Positions 1-64,000 of a stretch of DNA of 64,000 bases are shown here, piece after piece. Positions within the stretch are counted from its first letter, which is position 1; the number at the start of each line of letters is the position of its first letter. Origin of the DNA: Schizochytrium sp. TIO01 (Eukaryota; Protista; Bigyra: Labyrinthulomycetes); NCBI GenBank assembly GCA_004764695.1, contig SMSO01000025.1, positions 2,108,001 to 2,172,000 of the forward strand, written 5' to 3'. Under the pieces are notes generated by a model. The model saw only the letters and a program-made list of their open reading frames with translations, had not been told where the DNA came from and did not search any database. The position numbers and the translations under genes were made by a program.

Positions 1-694
1 AAAGGCACAGCATATCTTCTTTGAAAGTTGTACCTGCGTAAGATCCCAATCTCCGTGCAGTTAGTTTCTTTAAATTAAAATAATGATTCTCTTCTTTTTT
101 AATAGCACATCTACTAATTTGAGATGAATCTCATTCTTACTAACGTCTTTTGATCTAAAGAAAATGTGTTTCGATCGTTTCTTAGTTATAACTGCATCAT
201 CGTGGGACGGAATGTCTTTTTTATATGATCATTAAACTTGACTAACTTGATTAAGCACCTATATCCTCATCAGATTCAGATTCTTACAATGTAATCGCGG
301 ATTACGATTCTGATATCTCACCCCCCAAAATATAAATCATCATCATCTTGGGCCAGGGTCAAAAATAGCTTGGTACTTCATATGGGTTTCTCAAACAAGA
401 TAAGCTCGAGGATTAAGTTGAAATTTTCACCTTACCATATGCACTAACGGCTTGCTTTGAGGTATGCATGCACCTACCCAGAGTCTACCAACAGACGGAG
501 GAGACTCAATATGAACTTATTGATGCGTCTCCCTTTATATGATCAGGTCCCGTACCTCATTATGTTTGGACGAAGCCCTATCTTTGCTGTATCGAGTAAT
601 CCCAGATTTGTTTTATTTTAATCGCACATATGTTTCTCAGATCAAGCGAAATTTGTAAAAATAGTTCTCTGAAAATTTGCAAATCTATTTTTTT

Positions 695-970
695 CTAGAA
701 TAGCAATATTACAATAGCGCTACTTTTAAACAGTTTGTCTCCTTTATAGATTTCAGGATTGGACTCGTAAATTGTATAAGTCGCAATATATTGCAGTATA
801 ATCAGTGACATAGCCCTTGATAGGAAAACGCCAAACACTGGTAAAACTCCTAACATTAGCCCAAGAGCAACAATTGCAGTAGCAATGGGACCTACTACCA
901 ATCCTATCAAAGCCAATGAAAGCAAGAAAGAGCGGTCAAAAATGTTCACGACAGACTTCCACAGAAACAT
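695..970 (-). CDS. Possible small hydrophobic membrane protein or gene fragment (91 aa)
   Basis: ATG-started ORF with two long hydrophobic stretches; no recognisable family, so it may be spurious or a relic. Confidence 0.2.
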   Translation of the reverse strand: MFLWKSVVNIFDRSFLLSLALIGLVVGPIATAIVALGLMLGVLPVFGVFLSRAMSLIILQYIATYTIYESNPEIYKGDKLFKSSAIVILLF

Positions 971-1018
971 ATGGAAATCTTGACGATGTATTATGAATTA
1001 TTATTGTAAACTTTGATG

Positions 1019-3394
1019 TTACAGCCCTTTTAAATGAGCTTGCACATTGATGGGATTAGCCCTTCTTGAACTCGTACGGTAAAAGTGTTCAATAGGTACA
1101 GCAAGATCTCGCATCGATCCCAGTGTCTGTAGAGTAGCACGCACGGCCACACCTTCATCACTAGAGACTGAGATGTTGAAGTCCACAGGAAACGAACCAA
1201 GTGGGTCGCAATGCTCATTTACACACAGTAACGAAGAGCTATGTATTGACATAAAGTTGGCAGGAGCATGCCGGACCACAACCTCCATCGCAAGTTGATT
1301 ATGCTGAACCTCATGTACCTCCATATGAGCAATCGTCGACAACGTATTGACAACAAGAGGCTCGCTAATTGAGTCTTGCAATATCTGACCATCTCCAGTA
1401 AGAACAGCAGCATATATCTTTGTTTCTTGACCCAACTGCAACCTTCCTGGATCGGCATATACATCGTGCAGATGGTTGTCGAACACAAAATAACATTGTG
1501 GTGGAGGATACGAGAAATTTTTGTGTCCATACTGAAGACAGAACTGGGCACACGGGTTTTTGGCAGACCATTCCTCTGGGGATATACCAGGAAGAAGGTC
1601 TACAGCTGTTTCAAGCCTCAGATCTGGGTGAAAGCTTACATTTTGCATCGTTTGTGCTGCTGGCCAGTTGCCAGGATGCAATTCAACTTTTGCTCTTGCA
1701 AAGGTGTTATTTGAGAAAACTTCTCTCTGGTTCTGTTTTATGCTGTCTTTGTCTTGGTCATGTTGTGGGCAATCGGAGGTAAGAGATAGTTCATAAGTTC
1801 TCTCAACTCTGGACCCATAGCCTGGAATTGAACTTTTGGAATAGACCAACCATGGAACAGACTTGTAGGCTACAATGTACTCCTGGATCCACGCTTCTGC
1901 GAGAAACCAATCTACTCCTTGCGGCATACCAAATTTGTGAAATACATTGAGCAAGCGTCTGGCCCCTCGCTTCCGAAGCATATATCCGTGGGTTCCATAA
2001 CCAAAACTTCTACTAGTGCTGGGAAATGCTTCCACACCATCCCAAACATGAATCCCTGGATAAAACATCGGATCGTCGTTGAAGCCAAGCATCATGATGT
2101 CCCAGCGAGGATCTGACATTGACAAAGAGTGTCCTGGGCCTCGCTTCCATCTGTCAGCCACGTCTTTTGCAAAGTAAAAATCGTCCTCCAATATGATGAT
2201 ACTATCTAGATCACTCAAGTCGGTTCGCTTCGATAGCTTTGTCCAAAGTAGAATATGCGTTGCAGAGCATCCAAGAACTCCTGGACGATAGCAATGGCCC
2301 ACATTGGGATTTGTTACATTGAACCCATCTGTACGAAATAAATTACGAAGTTCAGTAGTAATAGCGAGTTCTTTACGCCCATTGATAGCACGGAAGCGCT
2401 CGTGTTTAGGCCAGAGATTATCAAGACCTGCAGTCCGGAAGTTCTCACGAGCCTCTGCCCAGCGGCCACTGTAGTCCTCATCCATATTGGCAACATAAAC
2501 GTTGGCCACTTTTCCAATTGAATGCAGAGTTGTATCGGGTCTATCGCTGCCCAAAATTTGAGGTTTCAGAACTGCAACAAAGAAGTTCTCCTGCTCCAGG
2601 ACATGAAAGCCGTGAATCTCAAACATGGATTGAACTGTGCTGGTAAGCTTTCCAATCACGACTATTTGGCCCATTGACGGGAGGCCTTGAGCAATTAGTT
2701 GGATATCCAAATCTGTCACTTGGTTAGCATTAACAACGAGGACTCTTGGGCGATGTTGTCGGAACAGATCTGTTTTCAAGATTGTTTTACTTATTGCTAA
2801 ACAAAGAGTCCCAGGACTATTTGAGATAGGTTGTGACTCTCCATGATTGATAAACGGGGTTTCAAACAAAGTGATGCCAGAGTTATTCAGTCTCGCAAGC
2901 GTAATATCCCAACTGCATGGGTCCATGACATAAACACAGTCGAGCCAGAGATTATGCCCAGGATGATCCCAGAACCTTTGTACTTCGTCCTTTCGAACTA
3001 TCGTTACCCGTTGAGAGAAGAGAAGCTCTTCAACAAGTACTTTTGGAGAGAAAGATGATAGTTTGGCAAGGCCATTTTCGACATAGCTCATCATAATCGT
3101 CTTGTCTGCTTCTTCAAGTGCTGTGATGTGCACCGCGATTTTCTCAACTACGCCTTGTATCTTCCTCTTTGGAACCAGGAGACAAGAACGTCTCTCCCGC
3201 ACGCTCACAAATGGCATCCACGTAGAGTTGTCTCGCTGGTCATTTTCGAACGTCACTTCTGTTGTGAAAGCTTCCTTACCTCGAATAGTGACAACGGTCG
3301 CAACCAGGAACAACAGCTGCAACATAGTTGCCACAATCGCCATGTACGAACGGCTAAGTCGCATGGAGTCCCGAGATGCTTTCGGTGCCTTCAT
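1019..3394 (-). CDS. GT25-family glycosyltransferase, type II membrane protein, array copy 1 (intact)
   Basis: ORF is open 1019-3424, first in-frame ATG at 3394 (MKAPKAS..). N-terminal hydrophobic anchor (MAIVATMLQLLFLVATVVTI). GT25 motifs VYVANM, RFRAING, GVLGCSATHILLW, IIILEDDF, GTHGYMLRKRGARRLL, GVDWF. Cys-containing C-terminal domain. Confidence 0.8.
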   Translation of the reverse strand: MKAPKASRDSMRLSRSYMAIVATMLQLLFLVATVVTIRGKEAFTTEVTFENDQRDNSTWMPFVSVRERRSCLLVPKRKIQGVVEKIAVHITALEEADKTIMMSYVENGLAKLSSFSPKVLVEELLFSQRVTIVRKDEVQRFWDHPGHNLWLDCVYVMDPCSWDITLARLNNSGITLFETPFINHGESQPISNSPGTLCLAISKTILKTDLFRQHRPRVLVVNANQVTDLDIQLIAQGLPSMGQIVVIGKLTSTVQSMFEIHGFHVLEQENFFVAVLKPQILGSDRPDTTLHSIGKVANVYVANMDEDYSGRWAEARENFRTAGLDNLWPKHERFRAINGRKELAITTELRNLFRTDGFNVTNPNVGHCYRPGVLGCSATHILLWTKLSKRTDLSDLDSIIILEDDFYFAKDVADRWKRGPGHSLSMSDPRWDIMMLGFNDDPMFYPGIHVWDGVEAFPSTSRSFGYGTHGYMLRKRGARRLLNVFHKFGMPQGVDWFLAEAWIQEYIVAYKSVPWLVYSKSSIPGYGSRVERTYELSLTSDCPQHDQDKDSIKQNQREVFSNNTFARAKVELHPGNWPAAQTMQNVSFHPDLRLETAVDLLPGISPEEWSAKNPCAQFCLQYGHKNFSYPPPQCYFVFDNHLHDVYADPGRLQLGQETKIYAAVLTGDGQILQDSISEPLVVNTLSTIAHMEVHEVQHNQLAMEVVVRHAPANFMSIHSSSLLCVNEHCDPLGSFPVDFNISVSSDEGVAVRATLQTLGSMRDLAVPIEHFYRTSSRRANPINVQAHLKGL

Positions 3395-3938
3395 CCCATC
3401 CAAAGAGGACAACTGTGTTGACAATGCGAGCTTAAGTACGTTGTGATCTAGATTTGGTTGTTTTGCTTAAACCTTTTCATCAATACAAAGTGCAAGCCAA
3501 GTCTGTGTCGACCGTTGGCATATTAAGCACTTCCGTTTTATTATTGTTTATTTAGAAAAAGAAAATAAAAAGGAATAATTTTTTATTTATTTTTTCACAA
3601 GTCAAAACTATTACGATATAGTTTTGTCAAGTATAGAACATATATATAGACTCAACAATTATTGAAGGCTTGCTGTTAGAGCTAGGTATTTTACACACAT
3701 AGTAACTTTAATCCGGAAATTTGCATTTGCAAACTTTTGAAAAAAACAAAGTGCTCCAATGGTCATTATGAGAAACGTCCACTAAAACTTTAGTCTGGGT
3801 ACGTTTTCACTATAGATTTTATTTGAATTCAATCTCCTCTTGAGTCACATTGCCTTCGCTTCGTGGATTCTCTCATTGAATGTTTATTTGCACTATTAAT
3901 TTTTCCTGTTCGCTATGTTTTCTTGATCCGGTCGTCGC

Positions 3939-4088
3939 TAACTCGTGGTCCAGAATCATCTCAATACAAGCAAACTGGTATCATTGCAATTAAATAAAGC
4001 TTATAGTCATTCTTTAACTCATGGTCCAGAATCACCTCGATACAAGCACCCTGGTATTATGGAAATTGATTAAAGCTTACAGTTATTC
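3939..4088. repeat. Imperfect ~76-bp tandem duplication in the 3' spacer (second instance at 7106-7255)
   Basis: taactcgtggtccagaatcatctcaatacaagc... is followed by taactcatggtccagaatcacctcgatacaagc... Confidence 0.75.
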
Positions 4089-4186
4089 AAGTCAACGGAT
4101 TTTAAATAAAGAATCACAACGCTTCATATATCAATACTTGTCATCCTTCGATTTTGTGAGATATGAATATCTACAAGCTGAGCCAT

Positions 4187-6561
4187 CTACAAACCTCTCA
4201 GAAGAGCGCGTACATTTACAGGGTTTCTAGTTCCGGAACTCGTACGGTAAAAGTGTTCAATAGGTACAGCAAGATCTCGCATCGATCCCAGTGCCTGCAG
4301 AGTAGCACGCACGACTACACCTTCATTACTAGAGACTGAGATGTTGAAGTCCACAGGAAACGAACCAAGTGGGTCGCAATGCTCATTTACACACAGTAAC
4401 GAAGAGCTATGTATTGACATAAAGTTGGCAGGAGCATGCCGGACCACAACCTCCAGCGCAAGTTGATTATGCTGAACCTCATGTACCTCCATATGAGCAA
4501 TCGTCGACAACGTATTGACAACAAGAGGCTCGCTAATTGAGTCTTGCAATATCTGACCATCTCCAGTAAGAACAGCAGTATAAATCTTTGTTTCTTGACC
4601 CAACTGCAACCTTCCTGGATCGGCATATACATCGTGCAGATGGTTGTCGAACAAAAAATAACATTGTGGTGGAGGATACGAGAAATTTTTGTGTCCATAC
4701 TGAAGACAGAACTGGGCACACGGGTTTTTGGCAGACCATTCCTCCGGGGATATACCAGGAAGAAGGTCTACAGCTGTTTCAAGCCTCAGATCTGGGTGAA
4801 AGCTTACATTTTGCATCGTTTGTGCTGCTGGCCAGTTGCCAGGATGCAATTCAACTTTTGCTCTTGCAAAGGTGTTATTTGAGAAAACTTCTCTCTGGTT
4901 CTGTTTTATGCTGTCTTTGTCTTGGTCATGTTGTGGGCAATCGGAGGTAAGAGATAGTTCATAATTACTCTCAACTCTGGACCCATAGCCTGGAATTGAA
5001 CTTTTGGAATAGACCAACCATGGAACAGACTTGTAGGCTACAATGTACTCCTGGATCCACGCTTCTGCGAGAACCAATCTACTCCTTGCGGCATACCAGA
5101 TTTGTGAAATACATTGAGCAAGCGTCTGGCCCCTCGCTTCCGAAGCATATATCCGTGGGTTCCATAACCAAAACTCCTACTAGTGCTGGGAAATGCTTCC
5201 ACACCATCCCAAACATGAATCCCTGGAAGAACTATAGGATCGTCGTTGAAGCCAAGCATCATGATGTCCCAGCGAGGATCTGACATTGACAAAGAGTGGC
5301 CTGGGCCTCGCTTCCATCTGTCAGCCACGTCTTTTGCAAAGTAAAAATCGTCCTCCAATATGATGATGCTGTCTAGATCACTCAAGTCGGTTCGCTTCGA
5401 TAGCTTTGTCCAAAGTAGAATATGCGTTGCAGAGCATCCAAGAACTCCTGGACGGAATCCATGGTCAGTGTAAGGGTTGGTTACATTGAACCCATCTGTA
5501 CGAAATAAATTACGAAGCTCAGTAGTAATAGCGAGTTCTTTACGCCCATTGATAGCACGGAAGCGCTCGTGTTTAGGCCAGAGATTATCAAGACCTGCAG
5601 TCCGGAAGTTCTCACGAGCCTCTGCCCAGCGGCCACTGTAGTCCTCATCCATATTGGCAACATAAACGTTGGCCACTTTTCCAATTGAATGCAGAGTTGT
5701 ATCGGGTCTATCGCTGCCCAAAATTTGAGGTTTCAGAACTGCAACAAAGAAGTTCTCCTGCTCCAGGACATGAAAGCCGTGAATCTCAAACATGGATTGA
5801 ACTGTGCTGGTAAGCTTTCCAATCACGACTATTTGGCCCATTGACGGGAGGCCTTGAGCAATTAGTTGGATATCCAAATCTGTCACTTGGTTAGCATTAA
5901 CAACGAGGACTCTTGGGCGATGTTGTCGGAACAGATCTGTTTTCAAGATTGTTTTACTTATTGCTAAACAAAGAGTCCCAGGACTATTTGAGATAGGTTG
6001 TGACTCTCCATGATTGATAAACGGGGTTTCAAACAAAGTGATGCCAGAGTTATTCAGTCTCGCAAGCGTAATATCCCAACTGCATGGGTCCATGACATAA
6101 ACACAGTCGAGCCAGAGATTATGCCCAGGATGATCCCAGAACCTTTGTACTTCGTCCTTTCGAACTATCGTTACCCGTTGAGAGAAGAGAAGCTCTTCAA
6201 CAAGTACTTTTGGAGAGAAAGATGATAGTTTGGCAAGGCCATTTTCGACATAGCTCATCATAATCGTCTTGTCTGCTTCTTCAAGTGCTGTGATGTGCAC
6301 CGCGATTTTCTCAACTACGCCTTGTATCTTCCTCTTTGGAACCAGGAGACAAGAACGTCTCTCCCGCACGCTCACAAATGGCATCCACGTAGAGTTGTCT
6401 CGCTGGTCATTTTCGAACGTCACTTCTGTTGTGAAAGCTTCCTTACCTCGAATAGTGACAACGGTCGCAACCAGGAACAACAGCTGCAACATAGTTGCCA
6501 CAATCGCCATGTACGAACGGCTAAGTCGCATGGAGTCCCGAGATGCTTTCGGTGCCTTCAT
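4187..6561 (-). pseudogene. GT25-family glycosyltransferase, array copy 2 (frameshifted chimera)
   Basis: Split into ORFs 5038-6591 and 4187-5077 by a 1-bp deletion at ~5072 (coding GAT TGG TTT CTC in copy 1, GAT TGG TTC TC here). N-half matches copy 1, C-half matches copy 3. Confidence 0.75.
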
Positions 6562-7353
6562 CCCATCCAAAGAGGACAACTGTGTTGACAATGCGAGCTT
6601 AAGTACGTTGTGATCTAGATTTGGTTGTTTTGCTTAAACCTTTTCATCAATACAAAGTGCAAGCCAAGTCTGTGTCGACCGTTGGCATATTAAGCACTTC
6701 CGTTTTATTATTGTTTATTTAGAAAAAGAAAATAAAAAGGAATAATTTTTTATTTATTTTTTCACAAGTCAAAACTATTACGATATAGTTTTGTCAAGTA
6801 TAGAACATATATATAGACTCAACAATTATTGAAGGCTTGCTGTTAGAGCTAGGTATTTTACACACATAGTAACTTTAATCCGGAAATTTGCATTTGCAAA
6901 CTTTTGAAAAAAACAAAGTGCTCCAATGGTCATTATGAGAAACGTCCACTAAAACTTTAGTCTGGGTACGTTTTCACTATAGATTTTATTTGAATTCAAT
7001 CTCCTCTTGAGTCACATTGCCTTCGCTTCGTGGATTCTCTCATTGAATGTTTATTTGCACTATTAATTTTTCCTGTTCGCTATGTTTTCTTGATCCGGTC
7101 GTCGCTAACTCGTGGTCCAGAATCATCTCAATACAAGCAAACTGGTATCATTGCAATTAAATAAAGCTTATAGTCATTCTTTAACTCATGGTCCAGAATC
7201 ACCTCGATACAAGCACCCTGGTATTATGGAAATTGATTAAAGCTTACAGTTATTCAAGTCAACGGATTTTAAATAAAGAATCACAACGCTTCATATATCA
7301 ATACTTGTCATCCTTCGATTTTGTGAGATATGAATATCTACAAGCTGAGCCAT

Positions 7354-9699
7354 CTACAAACCTCTCAGAAGAGCGCGTACATTTACAGGGTTTCTAGTTC
7401 CGGAACTCGTACGGTAAAAGTGTTCAATAGGTACAGCAAGATCTCGCATCGATCCCAGTGCCTGCAGAGTAGCACGCACGACTACACCTTCATTACTAGA
7501 GACTGAGATGTTGAAGTCCACAGGAAACGAACCAAGTGGGTCGCAATGCTCATTTACACACAGTAACGAAGAGCTATGTATTGACATAAAGTTGGCAGGA
7601 GCATGCCGGACCACAACCTCCAGCGCAAGTTGATTATGCTGAACCTCATGTACCTCCATATGAGCAATCGTCGACAACGTATTGACAACAAGAGGCTCGC
7701 TAATTGAGTCTTGCAATATCTGACCATCTCCAGTAAGAACAGCAGTATAAATCTTTGTTTCTTGACCCAACTGCAACCTTCCTGGATCGGCATATACATC
7801 GTGCAGATGGTTGTCGAACAAAAAATAACATTGTGGTGGAGGATACGAGAAATTTTTGTGTCCATACTGAAGACAGAACTGGGCACACGGGTTTTTGGCA
7901 GACCATTCCTCCGGGGATATACCAGGAAGAAGGTCTACAGCTGTTTCAAGCCTCAGATCTGGGTGAAAGCTTACATTTTGCATCGTTTGTGCTGCTGGCC
8001 AGTTGCCAGGATGCAATTCAACTTTTGCTCTTGCAAAGGTGTTATTTGAGAAAACTTCTCTCTGGTTCTGTTTTATGCTGTCTTTGTCTTGGTCATGTTG
8101 TGGGCAATCGGAGGTAAGAGATAGTTCATAATTACTCTCAACTCTGGACCCATAGCCTGGAATTGAACTTTTGGAATAGACCAACCATGGAACAGACTTG
8201 TAGGCTACAATGTACTCCTGGATCCACGCTTCTGCGAGAACCAATCTACTCCTTGCGGCATACCAGATTTGTGAAATACATTGAGCAAGCGTCTGGCCCC
8301 TCGCTTCCGAAGCATATATCCGTGGGTTCCATAACCAAAACTCCTACTAGTGCTGGGAAATGCTTCCACACCATCCCAAACATGAATCCCTGGAAGAACT
8401 ATAGGATCGTCGTTGAAGCCAAGCATCATGATGTCCCAGCGAGGATCTGACATTGACAAAGAGTGGCCTGGGCCTCGCTTCCATCTGTCAGCCACGTCTT
8501 TTGCAAAGTAAAAATCGTCCTCCAATATGATGATGCTGTCTAGATCACTCAAGTCGGTTCGCTTCGATAGCTTTGTCCAAAGTAGAATATGCGTTGCAGA
8601 GCATCCAAGAACTCCTGGACGGAATCCATGGTCAGTGTAAGGGTTGGTTACATTGAACCCATCTGTACGAAATAAATTACGAAGCTCAGTAGTAATAGCG
8701 AGTTCTTTACGCCCATTGATAGCACGGAAGCGCTCGTGTTTAGGCCAGAGATTATCAAGACCTGCAGTCCGGAAGTTCTCACGAGCCTCTGCCCAGCGGC
8801 CACTGTAGTCCTCATCCATATTGGCAACATAAACGTTGGCCACTTTTCCAATTGAATGCAGAGTTGTATCGGGTCTATCGCTGTCCAAAATTTGAGGTTT
8901 CAGAACTGCAACAAAGAAGTTCTCCTGCTCCAGGACATGGAAGCCGTGAATCTCAAACATGGATTGAACTGTGCTGGTAAGCTTTCCAATCACGACTATT
9001 TGGCCCATTGACGGGAGGCCTTGAGCAATTAGTTGGATATCCAAATCTGTCACTTGGTTAACATTAACAACAAGGACTCTTGGGCGACGTTGTCGGAAGA
9101 GATCTGTCTTCAAGATAGTTTTGCTAATCGCCATGCACAGTGTTCCAGGAGCGTTTAAATAAGATTGTGGCTCTTCATAGGTAATGAATGAAGAATCAAA
9201 CAAAGTAATGCCAGAGTTGTTGAGCCTTGCGAGCGTAAAATCCCAAATGCATGAGTCTATTACGTAGACACAGTCCAGCCATAAAGCTGGCGAAGGATTA
9301 TCCCAGAATCTTTGTGCTTCTTGTTTTCGTAATGCGAACATGCTTTGATAAAATGAGAGCTGTCCAACAACAATATCTGATGAAGATGACAGTTCGACAA
9401 GTCCGTTTTCTGCATAGCTCCTCAAAACTGATTGGTCTGCATCTTCAAATGCTGTTGTGTGCAATGTGATATACTGGACTTCCTCCCCTATCATATTTGT
9501 CGGAATCTGTAGACAAGAGCGTCTTTCCCGCACGCTCACAAACGGCATCCAAACAGAGCCGCCTTTCTGAGCATCCCCACAAGTATTGACAACAGCCTCA
9601 CCACGAATTTTGAGGAAGCACGAACAGCTGAAGCATAGCTGCCGCAATCGCCATAAACTGACGGCTCCATCGCACCAAGCTGCAGTGGGATGCCTTCAT
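7354..9699 (-). pseudogene. GT25-family glycosyltransferase, array copy 3 (two frameshifts)
   Basis: Same 1-bp deletion as copy 2 at ~8239, plus an 11-bp deletion (tagttgatact, present in copies 4/5) at 9616/9617 inside the membrane anchor. ATG at 9699 is equivalent to that of copies 4/5. Confidence 0.75.
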
Positions 9700-10554
9700 G
9701 ACAATCACAAAGTCCAACTGCAGAGAGCACCAATTGATCGCGATCAAAATCAAGTCTGCCTTCAATCATACTTAGCACAAAGTGTATTCTGAAAGAAGTC
9801 TTTGCTGACAATTGCACATTACTGTCTGCTAGGTAGGTAGGTAGGTATTACCAGCAATACTTTTCGGTTCAATCAATGCTCCTAGAGTTCAACAGGTCGT
9901 GGTGCTAACTAGATCCTATAGGTTTGAATAAAATTCTCGTTGACTTTTAATTTTAATTTTTCTGTAATATAAAAAGCTTTCGTTCACTTTTAATTTTATT
10001 TTTACTGTGATATAAAACATTTTAAATAAAAAGATTAACGATCTAAATTGGCAACAAAGAACAAACAAGACTAGCTAGGCCTAGATGTTGTACATAAACT
10101 GAGCAACGAATAAAGGGTTGCTTGTTGCTAGAGCAAAGCGCTCTGAATATAGAACGCCGTTTGTGAATATTCTTGAAGAAAACCCCTGTAGAGACACTAA
10201 CTATCCAGAAATCTCAACGCTCAAAAGAAAGGTGTAATAAATTTTTGCTTTACGTACGTTCTCATTACATTGTTTTAATTCAACTTGATCTTGAGCAGCA
10301 TAAATTTTGCTGTGTAAATGCTCTCATTCAATATTTATTTGCAATCCAAATTTCTCCAGTGAGCTAGTGTGTAGTGTTTTGCTTTTTTAATGGTTCCCTT
10401 TCACTCGTGAAGCCGAAGCATCTCGATATAGTGACACTGGTATCGTACATATATAATAAAACTGTAAATTTTCATGGGTATCGAATATTGATGAAGATGC
10501 AATCTTCTTCTTCGACAGATTTTGTGAGATATGAATATCTACAAGCTGAGCCAT

Positions 10555-12897
10555 CTACAAACCTCTCAGGAGAGCGCGTACATTTACAGGGTTTCTGGTT
10601 CCTGAACTCGTACGGTAAAAGTGTTCTATAGGTATTGCAAGATCTCGCATCGATCCCAGTGTCTGCAGAGTAGCACGCACGACTACACCTTCATTACTAG
10701 AGACTGAGATGTTGAAGTCCACAGGAAACGAACCAAGTGGGTCGCAATGCTCATTTACACACAGTAACGAAGAGCTATGTATTGACATAAAGTTGGCAGG
10801 AGCATGCCGAACCACAACCTCCATCGCAAGTTGATTATGCTGAACCTCATGTAACTCCATATGAGCAATCGTCGACAATGTATTGACAACAAGAGGCTCG
10901 CTAATTGAGTCTTGAAATATCTGACCATCTCCAGTAAGAACAGCAGCATAAATCTTTGTTTCTTGACCCAACTGCAACCTTCCTGGATCGGCATATACAT
11001 TTTGCACATGGTTGTCGAACAAAAAATAACATTGTGGTGGAGGATACGAGAAGTTTTTGTGTCCATACTGAAGACAGAACTGAGTGCACCGGTGTTTCGC
11101 AGACCATTCCTCCGGGGATATACCAGGAAGAAGGTCTACAGCTGTTTCAAGCCTCAGATCTGGGTGAAAGCTTACATTTTGCATCGTTTGTGCTGCTGGC
11201 CAGTTGCCAGGATGCAATTCAACTCTTGCTCTTGCAAGTAAACTGCTTGAGCTCTGTCGAATACGAAGTTCATCTTTGTTATTTTCAGCACAACCGGTAG
11301 TAGTCGATCGTTGATACTCACTCTCAGTTTTGGACCCATAGCCTGGATTTGAACTTTTGGAATAGACCAACCATGGAACAGACTTGTAGGCTACAATGTA
11401 CTTCAAGGTCCACGCTTCTGCAAGAAACCAATCCACTCCTTGCGGCATACCAAATTTGTGAAATACATTGAGCAAGCGTCTGGCCCCTCGCTTCCGAAGC
11501 ATATATCCGTGGGTTCCAGTCCCAACACTCCTACTAGTGCTGGGAAATGCTTCCACACCATCCCAAACATGAATCCCTGGAATAAATATCGGATCGTCGT
11601 TGAAGCCAAGCATCATGATGTCCCAGCGAGGATCTGACATTAACAAAGAGTGGCCTGGGCCTCGCTTCCATCTGTCAGCCACGTCTTTTGCAAAGTAAAA
11701 ATCGTCCTCCAATATGATGATACTATCTAGATCACTCAAGTCGGTTCGCTTCGATAGCTTTGTCCAAAGTAAAATATGCGTTGCAGAGCATCCCAGAACA
11801 CCTGGACGGAATCCATGGCCAGTATAAGGGTTGGTTACATTGAACCCATCTGTACGAAATGAATTACGAAGTTCAGTAGTAATAGCGAGTTCTTTACGCC
11901 CATTGATAGCGCGGAAGCGCTCGTGCTTAGGCCAGAGATTATCAAGACCTGCAGTCCGGAAGTTCTCACGAGCCTCTGCCCAGCGGCCACTGTAGTCCTC
12001 ATCCATATTGGCAACATAAACGTTGGCCACTTTTCCAATTGAATGCAGAGTTGTATCGGGTCTATCGCTGTCCAAAATTTGAGGCTTCAGAACGGCGACA
12101 AAGAAATTCTCCTGTTCCAAGACGTGAAAACCGTGGACATTAAACACTGATTGTATTGCACTAGTAAGTTCCCCAAGCACCACCACTTTGCCCATTGACG
12201 GGAGGCCTTGAGCAATTAGTTGGATATCCAAATCTGTCACTTGAGTTTTATTGACAACGAGGACTCTCGGTCGACGTTGTCGGAAGATATCTGTCTTCAA
12301 GATAGTTTTGCTAATCGCCATGCACAGTGTTCCAGGAGCGTTTAAATAAGATTGTGGCTCTTCATAGGTAATGAATGGAGAATCAAACAAAGTGATGCCA
12401 GAGTTGTTGAGCCTTGCGAGCGTAAAATCCCAAATGCATGAGTCTATTACGTAGACACAGTCCAGCCATAAAGCTGGCGAAGGATTATCCCAGAATCTCT
12501 GAACTTCATCTTTTCGTAATGCGAACATACTTTGATAATAGGAGAGGTCTTCAACAACAATATCTGATGAAGATGACAGTTCGACAAGTCCGTTTTCTGC
12601 ATAGCTCCTCAAAACTGATTGGTCTGCATCTTCAAATGCTGTTGTGTGCAATGTGATATACTGGACTTCCTCCCCTATCATATTTGTCGGAATCTGTAGA
12701 CAAGAGCGTCTTTCCCGCACGCTCACAAACGGCATCCAAACAGAGCCGCCTTTCTGAGCATCCCCACAAGTATTGACAACAGCCTCGCCACGAATTTTGA
12801 GGATAGTTGATACTAGCACGAACAGCTGAAGCATAGCTGCCGCAATCGCCATAAACTGACGGCTCCATCGCACCAAGCTGCAGTGGGATGCCTTCAT
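10555..12897 (-). CDS. GT25-family glycosyltransferase, array copy 4 (intact)
   Basis: ORF is open to 12963, ATG at 12897 (MKASHCS..); all GT25 motifs as in copy 1. Confidence 0.8.
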   Translation of the reverse strand: MKASHCSLVRWSRQFMAIAAAMLQLFVLVSTILKIRGEAVVNTCGDAQKGGSVWMPFVSVRERRSCLQIPTNMIGEEVQYITLHTTAFEDADQSVLRSYAENGLVELSSSSDIVVEDLSYYQSMFALRKDEVQRFWDNPSPALWLDCVYVIDSCIWDFTLARLNNSGITLFDSPFITYEEPQSYLNAPGTLCMAISKTILKTDIFRQRRPRVLVVNKTQVTDLDIQLIAQGLPSMGKVVVLGELTSAIQSVFNVHGFHVLEQENFFVAVLKPQILDSDRPDTTLHSIGKVANVYVANMDEDYSGRWAEARENFRTAGLDNLWPKHERFRAINGRKELAITTELRNSFRTDGFNVTNPYTGHGFRPGVLGCSATHILLWTKLSKRTDLSDLDSIIILEDDFYFAKDVADRWKRGPGHSLLMSDPRWDIMMLGFNDDPIFIPGIHVWDGVEAFPSTSRSVGTGTHGYMLRKRGARRLLNVFHKFGMPQGVDWFLAEAWTLKYIVAYKSVPWLVYSKSSNPGYGSKTESEYQRSTTTGCAENNKDELRIRQSSSSLLARARVELHPGNWPAAQTMQNVSFHPDLRLETAVDLLPGISPEEWSAKHRCTQFCLQYGHKNFSYPPPQCYFLFDNHVQNVYADPGRLQLGQETKIYAAVLTGDGQIFQDSISEPLVVNTLSTIAHMELHEVQHNQLAMEVVVRHAPANFMSIHSSSLLCVNEHCDPLGSFPVDFNISVSSNEGVVVRATLQTLGSMRDLAIPIEHFYRTSSGTRNPVNVRALLRGL

Positions 12898-13027
12898 GAC
12901 AACCACAAAGTCCAACTGCAGAGAGCACCAATTGATCGCGATCAAAATCAAGTCTGCCTTCAATCATACTTAGCACAAAGTGTATTCTGAAAGAAGTCTT
13001 TGCTGACAATTGCACATTACTGTCTGC

Positions 13028-13053
13028 TAGGTAGGTAGGTAGGTAGGTAGGTA
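13028..13053. repeat. (TAGG)6 microsatellite ~130 bp upstream of the copy 4 ATG; (TAGG)6 also at 16234-16259 and (TAGG)4 at 9830-9847
   Basis: Read directly from the sequence. Confidence 0.85.
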
Positions 13054-13757
13054 TTACCAGCAATACTTTTCGGTTCAATCAATACTCCTAAAGTTCAACA
13101 GGTCGTGGTGCTAACTAGATCCTATAGGTTTGAATAAAATTCTCGTTGACTTTTAATTTTAATTTTTCTGTAATATAAAAAGTTTTCGTTCACTTTTAAT
13201 TTTATTTTTACTGTGATATAAAACATTTTAAATAAAAAGATTAACGATCTAAATTGGCAACAAAGAACAAACAAGACTAGCTAGGCCTAGATGTTGTACA
13301 TAAACTGAGCAACGAATAAAGGGTTGCTTGTTGCTAGAGCAAAGCGCTCTGAATATAGAACGCCGTTTGTGAATATTCTTGAAGAAAACCCCTGTAGAGG
13401 CCCCAACTATCCAGAAATCTCAACGCTCAAAAGAAAGGTGTAATAAATTTTTGCTTTACGTACGTTCTCATTACATTGTTTTAATTCAACTTGATCTTGA
13501 GCAGCATAAATTTTGCTGTGTAAATGCTCTCATTCAATATTTATCTGCAATCCAAATATCTCCAGTGAACTAGTTTGTATGGTTTTCCTTTTTTAGTGTT
13601 TCCCTTTCACTCGTGAAGCCGAAGCATCTCGATATAGTGACACTGGTATCGTTCATATATAATAAAACTGTAATTTTTCATGGGCATCGAATATTGATGA
13701 AGATGCAATCTTCTTCGACAGATTTTGCGAGATGTGCATGTCTACAAACTGAGCCGT

Positions 13758-16103
13758 CTACAAACCTCTCAGGAGAGCGCGTACATTTACAGGGTTTCTG
13801 GTTCCGGAACTCGTACGGTAAAAGTGTTCTATAGGTATAGCAAGATCTCGCATCGATCCCAGTGTCTGTAGTGTAGCACGCACGACTACACCTTCATTAC
13901 TAGAGACTGAGATGTTGAAGTCCACAGGAAACGAACCAAGTGGGTCGCAATGCTCATTTACACACAGTAACGAAGAGCTATGTATTGACATAAAGTTGGC
14001 AGGAGCATGCCGAACCACAACCTCCATCGCAAGTTGATTATGCTGAACCTCATGTACCTCCATATGAGCAATCGTCGACAACGTATTGACAACAAGAGGC
14101 TCGCTAATTGAGTCTTGAAATATCTGACCATCTCCAGTAAGAACAGCAGCATAAATCTTTATTTCTTGACCCAACTGCAACCTTCCTGGATCGGCATATA
14201 CATTTTGCACATGGTTGTCGAACAAAAAAAAACATTGTGGTGGAGGATACGAGAAGTTTTTGTGTCCGTACTGAAGACAGAACTGAGCGCACCGGTGTTT
14301 CGCAGACCATTCCTCCGAGGATATGACAGGAAGAAGGTCTACAGCTGTTTCAAGCCTCAGATCTGGGTGAAAGCTTACATTTTGCATCGTTTGTGCTGCT
14401 GGCCAGTTGCCAGGATGCAATTCAACTCTTGCTCTTGCAAGTAAACTGCTTGAGCTCTGTCGAATACGAAGTTCATCTTTGTTATTTTCAGCACAACCGG
14501 TAGTAGTCGATCGTTGATACTCACTCTCAGTTTTGGACCCATAGCCTGGATTTGAACTTTTGGAATAGACCAACCATGGAACAGACTTGTAGGCTACAAT
14601 GTACTTCAAGGTCCACGCTTCTGCAAGAAACCAATCCACTCCTTGCGGCATACCAAATTTGTGAAATACATTGAGCAAGCGTCTGGCCCCTCGCTTCCGA
14701 AGCATATATCCGTGGGTTCCAGTCCCAACACTCCTACTAGTGCTGGGAAATGCTTCCACACCATCCCAAACATGAATCCCTGGAATAAATACCGGATCGT
14801 CGTTGAAGCCAAGCATCATGATGTCCCAGCGAGGATCTGACATTAACAAAGAGTGTCCTGGGCCTCGCTTCCATCTGTCAGCCACGTCTTTTGCAAAGTA
14901 AAAATCGTCCTCCAATATGATGATGCTGTCTAGATCACTCAAGTCGGTTCGCTTCGATAGCTTTGTCCAAAGTAAAATATGCGTTGCAGAGCATCCCAGA
15001 ACACCTGGACGGAATCCATGGCCAGTATAAGGGTTGGTTACATTGAACCCATCTGTACGAAATAAATTACGAAGTTCAGTAGTAATAGCAAGTTCTTTAC
15101 GCCCATTGATAGCGCGGAAGCGCTCGTGCTTAGGCCAGAGATTATCAAGACCTGCAGTCCGGAAGTTCTCACGAGCCTCTGCCCAGCGGCCACTGTAGTC
15201 CTCATCCATATTGGCAACATAAACGTTGGCCACTTTTCCAATTGAATGCAGAGTTGTATCGGGTCTATCGCTGTCCAAAATTTGAGGCTTCAGAACGGCG
15301 ACAAAGAAATTCTCCTGTTCCAAGACGTGAAAACCGTGGACATTAAACACTGATTGTATTGCACTGGTAAGGTCCCCAAGCACCACTACTTTGCCCATTG
15401 ACGGGAGGCCTTGAGCAATTAGTTGGATATCCAAATCTGTCACTTGAGTTTTATTGACAACGAGGACTCTCGGTCGACGTTGACGGAAGAGATCTGTCTT
15501 CAAGATAGTTTTGCTAATCGCCATACACAGTGTTCCAGGAGCGTTTAAATAAGATTGTGGCTCTTCATAGGTAATGAATGGAGAATCAAACAAAGTGATG
15601 CCAGAGTTGTTGAGCCTCGCAAGCGTAAACTCCCAAATGCATGAGTCTATTACGTAGACACAGTCAAGCCATAAAGCTGGCGAAGGATTATCCCAGAATC
15701 TCTGAACTTCATCTTTTCGTAATGCGAACATACTTTGATAATAGGAGAGATGTTCAACAACAATATCTGAAGAAACAGAAGATAGTTCAACAAGTCCGTT
15801 TTCTGCATAGCTCCTCAAAACTGATTGGTCTGCATCTTCAAATGCTGTTGTGTGCAATGTGGTATACTGGACTTCCTCCCCTATCATATCCGTCGGAATC
15901 TGTAGACAAGAGCGTCTTTCCCGCACGCTCACAAACGGCATCCAAACAGAGCCGCCTTTCTGAGCATCCCCACAAGTATTGACAACAGCCTCGCCACGAA
16001 TTTTGAGGATAGTTGATACTAGCACGAACAGCTGAAGCATAGCTGCCGCAATCGCCATAAACTGACGGCTCCATCGCACCAAGCTGCAGTGGGATGCCTT
16101 CAT
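13758..16103 (-). CDS. GT25-family glycosyltransferase, array copy 5 (intact)
   Basis: Near-identical to copy 4 with one extra codon; ATG at 16103; ORF is open to 16169. Confidence 0.8.
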   Translation of the reverse strand: MKASHCSLVRWSRQFMAIAAAMLQLFVLVSTILKIRGEAVVNTCGDAQKGGSVWMPFVSVRERRSCLQIPTDMIGEEVQYTTLHTTAFEDADQSVLRSYAENGLVELSSVSSDIVVEHLSYYQSMFALRKDEVQRFWDNPSPALWLDCVYVIDSCIWEFTLARLNNSGITLFDSPFITYEEPQSYLNAPGTLCMAISKTILKTDLFRQRRPRVLVVNKTQVTDLDIQLIAQGLPSMGKVVVLGDLTSAIQSVFNVHGFHVLEQENFFVAVLKPQILDSDRPDTTLHSIGKVANVYVANMDEDYSGRWAEARENFRTAGLDNLWPKHERFRAINGRKELAITTELRNLFRTDGFNVTNPYTGHGFRPGVLGCSATHILLWTKLSKRTDLSDLDSIIILEDDFYFAKDVADRWKRGPGHSLLMSDPRWDIMMLGFNDDPVFIPGIHVWDGVEAFPSTSRSVGTGTHGYMLRKRGARRLLNVFHKFGMPQGVDWFLAEAWTLKYIVAYKSVPWLVYSKSSNPGYGSKTESEYQRSTTTGCAENNKDELRIRQSSSSLLARARVELHPGNWPAAQTMQNVSFHPDLRLETAVDLLPVISSEEWSAKHRCAQFCLQYGHKNFSYPPPQCFFLFDNHVQNVYADPGRLQLGQEIKIYAAVLTGDGQIFQDSISEPLVVNTLSTIAHMEVHEVQHNQLAMEVVVRHAPANFMSIHSSSLLCVNEHCDPLGSFPVDFNISVSSNEGVVVRATLQTLGSMRDLAIPIEHFYRTSSGTRNPVNVRALLRGL

Positions 16104-17014
16104 GACAACCACAAAGTCCAACTGCAGAGAGCACCAATTGATCGCGATCAAAATCAAGTCTGCCTTCAATCATACTTAGCACAAAGTGTATTCTGAAAGA
16201 AGTCTTTGCTGACAATTGCACATTACTGTCTGCTAGGTAGGTAGGTAGGTAGGTAGGTATTACCAGCAATACTTTTCGGTTCAATCAATACTCCTAAAAG
16301 TAAAGTTCAACAGGTCGTGGCGCTAACTAGGTCCTTAGTTGGATTATAGGTTTGTTTAAAATTCTCGTTGACTTTTAATTTTATTTTTACTGTGATATAA
16401 AAAATTCTCGTTGACTTTTAATTTTAATTTTTCTGTAATATAAAAAGCTTTCGTTCACTTTTAATTTTATTTTTACTGTGATATAAAACATTTTAAATAA
16501 AAAGATTAACGTGGCAACAAAGAACAAACAAGACTAGCTAGGCCTAGATGTTGTACATAGACTCAGCAACGAATAAAGGGTTGCTTGTTGCTAGAGCAAA
16601 GCGCTCTGAATATAGAACGCCGTTTGTGAATATTCTTGAAGAAAACCCCTGTAGAGACACTAACTATCCAGAAATCTCAACGCTCAAAAGAAAGGCGTAA
16701 TAAATTTTTGCTTTACGTACGTTCTCATTCCATTGTTTTAATTCAACTTGATCTTGAGCAGCATAAATTTTGCTGTGTAAATGCTCTCATTCAATATTTA
16801 TCTGCAATCCAAATTTCTCCAGTGAACTAGTTTGTATGGTTTTGCTTTTTTAATGGTTCCCTTTCACTCGTGAAGCCGAAGCATCTCGGTATAGTGACAC
16901 TGGTATCGTTCATATATAATAAAACTGTAATTTTTCATGGGCATCGAATATTGATGAAGATGCAATCCTCTTCGACAGATTTTGCGAGATGTGCATGTCT
17001 ACAAACTGAGCCGT

Positions 17015-19387
17015 CTACAAGCCTCTCAGGAGAGCGCGTACATTTACAGGGTTTCTGGTTCCGGAACTCGTACGGTAAAAGTGTTCAATAGGTATTGCAA
17101 GATCTCGCATCGATCCCAATGTTTGTAGAGTAGCACGCACGGCCACACCTTCATCACTAGAGACTGAGATGTTGAAGTCTATAGGAAACGAACCAAGTGG
17201 GTCGCAATGCTCATTTACACACAGTAACGAAGAGCTATGTATTGACATAAAGTTGGCAGGAGCATTACGAACCACAACCTCCAGCGCAAGTTGATTATGC
17301 TGTACCTCATATAGCTCCATATGAGCGACTGTTGTAGAAGCATTGACAATAAGAGGTTCACTTATTGAGTTTTCCCATATCTGGCTATCTGCAGTAAGCA
17401 AAGCAACGAAGATTTTGGTTTCTTGACCTATTTTCATTCTCTCTGGATCAGAATATATGCTCTGAACATGGTTGTCGAACAGGAAATAGCATTGTGGCGG
17501 AGGATAAGAGAAGTTTTTGTGTCCGTATTGAAGACACAACTGTGCGCAGGGGTGTTTGGCTAGCATATCCTCTGAAGACACGCCCGAGATAAGCTCTACA
17601 CCTACCTTGAGAAGTAAATCCGGATGAAGAATGGGGGTTTCTATGCTATATGTCACTGGAAAATTATCAGGATGCAACGAGAGATTCGTTATTCCAGGAC
17701 TGTCACATATGGAAGGGTTCCCCAAGCAGCTTAGCATATTTGATTTCTCATTGTTATACTTGGGGCACGCTGCAGTTCTCGAACGAACATATCCTCCCTC
17801 AGTATGAGACTTGTAGCCAAGCTTTTTACTCTTTGCATAGACTAGCCATGGAACAGACTTGTATGCCACAATGTGCTTTTGAACCCATGCTTCAATGATG
17901 AAATGATCTACTCCTTGTGGCATTCCCAACGTGTGTACAAGACGGAGTAATCGTTTTGCCCCTCGCTTCCGAATTATATATCCGTGGGACCCATAGCCAA
18001 GACTTCTGCTTGTGCTAGGAAATGCTTCAACACCATCCCATACTGGAATTCCTGGAGAAAAAACTGCATCGCTATCAAACCCAAGCATCATGACATCCCA
18101 CCGTGGATCAGACATTGATAACGAATGGCCTGGACCCCCTTCCCACAAGTTAGCCACATCTTTTGCAAAGTAAAAATCATCCTCCAAAATGATGATACTA
18201 TCAAGATCAGTCAAGTCGGTTCGTTTCGATAGCTTTGTCCAAAGTAGAATGTGCGTTGCAGAGCACCCAAGGGCACCTTGGCGGAAACCGTGCCCTTTAT
18301 AAGGGTTTCTTACCTTGAACCCATCTATACGAAACAAATTGCGAAGCTCAGCAGTAATAGCAAGTTCTTTTTGCCCATTGATAGCGCGGAACCGCTCGTG
18401 TTTAGGCCAGAGATTATCAAGACCTGCGGTGGGAAAGTTCTCACAAGCCTCTGGCCAGCGTTCGATATAGTCTTCATCCATATTGGCAACATAAACGTTG
18501 GCCACTTTTCCAATTGAATGCAGCGTTGTATTGGGGCTATCGCTCTGCATAATTTGGGGTTTTAAAACTGCAACAAAGAAATTCTCCTGTTCCAAGATGT
18601 GAAAACCGTGAACCTCAAACATTGCTTGTATTGCACTGGTAAGATCCCCAAGCACCACCACCTTGCCCATTGACGGGAGGCCTTGAGCAATTAGTTGGAT
18701 ATCCAGATCTGTCACTTGAGTTTTAGTGACAACAAGGACTCTTGGTCGACGTTGTCGGAAGAGATCTGCCTTCAAGATAGTTTTGCTAATTGCCATGCAC
18801 AATGTTCCAGGGGCGTTTAAATAAGCTTGTGGCTCTTCATAGTTAATGAATGGAGAATCAAACAAAGTGATGCCGGAGTTATTGAGCCTCGCGAGCGTAA
18901 AATCCCAAATGCATGAGTCCATGACATAGACACAGTCAAGCCAGAATGTTTTTCCAGGATTATCCCAGAATCTTTGAACTTCATCTCTTCGAAATGCAAA
19001 CATACTTTGATAATATGAGAGGTCTTCAACCAGTATTTCTGAAGAGAGAGAAGTTAGTTTAGAAAGTTCCCTTTCTGCATAGCTCATCATGATGGATTCG
19101 TCAGCTTCTTCAAATCCTGTTGTGTGCAGCGTGATATAATCGACAACATCTCCTACCTTCCTCATTGGAATATTGAGACAAGAACGTTTCTCCAGCACGC
19201 TGACAAACGGCATCCACGCAGAGCCGCCCATCGGGTTGTCCTCGCAAGTAGCGTTTGAGTTGACAACAACCTCGCCACGAGTTTCGAGAATATTCGACCC
19301 TACCAATAACAGCAGTATAGCTGTTGCAATTAGCACATCCCAATGGCCCCATCGCACCCATTTGCAGCGAGTTTTGGGCGCCTTCAT
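17015..19387 (-). CDS. GT25-family glycosyltransferase, array copy 6 (intact, divergent mosaic)
   Basis: ATG at 19387 (MKAPKTR..); motifs RFRAING, GALGCSATH, ILEDDF, GSHGYIIRKRGAKRLL. Confidence 0.8.
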   Translation of the reverse strand: MKAPKTRCKWVRWGHWDVLIATAILLLLVGSNILETRGEVVVNSNATCEDNPMGGSAWMPFVSVLEKRSCLNIPMRKVGDVVDYITLHTTGFEEADESIMMSYAERELSKLTSLSSEILVEDLSYYQSMFAFRRDEVQRFWDNPGKTFWLDCVYVMDSCIWDFTLARLNNSGITLFDSPFINYEEPQAYLNAPGTLCMAISKTILKADLFRQRRPRVLVVTKTQVTDLDIQLIAQGLPSMGKVVVLGDLTSAIQAMFEVHGFHILEQENFFVAVLKPQIMQSDSPNTTLHSIGKVANVYVANMDEDYIERWPEACENFPTAGLDNLWPKHERFRAINGQKELAITAELRNLFRIDGFKVRNPYKGHGFRQGALGCSATHILLWTKLSKRTDLTDLDSIIILEDDFYFAKDVANLWEGGPGHSLSMSDPRWDVMMLGFDSDAVFSPGIPVWDGVEAFPSTSRSLGYGSHGYIIRKRGAKRLLRLVHTLGMPQGVDHFIIEAWVQKHIVAYKSVPWLVYAKSKKLGYKSHTEGGYVRSRTAACPKYNNEKSNMLSCLGNPSICDSPGITNLSLHPDNFPVTYSIETPILHPDLLLKVGVELISGVSSEDMLAKHPCAQLCLQYGHKNFSYPPPQCYFLFDNHVQSIYSDPERMKIGQETKIFVALLTADSQIWENSISEPLIVNASTTVAHMELYEVQHNQLALEVVVRNAPANFMSIHSSSLLCVNEHCDPLGSFPIDFNISVSSDEGVAVRATLQTLGSMRDLAIPIEHFYRTSSGTRNPVNVRALLRGL

Positions 19388-20516
19388 CGCATCTGCGTAG
19401 TGAAACACGCAGCAAGACCAGGTGAACGCGAGTTTGCCTTCGACCTCACCAAATGCATAGTGTAATTAAAAGGAAGTCCCTATAGACAACTGTACAATAA
19501 TAGCACGATCACACTCAAATATGAAGGGAAACATTTATATATGACACATTTATATATTTATATATATATTGGTGATCCGTGACTAGCACTTAGAGTTTAA
19601 GCTAGTAGCTTTAAATCTTTTGCAAAAATGCATTTTCTACGGGGTCGAAGTGGGATTAAGTGGGTCTAAAACTAACCCGCGATCCAAGGACAACTCCTAA
19701 ACCATGCCCTTGGATGGGTAGCGCAATATAATAACAGTGCCTCTGGCGGGGCGGATATCACGATCGGCAATTCGTTTGCATTAAAAATAAAAAATAAACC
19801 TTGGATGATCCGAGCTCGTCGTGGATGGTACCACATTCATTATGTTTTTGAGGCGGCGAATGACCCGTTTACACCGCTGCCAGGGGAAAAGATCGTCTTC
19901 GTGAATAAGGCCAACGAATGACGCATCATTCGAGATGCCTTGGTTTTGACCCATCTTGCGAGCTTCTTGTCGAGGTTTCAATTTAGGCAAAAGCATAACA
20001 CCGGAGTCTTCACAGAGTCATAGTGCAAGCTGGCGGTGAATCTCGGTTGTTTAGGAGGGAGCGCAAGCCCAGCCTGCTGAAGTTTTCACGTTTGCTGATG
20101 TCTTTATAGATGGCAGCTGACTATATGGGCGTCTACACGAATGAATACTTTACTCATACAATCGTCCAATAATTATTATTACTTAGTGTCAATTTTAAAA
20201 ACTTATTAAAGACATAGTTCTCCTGTGATACTCAGGGTGACACTATGATAGAGTACAAGAAGTTTCATTCCGCCCACATGAACCTCTGTTAAATAGTACC
20301 TAGATAGGTAAGCTTACATTCTTTTTTGCACTTTTCACAAACTTTCTTTGCATCAACATAGCACTTTCAATTAATAGTCTTAGAAGACTCCTGTTCAGAG
20401 ATTACAATTTCACTTCTATCCCAGAATATTTAAAATTAGGTAAGAGACAACCTCTTAGTGAAAATTTTGTTGATTAAAATACTAAAACGATATCTTTCAT
20501 CAATTTTTAAATTAAG

Positions 20517-20717
20517 AAAAATATGTAGGCCAATAGGTATACCTCGTCAAAAATATTGTCCTAGGTTTGTTTTAGCTATTAAAAAAAATATGTGTATATT
20601 TTTTCTTTAATGTTAAAAAAAAATAAAAAAATAAAAAAAAAATAGTAGTTTTATTATATTTTAAAACAAACCTAGGACTACTATGTTTTATATGCACATA
20701 TTCGCCTACATGTTTTT
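20517..20717. repeat. Fold-back / MITE-like element with nested inverted repeats around an A/T-rich core
   Basis: Perfect 17-bp IR gtcctaggtttgtttta (20558-20574) / taaaacaaacctaggac (20662-20678), inside a 17/19 IR at 20517-20535 / 20699-20717. Confidence 0.6.
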
Positions 20718-21706
20718 AATTTTTAGTTTGTCTCACGAGATAAAACCGACCACTTGCTCCTTTGACCTCGCGTAAAGTTTGCTTGTGACGTTCCGCAAAC
20801 CATCGAATGTTACTCCTTCACTCGTTTACGATATAAGTGAACTACGCCATCTTGAATTGAGTGATAATGACCAAAAACACTTTCGTAGAATGAAGTCGAG
20901 CCTTGGTTCTTGTGTGGCTGGTAGAACTCATCAAGTGACAAGACAAAACGGAGGAGATGCTGAGTTACAACATGCAATCATTACCCAATCAGCCTAACTA
21001 CGTAGGGGGGTCGAACTTTTTGTTTAAGTTTGTATGAAGCTTCACACCAGCTCAGACCAAAACTTGTACAACTGTCCTGCTCCCGTTTAACTTCACTTCT
21101 AGATGCCATCGGCTTTGACTTAGGCTGAATGTTGATTGTCTCCTATCATTTGGTCCTCTGACACTGTGAAGGAAAACTTCATGGTTTGGCAAGACTTTTC
21201 GCAATATCACATCCACAATTTTCAGACACTATTGTGCAAGCACATGCGCGTTTCCCTACCAACATGACGCAAACAGAACAACGCATATTCTTTTGGGATC
21301 TATGCCCCCGCCTCTAGAGGGAGGCTCGTAGAAAGACCCCACTTCAGTCGGTTGCATGCACAGATCTGCTTCGTGCGAGCGAAGCTACTTTTACAAAACA
21401 GAAGTGACGTTGATGAAATAACCACGAACAAGCGATACATCAAAGAAGTATTAAGAATTTCTCAAAGTTCTATTGTCAGCTTACAAAGTTTTCCTTCTTG
21501 TTTTCAATACAACATAAACCAAGTAATATTCTTGTATATTTTCTTGCACTCCAAAGTTTTCATGGAAGCTTTATCAAGCTCGCAACTCGAGTCAAAGCAA
21601 TCAACCATTATGACGTTGTTCTTCTCAATAGATAGTAAACATTAACATAAGTAGAATAGGAAAATCTTTTCATACTTTACCGTATTATCTATTTTCCATC
21701 TCCACG

Positions 21707-24082
21707 CTACAGCCCTCTCAACACAGCGCGCACGTTTACGAAATCAATCTCTCCTGAACTTGTACGATAAAAATGCTCTATGGGTATAGCAAGATCTCGT
21801 TCTGATCCTAATGTTTGTAAGGTAGCATTCACAGCCAAGCCTTCATTGCTAGAGACAGAAACGTTAAAGTCTACAGGAAATGACGCAAGTGGATCACAAT
21901 GCTCATTCACACACAGCAATGATGAGCTGTGTATGGTCATAAAATTGGCAGGAGCATGCGAAATTACGACCTCCAGCTCAAGCTGATCGGGCTGGACCTC
22001 ATATAGTTCCATATGAGCAACTGTCGTAGAAGCATTGACAACAAGAGGTTCACTTATTGAGTTTTCCCATATCTGACCATCTGCAGTAAGCAACGCAACG
22101 AAGATTTTGGTTTCCTGACCTATTTGCATTCTCTTTGGATCGGAATATACGCTCTGAACATGGTTGTCGAACAGGAAATAGCATTGTGGCGGAGGATAAG
22201 AGAAGTTGTTGTGTCCATATTGAAGACAGAACTGTGCGCAGGGGTGTTTGGCGCGGAAATCCTCGACAGACACATCGGGAAAAAAGTCTAGACCTATGTC
22301 GAGAAGTAAATCCGGATGGAGAATCGGGTTTTGTATGGTATGCGAATCTGGGAGATTAGCAGGATTTAATGCGAGATTCATTTTTTTCGGGCCGTCGCTC
22401 AAAGATGTTTCTTTCTGGTTCTGTAGTTTAAATGTCCCACCTTGAGCATTTCGAGGACAGTGGGCAGTCTTGGAGTATACATAATCTTCATATGTCGTAG
22501 ATGGATATCCCGGAGATTGACTTTTTGAATATACTAGCCATGGGATAGATTTGTAGGCCACAATGTGATTCTGGACCCATGCTTCCATAACGATATGATC
22601 ATTGGATTGTGCCATCCCGAACGTGTGAATAAAATTGAGTAAGCGCTTCGCTCCTCGCTTCCGAAGCATATATCCGTGAGCTCCAAAACCAAAACTTCTA
22701 GAAGTGGTGGGGAAAGCTTCGACGCCATCCCATACCGGAATTCCTGGAATGAACCTAATATCGTTATAATAGCCAAGCATCATTACATCCCAGCGTGGAT
22801 CAGACATTGACAACGAATGACCAGGCCCTCGCCTCCATAGATCAGCCACGTCTTGTACAAAGTAAAAATCATCCTCCAAAATGATGATGCTATCCAGGTC
22901 ACTCAAGTCAGTTCGTTTTGCCAATTTTGTCCACAGTAGCAAATGTGTTACGGCACACCCGAGTGTCCCCCGACGAAAACCATGATCGCTATAAGGATTT
23001 CTGGGACTAAACTCGTTGACTCGAAAAATATTCCGGAGCTCAAATGTAATAGCAAGTTCTTTACGCCCATTGATCGCACGAAATCGCTCGTGCTTAGGCC
23101 AGAGATCACCAAGACCTGCGGTGCGAAAGTTCTCACAAGCCGCTGGGTAGCGTGCGCTATAGTCGTCTTCCATGTTAGCAACGTAGACGTTGGCGATTTT
23201 CCCAATAGAGTTTTGAGAAGCGTTAATGCTGTCGCTCTCCATAGCCTGAGGTTTCAGAACTGCGACAAAGAAGTTGTCATGCTCGAACACATGGAAACCA
23301 ACAGCCTCAAATATTGATTGAGCTGTGCTGGTGAGTCTTCCGAGTATGACTAACTTGCCCATTGACGAAAGCCCATGAGCAAGCACGCGAATATCCAAAT
23401 CTGCGACTTGACTTTCATCAATCACAATGACTCTCGGTCGACGCTGCCGGAAGATATCTACATTTACGACCGTTTTGCTAGCTGCTAAGCAAAGAGTTCC
23501 AGGAGAATCTAGATGACTTTGTGGTTCGTTATAGTTCACAAAAAGATATTCGAACAAAGTGATGCCAGAATTATTCAGTCTAGCCAACGAGACTTCCCAG
23601 GTGCACCTGTCTCTGATATACATGCAGTCAAGCCATAGAGCTGGCCCAGGGTTCTCCCAAAATTGTTGAACCTCCTCTCTTCGAACGCGCACCATCTTTT
23701 GAGCGTGGATAAGATCCTCTACGAGAGATTCTGGAGACTGAGAGGATACGTTGAGGAGGTTATTGGTCACAAAGTTGGTCATGAACGATCTGTCTAAAGA
23801 GAGAAATGCTGTGAAGTGCAGCTGTGCAACGCTGGTTACTCCCGCAACAACTTTCGCTGGAATGTTAAGACAAGACTGTCTCTCCAGTACGCTCTTGAAC
23901 GGCATCCAAGCAGAGTCGTCCACCATGCTGCTGTTACCAGCAAGTTCTATGTTGCAAGCATGTTCACTATGACTTTGGACGATCGTTGATAGTATCATCA
24001 ATAGTGGTAGCAAAACTACCACGATCGCTGTATCCCGATAGCTCCATCGCACCAATCTCCAGCAATCTCTGATTGCCGCCAT
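21707..24082 (-). CDS. GT25-family glycosyltransferase, array copy 7 (intact)
   Basis: ATG at 24082 (MAAIRDC..), ORF is open to 24115; motifs RFRAING, GTLGCAVTH, ILEDDF, GAHGYMLRKRGAKRLL. Confidence 0.8.
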   Translation of the reverse strand: MAAIRDCWRLVRWSYRDTAIVVVLLPLLMILSTIVQSHSEHACNIELAGNSSMVDDSAWMPFKSVLERQSCLNIPAKVVAGVTSVAQLHFTAFLSLDRSFMTNFVTNNLLNVSSQSPESLVEDLIHAQKMVRVRREEVQQFWENPGPALWLDCMYIRDRCTWEVSLARLNNSGITLFEYLFVNYNEPQSHLDSPGTLCLAASKTVVNVDIFRQRRPRVIVIDESQVADLDIRVLAHGLSSMGKLVILGRLTSTAQSIFEAVGFHVFEHDNFFVAVLKPQAMESDSINASQNSIGKIANVYVANMEDDYSARYPAACENFRTAGLGDLWPKHERFRAINGRKELAITFELRNIFRVNEFSPRNPYSDHGFRRGTLGCAVTHLLLWTKLAKRTDLSDLDSIIILEDDFYFVQDVADLWRRGPGHSLSMSDPRWDVMMLGYYNDIRFIPGIPVWDGVEAFPTTSRSFGFGAHGYMLRKRGAKRLLNFIHTFGMAQSNDHIVMEAWVQNHIVAYKSIPWLVYSKSQSPGYPSTTYEDYVYSKTAHCPRNAQGGTFKLQNQKETSLSDGPKKMNLALNPANLPDSHTIQNPILHPDLLLDIGLDFFPDVSVEDFRAKHPCAQFCLQYGHNNFSYPPPQCYFLFDNHVQSVYSDPKRMQIGQETKIFVALLTADGQIWENSISEPLVVNASTTVAHMELYEVQPDQLELEVVISHAPANFMTIHSSSLLCVNEHCDPLASFPVDFNVSVSSNEGLAVNATLQTLGSERDLAIPIEHFYRTSSGEIDFVNVRAVLRGL

Positions 24083-25635
24083 GGGCTTTGCAGACTCGTA
24101 AATGCACAGAGACAACTGGTTGATTGTGATCTAAGTTTGGTTTGCCACGCCATTGACCTCAATTAGGATAAAGTGTGTTGTGATGTAATCTAAATTATAG
24201 AATAATTTTTTTTTAAATAAGTTGTTGCTGTGCTGTTTATTGGTGCTTGTTTCCTGTATCATGTTTTATTTATATGTTGGTGGCTGTTGGTTGGCTGTCT
24301 TTTGCTTAGCTCGGGTTGGTTACTGTCAAGAAGTTTTTTTTTTTTTTTTTTAATTTCTTTTATAAATATATTCAGGTATTTGTTCCTCATTTTAAATATA
24401 GATATGATTGAAGATAAATCTTTTTAATTTTAGCATTTTTTGTATTCCAAGAAAAAAACGTTCTGTTTTCAATTTTTTTTTTTTTTTACATTAAAAGATA
24501 CTATAAAAGGATCATGACTAAGATTATTCCATTTGGTACAACACCTCAAATGGCAGATTGCGCTGAAAAGAATCCTGCTTGAACTGGGAGTCCCCACTCC
24601 CACTCTTGGCAATTTCCAGGCTTTAAAAAAAAAAAGACTATGCTGAAAAATCAATGTAGCTTAGTAGATAGTAACTAAAGCATAGATGTAGTTCAGTTTG
24701 CTCTTGATTCCATGCGCAGTTTCCTTATTCAGAGTATAAGCATATTCATAACCGTCGATTCAATTTAAATGGTCTTTCTCGATGAAGTTGATAATGCTCA
24801 TATGTGGGTAAAACCTTCTGTTCTACCAAATAAACGTTTTTTTTTTTAAAAGTTGAAAGGAAAATAAAAGAAAAGACAAATGTGTAAGCTTTACTTCGAG
24901 ATCTTTTCTTTTTCTTTTCCTTGCACTGCATTACCAAATTTGAGTATTGATAATACCTTAAAGTAATTTAAATATGTATAGACTTATATAATGTACATAT
25001 GGTTATATATTTGAAAAGGCCTATGCAAAATCTTGCTTTCATGATACAACCCGTATGTCGTTCATCATCTTGTTTATCAGACGTTGCGACCGCAGATCCT
25101 CTCCAAAGCTTATACTCTCCAGGTGCTTAAAATAAGTGACGAAGCTCAATAAAATTCTGTCAATCCAATGTCCTCAGCATTTGCCTTTCATACTCTCAGT
25201 TGACCTTTACTGTGATAATATAATTCAAGCTTCACTTTAGTTGATCTTGCTCAGGGTATTTCTTCAAAATTAAATTCTACAGGAAGAAAACAGAGGGTAC
25301 TTTCAAAGCCGACCAAACTGCCAGTCCTTTTAATATTTAAATGTCTTTCAGTATAACTTGATATTGGCTATAATCTGCTTAGCTAGAACCGTTAGCAAAC
25401 TTGCTTTTCACTGCTCAGGCTCTATGGTGCCAACTCGCAAACAACAATCCTGATTTTGCCGCTTCCACTCTTGTAAGGAAAGTCTTTACATAACACCTTT
25501 TATCTTCGGTCGAAATCGAACCAAAGCAATCAACCATTATGACGTTGTTCTTCTCAATAGATAGTAAACATTAACATAAGTAGAATAGGAAAATCTTTTC
25601 ATACTTTACCGTATTATCTATTTTCCATCTCCACG

Positions 25636-28011
25636 CTACAGCCCTCTCAACACAGCGCGCACGTTTACGAAATCAATCTCTCCTGAACTTGTACGATAAA
25701 AATGCTCTATGGGTATAGCAAGATCTCGTTCTGATCCTAATGTTTGTAAGGTAGCATTCACAGCCAAGCCTTCATTGCTAGAGACAGAAACGTTAAAGTC
25801 TACAGGAAATGACGCAAGTGGATCACAATGCTCATTCACACACAGCAATGATGAGCTGTGTATGGTCATAAAATTGGCAGGAGCATGCGAAATTACGACC
25901 TCCAGCTCAAGCTGATCGGGCTGGACCTCATATAGTTCCATATGAGCAACTGTCGTAGAAGCATTGACAACAAGAGGTTCACTTATTGAGTTTTCCCATA
26001 TCTGACCATCTGCAGTAAGCAACGCAACGAAGATTTTGGTTTCCTGACCTATTTGCATTCTCTTTGGATCGGAATATACGCTCTGAACATGGTTGTCGAA
26101 CAGGAAATAGCATTGTGGCGGAGGATAAGAGAAGTTGTTGTGTCCATATTGAAGACAGAACTGTGCGCAGGGGTGTTTGGCGCGGAAATCCTCGACAGAC
26201 ACATCGGGAAAAAAGTCTAGACCTATGTCGAGAAGTAAATCCGGATGGAGAATCGGGTTTTGTATGGTATGCGAAACTGGGAGATTAGCAGGATCTAACG
26301 TGAGATTCATTTTTTTCGGGCCGTCGCTCAAAGATGTTTCTTTCTGGTTCTGTAGTTTAAATGTTCCACCTTGAGCATTTCGAGGACATTGGGCAGTCTT
26401 GGAGTATACATAATCTTCTTCAGTCCTTGATCCATAGCCAGGATTTTTACTCTTCGCATATACTAGCCATGGGATAGATTTGTAGGCCACAATGTGATTC
26501 TGGACCCATGCTTCCATAAGGATATGATCATTGGCTTGTGCCATCCCGAACGTGTGAATAAAATTGAGTAAGCGCTTCGCTCCTCGCTTCCGAAGCATAT
26601 ATCCGTGAGCTCCAAAACCAAAACTTCTAGAAGTGGTGGGGAAAGCTTCGACGCCATCCCATACCGGAATTCCTGGAATGAACCTAATATCGTTATAATA
26701 GCCAAGCATCATTACATCCCAGCGTGGATCAGACATTGACAACGAATGACCAGGCCCTCGCCTCCATAGATCAGCCACGTCTTGTACAAAGTAAAAATCA
26801 TCCTCCAAAATGATGATGCTATCCAGGTCACTCAAGTCAGTTCGTTTTGCCAATTTTGTCCACAGTAGCAAATGTGTTACGGCACACCCGAGTGTCCCCC
26901 GACGAAAACCATGATCGCTATAAGGATTTCTGGGACTAAACTCGTTGACTCGAAAAATATTCCGGAGCTCAAATGTAATAGCAAGTTCTTTACGCCCATT
27001 GATCGCACGAAATCGCTCGTGCTTAGGCCAGAGATCACCAAGACCTGCGGTGCGAAAGTTCTCACAAGCCGCTGGGTAGCGTGCGCTATAGTCGTCTTCC
27101 ATGTTAGCAACGTAGACGTTGGCGATTTTCCCAATAGAGTTTTGAGAAGCGTTAATGCTGTCGCTCTCCATAGCCTGAGGTTTCAGAACTGCGACAAAGA
27201 AGTTGTCATGCTCGAACACATGGAAACCAACAGCCTCAAATATTGATTGAGCTGTGCTGGTGAGTCTTCCGAGTATGACTAACTTGCCCATTGACGAAAG
27301 CCCATGAGCAAGCACGCGAATATCCAAATCTGCGACTTGACTTTCATCAATCACAATGACTCTCGGTCGACGCTGCCGGAAGATATCTACATTTACGACC
27401 GTTTTGCTAGCTGCTAAGCAAAGAGTTCCAGGAGAATCTAGATGACTTTGTGGTTCGTTATAGTTCACAAAAAGATATTCGAACAAAGTGATGCCAGAAT
27501 TATTCAGTCTAGCCAACGAGACTTCCCAGGTGCACCTGTCTCTGATATACATGCAGTCAAGCCATAGAGCTGGCCCAGGGTTCTCCCAAAATTGTTGAAC
27601 CTCCTCTCTTCGAACGCGCACCATCTTTTGAGCGTGGATAAGATCCTCTACGAGAGATTCTGGAGACTGAGAGGATACGTTGAGGAGGTTATTGGTCACA
27701 AAGTTGGTCATGAACGATCTGTCTAAAGAGAGAAATGCTGTGAAGTGCAGCTGTGCAACGCTGGTTACTCCCGCAACAACTTTCGCTGGAATGTTAAGAC
27801 AAGACTGTCTCTCCAGTACGCTCTTGAACGGCATCCAAGCAGAGTCGTCCACCATGCTGCTGTTACCAGCAAGTTCTATGTTGCAAGCATGTTCACTATG
27901 ACTTTGAACGATCCTTGATAGTAATATCAATAATGGTAGCAAAACTACCACGATCGCTGTATCCCGATAGCTCCATCGAACCAATCTCCAGCAGTCTCTG
28001 ATTGCCGCCAT
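25636..28011 (-). CDS. GT25-family glycosyltransferase, array copy 8 (intact)
   Basis: Near-identical to copy 7 (offset 3929 bp) except for clustered differences; ATG at 28011. Confidence 0.8.
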   Translation of the reverse strand: MAAIRDCWRLVRWSYRDTAIVVVLLPLLILLSRIVQSHSEHACNIELAGNSSMVDDSAWMPFKSVLERQSCLNIPAKVVAGVTSVAQLHFTAFLSLDRSFMTNFVTNNLLNVSSQSPESLVEDLIHAQKMVRVRREEVQQFWENPGPALWLDCMYIRDRCTWEVSLARLNNSGITLFEYLFVNYNEPQSHLDSPGTLCLAASKTVVNVDIFRQRRPRVIVIDESQVADLDIRVLAHGLSSMGKLVILGRLTSTAQSIFEAVGFHVFEHDNFFVAVLKPQAMESDSINASQNSIGKIANVYVANMEDDYSARYPAACENFRTAGLGDLWPKHERFRAINGRKELAITFELRNIFRVNEFSPRNPYSDHGFRRGTLGCAVTHLLLWTKLAKRTDLSDLDSIIILEDDFYFVQDVADLWRRGPGHSLSMSDPRWDVMMLGYYNDIRFIPGIPVWDGVEAFPTTSRSFGFGAHGYMLRKRGAKRLLNFIHTFGMAQANDHILMEAWVQNHIVAYKSIPWLVYAKSKNPGYGSRTEEDYVYSKTAQCPRNAQGGTFKLQNQKETSLSDGPKKMNLTLDPANLPVSHTIQNPILHPDLLLDIGLDFFPDVSVEDFRAKHPCAQFCLQYGHNNFSYPPPQCYFLFDNHVQSVYSDPKRMQIGQETKIFVALLTADGQIWENSISEPLVVNASTTVAHMELYEVQPDQLELEVVISHAPANFMTIHSSSLLCVNEHCDPLASFPVDFNVSVSSNEGLAVNATLQTLGSERDLAIPIEHFYRTSSGEIDFVNVRAVLRGL

Positions 28012-30493
28012 GGGCTTTGCAGAGTCGTAAATGCACAGAGACAACTGGTTGATTGTGATCTAGGTTTGCCTTCGATCCCAGAAAAACTAGGTAGTGAAAA
28101 TTTATAATGAAAAAAGTCTAAATTTAAAATTTTAATTTGGAAAAAAAGAGGAAAAAAAACTTTGCAAGAGTGAGAGTGATAGCGGCAAATTTTATCTTGC
28201 CATACACTCGATATTCGCTTTTTAAGCTATATTTCATTAGTCATAGGTTTCATCTATCAGTCTACTCATTTTACGCTGAGTTAGAAGTCAAGCGAATTGA
28301 CAGCACTGATTGGCGTTGCCGTTTCGTATCTTCTTACAGAGAACACCCTATAATAGATGTTAGCGATCAGTAGCTACAGACAAAAGAAGCCCATTCACCA
28401 TTTCTGGTAGTTATTTCTCACCTTTTAAACTTTGACTTGCCAAGCCATTACCACGAGGCACTATGTAGTATTAGTAGCATTTGACTGGTGGTGAGCGTGA
28501 CTGAGAGTGAGGGAGTGTGAGACTGCAAGCCAGAGTTATTATTATTATTATTATTACAGGATAGTAAAAGATAGTTTAATTTATTTTATTTAAAATAAAT
28601 TAAGAAAATATATACAAAAGTGAATAGATAGAGTAGAATCAACAAATCAGACAGGACTGGAAATAGCGCGGTGGTTACCTACTTTGTATGCCCACCTAAC
28701 TGTCACCGCGACTACCTAAGTAACAGGCTAGAGGCTCGTATATAACTTTGTATACGTGTAGAACAGCCCTAATATGCATGTTATTTTTTAAATAAAGAGC
28801 TGTCTGTGGAGAATGTTGTTTAATCTCTGAATTTGCAGAAGTTTGTTTTGTTTTAATTTAAAACAAATTAAAAATGTATTTTAGATGAGAAGTTCGAACA
28901 AGCCTTTCTCTTCTCCTCCTCAGTCTAAATCGGCAATCTAATAATATTAATAACTGATAATAATAACTGGTAAATATCCAGCACGTTTTTCTTTGTTTTG
29001 TTTTTGTTAGAATTTCTGGAATTTTCTTTCCTAATACCAATACATAATTTATTATATTTTATTTTTTACTTTATTTTTACTTTATTTTGGAAATTGAAAT
29101 CACTTCACTTGATGCATTTTTCGTTTTCAGTTTTTTTGGTTGTATTTTTTAATGATACATCGAAGTAAGTAGAACTAGCTAAGAAATTTGGGATGGCAGT
29201 AAGAAAGAATTGCAAAATCGTACTTTTAATTAAATGAAAGCAAAGCAAGTAAAACGTCGCGAATCGAAGTAAATGGGATCGCGGGAGTAAGAAGATCGGT
29301 CATTCTTGGCATGAACAAATTAGTTGACAAGCCAACGATGCATCTTTTTGCAATTTTATAGGACCCGAACTGCACTGCATTTGTAGAAGTAAGACCCACT
29401 AAAATATTTGAAGACATTTTATTATCCCTGACTTTAGTAATGAGTAAGACAAAATCAACGATGATTATTAAAAATACTCTGTCTGATGATGCATACTTAT
29501 AATTTTTTCATTACACGAAATAATATTTGAAGTGTATCTTTATATGGAACCAGGACCTTTCAAATAGACCTTTCATTAGAGAAACCGAGAGCAAGCAGGC
29601 AGAACCGTGTTCAACAACAACGATGCTCCTTCGATACTATGTATTATTTGTTGACTCCACGCACAATTTCTTGTCTTAAACTTATATTGAAGAATTTGGA
29701 TAAATCCTTGATCAAGCGAGAATCAGACTACAACTCTTCACGAATGCGCGGACCAACCACCAACTAGCTGTCTGCGATTGTTATCTTGCTGTTCCCCTAA
29801 CTTACTAATATTTTTTAATTCACAGATTATCACTTTCAAAAGGATACCATTTACAGTGCAAGACACCACTGGGAGATCACGAGAAATATAAAGAACTGAT
29901 GAATACTCGGTAAACTTTGGCTGTTAAAGATAGCAAACTGCTATCACTAAAATTCAACCAATTCACGTATTATACAGAGACTAAGGCAGAGTTAGACACA
30001 ATTGTAGAGGCTACTTGATATCAACCTATTGAATTGAACATGAATGTGCACGTTCGATCCTTGGAAACCTTCGCTTTACAACCAGGCATCTACTTGACCA
30101 GCTCAAGCTTACGCAAAACCAACTTGTTTTGGGACCTATATGACGCCGTGATCTAGCAACACCTTATCCATACGTAAGCCTGATTGGATATGTCATCAAG
30201 CACATATTTGCTTCTCAGAATTATCAAGCAGACAGAACAATGGATTCAGGAAACTACCAAAAGGACTTTTTAATGCCACTGTATTCAAGTATTAACAAGA
30301 AAGTAAAGATTTGCTTTCTGTACTCGGTTAATTTATGAATACTGTAGATCGAGAGACTGATTATTACTTCCTATTAATTGGACTGTAGCCCAAACTTCTA
30401 TGTTGGATCTCCTGAAAGCTGTGCTAAGAATGAGATGGAAAATATGGATACGAAAATACTTCGATGAACCATAAGAGTATTCATACCTAGTCT

Positions 30494-31057
30494 TTATAAT
30501 TTGTTGTCTTGCTTGGCATCGTTAAATCGTTGTTGGGAACCATTAAGTTTGTTTTGTTTTGTTTTTTCAAAATTTGAGAGCAAATCTAAATGAATGATTT
30601 GCATTTTCATACAATGTAAAGGAAACGGCTTCAAAACATTCTTCTTGAATTCATGTTCTTTGACTGCGAATTGAACAACCTGAGCTACCCCGTAGCCAGC
30701 AGCCCCGGCTAAAACAAAGCCGCTCACAACAGCAAAGGCCCCCATACCGGCTGTCAGTACTCCTGTGGCTCCTACAGACTGAAGCGTCGCAAAAGTACTC
30801 CCTGCCACTGTAAACGGCGTCTGCACGCTCGCAGCAAAACTTCCGGCTGCGACACCAGCCTGCGTAAAGCCCATTGCCTGGACGGTGCCCATAGCGGCGG
30901 CTGGAGCAGCAGAGCTCCCAATTACACCTGCGGCTACAGTTGCTCCGCCGTTCACAAGCTGTTTCTCGCTTCGGTTGAGCCCGCCGCCAGACTTGAGATA
31001 GCTTTTGACTGAGCCAATATAGACTTCTACAATTTTCGAATGCATGTCTGCATTCAT
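30494..31057 (-). CDS. IFI27/ISG12-like protein (Ifi-6-16 family)
   Basis: Hallmark Gly/Ala-rich ISG12 motif AMGFTQAGVAAGSFAASVQ...AGSTFATLQSVGATG flanked by hydrophobic segments. Confidence 0.75.
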   Translation of the reverse strand: MNADMHSKIVEVYIGSVKSYLKSGGGLNRSEKQLVNGGATVAAGVIGSSAAPAAAMGTVQAMGFTQAGVAAGSFAASVQTPFTVAGSTFATLQSVGATGVLTAGMGAFAVVSGFVLAGAAGYGVAQVVQFAVKEHEFKKNVLKPFPLHCMKMQIIHLDLLSNFEKTKQNKLNGSQQRFNDAKQDNKL

Positions 31058-31789
31058 AATTGGTTTTTAGTACAATCCTCGTGTGCAGTGCAAGCTCTGG
31101 TCCTCGCCCAAGCTAGCTCGCAGTTCAGTCTATGACCTCGATTGGCAAAGCGTCGATAAGCTGATAAACCAAAGACGATTTGGGTTTGCAGCAACGCTTG
31201 AATTACAATGACCATGATTGAGACATAAATCAATCGGTTTGTCCCTGGGCAAAACGACTGAAGAAGCACTTGGATATCTTCCCTATTCATCGAAATGTAT
31301 GGTCGCTGGCCTACCGCATTTATTCATCGATCCTATTAGCCAACTCTGGTGCAGGATCCCAGCACGCGCCCCGTGATTGTAGTAGTGCCTTGTAGGTAAG
31401 ATAAAGCACAGATCGAAACAGTGTGTCCCAGGTATGTACTACTCAGTGTGTAGATACTCGACGTATTTCTGAATATCCGAAATAAGCGCCCAGGATTACG
31501 GAAGAGGTAGCGGAGAAGTAAATGCTCCCACTGTTGAAACCGCGAAGAAAATATCTTTTAAAGCCGGGAGCACACTTGTAGTAGACTTACTTAGGTAAGT
31601 CACTAGTAGTTACCTACTCAAAAGAATTGAGGGTTTCTTCAAGTCGTACCGTATACATTGGCCGGCCCAGCCTTCCAACTTGAAGAAGAAAATGTTTCCT
31701 TCGCATGGACACAAGTCAACTGTATATTGGTGTCGTCAATCAAATGACTGGCTGTGAAGACTCTGCCATCAAGGCCTAAGAAGAATAAA

Positions 31790-32211
31790 GATGAAGCAAA
31801 CACAAGCTTCCCGCCTTACGAGGCTCCAAGAAGGGTTTCATTGAGAATGCCATGTGGAAGCTCTTGGCATACTATGAAAGTCCCTCCTCAATGGCTAAAT
31901 GCGGCTTTTAAGTCAATCAAACATCAGGCAAGGCACTTGATTGCCAGAGCAAAATTATCATTGTTGGACACCTACTAAGAGGCAAATCTGGAAATAAAAT
32001 GGGTAAAAGTGTTGCAGTGTATGGTTCAGACCTCAACTTTGGGTCTTTGAGAGTTGCTCGTTGCGCTGCATCGTGTAGCTCTGGTACGAAAGCTGAAGGG
32101 CAAATACGTAAAAGCGTCAGCATCTTGGTACTGGATACGGCTGTGCATTCTGGAGCACGCACAGCACAAGCGTTCCCTAAGACGGTGAGAAAAGAGAGAC
32201 TGATGCCATAA
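31790..32211 (+). pseudogene. Probable class-3 lipase relic
   Basis: A single frame reads KKGFIENAMW (HxGF-like, 31828-), then a TAA at 31909, KIIIVGHLLRG (degenerate GHSLGG, 31951-31983) and NFGSLRV (FGSPRV-like, ~32035-32055), in lipase-3 order. Boundaries approximate. Confidence 0.45.
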
Positions 32212-32762
32212 CTCACATTGGAGATGTCTAGCAGAGCAATCACTGGCACAAACGAGTCGATATTAATCCTTAGTACTTTTGCAAACAAGATAAGTATGAG
32301 ATCCAGAAAGTCTGGCCCAGTGGTACTCCAGCCATGCAGGCTGAAGAAAGGTCATTTATCCTAATAACATGAGTAAGAGAAGACGTAAGTATGTAGATCA
32401 ACAAACGTCTAGAAGTGCAGTATAATGGAATTAGCAAGCGCCATTGAAGCTTTGACTCTTTTTTTCAGGATAAAGCTGTATAGTATGCCGAATCATTGTG
32501 CATGACAGTGAACTTAAAAACAGTGGTTTCAGAAATGGCATTGCCTATTAGAACAGATGGTGGGGAATGTGAAGGATCGTATTACTTATTGATCACAAGC
32601 GAAAGAGTTATGGCTATCTCTCTACTCATTACATTCTGCGTATTTATCATTCCTATAGCTATCTCTCGAAAGCAGTTGCTACTTGCCACTTACATACAAT
32701 TGTAGCTTTGAATGGCACCAAAGGTTGTAGTAGATAGAGTGATAGCTACGCTACTGTAGCAG

Positions 32763-32885
32763 TACTACTACTACTACTAGTAGTAGTAGTAGTATTATTA
32801 TGAGTAGTAGTATTAGCAGTATTAGTAGTAATAGTAGAAGTAGTAGTAATAGTAGAAGTAGTGGTAGCATTAAAGTAATAATAAT
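32763..32885. repeat. (TAC)5/(TAG)5 perfect 32-bp palindrome followed by a degenerate (TAG/AGT)n microsatellite
   Basis: tactactactactactagtagtagtagtagta (32763-32794) equals its own reverse complement. Confidence 0.9.
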
Positions 32886-33256
32886 TAGCATAATTGTAAC
32901 AGTAGGCAGTGCTAGGATTAGTGATAGTTTAACTATAATCTATTAAAAAAAACATTAAGACCATGGAAAGGGGTCACAACTGACTTTCTTTTTTATCGTG
33001 CACGATACCTCTGCAACGGTCGTAGACAAGAGAACAAGTCCCACTAAGTTCCTTTTGATACATACCTCGGCAGACATTATATTTGTTCTGTGCGCTTTTC
33101 AAAACCTTCAAGCAATTTTGTGCAAGCAGAGGTACTGTCGCAGTACCCTCTTGCGGGCTGTACTTCAGCCCATAAACAAAAGAACTATTGAATACTGTGC
33201 TTTAGTAGGCGTGCAACAACGCGCATTGCGTAAATTGCACAATAGAAGACAAGGCC

Positions 33257-36200
33257 ATGGTGGCACCTTTAACTTGTTGGCGCCCTTTCTGGGCAAGAAG
33301 AGAAGGAGGCATATTGGGCTGCTCCAGCTCTCCACAATCATCGTCATCCAGTTCTCTCTTCTCGAAATCATTGTGGAGTTTTCAGATGCAATTCGTGCTA
33401 AGTGCATTGACCTGCTTGCTAGTTCTGTCAAGAGTGCAAGTAACCAATGCAATGACCACATATGGCACCAAATACCTTGTAGACAACCTAAATCGTGATG
33501 TCGACAATCATATGAGGGTTGGCGATCTGATTCAAGTCACTTTCAGGCCATGTGTATCCTGCTCACTCGTGGTCACAGATTGGATATACCCTGAAACTGG
33601 GGTTACCTTGGTTGAGACCACAAATGATAACTATACCGCAACGTTCAAGTTTAGTCAAGAAGGGAACTTTCCAATTTCGGTCTCGGCAGAGGATAGCCAA
33701 GGCCAGACAACCACGCAAGACATGATTCTTATCAACGTGCACAGCAGTGTTGTCCGGTGTCATATATGGCGAACATGCTTCACATTCGCTTCAGACGAAA
33801 ATGTTGACTCTGCTGAGTGTCTCACTTTGTGGACAGCCATGTCATCAGCGATTTATGCAAACCTAACCCTTCGCATTTGGCTTGGCCATGCGACGGATGT
33901 TATGCGTGTTGCTGACGAACCTTTCTATATGACTGAAGAAGAAACCATTCTAACTGAAGAGATGTATCTTCTTGGAGAAGAGCCACGCGCAGAAATTATT
34001 AAGGGGCCCTTACGTGGTCTTACTGATCCAGTGGTTGTTTTACAAGATGCAGATGATGATGGGGTCGCACGCGCTACGTTTGATGCTGAAGGAAAATTTT
34101 GGAAAATAGATCTTTACACAAACCTTGCTAATACGAGCTCCTCTGCTATGCTTGACTTCGCGGGGGGTACTTTGGAAATAAAACTTCAAGGCCAGTCTGT
34201 CAACACGATGGGCTGCTCAGCAGAATCACGTGAACTGTGGCTAGACCTTCCAAAGTATATTTTTTCTGAAATGGACACATCATTGACTATACCAGAGGAA
34301 AACTTAACTTCTGCAGAGATCCTTGCTCAAGACATTTGCTCGCCTACAATAATACTGGAATCGTCATCCTCATCACAAGGAGCTTGGATGATTCAAGGTT
34401 TGCTTGCTAGCGCTACCTCTAATGCTTCATCAATTGAATACGTCGCAGCTCACGCTTCTGGAGCTGATATACTCAGTGTGGCTGCCACGCGTCTTGGAAT
34501 AGTCTTCCTCCACCAATCTGGCTTGAGTCGCGTGAATGCTGTCCTCAGCCAGAATCAAGAGTCATCACACGTGGCCCAAAGTCTGCACGCAGAGATTTCA
34601 GGCCTTGGTTTGACTCATTTGGCTGCGCCGATGGCCTGTGATTGGGTGATGGACCATAAGGAAGCAACACGCAATGACATCCTTGCTGCTTGGAATGGAA
34701 ATTCAAGCGATGTGTCTGAGGTCTACTTTTTGAAATTCGAAAGCAACTCAACCTCTGTCCATGTAGAGTCTGTCTCACTCGATGGGATGTATACTATTCT
34801 ACAAGTACTTCCACTTGTTAGTGCAGCAAAGTCGGTGGTTCTTGTATACTCATCTACATCCTCCCAATATTCTGCACTTATAGTGAATGAAATCTCTGGC
34901 ACCGTAAGTGCTCTGGCTTCTCTCCCAAGTGGTCTGGGATCAAATTTGAAAATTGCGTCACCCATTATTCCGGATGGAAATCTCATTCTATGGAGTGGTC
35001 GAAGTCTTTATTTTTCGCCTAGTGGAGGAATGTCATGGCGCAGAATCATTTTTGCAACCTATGACTTGGCCATTTCAGACTTTGTTTTAAGCAATGAACT
35101 TGAAGATGAAAACGATGAGGTAGTTCAAGTTGTTACTGCTATCTCTGGCGAGTACATTATTCGCACAAAGTATGGCCGGCTCTATAAAGGTATGTTTGGG
35201 CTCGTGAAAGCAGTAGAAATGTATTCGCCTTTCCTTTCAAATGACCCTACTTTATCGTGGGTTCAATACAGGCCCGATGGATCATTACTGGGACTTTTTG
35301 GTGGGCCTGGGCACAATGTGCAAGTCGTCGAGATTGCTGAAATCTATAAAATCTCGACTAGTGCAGATACATGGAACTCTACCTTGCTTCAGGCTCTCGA
35401 TTTTTCCACTGCTCTCAAATGTCCATATCTTGAGTGGGACCAGCTTCCTCCAACAACTGATTCATTTTATGCTGATATGAACGATGAGATCGAGTCGACC
35501 ACAATCCTGACCTACGATGCCAGCATTGAAGGTATGCACATTGCATACCAGACATCTGATAGATTCATTATGGATATGGAGGCTTCTTCGGAGACTGTTT
35601 TGACGAGTGCAAACGGAAAGCTTCTACATCGTCGTCGTACAGTTCAGGCAGTGGTGCCACCAGAGACTAGTTCGCGTACTGGAGTTGGCTTACAGGCTCA
35701 GGCTTCTGGAAAGGTGGTTGTTCGAGCCGCGCCTACAAGATTTACGCAAACCTGTGAACATCCAACAAAAATGTTACAGATTCATGTTGGATGTCCTCGC
35801 GGGCGGCATTTGCGCTACAGTCCTCCGTCTGCCTATAGCCAACCGGCATCTTCAGTTGTCAGTTCAGAATGCAAATCTGAAGCTGAAAGTGCATCCACAG
35901 ATGATGAAGCCGATGCGATCAAGAAAGAGTGCACCTGTCGAAAATACAAGGATTACACAATTACGTTACCTAGAGATATAGTGAATGAGACACGCCTGAG
36001 GCATCAGGCTTCACTTACTGGTGAAGAGCTCTCATGGAGCGAGGATGATGTATCTTATAAGTTTGATATGGATACGTATGACTGCCCAACATTTATTCCA
36101 TACACATACTCCTTCAAGCCAGGCTTGGAAATTTGGGATGGGGACACGAAAGTGAAGGACGTTGATGCAGATTTTGTTGTCTTTGAAATGAATGGCCGAG

Positions 36201-36688
36201 AGGATTACACATATGGTCTAACGGCCTCTAACGTTGCGTGCCTTCGACGCCCTGATACATGGGACGAAAAGTTAGCTGCGGATCCAAATATTACGACTGC
36301 GTGGGGCAGTCATAATCATCAGTCTTGCTTTGTGATAGATTCGAATTCTTCAGAATCCAGTTCAGCTTGGGGAGACCTTCCTTATGAGATACTCAACGCG
36401 TCTGACTCCAATTATGTATCATTCAAGAACACTTTGCAAAAAGACGCGCCCTATGAGTTCATTGCGATTGTAGTGGACCCGGACTATAGCTTTTGCACAT
36501 TGCACGCATATTTTAGCGTAGAACCATACGGAATTCCTATTGATGCCTTCACGACATTTATTATCATTTTTTGCGTCGTCATGTGTAGCATGCTTATGCT
36601 TGCTTGCACTTACTTTATGCATCGCCGTGAAATCCTTGCTTCAGTACATAACCGAGACCAAATTGCGCAGTCCAAGAAAGTTTTATAG
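33257..36688 (+). CDS. CATSPERE: CatSper channel auxiliary subunit, epsilon/delta-like type I membrane protein
   Basis: C-terminal motifs HVGCPRGRHLR, ACLRRPDTW, WGSHNHQSCF, LPYEILNAS, FIAIVVDPDYSFCTL..FSVEPYG, then one TM helix, match the CATSPERE/CATSPERD C-terminal domain as I recall it. Likely real start is ATG 33386 (signal peptide MQFVLSALTCLLVLSRVQVTNA). Confidence 0.75.
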   Translation: MVAPLTCWRPFWARREGGILGCSSSPQSSSSSSLFSKSLWSFQMQFVLSALTCLLVLSRVQVTNAMTTYGTKYLVDNLNRDVDNHMRVGDLIQVTFRPCVSCSLVVTDWIYPETGVTLVETTNDNYTATFKFSQEGNFPISVSAEDSQGQTTTQDMILINVHSSVVRCHIWRTCFTFASDENVDSAECLTLWTAMSSAIYANLTLRIWLGHATDVMRVADEPFYMTEEETILTEEMYLLGEEPRAEIIKGPLRGLTDPVVVLQDADDDGVARATFDAEGKFWKIDLYTNLANTSSSAMLDFAGGTLEIKLQGQSVNTMGCSAESRELWLDLPKYIFSEMDTSLTIPEENLTSAEILAQDICSPTIILESSSSSQGAWMIQGLLASATSNASSIEYVAAHASGADILSVAATRLGIVFLHQSGLSRVNAVLSQNQESSHVAQSLHAEISGLGLTHLAAPMACDWVMDHKEATRNDILAAWNGNSSDVSEVYFLKFESNSTSVHVESVSLDGMYTILQVLPLVSAAKSVVLVYSSTSSQYSALIVNEISGTVSALASLPSGLGSNLKIASPIIPDGNLILWSGRSLYFSPSGGMSWRRIIFATYDLAISDFVLSNELEDENDEVVQVVTAISGEYIIRTKYGRLYKGMFGLVKAVEMYSPFLSNDPTLSWVQYRPDGSLLGLFGGPGHNVQVVEIAEIYKISTSADTWNSTLLQALDFSTALKCPYLEWDQLPPTTDSFYADMNDEIESTTILTYDASIEGMHIAYQTSDRFIMDMEASSETVLTSANGKLLHRRRTVQAVVPPETSSRTGVGLQAQASGKVVVRAAPTRFTQTCEHPTKMLQIHVGCPRGRHLRYSPPSAYSQPASSVVSSECKSEAESASTDDEADAIKKECTCRKYKDYTITLPRDIVNETRLRHQASLTGEELSWSEDDVSYKFDMDTYDCPTFIPYTYSFKPGLEIWDGDTKVKDVDADFVVFEMNGREDYTYGLTASNVACLRRPDTWDEKLAADPNITTAWGSHNHQSCFVIDSNSSESSSAWGDLPYEILNASDSNYVSFKNTLQKDAPYEFIAIVVDPDYSFCTLHAYFSVEPYGIPIDAFTTFIIIFCVVMCSMLMLACTYFMHRREILASVHNRDQIAQSKKVL

Positions 36689-37561
36689 ATTCGTAATCCT
36701 CTCTCAACTCAGCAAATGATTCTACGTCCCATGCCTGTAAAGATCTTCAATTAAAATGTTTTTAACATTAAAGAATCAATCAACTAATTAATTAATTTTA
36801 AAATAAAACGCTTCTTCTTTTTTCTATTAAGAGAATGAATGAATTAAATTAAATTAATTAGAATAAAGCATTTTAAAATTAAAAATATAGCAATATAATC
36901 CAAACTCTTTTTTATAAGCCTGCTGGAATTAACTAAAAACTTGTTTACATACATTATGTTAATTAAAAATAGGTAGCATAGTAGGTACTCATACCGCTAG
37001 TATAAATAATTATTACCAAACTACCAAAAGGTAGTTTTCTCCTCCGTTTCAAATATTTTTCACCCAATAATTTTTATTGTTTTTTTTTTTTTTGCGCAAT
37101 TTGTGTTTCGGTGCATTTAAAACATTTTTTTTATCGCTCAACTACCTAATACCTGCTATTTGTTTGACTAGTAAATGAATAAAGAGATTTCTGACAATTG
37201 AGGGTGAATGGTCGGTCTCCGGATACTAGTAACTAAGAACCTATCACTTTTCAATGCGATGGGTGCAATGAGTGTTGGCTTTTTTTTTTTTTTTTCGCTT
37301 TAGTAGAAGAAAGAGAAACAAAAACAGAAAGGTAAAATAAAGGAAGACTCTATATAACTAAAGAGAGCAGGACTACTACTACCAGTTCGTATAGAGCTGC
37401 TAAGCATAGTCATATGACATGTTCTTACTTGAGCTTTTACCTTGCTTGATGAGCTTTGCTAACCATAGCCCGTACGTGACTTTGTCCAGAAATAGTATTT
37501 TAGTACATTTTCCAATTTAAGATGTTGTACTTTTCAAAAGTACTATGTCTATCTTCAATAT

Positions 37562-37667
37562 TTAGGCCTAAGGCGAGATCTTGCTATACCTATTGAGCAC
37601 TTTTACCGTACAGGCTCAGGAAGGGCAAATTCCATACATGTTTCGCGCTCTGTTGAGAGGGCTATAG
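37562..37667 (+). pseudogene. 3'-terminal relic (~35 codons) of a tenth GT25-array paralogue
   Basis: Translates RRDLAIPIEHFYRTGSGRANSIHV/RALLRGL* (1-bp insertion), nearly identical to 40224-40319. Confidence 0.8.
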
Positions 37668-37934
37668 CGTCAAAGCATTCACGAGATATCCCGTTAAAAT
37701 CTTCATCTGATTTGATAGCTTGCTTTCACTATTTATCTAATTTTTTAACATATCTATTTTTCTCTAATTTATAGTTATTATTCAAGTTACTACTAGTATT
37801 CAATTGTATTTTGAAAAATAAAATATTTTTTGTTTTTAGTTATCGAATTACAAATTCTGAGAAGTTTTGAGGTTGAAGGCAAACACCTCACATCGATCAC
37901 GGTTGGGCTTGTCTTTGCTGCGCAGCTGGACTCT

Positions 37935-40319
37935 ATGAACGTCATGAATGCACCGACAGCATGCTGGGGCTCGATGCAATGGAGCTGGCGGAAAGTGGCG
38001 GTTGTGAAAGCTGTGCTACAGCTGTTGTTGGTAATGACTATTGTCAAAGTTGATGGTGAGACTATTCTCAACTCAGAGGCTACTTGCGAAAGTGAGCAGA
38101 TGGACAACTCTGCGTGGATGCCGTTTATGAGCGTGCGGGAGAGGCGCTCCTGCATTATAGTCCCAAAAAGTGATGCAGGGTATAAAGATGGCTATGTCAA
38201 GGTGTATACCACAGCATTTGAAGATGCTGATAGACCTTTTATGAGAAGTATATCGCAGATGAACTGACCAAAGTATCCTCTCGATCTCCAGAAGCTCTTA
38301 TGAAGGACCTTGTCTTCTCTCAAAAGGCATCTCTATTTCGAAGAAAAGAAGTCCAGAAATTCTGGGATGATCCTGGGCCATCTTTATGGCTTGACTGCGT
38401 CTATGTCATGGATACATGCAGTTGGGACTTTATATTTGCTAGATTGAACAACTCTGGTATCACCTTGTTCGAGTCTGCCTTTATTGATTATGAAGAGCCA
38501 CAAGCTTTTTTAAATGCCCCCGGGACACTATGCATGGCAGTTAGCAGAACAATCTTGCATACAGATCTTTTCCGACAGCGTCGACCAAGAGTTCTCATTT
38601 TCGATGAAAGTCAAGTTAAAGATGTCGACATTCAAATGATTGCTCAAGGACTCCCAGCGATGGGCAAAACGGTTGTGCTTGGAAAACCTACCAGTGCGGT
38701 GCAATCAATGTTTGAGGTCCACGGCTTCCACGTGGTAGAACAGGACAACTTCTTCGTCGCAGTTTTGAAACCCCACGTTGTAGAGAGTGACAACCCCGCT
38801 GCCGCTCAAAATTATATTGGAAAGGTTGCCAACGTGTATGTTGCCAATATGGATGAAGACTATAGCACACGCTGGCCAGAGGCTTGTGAGAACTTTCGTA
38901 CCGCGGGTCTTGCTGGTCTCTGGCCTAAGCATGAGCGATTTCGTGCTATCAATGGGCATAAGGAACTTGCTATTACTGTTGAGCTTTGCAAGTTGTTTCG
39001 GATAGATGGGTTTAATGTACAAAATCCCTTTGAAGATCATGGTTTCTGTTCAGGTGTACTCGGGTGTTCTGCAACGCATATTCTACTTTGGTCGAAACTT
39101 GCGAAACGAACTGACTTAAGAGATCTGGACAGTATCATAATTTTGGAAGACGACTTCTACTTTACAGAAGACATGGCTAGCAAATGGAAACGAGGTCCGG
39201 GCCATTCACTATCAATGTCTGATCCACGCTGGGACATCATAATGCTTGGGTTTAATAACGACGCTATGTTTACTCCCGGAATTCCGGTATGGGATGGCGT
39301 CGAAGCGTTTCCAAGCATTGGTAGAAGTCTTGGTTATGGAACCCACGGGTATATGCTTCGGAAGCGAGGAGCCAAGCGCTTACTTCGTCTTTTACATACT
39401 TTTGGAATGCCGCAAGGAGTGGATTGGTTTCTCGTAGAATCATGGGTCCAGAAATACATTGTGGCATACAAGTCTGTTCCATGGCTGATATATGCAAAAA
39501 GTGATACACCGGGCTATGAATCTAAGACTAAAGTAGGATATGAACGATCTATTACTGGTGAGTGTCTCCAATATGGCGAAGAAGAAACAGAACAGCTACA
39601 GAACCAAACTGAAACTTTCTTAAGCGAAGGCCCTATGAGAGCGTATCTCGCATTGTGTCCAGACACTTTAGCAGTCACAAAAACAACGGAGACTTTAACC
39701 CTTCACCCGGATATAAGTCTTAAAGTGAAGATAGACCTTCTCCCTGGTTTCAATCTAGAGAGTGTGCTCGCCAAACACCCTTGCGCGCAGTTCTGTCTGC
39801 AGTATGGACACAACAACTTTTCATATCCTTCGCCACAGTGTCATTACATATTTGACACATTTATTAAAAAGGGTGTATATACAGATCCAAAAAGGCTGAA
39901 ATTTGGCCAGGAAACAGAGATTTATGCCGCTATTCTTTCTGCAAATGGCAAGATTTGGCAGAACTCAATCAGTGAACCCCTTATCGTCAATGCTTCTGCG
40001 ACAGTTGCTCAAATGATATTATATGAGGTCCAGCCCAATCAGCTTGAGCTCGAGGTCGAAATTCTGCGTGCCCCTGCCAACTTCATGAGCATACATAGCT
40101 CATCATTACTGTGTGTGAATGAGTATTGTGATCCACTTGCGTCGTTCCCGTTGTCCTTTAACATCTCAGTCACTAGCAATGAAGGTGTGGCTGTGCGTGC
40201 TACCCTGCAGACACTAGGGCTCCAGGCGGGATCTTGCTATACCTATTGAGCACTTTTACCGTACAGGTTCAGGAAGGGCAAATTCCATACATGTTCGCGC
40301 TCTATTGAGAGGGCTATAG
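37935..40319 (+). pseudogene. GT25-family glycosyltransferase, inverted copy 9 (two frameshifts)
   Basis: ORFs 37830-38267 and 38300-40249 join after a 1-bp deletion at ~38250. A 1-bp insertion at ~40217 displaces the conserved end RDLAIPIEHFYRT..RALLRGL* (TAG 40317-40319). Confidence 0.75.
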
Positions 40320-41671
40320 CGTCAAAAACTGCACTAATCATTCATGAAAATCTGTCGACGAGTATAAATTATAGAAAGACGGCATCCGTACTAGGGCTTT
40401 CGAATCCTCAGTTTATACATTTCTGACAAGATCGACAATTAGCAGGGATTGCAATACAGCATAGCAGAACCCAAGCGTAGGTGCCGTGAGTGGAAGAATA
40501 CAAATTAACTAGCAGCAAGGTGGCCTAGAAAAGCCACCTGTCTCTGTCACCCTCAAGTCAGCATCGAGGATAGTTCCTTTATCAAGAGCAACGAGCGTGA
40601 ACGTGTTGAACAACTAAACTCGCTTAAAATGTGTCTGAGTAAATCGTGAGTCGGCGAGCTCTAAAAAGGTAAAGTTGGAAACTATGGAGCGCAACAAACG
40701 ATGAATTTTACTTGAGCATTCCTGAATCGAGGAGGTTGCTCGAGGGGAAGCTTTTTTCAATTAATATACACACTTCTATCAAATATATTTGAAGGGTTTG
40801 CAAAGTTCGTGTCTAGCCTTCTTCAGGTCTTTGGCGAATATCAAGGATTGTGGACCTTTAAACCAGACGAGGGGCTGAAAGATGACTACAAGAGGTTAAT
40901 GAATCTGTATAAAGCATCTTTGCTTACCACTTTAGGAAACCTGCCACTCTTTTCAGGTCAGGCAGTAGCTGACCTAAACTTTAAGGTCCCATGAATATAA
41001 CCCCTTTAGGCTAATCAGAAAATTATTGGTGAGAAGCCTGATCGGGTTACTGTCTCGTTGAACAGATACCGGTTTCTTCTTGGCCTGATGTAACATAATT
41101 TGTTTCCCCATTCTCTCCTCTTTCCTTTTGATCAATTTTCTCATCGTGGTTATGAACCTCAATGGAGTGAGCAATGGAGAAGGCATTGTCCTATTACTGA
41201 CTAACAGAAATATCCCAAGCATATGTACAACACGTGTTGATTTGAACAAAGAGCTGTCTATGCAAGTCTGCCGTTTCAGTCTTGTCTGAAGCTCTACGTA
41301 TTATGCCACAATTGCACGGCCCTCTTCTACCTACACCTTATTTAACATCAATGTTGCATAATTATATCATAGACCAGTGTAGAAGTTTTGATTAGTCATG
41401 GAAATATTTTTCGTTTTAGTTCGTCAATTAATAGCGTAGACTCATGATGCTGCTGATAATCAAACAGTATGTAGTGGGGGTATATTAAGATTGCACGCTG
41501 CAAAACGTGCACTTCTAAAATACTGTGCATGGTAAGTTCTCTTCTTGAATTCAAATCTTGCAACAACACAGGAATTTATGGAAGAGGAATAGTACGCGAA
41601 CAAGAAGAAACTTTTGATTTTGCGCAACAGAGGGCTTGTTTAACATCAAGTGTCTAGATACGAAACGAAAC

Positions 41672-43750
41672 TTACATATCTTCGTCATCGTCATCATCAA
41701 CACCATGGAGGAAGCTGAGGCGGCCATGCAGATTAGAGCTATCATGACGACTTGCTGAATTAGAGGCAATGCTATGTTGGCTTGATGAGTTGCTTCCCAC
41801 AACAGAAGCAAAGAAGCTAGAAGGTTGCGCACCTCCAGCACTTCCTGTGCCTCCCGCATTATTGGGCCTTGAAGAAAAGGCGGTGCTGTTGTGCAGCTGG
41901 TGTGCATTCCCAGGAGCGGAAAGTCGGGGCGCCCCTGAAGATACCGAAGCTTGGCTCCAATTTTGAGGTGCTTGTGTCACTGGTGCCCCCTCCTCCTCAG
42001 GTGCCGCCGTCTGAGAGTTGTGACACAGCGGAGATGAAGATAACTCTCGGCGAGTCCATTTACGAAAACATGCAGCAACTGCTTCACGCTTCTCCACACT
42101 TGTTTTCGAGAACACACGCACACCGTTCGCACCCATGCGCTGCGGAAGAAGTCCACCACCATATTTCTTCGCGGCGATTTTGAAACACCTTGCACCATCA
42201 GCCATTGACCCTACTGAACTTTGCGAGTTTTGTGAATGCCCTGGAGACCAGGGCATGCTGCCAGTAGAAACGCCCAACGGAGTCTGGGCGTATACCTGAG
42301 CATTGCGCTTGCTGTAGAAACGAAGACCATCTACAGGGTTGCTATTTCCTTTTCCATGATGGACAAGTGTGCACTCCACAATAAAGTCATCCTTTTCTAA
42401 GCCGAGATCGAGCTCCTTGCTGATACGAATGAGTTGGTCTGAGATTGTCTCTTCTCGTTCGGTCTTAGAACGGTTTGAGAGACGGAAAGTAAGATCAGCT
42501 GACCCACAGCACCGATAAAGATCACGAGACTTGAGTCGCCACAACAATTTTTGTGCAGGTCGCATGTTGGGATCACGGCTTTGTTCGATTAAGTAAAGTA
42601 CCGAATCAGTGAGCTGAGCAAACGCAGACATGTCTTCGATAGACTCGGACATGCGAAGCTCACGGCCATTCTTGGCACGAAATTTTAAAAACGGGTCTGC
42701 AGCTCGCAGAATATCTCGAACCATGAATTCACACGCTTTTACTACCTTGTGTTGGTAAACCACGCGATGCAGCCACATACGTGCATTAAAGACACCAAAC
42801 ATAGCATGGACTGATTTCTCAGGGAAAGAAATTGTCAAGTCCCCATTCTCATCTGGAAGCACGCGAGCATTCTGCGCCAGCCGCTCTACCGTTGTACCCG
42901 TAGATATACGCACGCCAGTGTAGTAGGAGTCGCGTAAGATGTAGTCTAGCTTGTCAACGTCAAAACCGCTCCTTTCATTATTGATAATATCATAAAGAAA
43001 AGATTTGCTTGAATCACGCCCACGTCGGTTCGCCACGCCTCCCTCGATTTCTTTACCAAGAATTAATTCTTCCACAAATTGAAGATCCCGTCGAGTCAAA
43101 CCGTACTGTACTATCGGGTCAATCTTGTTTTCCTCGAGCAAGTACCGAAGCATCTGCACAGAGCCCATTTCATGCGACCAATCCTTCCCACGTAAAAACT
43201 CGCCATCAAAAAGATGTGAAAAGGGACCATGGCCCAAGTCGTGGCAGAGACCAGCAAGGCCAACGCATAAAACATCGATTTCTTCAATACCAAGATCTTG
43301 TTGCTTATTGCGAAGGGTCTTTACAAAGTACATGCCAAGATGAGCTACACCGAGGCTATGTTCAAAGCGAGAATGTGTAGCGCCTGGGTACACAAATTGG
43401 GTTGCACCAAGTTGTTTGAGAGACTTAAGTCTTTGATACTGAGGGGTGTCCATAACTGCAAGCAATAAGGGCGGGAACTCCATCGATGAATGAATTGGGT
43501 CAGTAACGATTTTTTCAAAACGGTGCGGTGGGCGTTCCAAAACGAAGTCATCGAATTCCGAAAAATTTGCGTGGTCTTGGCCGCTATCGATTTTTAGGCG
43601 CTTTCGATTACGTCCAGGGGCAGCCATTGGCGACTCCATCATATCAGCCTCGCTAGTTTCATCGCCTACACTCACGCCATTTCCATGAGCACTGTTACTA
43701 TGATGGCTCGAACCCCTCGCACCAGTGAGATCCATGTCAAAGTCTGCCAT
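41672..43750 (-). CDS. SAMHD1: SAMHD1-like HD-domain dNTP triphosphohydrolase (no SAM domain)
   Basis: Motifs DPIH, DTPQYQRLKSLKQLG, YPGATHSRFEHSLG, AGLCHDLGHGPFSH, HEMGS, DVDKLDYILRDS, RMWLHRVVYQH. Basic NLS-like RNRKRLK; ATG at 43750. Confidence 0.9.
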   Translation of the reverse strand: MADFDMDLTGARGSSHHSNSAHGNGVSVGDETSEADMMESPMAAPGRNRKRLKIDSGQDHANFSEFDDFVLERPPHRFEKIVTDPIHSSMEFPPLLLAVMDTPQYQRLKSLKQLGATQFVYPGATHSRFEHSLGVAHLGMYFVKTLRNKQQDLGIEEIDVLCVGLAGLCHDLGHGPFSHLFDGEFLRGKDWSHEMGSVQMLRYLLEENKIDPIVQYGLTRRDLQFVEELILGKEIEGGVANRRGRDSSKSFLYDIINNERSGFDVDKLDYILRDSYYTGVRISTGTTVERLAQNARVLPDENGDLTISFPEKSVHAMFGVFNARMWLHRVVYQHKVVKACEFMVRDILRAADPFLKFRAKNGRELRMSESIEDMSAFAQLTDSVLYLIEQSRDPNMRPAQKLLWRLKSRDLYRCCGSADLTFRLSNRSKTEREETISDQLIRISKELDLGLEKDDFIVECTLVHHGKGNSNPVDGLRFYSKRNAQVYAQTPLGVSTGSMPWSPGHSQNSQSSVGSMADGARCFKIAAKKYGGGLLPQRMGANGVRVFSKTSVEKREAVAACFRKWTRRELSSSPLCHNSQTAAPEEEGAPVTQAPQNWSQASVSSGAPRLSAPGNAHQLHNSTAFSSRPNNAGGTGSAGGAQPSSFFASVVGSNSSSQHSIASNSASRHDSSNLHGRLSFLHGVDDDDDEDM

Positions 43751-45417
43751 TGCGCCTGAATTGGCTTTGGCCTTTTCCCGCGCTACGTGCACGTGATACG
43801 ATGTCGCTCAGCAAACAAATGCTCCTCCTCCAGTTCCACAAGCAATCACGGATCACAAAATTTGGTCGCTGCAGAAACCTTTAATAAATTTGCGAAGCAA
43901 AATCTGTTTTAAAAGTTTGCAAAATATCTTAAACAAACGGAGAGTGTCACAAACTTGAGAACCTATACGAGCAAAGAGACAATGACAATCTATTCACGAA
44001 AGTTTCCGTATTTTCACCTGTGACTAAGTGAGCACGAAACTGGTTCAAAGCCAAACACAGTCCACAGCTGACTTCTCAACTGGAACACCTATTCCTAGGT
44101 TGAGAACAGTCACAAAGATAGATGGGTTGCCCTAGAAATGATACTCAAACTTGGGATTATATAAAGCGCAGAAACGAAAGCGACACAGTTGTCCGTCTCG
44201 TGGTTAGGCTCAACTCAGCCTCAAATTGTCACTGATCGAAGCTGGCTTAGACTCGAGGAGACCTGCCAAAAACAGTCCTAGACACCGATTAGCCACAGCC
44301 TGTGCCGAGAACAATCCTGCGGGTCTACGCGAGGCGCCGACTCGCGTTCGCGGCGCGTCAAAGGTGTTTTGCCGTCGATGCTGTCAGCATTGGCGACCGA
44401 CAGCGTCTTTCTCAATTCGTATCTAGAGTTTCCAAAATTAAAAGCACAAATTTTGGCTTAAACTCTATATATTGTGTGGTATTAATGGTTTACTACTTCT
44501 GATAGCTCACATATCACCATATTGCATTTCCAGATAATATATGCCTTTGTACTTTAAATACCAATATTAAATGTCTAGATTCCTCGTTGCCCTTTCCTGC
44601 GTATGCTCTACTACCGGTAACAGTAGCCCTTCCCACGAACAATTATTCTATTTTTTCCCTTCCTAATGCCGCTTCTTAAAAGTTTGGGGGGTTCCTTCCA
44701 AGGCTCGTTTCGCAGACACCAACGTGCCTCAGAACGATGTCGAGATGTACAAAAGAGTTAGTTTCGCTGAGCTAGTTAAAACCGCACGGTGGTCCAGTTG
44801 GCTTGAAGGAACGAGACGCTTCTTAGAGACTAGTTTGCACATGACCAGTCATGCCTAGTTGATTATGCAAAGGGTGTACCCAAAGAAAGCGGGAAACTAA
44901 TAAAAATTGGGCATACTACTACTAATTAATTGAGTACTGTAGCTACCTACCTACCTACGCACTAGTGCGATTGGTAGGTTTGGACCCAGGTATTACAGTT
45001 TCATCTCTTCCTTGTAAACATCTTGTAAACATCTGCATCACTGCACACACTATGGTACCTACCCAGTTTGGGGGATCGCTCCTGTTGTCTCCGCCTGTAC
45101 AGGGAGTACGATGGATTGAATAACGATTAGGATACAGAGTAGCAGGGATATTATGATGGTAAGAAGGAGTCCTCTTTATATGTTTTGCTTTCCTTTCATC
45201 TTCAAGTTCTTCGTTTGTTTCGCTTGTTTTATTTAATTCAGAAAGCAATAGCTAGGGCCAACCATAGGGTCATAGGGACAATCCTAAAGACAAGGCATCT
45301 CAGTTCTCAAGTTCTATCGTAGCATTTTGCAAAACTCTTTTCGCCGACACATCAGACATTGGTACTTGCATAGTTAGCGTGCTGATGAAAAACGTTCATA
45401 AAGATCTGCTTTTTTAA

Positions 45418-48400
45418 TTAATTTGATGGCAACTTTGAAATAGAAAAAATGTGAAAAAGGCCACTAAAGTCACAAGCCGCAATGACTGAGCCGTGCGCAA
45501 TAGCAGTTCTAATAGGAATATCCAAGGAGAAACCATTCCCTGTCTCTGGGCCAAGGCTAACACGATTGTCTGCAAATGAAACAGCGTTTGGTAAAAGTCG
45601 CCCACTCTGTGAATCCGGGATTAATTTCTTTCTCCGCAAATTCCAAAAGCAAACTCGCCCGGAAATGTCTCTGGTTACCATGACTTTATTTTCAGGAGTT
45701 AGCGAAATATCTTTCACTCTACATAAGTGATGCTTCATTCGGTGCATATGCTGCCCTGTTCTCCTGCGCCAAATATTTACATCACCTGTGACAGTACCTG
45801 TAATCATAAAGTCATCTGTTAGAGCAACGCTCGACACACTTGCAAAATGTGGCAAAGAATGAATCACCTTGCCAGTGACTGTACTCCATAGACGGGCAGT
45901 GAAGTCATCAGATCCAGAGAGGATACGGTCGTAAGCTGTTGCAAGACAGAGTACTGCCTTGCGGTGTCCCTCGAGTACTGTATTTGAATGACTAATAGTC
46001 TGCGATCCAAGCTTCCAAATGATGATTCTGCAGTCATTTGACGAGGAAATAAGTCTCCTATCTGTAAATACAAGTTGGGTGATCTTATCTTGATGTCCAT
46101 GAAAACAAATTGGCTCCACACGACTATCTAAGTGCCATAATTTAATATCATGCATTGAAGCTGCAGCCACACTCAAACCACAAATGGCCACAACATCGAT
46201 CGCGTGTCCATTTCCAAAGTTAAAAACTTCAGTTTGCTCTGCAGAAATCGCATTCCAAACCCGGATGAAACCATCTTGACCTCCTGAGACAATATGTCCA
46301 TCATCGGCATCCAAATGACGGGTCATCCATTGATGACGCATCATAAGACGAGCACGATCAGCAGCTGTGGTGTCCCATAACCGAACTGTGCGGTCACTTG
46401 ATCCAGAGAGTAATAGTCCTGAATTCAACGGAAAAATAGTATTTACACGATTGGCATGACCGATCAAATCATACTCGTGCTTCAAAGTTTCCAAATTCCA
46501 AACCTGAATATTTGAGCTTGAGGCTGCAAGTAATAGGGAACCACTGACAGAAACTCTCTGAGCTTTGTTAATAGTTTCAAAAACCAATTTTCCAGAATGC
46601 ACATCCCATACACGCATGATCTTATCCAGTGCTACAGAGATTGCCAGGCCGTTTGATAACGCAGCACTGATGATACCAGACGTATGTCCTACCAGTGTCT
46701 TTTTTCCAATCAGACATCCTGATCCAATAGACCAAACACAGAGCTTTTTATCTAATGATCCAGATAAAAGGTTGTTTCCATCATACGAAAGACTACTTAT
46801 GACATCCTGATGGCTGGGGCTATTGCTTAGCATCTTACCGGATCTCGCATTCCAAACTGCAATGGTGCCATCATCGGAACCTGAGATGAGAATATCGTCT
46901 TTAAAGACCATGCTGCGCACGGGAGATTTGCTACTCTGCAGAATATGCCGACATCTACCAGAAAGTAAATCCCAGGTTCGAATTGTCGAGTCAAAGGAGC
47001 CTGAAGCGAGGAGTCCTTCGTTCACAGCTAAGCTTAGAATAGCATCTGTATGTCCTATCAATATATCAAGGAGCTTGCCAGTATTGAGCTGCCAGATCCA
47101 AATTGCCCAATCATCGCCACCTGAAATTACGCGATCGTTCTCTGCTACAACGCACACCACCTGGGTGGTGCGGGTGTCGAACGTTTGCATGATAGGGCCT
47201 CGATAATCTGGTAAACTCTGCGTTAATGACTCAAATCCTCCTATAGTAGGTCTATGGACTGATATTACAAGAGGATGATACTTCGGCATGCGAGAGCGAA
47301 TCTGGCACGCAAGTTCGTCGATATCACGACTCAAAACGGACATATTTTGCCGAAGAAATTGCGGTGTAGCACAACATTCAAAGAGGTCATACGTAGAACA
47401 AGTTTGAATGATGTCGCCCAAGCGATGGTATCGCTGATCTGGCGTAGGACCACCACAATCAATACTACGGTAAAGCCAAGAAAAATTATGTAAAAGATTG
47501 ACTGCGTCTTCTCTTCTTCCGCACTCGAGAAGGTGGAAAAGACTGTGCTTGAGTGCAAATTTTTCCATCTCGGATCCTGAAAACTTCCTGGACACAGACA
47601 TGCATAAGTTAGCAAGGTCATCGTGACCAGTGTATAGATTTACATATAGATCAGGGCCGGCACGAGCACGATCTGATATGAACTCAATAAACTCAGGAGA
47701 TAAAAAAGTTATGCTTTCATGCTCCACAGTGAAAATATATGGAACATTATTCATGAGCTGGCTTGCATTCTCCAGTGAAACAAGTTGAGGCAAAAATGCC
47801 ATTGGAAGAGGTTCTCGAGCCATGCAGATAGCCCGAAGTAGCTTCTGGTATCCTACGTGGTTGCCGCCTAGGAAATGGGTAAGTAGTAGTCTAAAGGACT
47901 CTTGCAAGATTGAATCCATACCACGAGAAACCAGCTTACGAATGTCAGAGTCGCGAAGAGTCCCGGGCGTGAAGTCTCTGTAGAATTTCTCTTCAATTAC
48001 TCGAGCCCAAGCATAGGAAAATGTTGGTGCTGCCTGAATTGCGAGTACTGCATTCTCGAACTCCGAAGGTTGAAGGACAAGAGGTTCTAGTCGGCTTCGA
48101 AGGTAACACAAAATGTTCGAACGAAAAACCGATGCTTCAATTTGATAATGCACCAAATCACAACGTTCCAGTTTGCTAGTAATAGCAGCAGAATTACGGC
48201 AAGAAACGATAAGTCCAAGCCAAGCTGGTGTTGCGTCGGCCCATGCGTCTGTAATAATTCGTCCCAAAGTACTACGCTGGGACACATCCGCTTGATCAAT
48301 ACCATCTAACACCACAAGAATCCTAGCCGGAGGAACAGGAATTTTGGAGCATGGTATGACAATGCTATGTTTGAAAAGCACTTCCGGATCTGTAATACTT

Positions 48401-49362
48401 GTAAGGAAAGGAGGGAATTCTTTTCGCAGACCTGGTAGCAATTTGCTTAATTGAAATGCAACAGAAAGAAGAGCCTCACACACACTAAGTGATGTTGGCA
48501 CATTTGGAGTAAAGAAGTGAGCTGCACCAATGGCCCATGTCCTACTCATCGATGTGAAGGAGAGGCGACGACGCTTCTTTTTTTGTAATTGTAACTCTTC
48601 CATGTGAATAGTATAAGGCACAAGCTTTTCGTCAACGCATAATCTCGCTAGTGTCACTGATTTTCCTGAGTAAGCGGCGCCTGTTAATAAGAGAATACGT
48701 GAACGAACAGATTTGTCACGGGCCCATCCTGAAATGGTATCTATTACTTGATTGGAAACAATACTTCTAAACTGTAGGGCCTTTGCACGAATGTACTGGT
48801 AGTGATCAGGCGTCGCCATGTGTAAGGGTTTTCGTTGAATCAACTCAGGACCTCTCTTAGGTGGTCTTCGAGCGCATTCGCTCATCATATGCGCTAGGGC
48901 ATGCATACTCTGATCAAAATTTGGTTCTGTCGGAAATGTGGTCGCCGGAGCGCCGCGAAATACAATTTCTAGAGTTTGTGGCCAGCGCTTTTGCTTCATC
49001 GCGGCCTTATCAAAGGCTATGGCAATCATGTGTTGGGGTTTAATGCGTGCTGCAAGCTGAAATTCAAACGCCGCAGGGATGTAATCGGGATTACCATTGA
49101 CATATCTCAGGTAAGATTTGTCGAGACATACCAAAACTACATTGCATTTCTGAACTTGTTGTCGATGCCAGACTTTGTCTTTGTTCCTTCTTTCTGCCTC
49201 TTTAAGATTTATCAAGATGTTCATCTCAGGTCGGGCAGCAAACCAGTTCGCAAGAACCTGAAGGTGTCTTAGGGTACTTATATTATCTGGACCATCCTCA
49301 CTCGTTACAAATGATGGATGAACCTCAACTACGCGTTTATGGCCGAGGGTTAAATAGCTCAT
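45418..49362 (-). CDS. TIR-like / NACHT NTPase / WD40-repeat protein (NWD, NLR-like STAND protein)
   Basis: Walker A LLTGAAYSGKS, Walker B ILVVLDGIDQ, and about a dozen WD40 repeats (GHTDAI..SGSFDSTIRTWD etc.). The N-terminal ~160 aa follow a TIR_2-like pattern (VQKCNVVLVCLDKSYL..AFEFQLA..MIAIAFD). Confidence 0.8.
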   Translation of the reverse strand: MSYLTLGHKRVVEVHPSFVTSEDGPDNISTLRHLQVLANWFAARPEMNILINLKEAERRNKDKVWHRQQVQKCNVVLVCLDKSYLRYVNGNPDYIPAAFEFQLAARIKPQHMIAIAFDKAAMKQKRWPQTLEIVFRGAPATTFPTEPNFDQSMHALAHMMSECARRPPKRGPELIQRKPLHMATPDHYQYIRAKALQFRSIVSNQVIDTISGWARDKSVRSRILLLTGAAYSGKSVTLARLCVDEKLVPYTIHMEELQLQKKKRRRLSFTSMSRTWAIGAAHFFTPNVPTSLSVCEALLSVAFQLSKLLPGLRKEFPPFLTSITDPEVLFKHSIVIPCSKIPVPPARILVVLDGIDQADVSQRSTLGRIITDAWADATPAWLGLIVSCRNSAAITSKLERCDLVHYQIEASVFRSNILCYLRSRLEPLVLQPSEFENAVLAIQAAPTFSYAWARVIEEKFYRDFTPGTLRDSDIRKLVSRGMDSILQESFRLLLTHFLGGNHVGYQKLLRAICMAREPLPMAFLPQLVSLENASQLMNNVPYIFTVEHESITFLSPEFIEFISDRARAGPDLYVNLYTGHDDLANLCMSVSRKFSGSEMEKFALKHSLFHLLECGRREDAVNLLHNFSWLYRSIDCGGPTPDQRYHRLGDIIQTCSTYDLFECCATPQFLRQNMSVLSRDIDELACQIRSRMPKYHPLVISVHRPTIGGFESLTQSLPDYRGPIMQTFDTRTTQVVCVVAENDRVISGGDDWAIWIWQLNTGKLLDILIGHTDAILSLAVNEGLLASGSFDSTIRTWDLLSGRCRHILQSSKSPVRSMVFKDDILISGSDDGTIAVWNARSGKMLSNSPSHQDVISSLSYDGNNLLSGSLDKKLCVWSIGSGCLIGKKTLVGHTSGIISAALSNGLAISVALDKIMRVWDVHSGKLVFETINKAQRVSVSGSLLLAASSSNIQVWNLETLKHEYDLIGHANRVNTIFPLNSGLLLSGSSDRTVRLWDTTAADRARLMMRHQWMTRHLDADDGHIVSGGQDGFIRVWNAISAEQTEVFNFGNGHAIDVVAICGLSVAAASMHDIKLWHLDSRVEPICFHGHQDKITQLVFTDRRLISSSNDCRIIIWKLGSQTISHSNTVLEGHRKAVLCLATAYDRILSGSDDFTARLWSTVTGKVIHSLPHFASVSSVALTDDFMITGTVTGDVNIWRRRTGQHMHRMKHHLCRVKDISLTPENKVMVTRDISGRVCFWNLRRKKLIPDSQSGRLLPNAVSFADNRVSLGPETGNGFSLDIPIRTAIAHGSVIAACDFSGLFHIFSISKLPSN

Positions 49363-51020
49363 GATAGATCTCAGGATCTATCTATCGTCAAAGCTAACTC
49401 GCCAAGGTACCAATTATTAAGGCAGGCTCGCAATGAAGTTTTGCAATAACTTCTTCAGATCGTGTACAGTCTTTCCGTTTTCGTTGCCTTATGTAGATTA
49501 CAGTCAAACATTCGACACCTTGTCAAAATCAGCTAAGACAAAAGTGGGCAGTACTCAGGAATAGTGTTTGCCTAGATTTCTGTCGCCGTCATTGCCGCCA
49601 TATACCAAACGTTCATGTTTTACCTCGTTTATTAAGTTTATTCCTCTTTTTCAAGCAAGTAATCTCTCTCTTCTTTCAAGCCGGTCAGTCAATCGATCGT
49701 TACCGTGTACAGGCCCTATACATTTCTTCTTTTAACACGGTTTTCGACAGTGAAATTATAGTAGACATCGTGGGATATATTTCATAATTTGCCCCCATGC
49801 ATTCATGCAGAAAATTCCAATTACACCACAACGGATACCTGAATGTGTAAAGGTCATATTACTCAAACACAACGGACTTTGCTTTGTGGTGCCACTGTGG
49901 AATCATATTAGCAAATATGAAGAAAATGATACAACAACTCGAGGTAAAAATTGTTAGGACCACAGGGTTAGCAAATGACTTAAAGGCTGGGCATGACTAA
50001 ATTGACGCAAAACTCTTATTTGGTAGCCCTTGTACCGTTGAATATCCCCCCCCCCCAAATTAAAAATAATTGAAATAAATTGTTAAATAATTAAATCCCA
50101 TCTACCTAATATTCTCTTTTAAAAAATAACAAACTAATGAAAGTGCGTTGCGTTGCGTTGTCACATCTACTTCGACTAGCGCAACAAAAGGTACCCTTAC
50201 TATGCTAGAAAAGGGAAAGAATGAATGAAAGAATGAAATAAAAATGCACCTAGCCCGAGACGTTATTTGAAAACTCAAAGAATAGGCTAGACCATCCACC
50301 TTCCCCTGGGAAACTTGGAAAATTGCTGGTGAAATTGTCGCAATCAAATATCTGATTTTTTGTCCCCTCTTACAATTTCAATGAAACCTAATCGATGATG
50401 GTGTCAAGAAAATATGAATGGTGGTTAAGCGAATTAGGATTGTCTTGCAATCAAAACACTCTGACACATTGTTTTAGGAGCCCTATTTGTTCACTGTCTC
50501 CGTTGATTTTCGGAAGTTAATGTTGCAGCACCAGCAACAAAGACAACACAACAACCTTGATTATTTCGCTTCATGTCTTGCATGCTCTTTGAACCAGGTA
50601 CACAACAAAATTACTATGACAGCAGTATTTTTTTGTCTCGAATAAAGCAAATGCACCGTGTCCTGCATCCGATTGCCATTTGATACTTTTCACTTCTTGT
50701 CCCGGCAAGATGTCATCTGCTCTTTTCTTATTTTTACTTTTTTTTTTTTAATAGTAAGAACCATGTTATAATATGTCCTATGTGGCAATACCTGTTCAAC
50801 TGGCACAGCATCTCGAAGGTCTCTGTTCGAATTTTACCGATACTGCCAAACGGGTCATCTCAAGGCGAACCTGGTTAAACGAATATTATCAACTCTGTCC
50901 AAAGAGTTATAGGAATATACCCATTCCCGAATGCGACGATTCCAATGCATGGTTTACTGACTATATGCGTCTTTTAAAAATAGGATAAAAAATTCAATGT
51001 TGCTATTATTGTTATTGTTG

Positions 51021-54000
51021 CTATTGTTGTTGCTGCTGCTGTTGTTGTGGATCCACACAAATGAAAGCCTTGAAACTTTTTATTCTTTGTTTCGCGTACT
51101 TGTCAAGGTGGACTAGCAACTCGAGGACATATAAATGTGCATCTTCGAATTCTTCTTTGGCGTCTTGAGACTCCTCCTTTGGTTTGCAGAAACGAATCGC
51201 AAGATGAAATACAAGTTGCACCCATTGATTAAATGGTACTTCATGCGATTTCAAGGAGCCCGGTGAACCAGGTTTTCGTATACTAGCATCCAAAAAAAGT
51301 TGCAGAAGGTCAGATTTTGAGCAAAATGTAGGACAGATGGAGAAGTCAGTTGCAAAAAGAACCATCTCTTCAACAGTAATAGTTTTCTGTGTCGCTGCCC
51401 GGCCTCGTTTCTCTGCTATCAGCGCATAAAATAAGTATACCATCTTAAGCTGCGACACATTAGCCTGAAGAATCTTCCGAATTGCTCCTGTGGCAAGGCG
51501 CTTAGATTCCTTCTGGTATATTCGACTCCTTTGTTCCACCTCAAGGCCAGCTTGAACGCACGTAGGTACTAGACTCTCTTTGCAGTATGTAAGTGCAGGG
51601 CATGCCATTTTGACAACTACTCGATCCAGAGACTGTAAAAAGGCCTCAAAGTCCAAGTATTGAGCTTGATCTTTAGATGCCTCGAAGGATGTATCTACAA
51701 CAGCGTCTCTGTCAAACATGGATAGTTTTAACGAACCCGCATCTAGGAGACGTCGTAAACCATCTTTAGGCATACCTTTTGGAGGTGTAGAATATGCACG
51801 ATAAAGAGCATACAAAAGGCTATTTTCCCCTGATTTCCCAACAACGTCTTCATCCTTGGAGTTAATATATTGCATATGAACAGAGACAAGAACCTGAACT
51901 TGTGGGGTTTGTTGGGATGCTCGTCGAAAAACATCAACACAATCGGAGTCCAAAACAGATGAGGGTTTAATATGGGCTGGTTGGGGAGCGCCCCCTCCAA
52001 TCGAGCGGGAACTTGGCGTTGTTGCTAATTTTCTTACGCTATGACTCGAAATAGAGGCATTCGAAGGTGTTGGAGCACCTGTTGATTTGGAAGCTGCAGC
52101 AACGCTAGCAGGTACCTTAGTTCGATTCATAATTTGCGCTCGCTTCAGTGCCCTAGCCTTACGCCTTTCTTGCAACTTTTGCTGCAATTTATCGTTCTGT
52201 CTCATTCGCTCAGAACTTAGCAAAGATGCTAGTTTCTTTACTTCCTGCCCATGTTCAGCAAGAATCTCAGCCTTTTCCTTTTCTTTTTCTTGTTTCTCAT
52301 TCGCCGATTCGATCTGCTCTACTAATTTTGCCGTTTGTTCAGCTGTAGCTTTCATTTTCTCTTCGAATTCTTTACGTAATTTTTCTGCAATTTCCGCTGC
52401 AGCTTCCGCTTTAACAGATTCTTTTAAGGCCTCAAGCTCTTCAGTGCGACCCCTCATACTAATCACCATTTCTTGAGCCTCTGATTCTGCATGTTGCCTA
52501 AACTGCTCTTCTTCTTCACGTTGCAGACGAAGTCGTTCCTCCTCTGCATCGGCAGGTAGTTCCCATTCACATTCTCCAGATTCGTTATTATAGTAAAATA
52601 CATCGCCTGTTACTGGATCTTCACATTCGCTCCAGCTTAATATCTGCTTTCGAACAAAAGCACGTTGGCGAATTTGTTCTGCCTCACTAATCTCCGCACC
52701 TTCATCTTCAACGCTAAATCCAAAACCAGTATCTTCTCCGGCAGGGAGTTCGTCTTGGAGTCCAGCAGGCACCTCCCATGAAGATTCTCCAGTAATTGCA
52801 TTCCAATAAAAGGGTTCACCAGTTTCTTTGTCAATAAACTGTGCCCATTCACCGCGCCAGTCCAATATCTGACCATCTTGCCGCCGCGTACTCCATGGAG
52901 TACTTGCACGATCCTCTTGATTACTTTCCTCTATGGGATGATTAAATGCTTCCCAAGACTCCTCATTTGCGCCAATACCGGTATTGAGATGGAGAAAAGA
53001 AGCTCTCATACTACCGTCTAGCATTGGCAAACCTGTAAAATCCTGATACGTTTGGGCTGATTGAGGCCTCATTGAACCAAAATAGTTTCGTCCTAAATCA
53101 AAGCCTGCTGCAGTCTGTGGTCTGCCATTGAAAAAACCCCCGTTGTTGTCGTATGGCAAATTTTCGAACTGCTGTTGCGACCATACTAGTGTGGCAGCAC
53201 GTTCATATTGAGACTTGTACAATGTATTCATAAGGTCATCAATGTATTTAGCGCATTCTTCTTGCCCATTCAAGCTAGCAAGATCCTTTGCAGTATACCC
53301 TTGATGGTTGGCGAGTCGAATAAGCTCAAGATCAAGAAAGCCTTTAAACGCTTTAATGCATTCTAAACTACCATTACAAGCAGCAGCATGCAATGCGGAA
53401 TCGCCATAGCTATCTTGAATAAGCAGCATTTTATGGATGTCGCATAATGGGTTATCCAAAATTTCTGTAACAATATGTTTTTTGTTGGTTGCGCAAGCTG
53501 TAAACAAAGGAACTCTACCGTGCTCATCTATTGCAAACAAATCCCCGTGTGCATCCATAAGCATCTTGCACGATGCTGTGCAACTGCATACGTGAAGAGG
53601 AGAAAACCCTTTGTTGTTGCGGATATTGACATCAATCTCTGGTTGCTGCAATAACAGATTCAGCGTAGCTTGATGACCGTAGTATGATGCCACGTGCAAA
53701 GGTCGATCTCCTTCGGAGTCACCAAGATTTAGTAAATCTGGGCGTCTCTGTAGTAGCTCTGCACAACATTCTACATGATTTTGCGCAGCTGCGTAGAACA
53801 GTGGAGTTCTTCCAGATGTGTCAAAGGCTGTAAACCGAAAATTCCTTTCTAAGGCACGCTTCAGGACCTGTAAGTTTCCTTCGTGAGCAGCAATATGAAC
53901 ACCAAATCGGTCATCGTAGAGCTCATCGTTATCGCCTTCGTCATAAACCTCACCATTGTATGCATATGTATCGTCTGCAAGTGTTGAATTTCCATTAGTT

Positions 54001-54287
54001 GTATCATATGTTGCCGCTTGGGTTGCTCCTTGTTGAGTGTAAGCATAGTCTTGCGTGAAAGGGTGCGAGGCTTGGCTACCACCACGAGGCGAAACAGGGG
54101 GTAATGACTCCTCGTCTGCTTTCATTTCTGTTAGAACCTGTCCTGGCTGGAAGCCTGGGCGCATCAACTTTTCGAATTCATCATTTCGCCCACCTCGTGA
54201 AGACTTCGGCCTTGGCCGAGGTGCCGCCTCGCTAGAAGTAGGGTGCGAACCATCGTCACCCTCACCATCGCTTGGTGTATTGCCCAT
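51021..54287 (-). CDS. Ankyrin-repeat and WW-domain protein with coiled coil
   Basis: Ankyrin repeats (GRTPLFYAA, GDRPLHVAS, GDSALHAAA), two WW domains (EWAQFIDKETGEPFYWNAITGESSWEVP; SWSECEDPVTGDVFYYNNESGECEWELP), E/K-rich coil, myristoylation-type start MGNTPS, terminal poly-Q. Confidence 0.85.
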   Translation of the reverse strand: MGNTPSDGEGDDGSHPTSSEAAPRPRPKSSRGGRNDEFEKLMRPGFQPGQVLTEMKADEESLPPVSPRGGSQASHPFTQDYAYTQQGATQAATYDTTNGNSTLADDTYAYNGEVYDEGDNDELYDDRFGVHIAAHEGNLQVLKRALERNFRFTAFDTSGRTPLFYAAAQNHVECCAELLQRRPDLLNLGDSEGDRPLHVASYYGHQATLNLLLQQPEIDVNIRNNKGFSPLHVCSCTASCKMLMDAHGDLFAIDEHGRVPLFTACATNKKHIVTEILDNPLCDIHKMLLIQDSYGDSALHAAACNGSLECIKAFKGFLDLELIRLANHQGYTAKDLASLNGQEECAKYIDDLMNTLYKSQYERAATLVWSQQQFENLPYDNNGGFFNGRPQTAAGFDLGRNYFGSMRPQSAQTYQDFTGLPMLDGSMRASFLHLNTGIGANEESWEAFNHPIEESNQEDRASTPWSTRRQDGQILDWRGEWAQFIDKETGEPFYWNAITGESSWEVPAGLQDELPAGEDTGFGFSVEDEGAEISEAEQIRQRAFVRKQILSWSECEDPVTGDVFYYNNESGECEWELPADAEEERLRLQREEEEQFRQHAESEAQEMVISMRGRTEELEALKESVKAEAAAEIAEKLRKEFEEKMKATAEQTAKLVEQIESANEKQEKEKEKAEILAEHGQEVKKLASLLSSERMRQNDKLQQKLQERRKARALKRAQIMNRTKVPASVAAASKSTGAPTPSNASISSHSVRKLATTPSSRSIGGGAPQPAHIKPSSVLDSDCVDVFRRASQQTPQVQVLVSVHMQYINSKDEDVVGKSGENSLLYALYRAYSTPPKGMPKDGLRRLLDAGSLKLSMFDRDAVVDTSFEASKDQAQYLDFEAFLQSLDRVVVKMACPALTYCKESLVPTCVQAGLEVEQRSRIYQKESKRLATGAIRKILQANVSQLKMVYLFYALIAEKRGRAATQKTITVEEMVLFATDFSICPTFCSKSDLLQLFLDASIRKPGSPGSLKSHEVPFNQWVQLVFHLAIRFCKPKEESQDAKEEFEDAHLYVLELLVHLDKYAKQRIKSFKAFICVDPQQQQQQQQ

Positions 54288-55269
54288 AATACTCCTCGTG
54301 CCCTCTTGTGAAGACTATGTATAGTACGGTGATATAGTGTACGAAGGCACTTCAAAAGGTTGATCACCCAGCGCAGGCGAAGGCCCGCGCTTGGTGCCTT
54401 CGGCAGGAATTGTAGCTCTTTTCAATTCAATTAGAATCAGATGCACCTGGGTCAATGCTGTTGTGCCTCAGCTGGCTGTGTGCATTTTTTTCGAACTCAC
54501 TTCGCTTTGATACTATTATGAGGTCAAAGTTGGGAACCTCATTTAATTTGAGAACATGACCTTGATGAATTGGTTATTGTAGTCAGGAAAACATTTCTTT
54601 TAACTTGATATCATTTTATTCTATCCACCAGGGGTTTCTGCTCCAGAAAACCAAGCTAGAGAAGAGAAGCTATTGCAAACATCTTTATGCCTCAAACATT
54701 TTCTTTTCTGGTTTTCGAGATATCTTTGTATAAAAGAATGCTAGCATGAGCCGAAATATAGAGATGGGTTGTAAAATGCACTTGAAAAAAGATAAATAAT
54801 AAATAAAATTAGAAAGACTTCGCTTGTATGGGGTGTGTGCTATACTTCTAGCTAGCATAAGAGTATAATAGCGAAAAGGAAGAGATCCGTTCAATCCTCT
54901 GTGCGCGTTGCTGACTCTCTATGGATGTTAAAACCAGGTTTAAAAAAAGTATCGAAGTCAATCATATAGAGAACAACTCACAATTGTTCAATTTGCCATT
55001 AGAGATAAGAAATAAAGAAAAATTCAAGGTGAAGTGAAAGAAGCACCTATACGTTTTGGGCTTTGTGTAAAACAATGAATGAAGGAGAATAAAGTTTGAT
55101 CCATGCGCACCCATTGCGACTAGGCCCTTAATCTTGTACGAACAGAAATTGAAAGAAAAAATCTGAATAGATCAATGCCCAAGAGTTCGGCAAATACCTG
55201 GAGTCTTAGGGAAAACAAAAGTTCAGAAAAAAAAAAAAAATTATAAGCAGCAGAGTATGTCCGTGTCAA

Positions 55270-55730
55270 TGTTGTAAGTGACTAAGAAACCTTCGACGCA
55301 GGAAGGCGCGTTGGTAAAAAAAAACGCTCAGATGGGGTGGCAGGAAGAGTATTATTGCCATAGCCTTTGCAAATAAAACCTTTTTTTACTTTTTTGCGAG
55401 ACGAGTACAAAACCTCGACTTTCCAGGAACCGAGGAAGAGTTTTTTCTGTGAGAACATTAATCTTCTCCGCGGTAATTGGGGACATTGCTTCAGAGGCTG
55501 AATTTGAATTATCCCGGCATATGTCCTGCTGCCTCTCGCAATGTTTAGGCAAGCCTAGAGAGGCCAATTATCCTCTCTTCCAGATTTTGTAAGCCATTCG
55601 TGGTTGTTTGATATGAAGTCGGATTCTGCACCTTAATTAGATGTAGTTTCCCAATTAAGAAAGCTATTTAAAGATTCAGTTGCAGAAAGTTGAAGATCAA
55701 TCATATCATGGGAAGAACTGCCTAAGAACT
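55270..55730 (-). pseudogene. Decayed paralogue of the C-terminus of the 1518-aa protein (HicA-like domain)
   Basis: Across frameshifts it reads PITAEKINVLTEKTLPRFLESRGFVLVSQK..KGYGNNTLPATPSERFF..FLRRRFLS, aligning to PFTEEELDCVTEKNLHKFFENHGFTLISQR..RGYGNIIVSSTPSDRRF..FLRRRFLG. Confidence 0.65.
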
Positions 55731-56978
55731 CCAGGAAAAAGCCATGGACAACCAGCTTCTGTATGATCAAAATTGTAACCAAAGCTTTCTTTAGCTTTCG
55801 AAAAATTATCGGTAGTAAGGGGAAATGAATGAAATCAACAAAGTCCGCCAGCTGCAATGTTTGTAAGCTCTCAAAATTAGATGGTCAAGTCTGCGCATCG
55901 CCTGTTTGAGATACAAGTTTCGAATCAACAACTATAGAATGCCATTTAGGAGTACTCACCTTGTCAAGAGTAGCCTGGATTGCAGGCCATTTCTTATCTT
56001 GAAGATTCGAGTGAAGAGTGTTAGCAGTACGCTCATATCCGCTTAAATTCTCTTCATGTTCTGAATGATATATGGTATGATATTTACTTCCTTGTGAACT
56101 CGCATTATCCTCAATCTCCTAGGGAAGCAGCATACTTTGCAAAGTATTACAGGGGCTGTGAGGGCCAACCCGCACTTGACACAAATTTCGGGCAGAGTTT
56201 ATTGGCTTTGAATGGTTCATCAGTCCCTTTTAGTCATCATAGCTATTTGCCGGAGGCGCCCAGGTCGTATTATTTGATACATGTATATCTTCCTTCTCGA
56301 CATCACATAGGAGCTTCTCCCAAGGCTCAGGTATCATACTGTCCCCAATTTCTGTATTCTGATATTCTGTGTTCTGAGTTTGCGTTGCAAAGATTTTGAT
56401 TGCTAGGGCCTTAAAATGCGACATGGGTCCCGGTTCCAAGAGCTGTGCCGCAGCATTTACAAACTGTTCAAATGTCAGTTTTCTTGGGATTTCACCAAGA
56501 ACAACATTTTATTACCTCCTGTTGAGCTGTACCTCGGAGCCAAATTCGGCGAATTTAAAATGATCAAATTTTGCTCAATGCCGTCAATCACCTGAGTGGA
56601 GTTAAAGCATCAGATGTGGCAAGGGATTTCGCCTTGACCCTCAATTTCGAATTTCAGAGTTTACTCAAGAAACAGATTCCCTCTCATTGTAAGGAGAAAG
56701 GTTAGTTTCTTACTTGTAGCAGATTCTTTTCACAAATTGCCTCAAGCCGAAGCATCATGCGGATTTACAGAGTCATCTCTTCATTGTTGTTAAAACCAAT
56801 ACAGTTTTGGTGTAGGGAGTTCTGACGCACACTTAGTGTTATTTTTAGAAAACATCTTCAAGGCAATATCCTGGCTTAGACATTGTGTCTTTGCAATGCA
56901 GAGCAATAATGCTCCCAGGTCTGTTAGTAAGCTAGTTTTCTTTATAATCAAATTCAAATGTTTTTAGTTTTCATATAT

Positions 56979-59900
56979 TTATTGCAAGGAAGAACCTAGA
57001 AATCTACGGCGTAGAAACCCACGTAAATTTAAAAGAAAACGACGGTCAGATGGTGTCGATGAGACAATGATGTTGCCGTAGCCCCTACGAAAGTATTTTC
57101 GGTGATTTCTTTGAGAAATAAGGGTAAAACCATGATTTTCGAAGAATTTGTGGAGGTTTTTTTCAGTCACGCAGTCCAATTCTTCTTCAGTAAAAGGTGG
57201 CGGTAAAGTTTCTTGTTCATCAATCTCATCTTGTGAGGCAAGATCTGACCCCGTACTGTCAAATGACCCTTCCATGCGCAACCTAGGAAGTGAAAGAACG
57301 TCAGGGTTCGACTCAGAAGACGCCAACGCATCCTCATTCAACTGTTTGTAGCTGGAGTATGTACGTTTTGGGGAAGCCCATTCATAATCCAGTAAACCTT
57401 GCACTTGCATTGAATCCCTTTTGAATTCTAACCTCTGGTTGGCAAGATCATAACTGGAGTACGCGTACTCAGATCCGTCATTAGAGAGCTCCTCTTCACC
57501 TTTAGGCGCTCTTTCTTGACCTTCCTTGTCAGAAATAGGATGTTTTGAAGTTATATACCGCGGCTCACCATGGCTTGAAGAATCACTCTCATTGCCTGTG
57601 AGGTCAAAAGACCTAGGGTCCTCCCGAAGGCTCTGAACCAGGTGTGAATACATTTCATTGTTGCTTGGAGAAAGCCCTCCGTGTGCTGTTCTACTACTCT
57701 TTTTCTTCGCAGATGATTGTTTCCTAACGCTGGGGACTTGCCTCATCCGGAAGTCTGGCATTTCTTGAGATTGAACGGTCGGTGGTCCTTTTAACCATTG
57801 TCCCGCAACTTGCTGAGGCAAAACCTGAGGGAGCGGCAATTGCTTCTCAGAACCTTGGGTTTCAGATTCTGGCTGGTTCACCGATGTTATAAGGCCGCTA
57901 ATGACACTCTGGAATGAGTCATGAGAATAACATTCTCTGAGACTGGGGGAGTCCCCTCTCAACGACTTCGCAACGCACAACACCTCATTTTCTTCTTGGC
58001 AACTACCCGCCACACAGTAACATTCGTCGACAGAACCCTCGTTCGAGAATGTTGATCTTTCATCTTCCTCGGAAACAAAATCTTCTGCGTCCGACAGGTT
58101 TTGCTGCCATGTATCCACTCCTGGTGACAGGGTTGCCCACCCACACGAGTCTTTTGTACTGGAGGCCTCCCATGACGCACTGAAATATGCAGCTGTGTAA
58201 TAAGTGGCATCAATTTCCTCAATTCTGTTCGTCTTCGCTTGACCCCGACACACTGTTTTCCAAGCAGTTGAGCTTTGCAAGCTATTGCAATCGGCAGGAT
58301 TCGGTTCAGTTTTCGAATCATTGACCATGGGTATTGGCAGGCTAGTATCCATAATTCGCAGATCGCTTTCATTGTCAAACGTCTCTGGGTTCGCTGGCTT
58401 CCATGGGGGTGAATTAGGAGATAGTGGCTTGCTCTTGTTTTCAGACTTTCCGTTCTCCAACTGTGCCCCTAAATAATTTTGCGAGGTAGTTTGACATTCT
58501 TCATATGGTATGGCTGGCTCAGAATCGGATAATATCTCGTGGCCTTGGGAAATATCGTCGATGTTTGAGAATATTAATTTCTCATCTTCCTCAGAATCAA
58601 AGTCTTCTGCGTCCGACAGGTTTTGCTGCCATGTATCCACTCCTGGTGACAGGGTTGCCCACCCACACGAGTCTTTTGTACTGGAGGCCTCCCATGACGC
58701 ACTGAAATATGCAGCTGTGTAATAAGTGGCATCAATTTCCTCAATTCTGTTCGTCTTCGCTTGACCCCGACACACTGTTTTCCAAGCAGTTGAGCTTTGC
58801 AAGCTATTGCAATCGGCAGGATTCGGTTCAGTTTTCGAATCATTGACCATGGGTATTGGCAGGCTAGTATCCATAATTCGCAGATCGCTTTCATTGTCAA
58901 ACGTCTCTGGGTTCGCTGGCTTCCATGGGGGTGAACTAGGAGACAGCGGCTTGGATTTGTAGCTCTGCAGCTTAATTTTATTCACGAACTTTAGTGAATC
59001 CGCTCCCCATGCTCTAGTTCCAGAGTCTTGAACAGGTGCGACAGAACCATGCGGGCGGTTTACCTCCCGCATACTAAGAGCAACTGGTTTTCCTTCAGTT
59101 GGGGCCGAACTCTGGTTGATGTATTCTTTCGCACGCGTATCTTTGCTCGAGGAACCAACAAGAAGCGGAAAGTCTTTCGAACTAGGAAACGCAACTGGTT
59201 CTGTCTGAGCATTTAGAGTTTCGCTGCGAGAATCATTTGCCCCGCTCCCTTTTATCTGCCAAGCCTTAGCTTGTGGCATAGAAGCAACGTCAACGGGCTT
59301 AGGGGTATAATGTTCTACAGCCGCACTCTTGGGAGGTGGATACCTTGTCACAGGAGTGGGAGATGAATTTGTTCGTGAAGAAATGACACTTCCTTTTTTG
59401 TTTGAGCTTGGTCGTTTTGAGACCACAAACGGGAAAAAAAGATCTGACGAAGTCATTTTGGGCTCAGCCTTTTGTGAGTTTGGAGCACCAGCACGCCACT
59501 TGCCAGATAATTGTGGAAGGTTTCGTTCCTCCACCAATTCTGGTGATAATTTATGAGCACGCTTAGGCTTGGAGTTCGTCACAAGCGTCCACTCATCGTC
59601 GACACTGCTGATTTTCGATACTAAATGTGGATCTAATGCTTCAACGGATTGTTCGTTTGTACTCAAGTGACTGCAGACGCGATCATGAACTTTCCTATTT
59701 AAGGCAGTGTTCCTCTCTAAGAAAGAGACGACAGGATTTAAGCTATCGTTAACCTCTTTATTTTGTTGCGTCTGTTTAGGAGAGGGCCTGCCTGTTTTAG
59801 GAGATAAGACCATATGTACAGACGATGGGGCAAGGGCAAGCGGTTGACCCTTGCATTCTTGTTGCTCCTCCTTCTCAGCTCGATTCGTAACACGTGCTTG

Positions 59901-61535
59901 ATGGAAGAGATTCGAAACCGATGAGTCGGTCCTTGAAGGTGCAGGGTGGTAAGCTCTGCGTAGCTTTACCAGCCAGGACTTAATACGGGCTTTGAATTGG
60001 AGCAAAGCAAAACATTTTGCCCAAAGCTTTAATGCTTTGAGGCGGTCCCTTGAAGATTGCAAAGTCAGGTGCCTTATTAAGATTTCCTCTTGCTTATCTA
60101 TGCTTAAAGACATACCTGTTGACTTTAACTCGGGAAAGCATGCACCATGTTTCTTAAAGCACTTGTGACAATGCAACTTCAAGCACTTTGGGCAAACAAA
60201 TTGTAATCTCCCACCTACTAAGCCTATTCCGGAGCATCCAAGACATGTTGCCAACTCCACACCGTGTTGAATTTTTGTATACCTCTCACGAAGATTCTTT
60301 TGACGTATCATGTCACCAATGATCTGTGCTTTAAAACCAAGGTTTGGCTTCGCATTCGCACTTAATGTCAATCTGACATTGCTGTAAAGTACTATACCTC
60401 TATCAACATAACATAGTTTTATGACAGGTAAGGTTGGAAGGACCTTCTCTTTGTATCGTGCATCAACCTTTGCAATAGCATTGACTTTCTGCGTCAGCAA
60501 GTCAATGTCTGCTTTATTTTGGCCTTGGATGAGTGCTTTAGGAAAGCTTCCCAATAGAAACGCAGTTAGGTCTTCTAAATTCGTCTGAAACATAGCGTTC
60601 CTCGAACGATTTTTGAAGCTATCTACACACGAAGCAAAACTTTGAGAATTGCCGTCAGGAATAGTATATGCCTTGACTGGAGCAATTTGTTGTAGGGAAA
60701 GCATTATCTCAAGTAGATGTTGATAGCTGCGGGGGGTCGTTTTACAGCATGGTGCTTGCGAGCCTTCATCCAAAGCCAATGAAGCACACTTTTGACACAA
60801 TGCACTGCAACATGTTGCACAGAATCTGCATGTCAATAGGATGACGGCAGCTTTGCAGCCCCTTCCCTTACAAAGGCTGATTTCTTTTGCTGGGCTCGCG
60901 TCCTGCACAAATTTGAAGAAGCACATATCGTAGAACCTCAGCAGTGCCCAGAATTCGTTGAGACGAAAAGGGTGGGTTTTGGCGTCATGTTTCCTGGTGA
61001 TTACGACTTCGTGGGTGCCGTTCACGTATAGCTTCTTTTTGCCAGAGGGGCGAAGATCAATGATGCGTCCAAGGGCGCTTCCCGGGAGACCAAGAATCCC
61101 ATACCTCAATTGGTATTCTTGTATCGACTTCTTTTTCGCATAGAATATGAGACTCTTGGAGTCGCGCGAGAAAAACAGAGTCGTAGGCATTATGCCAGCC
61201 AAGGATTTTGCTGTACGTATTAATTTGAAACCGACCACAACTTGCTGGTAGCATATCTTCGCTTCATCGTCCGAAAGCTGTTTCTCTTTGCCTACGTTTT
61301 TTCGGAAGTTTACCCAGTCCATAACGTCTATCCCATACGTAGGGTCTGTTGTTAACTTGCTCCAGTTCTTGTACAACATCTCTAGTTTGGTCATCTCAAT
61401 CCCACGATTCTCAAGGATTCTTTTCATCTGCTCTGCAAAGCAGCTGCCTTCCTCTAGGATATTGCGGAGTGGCATCGTCTCTTGCATGCGCTCCTTTTGA
61501 GCTTGCAACTCATCCTTAACCTCCCCCAAGTCCAT
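56979..61535 (-). CDS. Large hypothetical protein: Cys-rich Zn-finger-like clusters, long disordered region with an internal duplication, C-terminal HicA-like domain
   Basis: 1518-aa ORF with clusters CRFCATCCSALCQKC and CLGC..CPKCLKLHCHKCF..H..C. The C-terminus is KFFENHGFTLISQRNHRKYFRRGYGNIIVSSTPSDRRFLLNLRGFLRR. Confidence 0.75.
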   Translation of the reverse strand: MDLGEVKDELQAQKERMQETMPLRNILEEGSCFAEQMKRILENRGIEMTKLEMLYKNWSKLTTDPTYGIDVMDWVNFRKNVGKEKQLSDDEAKICYQQVVVGFKLIRTAKSLAGIMPTTLFFSRDSKSLIFYAKKKSIQEYQLRYGILGLPGSALGRIIDLRPSGKKKLYVNGTHEVVITRKHDAKTHPFRLNEFWALLRFYDMCFFKFVQDASPAKEISLCKGRGCKAAVILLTCRFCATCCSALCQKCASLALDEGSQAPCCKTTPRSYQHLLEIMLSLQQIAPVKAYTIPDGNSQSFASCVDSFKNRSRNAMFQTNLEDLTAFLLGSFPKALIQGQNKADIDLLTQKVNAIAKVDARYKEKVLPTLPVIKLCYVDRGIVLYSNVRLTLSANAKPNLGFKAQIIGDMIRQKNLRERYTKIQHGVELATCLGCSGIGLVGGRLQFVCPKCLKLHCHKCFKKHGACFPELKSTGMSLSIDKQEEILIRHLTLQSSRDRLKALKLWAKCFALLQFKARIKSWLVKLRRAYHPAPSRTDSSVSNLFHQARVTNRAEKEEQQECKGQPLALAPSSVHMVLSPKTGRPSPKQTQQNKEVNDSLNPVVSFLERNTALNRKVHDRVCSHLSTNEQSVEALDPHLVSKISSVDDEWTLVTNSKPKRAHKLSPELVEERNLPQLSGKWRAGAPNSQKAEPKMTSSDLFFPFVVSKRPSSNKKGSVISSRTNSSPTPVTRYPPPKSAAVEHYTPKPVDVASMPQAKAWQIKGSGANDSRSETLNAQTEPVAFPSSKDFPLLVGSSSKDTRAKEYINQSSAPTEGKPVALSMREVNRPHGSVAPVQDSGTRAWGADSLKFVNKIKLQSYKSKPLSPSSPPWKPANPETFDNESDLRIMDTSLPIPMVNDSKTEPNPADCNSLQSSTAWKTVCRGQAKTNRIEEIDATYYTAAYFSASWEASSTKDSCGWATLSPGVDTWQQNLSDAEDFDSEEDEKLIFSNIDDISQGHEILSDSEPAIPYEECQTTSQNYLGAQLENGKSENKSKPLSPNSPPWKPANPETFDNESDLRIMDTSLPIPMVNDSKTEPNPADCNSLQSSTAWKTVCRGQAKTNRIEEIDATYYTAAYFSASWEASSTKDSCGWATLSPGVDTWQQNLSDAEDFVSEEDERSTFSNEGSVDECYCVAGSCQEENEVLCVAKSLRGDSPSLRECYSHDSFQSVISGLITSVNQPESETQGSEKQLPLPQVLPQQVAGQWLKGPPTVQSQEMPDFRMRQVPSVRKQSSAKKKSSRTAHGGLSPSNNEMYSHLVQSLREDPRSFDLTGNESDSSSHGEPRYITSKHPISDKEGQERAPKGEEELSNDGSEYAYSSYDLANQRLEFKRDSMQVQGLLDYEWASPKRTYSSYKQLNEDALASSESNPDVLSLPRLRMEGSFDSTGSDLASQDEIDEQETLPPPFTEEELDCVTEKNLHKFFENHGFTLISQRNHRKYFRRGYGNIIVSSTPSDRRFLLNLRGFLRRRFLGSSLQ
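58060..58952. repeat. Intragenic direct repeat, 333-bp identical core (58081-58413 and 58603-58935, offset 522)
   Basis: The ~125-aa block SKPLSP.SPPWKPANPETF...NLSDAEDF.SEEDE occurs twice in frame. Confidence 0.9.
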
Positions 61536-62706
61536 CTTCCTCGCCTCTTGCCCGAGTTAGTGAACGAGGATTTGCCTTTTGTTCCTCGTGCTCGTCTCGC
61601 TCTGCGTGGGTTTCTTCTTCCCTTCCTTCGTTGCAACTGCTTCTTCGAGTTCCGGGTTTGCTGCATTGATCGATCTGGTCGCACAAGGCCCCTTTCACTC
61701 CTTTCGCTCTAAAATTCGCTTATGCTCTGTCTTCCAACCCGAGCATAGTGGAAGAATGATGCAATCAATCTTTCATATACCAAGGATTCGGAAACTGTGC
61801 CGCTCTCAGTAGGTAAACATCAACACCCCGTTATTCTTGCAGTCTGCGGCGAGATCTGATCGCAGACTATCGCTCACTCGAGGGCCACTCCAAAACAATG
61901 TCGGCTAGCCCTCCAAGCCCTTCGAGCCCTTGCCTTCAATCCATTCGCCATGATCGAAGATGGTCTTGATCGTCACGTCCACTCAGGCGCCAAATTTTAC
62001 ACATGAGAGCGCTCTCAAGCGGTTGACTTCTATAGTTACTTCTATATAGTGCTTACCTACCTACCTTCACCTCATCGCACAACAAAAGTAATATTGCATA
62101 ACTGCCGAGTGATTTCTATCCACGTGCATTCTTCTTTGCCGTCAAAGCCCAAGTTTGACTGTCAGGTAGCTCGCGGGGCCCAGCAGGGGTAGGCCTGGCT
62201 GTGTCTGAAATTAAACTAGCTTTGGGCGCAAGGGAGGGCTGCCGGGATTGTTGATGTCTTCGACTTGGGCTGATCTAAAGTTCTGAGTTTCCCTGAAAAG
62301 TTCTTCCTCAATGGGTCGCTTCATTCTTTTTCTTTTCCCCACTGCCGATGGGAATCCTAACTCCTTAAGTGCCCCCCTTCTCGAAGTCTTCTCCACTTTA
62401 CCTCCTTGGGCTAGCGCATTACTTCAAGCTACTTAGCAAGTTTTAAAATATGTGTCTAACTCCCACAATAACCCCATATAAGACTGGTTAGTAAGCAAAC
62501 ATCTGCTCTCAGAGGGTACATTACTTAGTTGAAGTCCAATCTGCTCAGGCACCCACTCGTGCTCCGATTGTTCTTGCTGCCGATTTACTCCTCGCAGATT
62601 GATTCAGGCGTCTTGTCGGTGCTGTTCGACTTCCCGCCGTTGGTTCCATTCCTCTTGTCGCTTTTTGCCGGTCTCGTCGTTCTCTCCGGTCTCTTTTGCT
62701 CATCCG

Positions 62707-63762
62707 ATGTCGTTCAAGTCAGGCGCCTCCATGGCCATGGCCTTGAGCCGCGCTTCTATGGCCTCTCAGCGTTCTCTGCGCTCGCTGCGCTCTCTACGCT
62801 CTGGTCTCCCCGGCGCGCTCTCTATCCGCTCTGCTTCAGTTCTCTGCCCTCGTCTCCTCAGCCCTATTTCCACTCAGGGTGTTCGGAGTCTATCCTCTTC
62901 TGGCTCGTCTTCAGGCTCGTCTCCTTCGTCCACGCCGCCGCCCCCTGGGGAGTTTGTGCGCAAAGGTGACATGGTGGAGGTGGACCTGCTGATTCGCGAT
63001 CCCAGTGAGTCCGCAAATGGCGGTGTCCTTGTTGATACTTCTGTTGAGGGATCTCCTGTGAGCTTTGTGGTCGGCATGGGCCAAGTCATCGTAGGGTTGG
63101 AACAGCGCGTCCTGGGCATGCGTCTTGGGGAGTCGTGGAAAGCGACCCTGGGCCCTGATGAGGCTTTTGGACATATTTCCCAGGATCTTGTGGTCAAAAT
63201 TCCTTTGCGCAAGGACGAAGATGGCCGGATTGTCGAGACTGTGCCCGAAATTGACCACGTCGTGCGCTTGAGCAATGGAGCTGTTGGCACAGTGGTGTCA
63301 GTTACTGATGACTTTGTGGAGATTGACACTAACCACAAGATGGCAGGCAAGGACATTGAGGTTGAACTCAAGCTACGTGAGATTAAGGACCAGCTTGAGG
63401 AGGCGTGGTCTGGCGTACGCGTAGAGACTGTCACGGAGGGTGACAAGATGAACTACCCCAGAAATGGAGACATGGTCCATGTTCATTACACCTGCCAGCT
63501 CGCGAGCACCGGCAAGATTGTCGACTCGTCGGAGGCTACAGGACGCCCCCTTAGCTTCCAGATTGGCACGGGCCGAGTCATTCCTGGCTGGGATCAGGGA
63601 CTTCTCCGCGTTAGCCTTGGCGAGCGTGCGCGCCTTTATGTTGCTTCTGAGTTTGCCTATGGCTCTAAGGGTGCTGGTGGTGGTGTGATCCCCCCTAACG
63701 AGAACCTTGTCTTTGATATTGAGCTCATCGGTATCAACACTCTCCGCCCGCCTTCTCCTTAA
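62707..63762 (+). CDS. Two-domain FKBP-type peptidyl-prolyl isomerase (SlyD/SlpA-type + FKBP12-type) with putative organellar presequence
   Basis: Domain 1: FVVGMGQVIVGLEQRVLGMRLGE..LGPDEAFG..insert..IDTNHKMAGKDI. Domain 2: GVRVETVTEGD..VHVHYT..FQIGTGRVIPGWDQG..AYG..IPPNENLVFDIEL. The leader from ATG 62707 is Ser/Arg/Leu-rich with no acidic residues. Confidence 0.85.
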   Translation: MSFKSGASMAMALSRASMASQRSLRSLRSLRSGLPGALSIRSASVLCPRLLSPISTQGVRSLSSSGSSSGSSPSSTPPPPGEFVRKGDMVEVDLLIRDPSESANGGVLVDTSVEGSPVSFVVGMGQVIVGLEQRVLGMRLGESWKATLGPDEAFGHISQDLVVKIPLRKDEDGRIVETVPEIDHVVRLSNGAVGTVVSVTDDFVEIDTNHKMAGKDIEVELKLREIKDQLEEAWSGVRVETVTEGDKMNYPRNGDMVHVHYTCQLASTGKIVDSSEATGRPLSFQIGTGRVIPGWDQGLLRVSLGERARLYVASEFAYGSKGAGGGVIPPNENLVFDIELIGINTLRPPSP

Positions 63763-64000
63763 GCAGCGTGTGCATAGATTGATTGATCATGCGATTGGCT
63801 GATTAGTTGATTAATTTCATGCGTTCAAGAAGTTGCCAGGGAAACACTTTATACCCTTAACTTGAAATAAGTGAAGGAGTTAGGTTTGGAGTCCTTTGAT
63901 ATTTCCTCATATGCTTCAAATGAGCGTTATTGGAGCTATTCAGGCACATCCTTACGATTGCCTCCTAAGGGACCATGTGAGATTATCCATCGAGTATCCA

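Follow-up and report, generated by a model that had tools for sequence, protein, structure and literature searches.

A mosaic tandem array of GT25 glycosyltransferase genes in Schizochytrium sp. TIO01 with differences clustered on pocket-aligned loops

The gene array and its predicted proteins

The window, a stretch of 64,000 nucleotides of the Schizochytrium sp. TIO01 genome, contains eight tandem minus-strand copies of a GT25 glycosyltransferase gene, one inverted copy and a relic of 38 codons (Table 1). A preliminary description had counted six intact copies, three frameshifted copies and one relic, and this count was upheld by the ORF listing and by searching the whole genome in six frames. 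The intact copies C1 and C4 to C8 encode proteins of 797-803 aa. C1, the last gene of the array, is distinguished by its 5' third, by its form of the variable patch I (NPNVGHCYRPG) and by its final ~16 codons. The lesions of the inverted copy C10 are a deletion near 38241-38246 (AAGAAG to AGAAG) and an insertion near 40216-40219 (GG to GGG). The search of the 64-Mb genome revealed a sole further paralogue with 43% identity on a different contig, while no array copies were found on any other contig.

Table 1. Gene copies and sequence features of the GT25 array (positions within the window).
Feature	Position	Strand	Remarks
C1	1019..3424	-	intact; ORF of 801 aa; first ATG at 3394
C1 micro-block I	2288..2312	-	13/25 nt differ from C2/C3, 3 of them synonymous; C1 and C2 without differences upstream (columns 46-1107)
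C2	4187..6591	-	hybrid; 1-nt deletion (TTT to TT) at 5071/5072, split into 517 + 296 aa
Crossover zone in C2	5522..5716	-	C2 identical to both C1 and C3 (runs 46-1107 and 913-2444)
C3	7354..9765	-	hybrid; 1-nt deletion of C2 at ~8238 and 11-nt deletion after 9616
C4	10555..12963	-	intact; ATG at 12897; copy chosen for the structure model
GT25 catalytic domain of C4 (aa 312-535)	11359..12030	-	EDD metal motif, uridine-stacking Cys, catalytic-base Asp, patches I-IV; patch V (lid loop) directly after
C5	13758..16169	-	intact
C6	17015..19408	-	intact; old lineage
C7	21707..24115	-	intact
C7 micro-block V (lid loop)	22486..22531	-	15/39 nt unlike C8, some of the changes synonymous
C8	25636..28044	-	intact
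Relic	37553..37666	+	remnant of a lost plus-strand copy (its final ~38 codons); 60-71% aa identity
C10	~37935..40316	+	inverted copy, old lineage; open apart from two 1-nt lesions

The encoded proteins belong to family PF01755 (GT25), which C1, C6, C7 and C10 match with 39-45 bits against a curated cut-off of 24. A profile built from the array family matched Mimivirus R655 at E 7e-50 and human COLGALT1 at E 5e-36. The AF2 model of C4 reached a pLDDT of 80 overall and >90 in the GT25 domain, and its top five Foldseek matches, each with a probability of 1.00 and with E values from 6e-10 to 1e-5, were R655 (9crz, E 6e-10), COLGALT1 (9evj, 9u7h and 8zgc) and a bacterial GT25 beta-1,4-GalT (8xkd). 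In this model, a TM helix (aa 35-55) is followed by a methyltransferase-like domain (~aa 163-295), the GT25 domain and two beta-sandwiches (aa 578-800). Thus the proteins are predicted to be type II membrane proteins of ~800 aa, with a short cytoplasmic tail, one TM helix and a GT25 catalytic domain of GT-A fold, and they may reside in the Golgi or ER, that is, within the secretory pathway. For the N-terminal domain, similarity points to class I methyltransferases (Z 5-6.2) rather than to a GT-A lobe, and the domain may tentatively be assigned as a methyltransferase-like Rossmann domain lacking a SAM motif. The C-terminal pair is modelled as Ig/FN3-like beta-sandwich domains. This complete architecture is present in just a handful of database proteins.

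Family and fold are shared with the C-terminal (GT2/CGT) domain of COLGALT1/GLT25D1, with R655 and with bacterial GT25 enzymes of the LgtB type. The EDD metal motif, the uridine-stacking Cys, the catalytic-base Asp and the C-terminal lid loop are likewise aligned and conserved among them. By profile alignment, array-wide invariant residues correspond to COLGALT1 as follows (C1 numbering): EDD at 413-415 to E435-D436-D437, G382 and C386 to G408 and C412, and D505 to D522. Based on the EDD metal site and the catalytic-base Asp, the proteins are therefore probably inverting UDP-Gal/Glc transferases, as judged by these conserved catalytic residues. However, the array proteins differ from all three relatives in their two additional beta-sandwich domains and their type II membrane anchor, and from COLGALT1 in carrying a methyltransferase-like N-terminal partner instead of a second GT-A lobe. 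Moreover, the acceptor contacts K470, Y494, W495 and E523 of COLGALT1 are replaced in the array by N/D/Y, Y/T/F, G and W/H. Since the hydroxylysine-binding residues are not conserved, the acceptor is probably other than collagen Hyl-Gly. An assignment to the COLGALT subfamily of collagen hydroxylysine galactosyltransferases was rejected, as both the residues of the Hyl-Gly cleft and the GT1+GT2 two-lobe architecture are absent.

Mosaic copies and the reliability of the assembly

Recombination has shaped the array, as had been proposed. Copies are chimeric, Sawyer-type longest-run permutation tests gave p<=0.0005 for many pairs (C1/C2, C2/C3, C3/C4, C7/C8, C6/C7 and C5/C6), and segment trees are incongruent, with C3, C6 and C1 changing clade at a support of 0.9-1.0. 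The near-identical long tracts noted before are real: they comprise ~3.5 kb at 100% for C1/C2 and for C2/C3, and 1370 nt free of differences for C7/C8. The 5' part of C2 is that of C1 (columns 46-1107 and 762 nt upstream, all identical), while its 3' part is that of C3 from column 913 to the end. The zone in which C2 equals both neighbours is likely the site of the unequal crossover that created it. In a sliding identity table, the 5' ~700 nt of C3 are C4-like (99-100%) and the remainder is identical to C2. The coding sequences of C4 and C5 are 98.3% identical and their flanking spacers are homologous too, which therefore points to duplication of a whole unit. C7 and C8, in contrast, differ at 31 sites, and their identity of 98.7% is confined to the transcribed unit: homology starts at ~-24 and ends at +127 relative to the coding sequence, and the spacers of 1.5-2.5 kb are unrelated. 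C6 is 92-97% like C7/C8 at columns ~1900-2100 and ~98% like C4/C5 at columns 2196-2447, and both stretches are interpreted as converted tracts. Thus head-to-tail paralogues, hybrid genes, conversion tracts, pseudogenes and a relic, the hallmarks of a tandem family under concerted and birth-and-death evolution, are all present.

Part of this picture might stem from the assembly. Identical C1/C2/C3 units could have been over-expanded and the 1-nt frameshifts could be unpolished homopolymer errors, in which case there would be fewer true copies and few or no pseudogenes. Every 1-nt lesion does lie in a short run. Contigs from four independent public runs showed no trace of any frameshift lesion, and at 5071 the contigs of three runs have the extra base and none has the deletion. 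However, contigs at the lesion sites mostly derive from paralogues and drop minority variants, so absence from them proves nothing. P0157, a transcript-derived protein of another strain that is 98% identical to C10, reads through the site of the first C10 lesion without a frameshift. Furthermore, the contig depths of run X1 for the C1-type 5' part, the C4-type pocket and the shared tract stand at about 1 : 2 : 3, while 2 : 2 : 5 is expected; this fits one C1-type unit rather than two, and the C1/C2/C3 part may really contain a different number of copies than was assembled. On the other hand, a base specific to C2/C3 at column 2339 is backed by X1, the 11-nt deletion of C3 is atypical of read errors, five long ORFs in the neighbourhood (700-1500 aa) are unbroken, and the array lies on a single contig with no copy elsewhere in the genome. 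Taken together, we consider such a partial artefact doubtful. Mixing of haplotypes is ruled out for C4-C8 by their distinct flanks.

Several copy types have counterparts among transcripts. Transcript-derived proteins or RNA-like contigs are known for the C1/2, C4, C6, C7 and C10 types, and in one probable RNA run gene bodies were covered ~116x compared to 1-17x for the spacer. Transcript-derived proteins of the C6, C7 and C10 types and of the distant type also exist in another strain.

Variable patches on pocket-aligned loops

The five variable peptide patches of the preliminary description are present exactly as written there, and patch I has a sixth form, NPYTGHGFRPG, in C4/C5. Two pairs of copies show how concentrated the differences can be: 15 of the 31 differences between C7 and C8 lie within 39 nt, and 13 of the 36 between C1 and C2 within 25 nt, while 0 of 20,000 permutations matched either density. 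These micro-blocks hold synonymous changes and codons hit more than once, and otherwise identical tracts lie on both sides. Block I of C1 and block V of C7 differ at 10-19 sites from every other array copy, and a search of the 64-Mb genome that allowed <=3 mismatches found no second copy of either.

The patches had been placed next to the catalytic motifs, and our alignment puts them on the donor and acceptor pocket: their COLGALT1 equivalents are the loop before G408/G411/C412 (the uridine groove), K470, Y494-W495, D522-E523 and the lid loop at 560-580, a mapping read by sequence and profile alignment to human COLGALT1 and its described contacts (PMC12987934, PMC12003778) rather than from distances in a ligand-bound model. 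Within patch I, only the final Gly has a described contact. Compared to the rest of the domain, pocket elements are enriched 5-17 times in differences (odds among near-identical pairs, p 6e-5 to 3e-12), a test that is not fully independent since the pocket codons were chosen with the patches already known and a lid loop is floppy by nature. The pair C4/C5 is free of differences in the pocket.

Four or five old lineages with a dS of about 0.6-1.2 make up the array. With a whole-gene dN/dS of 0.2-0.34, it is under purifying selection overall. Within the protein, conservation is highest in the GT25 domain (pN/pS 0.23), and the greatest variability resides in the tail, TM and stem region and in the linker rather than in the catalytic domain. 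No patch exceeds a pN/pS of 1; the values range from 0.29 to 0.67 among just five lineages, with recombination blurring the test, and no positive selection is therefore evident.

One might explain the dense blocks by neutral micro-conversion, that is, by short tracts from diverged donors, either copies since lost or, given a sexual population, alleles outside the haploid assembly, without bearing on specificity. The mixture of synonymous and replacement changes and the sharp block edges are as found in templated tracts, and transcript-derived proteins of the other strain show different tail combinations. However, in independent pairs the blocks coincide with pocket-aligned loops at a frequency well above that expected from block length, and the 64 Mb of genome yielded no donor. 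In addition, P0001, a transcript-derived C7-type protein apparently of another strain, carries the same block V as C7 at 12 aa differences in 771; the blocks therefore appear stable rather than hypervariable. Such a neutral origin of the blocks thus appears unlikely to us.

Interpretation and comparison with known systems

The array, its mosaicism, the clustering of differences on pocket-aligned loops and purifying selection overall are established. We consider it probable (about 0.65) that the locus is a lineage-specific GT25 family of tandem birth-and-death type under concerted evolution, in which old differences in pocket loops have been preserved and probably confer distinct acceptor specificities. 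Four or five old lineages would have been reshuffled repeatedly by these ordinary processes. The hybrids C3 and C2 would be very recent products of unequal crossover, and interlocus gene conversion would homogenise long tracts between C7 and C8 (the transcribed unit only), between C6 and C7/8 and between C6 and C4/5. Short islands appear to escape this homogenisation; they are diverged as much as the oldest lineages, synonymous differences included, and lie on loops aligned with the uridine groove, the acceptor cleft, the surroundings of the catalytic base and the lid of COLGALT1. They would then represent old loop variants that selection keeps because the paralogues glycosylate different acceptors. 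Both parts of this idea, selection as the cause of the islands and differing acceptor specificity, are suggested by the position of the islands, which could equally be imports from donors missing from this assembly.

Comparable patterns exist in RHD/RHCE, in the red and green opsins and in the peptide-binding codons of the MHC, where conversion homogenises most of the sequence while decisive short segments and linked silent sites stay diverged. The array resembles them in its homogenised paralogues with diverged islands, and we infer selection on the latter from where they lie.

Alternatively, redundant copies might be kept and homogenised merely for more enzyme. Identical long tracts and concerted evolution are typical of such dosage arrays, and the pair C4 and C5, alike in its pocket, fits this view. 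Nevertheless, amplification for dosage only is quite unlikely, since lineages of such high dS keep distinct pocket loops, tails and linkers under purifying selection and since homogenisation skips the pocket loops.

The preliminary description went further and saw a recombination-driven diversification system, in which segments moved between copies create new glycan specificities, perhaps against viruses or grazers, and broken copies donate sequence. Conversion at pilE/pilS, in VSG genes and from chicken pseudo-V segments would be the models for such silent donors. Mosaic copies, micro-blocks exactly on the pocket loops and three broken copies that are otherwise well preserved would suit this idea. 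However, six full-length intact genes have their own flanks, several types are transcribed, neither an expression site nor truncated donor cassettes were seen, and pN/pS is below 1 everywhere, in line with the low overall dN/dS. Each broken copy is a complete gene disrupted by one or two small indels, and no donation from such copies could be demonstrated: C2 and C3 are very recent hybrids with one common lesion, and none of the tracts in intact copies could be traced back to a broken copy. For the block sequences the genome contains no donor, and block V is unchanged in the C7-type protein of another strain. Thus we regard a diversification system as very improbable. Cassette-type programmed diversification of the pilE/pilS, VSG or Ig pseudo-V kind found no support, as a single expressed locus with silent donors was not found and block I of C1 and block V of C7 are untraceable to donor copies. 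The array probably reflects ordinary gene-family evolution, for which dedicated diversification machinery is neither needed nor seen.

As a more daring and rather doubtful extension of the preferred reading, the pocket loops might act as long-lived specificity cassettes. Conversion would keep a common scaffold and selection would maintain ancient divergent versions of groove, cleft and lid loops, which unequal crossover and conversion would reassort between copies and strains. If so, populations would carry varying glycan repertoires, which would affect recognition by viruses or grazers. A related proposal was made for chromosome 19 of Ostreococcus tauri, the 'viral immunity chromosome', whose clustered and partly paralogous glycosyltransferase genes, GT25 included, are proposed to alter surface glycans and virus susceptibility; there, the link to viruses rests on expression changes and rearrangements of the whole outlier chromosome (PMC5082852). 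Both cases comprise clustered GT25 paralogues in a marine protist, but no link to viruses, expression switch or outlier composition was seen for the present array.

With respect to family evolution, the closest parallels are the SCG/SCGR genes of Leishmania and the UDP-glycosyltransferase families of trypanosomes (PMC5853035), together with the tandem arrays of Trypanosoma brucei (PMC1855330), which show irregular arrays, recombination breakpoints and concerted evolution with little or no positive selection at individual sites. The present locus shares with them protist glycosyltransferase paralogues in irregular tandem arrays and recombination. However, it concerns another glycosyltransferase family and another group of organisms, it is a small contig-internal array, and the divergence that survives homogenisation sits in a few blocks of 25-40 nt on pocket loops.

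Copies, layout and transcribed relatives

The eukaryotic, intron-poor genome comprises 64 Mb in 37 contigs, and the window lies within its contig C24. Eight minus-strand paralogues (C1 to C8) follow one another with periods of 3.17-3.9 kb. Beyond this run, at higher coordinates, the CATSPERD/E-domain gene, a relic and the inverted ninth copy C10 are found in that order. Six copies (C1, C4, C5, C6, C7 and C8) are open over 797-803 codons if counted from the start of the ORF, the first ATG lying 7-22 codons inside. C2 and C3 have a 1-nt deletion in common (TTT to TT), C3 additionally lacks 11 nt close to its start, and C10 carries one 1-nt deletion and one 1-nt insertion. By ORF state, the count of six intact and three frameshifted copies plus a relic, as given in a preliminary description, is correct. 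Its five variable peptide segments (patches I to V, for example FNDDPMFY in patch II) are all present as written, and the observation of array and patches is thus confirmed.

The only further family member in the genome is a distant paralogue on contig C13, which has the same three-domain architecture. Its patches (NPYEGHGFRRG, GGGT) are nearer to the wider-family consensus than those of the array, and a transcript-derived protein (P0002, MMETSP) shows its transcription in another strain.

Coordinates of the array, its parts, its relatives and the neighbouring genes (window positions unless a contig is named)
Feature	Position	Strand	Remarks
Eight successive paralogues, C1-C8	1019-28044	-
C1 block I	2288..2312
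N-terminal domain of C4 (aa ~163-295)	12079-12477	-
C7 block V	22486..22531
Gly/Ala-rich protein, 187 aa	30494-31057	-	interferon-induced 6-16 family, 28.4 bits, below the Pfam cut-off of 29.1
CATSPERD/E C-terminal domain protein, 1143 aa	33257-36688	+	single-pass; Pfam PF22850, E 8e-35
Relic, 38 codons	37553-37666		beyond CATSPERD/E gene
C10, ninth copy	~37935-40316	+	inverted
HD-domain (SAMHD1-like) protein	41672-43792	-	ORF unbroken
Protein with multiple WD40 propellers, 1314 aa	45418-49362	-	ORF unbroken
Ankyrin + double-WW protein	51021-54287	-	ORF unbroken
ORF, 1518 aa	56979-61535	-	no Pfam match
Direct repeat in 1518-aa ORF	58041-58431 and 58563-58953
Double FKBP	62599-63762	+	ORF unbroken
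Distant paralogue, 821 aa	G000:C13:3812360-3814606 (locus L010 1417-3882)	-	43% identity

Mosaicism of the copies and origin of the micro-blocks

Identity between copies shifts stepwise along the coding alignment. C3 is 99-100% C4-like over its first ~700 nt and thereafter identical to C2 through its end. Since C2 shows zero differences to C1 in alignment columns 46-1107 and is identical to C3 from column 913 on, it is exactly what unequal crossover of C1 with C3 inside the tract they share is expected to produce; the upstream 762-nt spacer of C2 is 100% identical to that of C1 as well. C6 matches C7/C8 at 92-97% in columns 1900-2100 and C4/C5 at ~98% at its end; for the remainder the values are 45-87%. 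The C7/C8 pair is 98.7% identical, but homology is confined to the coding sequence plus 24 nt upstream and 127 nt downstream, and the spacers of 1.5-2.5 kb have nothing in common. Such a pattern suggests that the gene body was converted rather than the unit recently duplicated. Across 1155 polymorphic sites, a longest-run test of the Sawyer type was significant for many pairs at p = 0.0005, which is the permutation floor, and C3, C6 and C1 change clades with high support among trees of six segments. Given these run tests and incongruent trees, divergence along the array is not uniform and breakpoints are present.

Two of the copies carry micro-blocks, dense differences within near-identical tracts. 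Between C7 and C8, 15 of 31 differences fall into a single 39-nt stretch, the loop after PWLVY, and one stretch of 1370 nt and one of 640 nt hold none. Before the divergent 3' end, C1 and C2 differ at 36 sites, with patch I accounting for 13 of them within 25 nt and patch II for 5 within 9 nt. The clustering of either pair was matched in 0 of 20,000 permutations. Because the blocks carry synonymous differences and codons changed two or three times, they do not stem from selection on new point mutations in a young duplicate. Compensating frameshifts and small inversions were ruled out by eye on the aligned DNA. Furthermore, C1 block I and C7 block V had no second occurrence genome-wide at up to 3 mismatches, and since this search retrieved only the blocks themselves, a DGR-like or cassette template is absent. 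Within the blocks, every copy has 10-19 differences from all others, which equals the distance between the oldest lineages. We favour the reading that the blocks are old divergence which conversion left unerased, based on where they lie on the enzyme. That they were instead imported from donors absent from the present assembly remains as the second reading, and both need recombination.

Variable patches on the predicted enzyme

Every copy tested passed the Pfam threshold for GT25. An AlphaFold2 model of C4 (100 sequences; mean pLDDT 80, pTM 0.78) consists of an N-terminal helix, an alpha/beta domain, the GT25 domain (aa 312-535, pLDDT >90), a poorly ordered linker and two beta-sandwich domains. 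With 21 hydrophobic residues, the helix (aa 35-55) is a predicted type II anchor. Foldseek neighbours of the catalytic domain are Mimivirus R655, human COLGALT1 and a bacterial GT25 beta-1,4-galactosyltransferase, and those of the C-terminal part are FN3/Ig-like domains. If modelled alone, the N-terminal lumenal domain shows a weak likeness to class I SAM methyltransferases (Z 5-6.2, rmsd 3-4 A over ~100 residues), among them the non-catalytic anamorsin/Dre2 domain. Because this likeness is weak and the glycine-rich SAM motif (GxGxG) is absent from the domain, we call it methyltransferase-like only tentatively. The complete architecture of three domains is rare, with only few of 1.8 billion representatives covering it, whereas the GT25 domain is matched by 467. 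In the ESM Atlas, leads to GT25 were no more than weak (scores 0.82-0.83), and a degenerate 26-mer conserved across all copies had no match in metagenome contigs, a collection that may lack near relatives.

To place the patches, the alignment of the family profile with human COLGALT1 (E 5e-36) was read against the ternary complex (PMC12987934) and the crystal structure (PMC12003778) of that enzyme. The EDD motif of the array aligns with E435-D436-D437, which bind Mn2+ and ribose, and C386 aligns with C412, which stacks on uracil (PMC12987934, PMC12003778). D505, which aligns with the catalytic base D522, is invariant throughout the array. According to this alignment, patch I would be the loop whose final Gly corresponds to G408 of the uridine groove; apart from this Gly contacting uridine, neither COLGALT1 paper (PMC12987934, PMC12003778) describes a role for it, and a paper on R699 concerns another enzyme. 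Patch II would begin at the K470-aligned residue in the acceptor cleft, and patch III would span the acceptor-motif positions Y494-W495. Patch IV flanks the residue aligned with the catalytic base and takes in the E523 position, occupied by W or H in the array. Patch V corresponds to the predicted beginning of the 560-580 lid loop, which in COLGALT1 contacts both acceptor and UDP (PMC12987934, PMC12003778). Since the array does not conserve the acceptor residues of COLGALT1, an acceptor other than collagen hydroxylysine is predicted.

In near-identical pairs, 8.5-19% of pocket-aligned codons differ vs 0.5-2.6% in the remaining domain (odds 5-17), and in old pairs the enrichment of pocket elements is still 2-3.5-fold, in a test whose element boundaries were set after the patches were seen and which includes an intrinsically loose lid. 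Whole-gene dN/dS between lineages is 0.20-0.34 at a dS of 0.6-1.2. By region, pN/pS is highest in tail/TM/stem (0.79), followed by the linker (0.61), and reaches 0.27 in the C-terminal domain and 0.23 in the GT25 domain; the five patches range from 0.29 to 0.67. When positive selection was sought with Nei-Gojobori pN/pS, a test of low power here, all windows of 25 codons and all individual patches stayed <1. Thus, the claim that variation is focused beside the catalytic motifs stands within the GT25 domain, but this domain is otherwise very conserved, with the lowest pN/pS.

Other strains and nature of the locus

Of the words sampled from 4000-9900, 20 public runs from 12 studies contain 58-78%, and Logan contigs of four runs were compared with this interval. 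Most differing letters of contigs on C2/C3 match C1 or C4/C5, which would mean that these contigs stem from paralogues. At the C2 frameshift site, three runs have the in-frame base and none the deletion, and at the C3 deletion site the 11 nt are present in every listed spanning contig (three of four runs); as such contigs discard minority branches, they neither confirm nor refute the lesions. Every 1-nt lesion sits in a short run, and indel errors are a live possibility for the frameshifts. In X1, the best of the public runs, approximate contig word depths are 590 in the C1-type 5' part plus spacer, 1257 in the pocket region of C4 type and 1782 in the tract that C1-C5 have in common. This ratio of ~1:2:3, vs 2:2:5 expected from the assembly, hints at one C1-type unit instead of two, be it through copy-number differences between strains or over-expansion of the assembly. 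In a run guessed to be RNA, gene-body depth is about ten-fold spacer depth.

Transcript sources of relatives are MMETSP and JGI, in keeping with a marine protist, and another strain yields transcript-derived proteins of array types. P0001 is C7-type with 12 differences over 771 aa and an unchanged block V, while in P0156 a body of C6 type continues into a C-terminal tail of C7 type, the tail variant being the same in the C7-type P0153. P0157, of C10 type, stays in frame through the first C10 lesion of the window. The features of the latter three may reflect strain-specific conversion or chimeric transcript assembly.

The proposal of a recombination-driven diversification system is half right: the array is shaped by recombination, with the differences that survive marking out the substrate pocket, but a dedicated system with pseudogenes as donors does not emerge. 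Instead, the locus resembles an ordinary tandem family whose evolution is concerted and of the birth-and-death kind, comparable to the glycosyltransferase arrays of trypanosomatids (PMC5853035) and to the GT genes clustered in Ostreococcus (PMC5082852). A defence role against viruses or grazers is speculation. No new kind of mechanism for generating diversity is revealed. The array represents a natural mutagenesis or loop-swap series, in which near-identical scaffolds differ almost only in five loops predicted to line the GT25 pocket, and hence offers a direct route to the determinants of acceptor and donor choice. To our knowledge, the first structures of the GT25 family date only from 2025-26. 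The locus is in addition a clean, small case of concerted evolution with homogenisation-resistant islands in a little-studied protist group.

Among the neighbours, the CATSPERD/E-domain gene lies between array and inverted copy in a host that is a non-animal protist. The ORF of 1518 aa contains an internal 391-nt direct repeat with 97% identity between its two copies.
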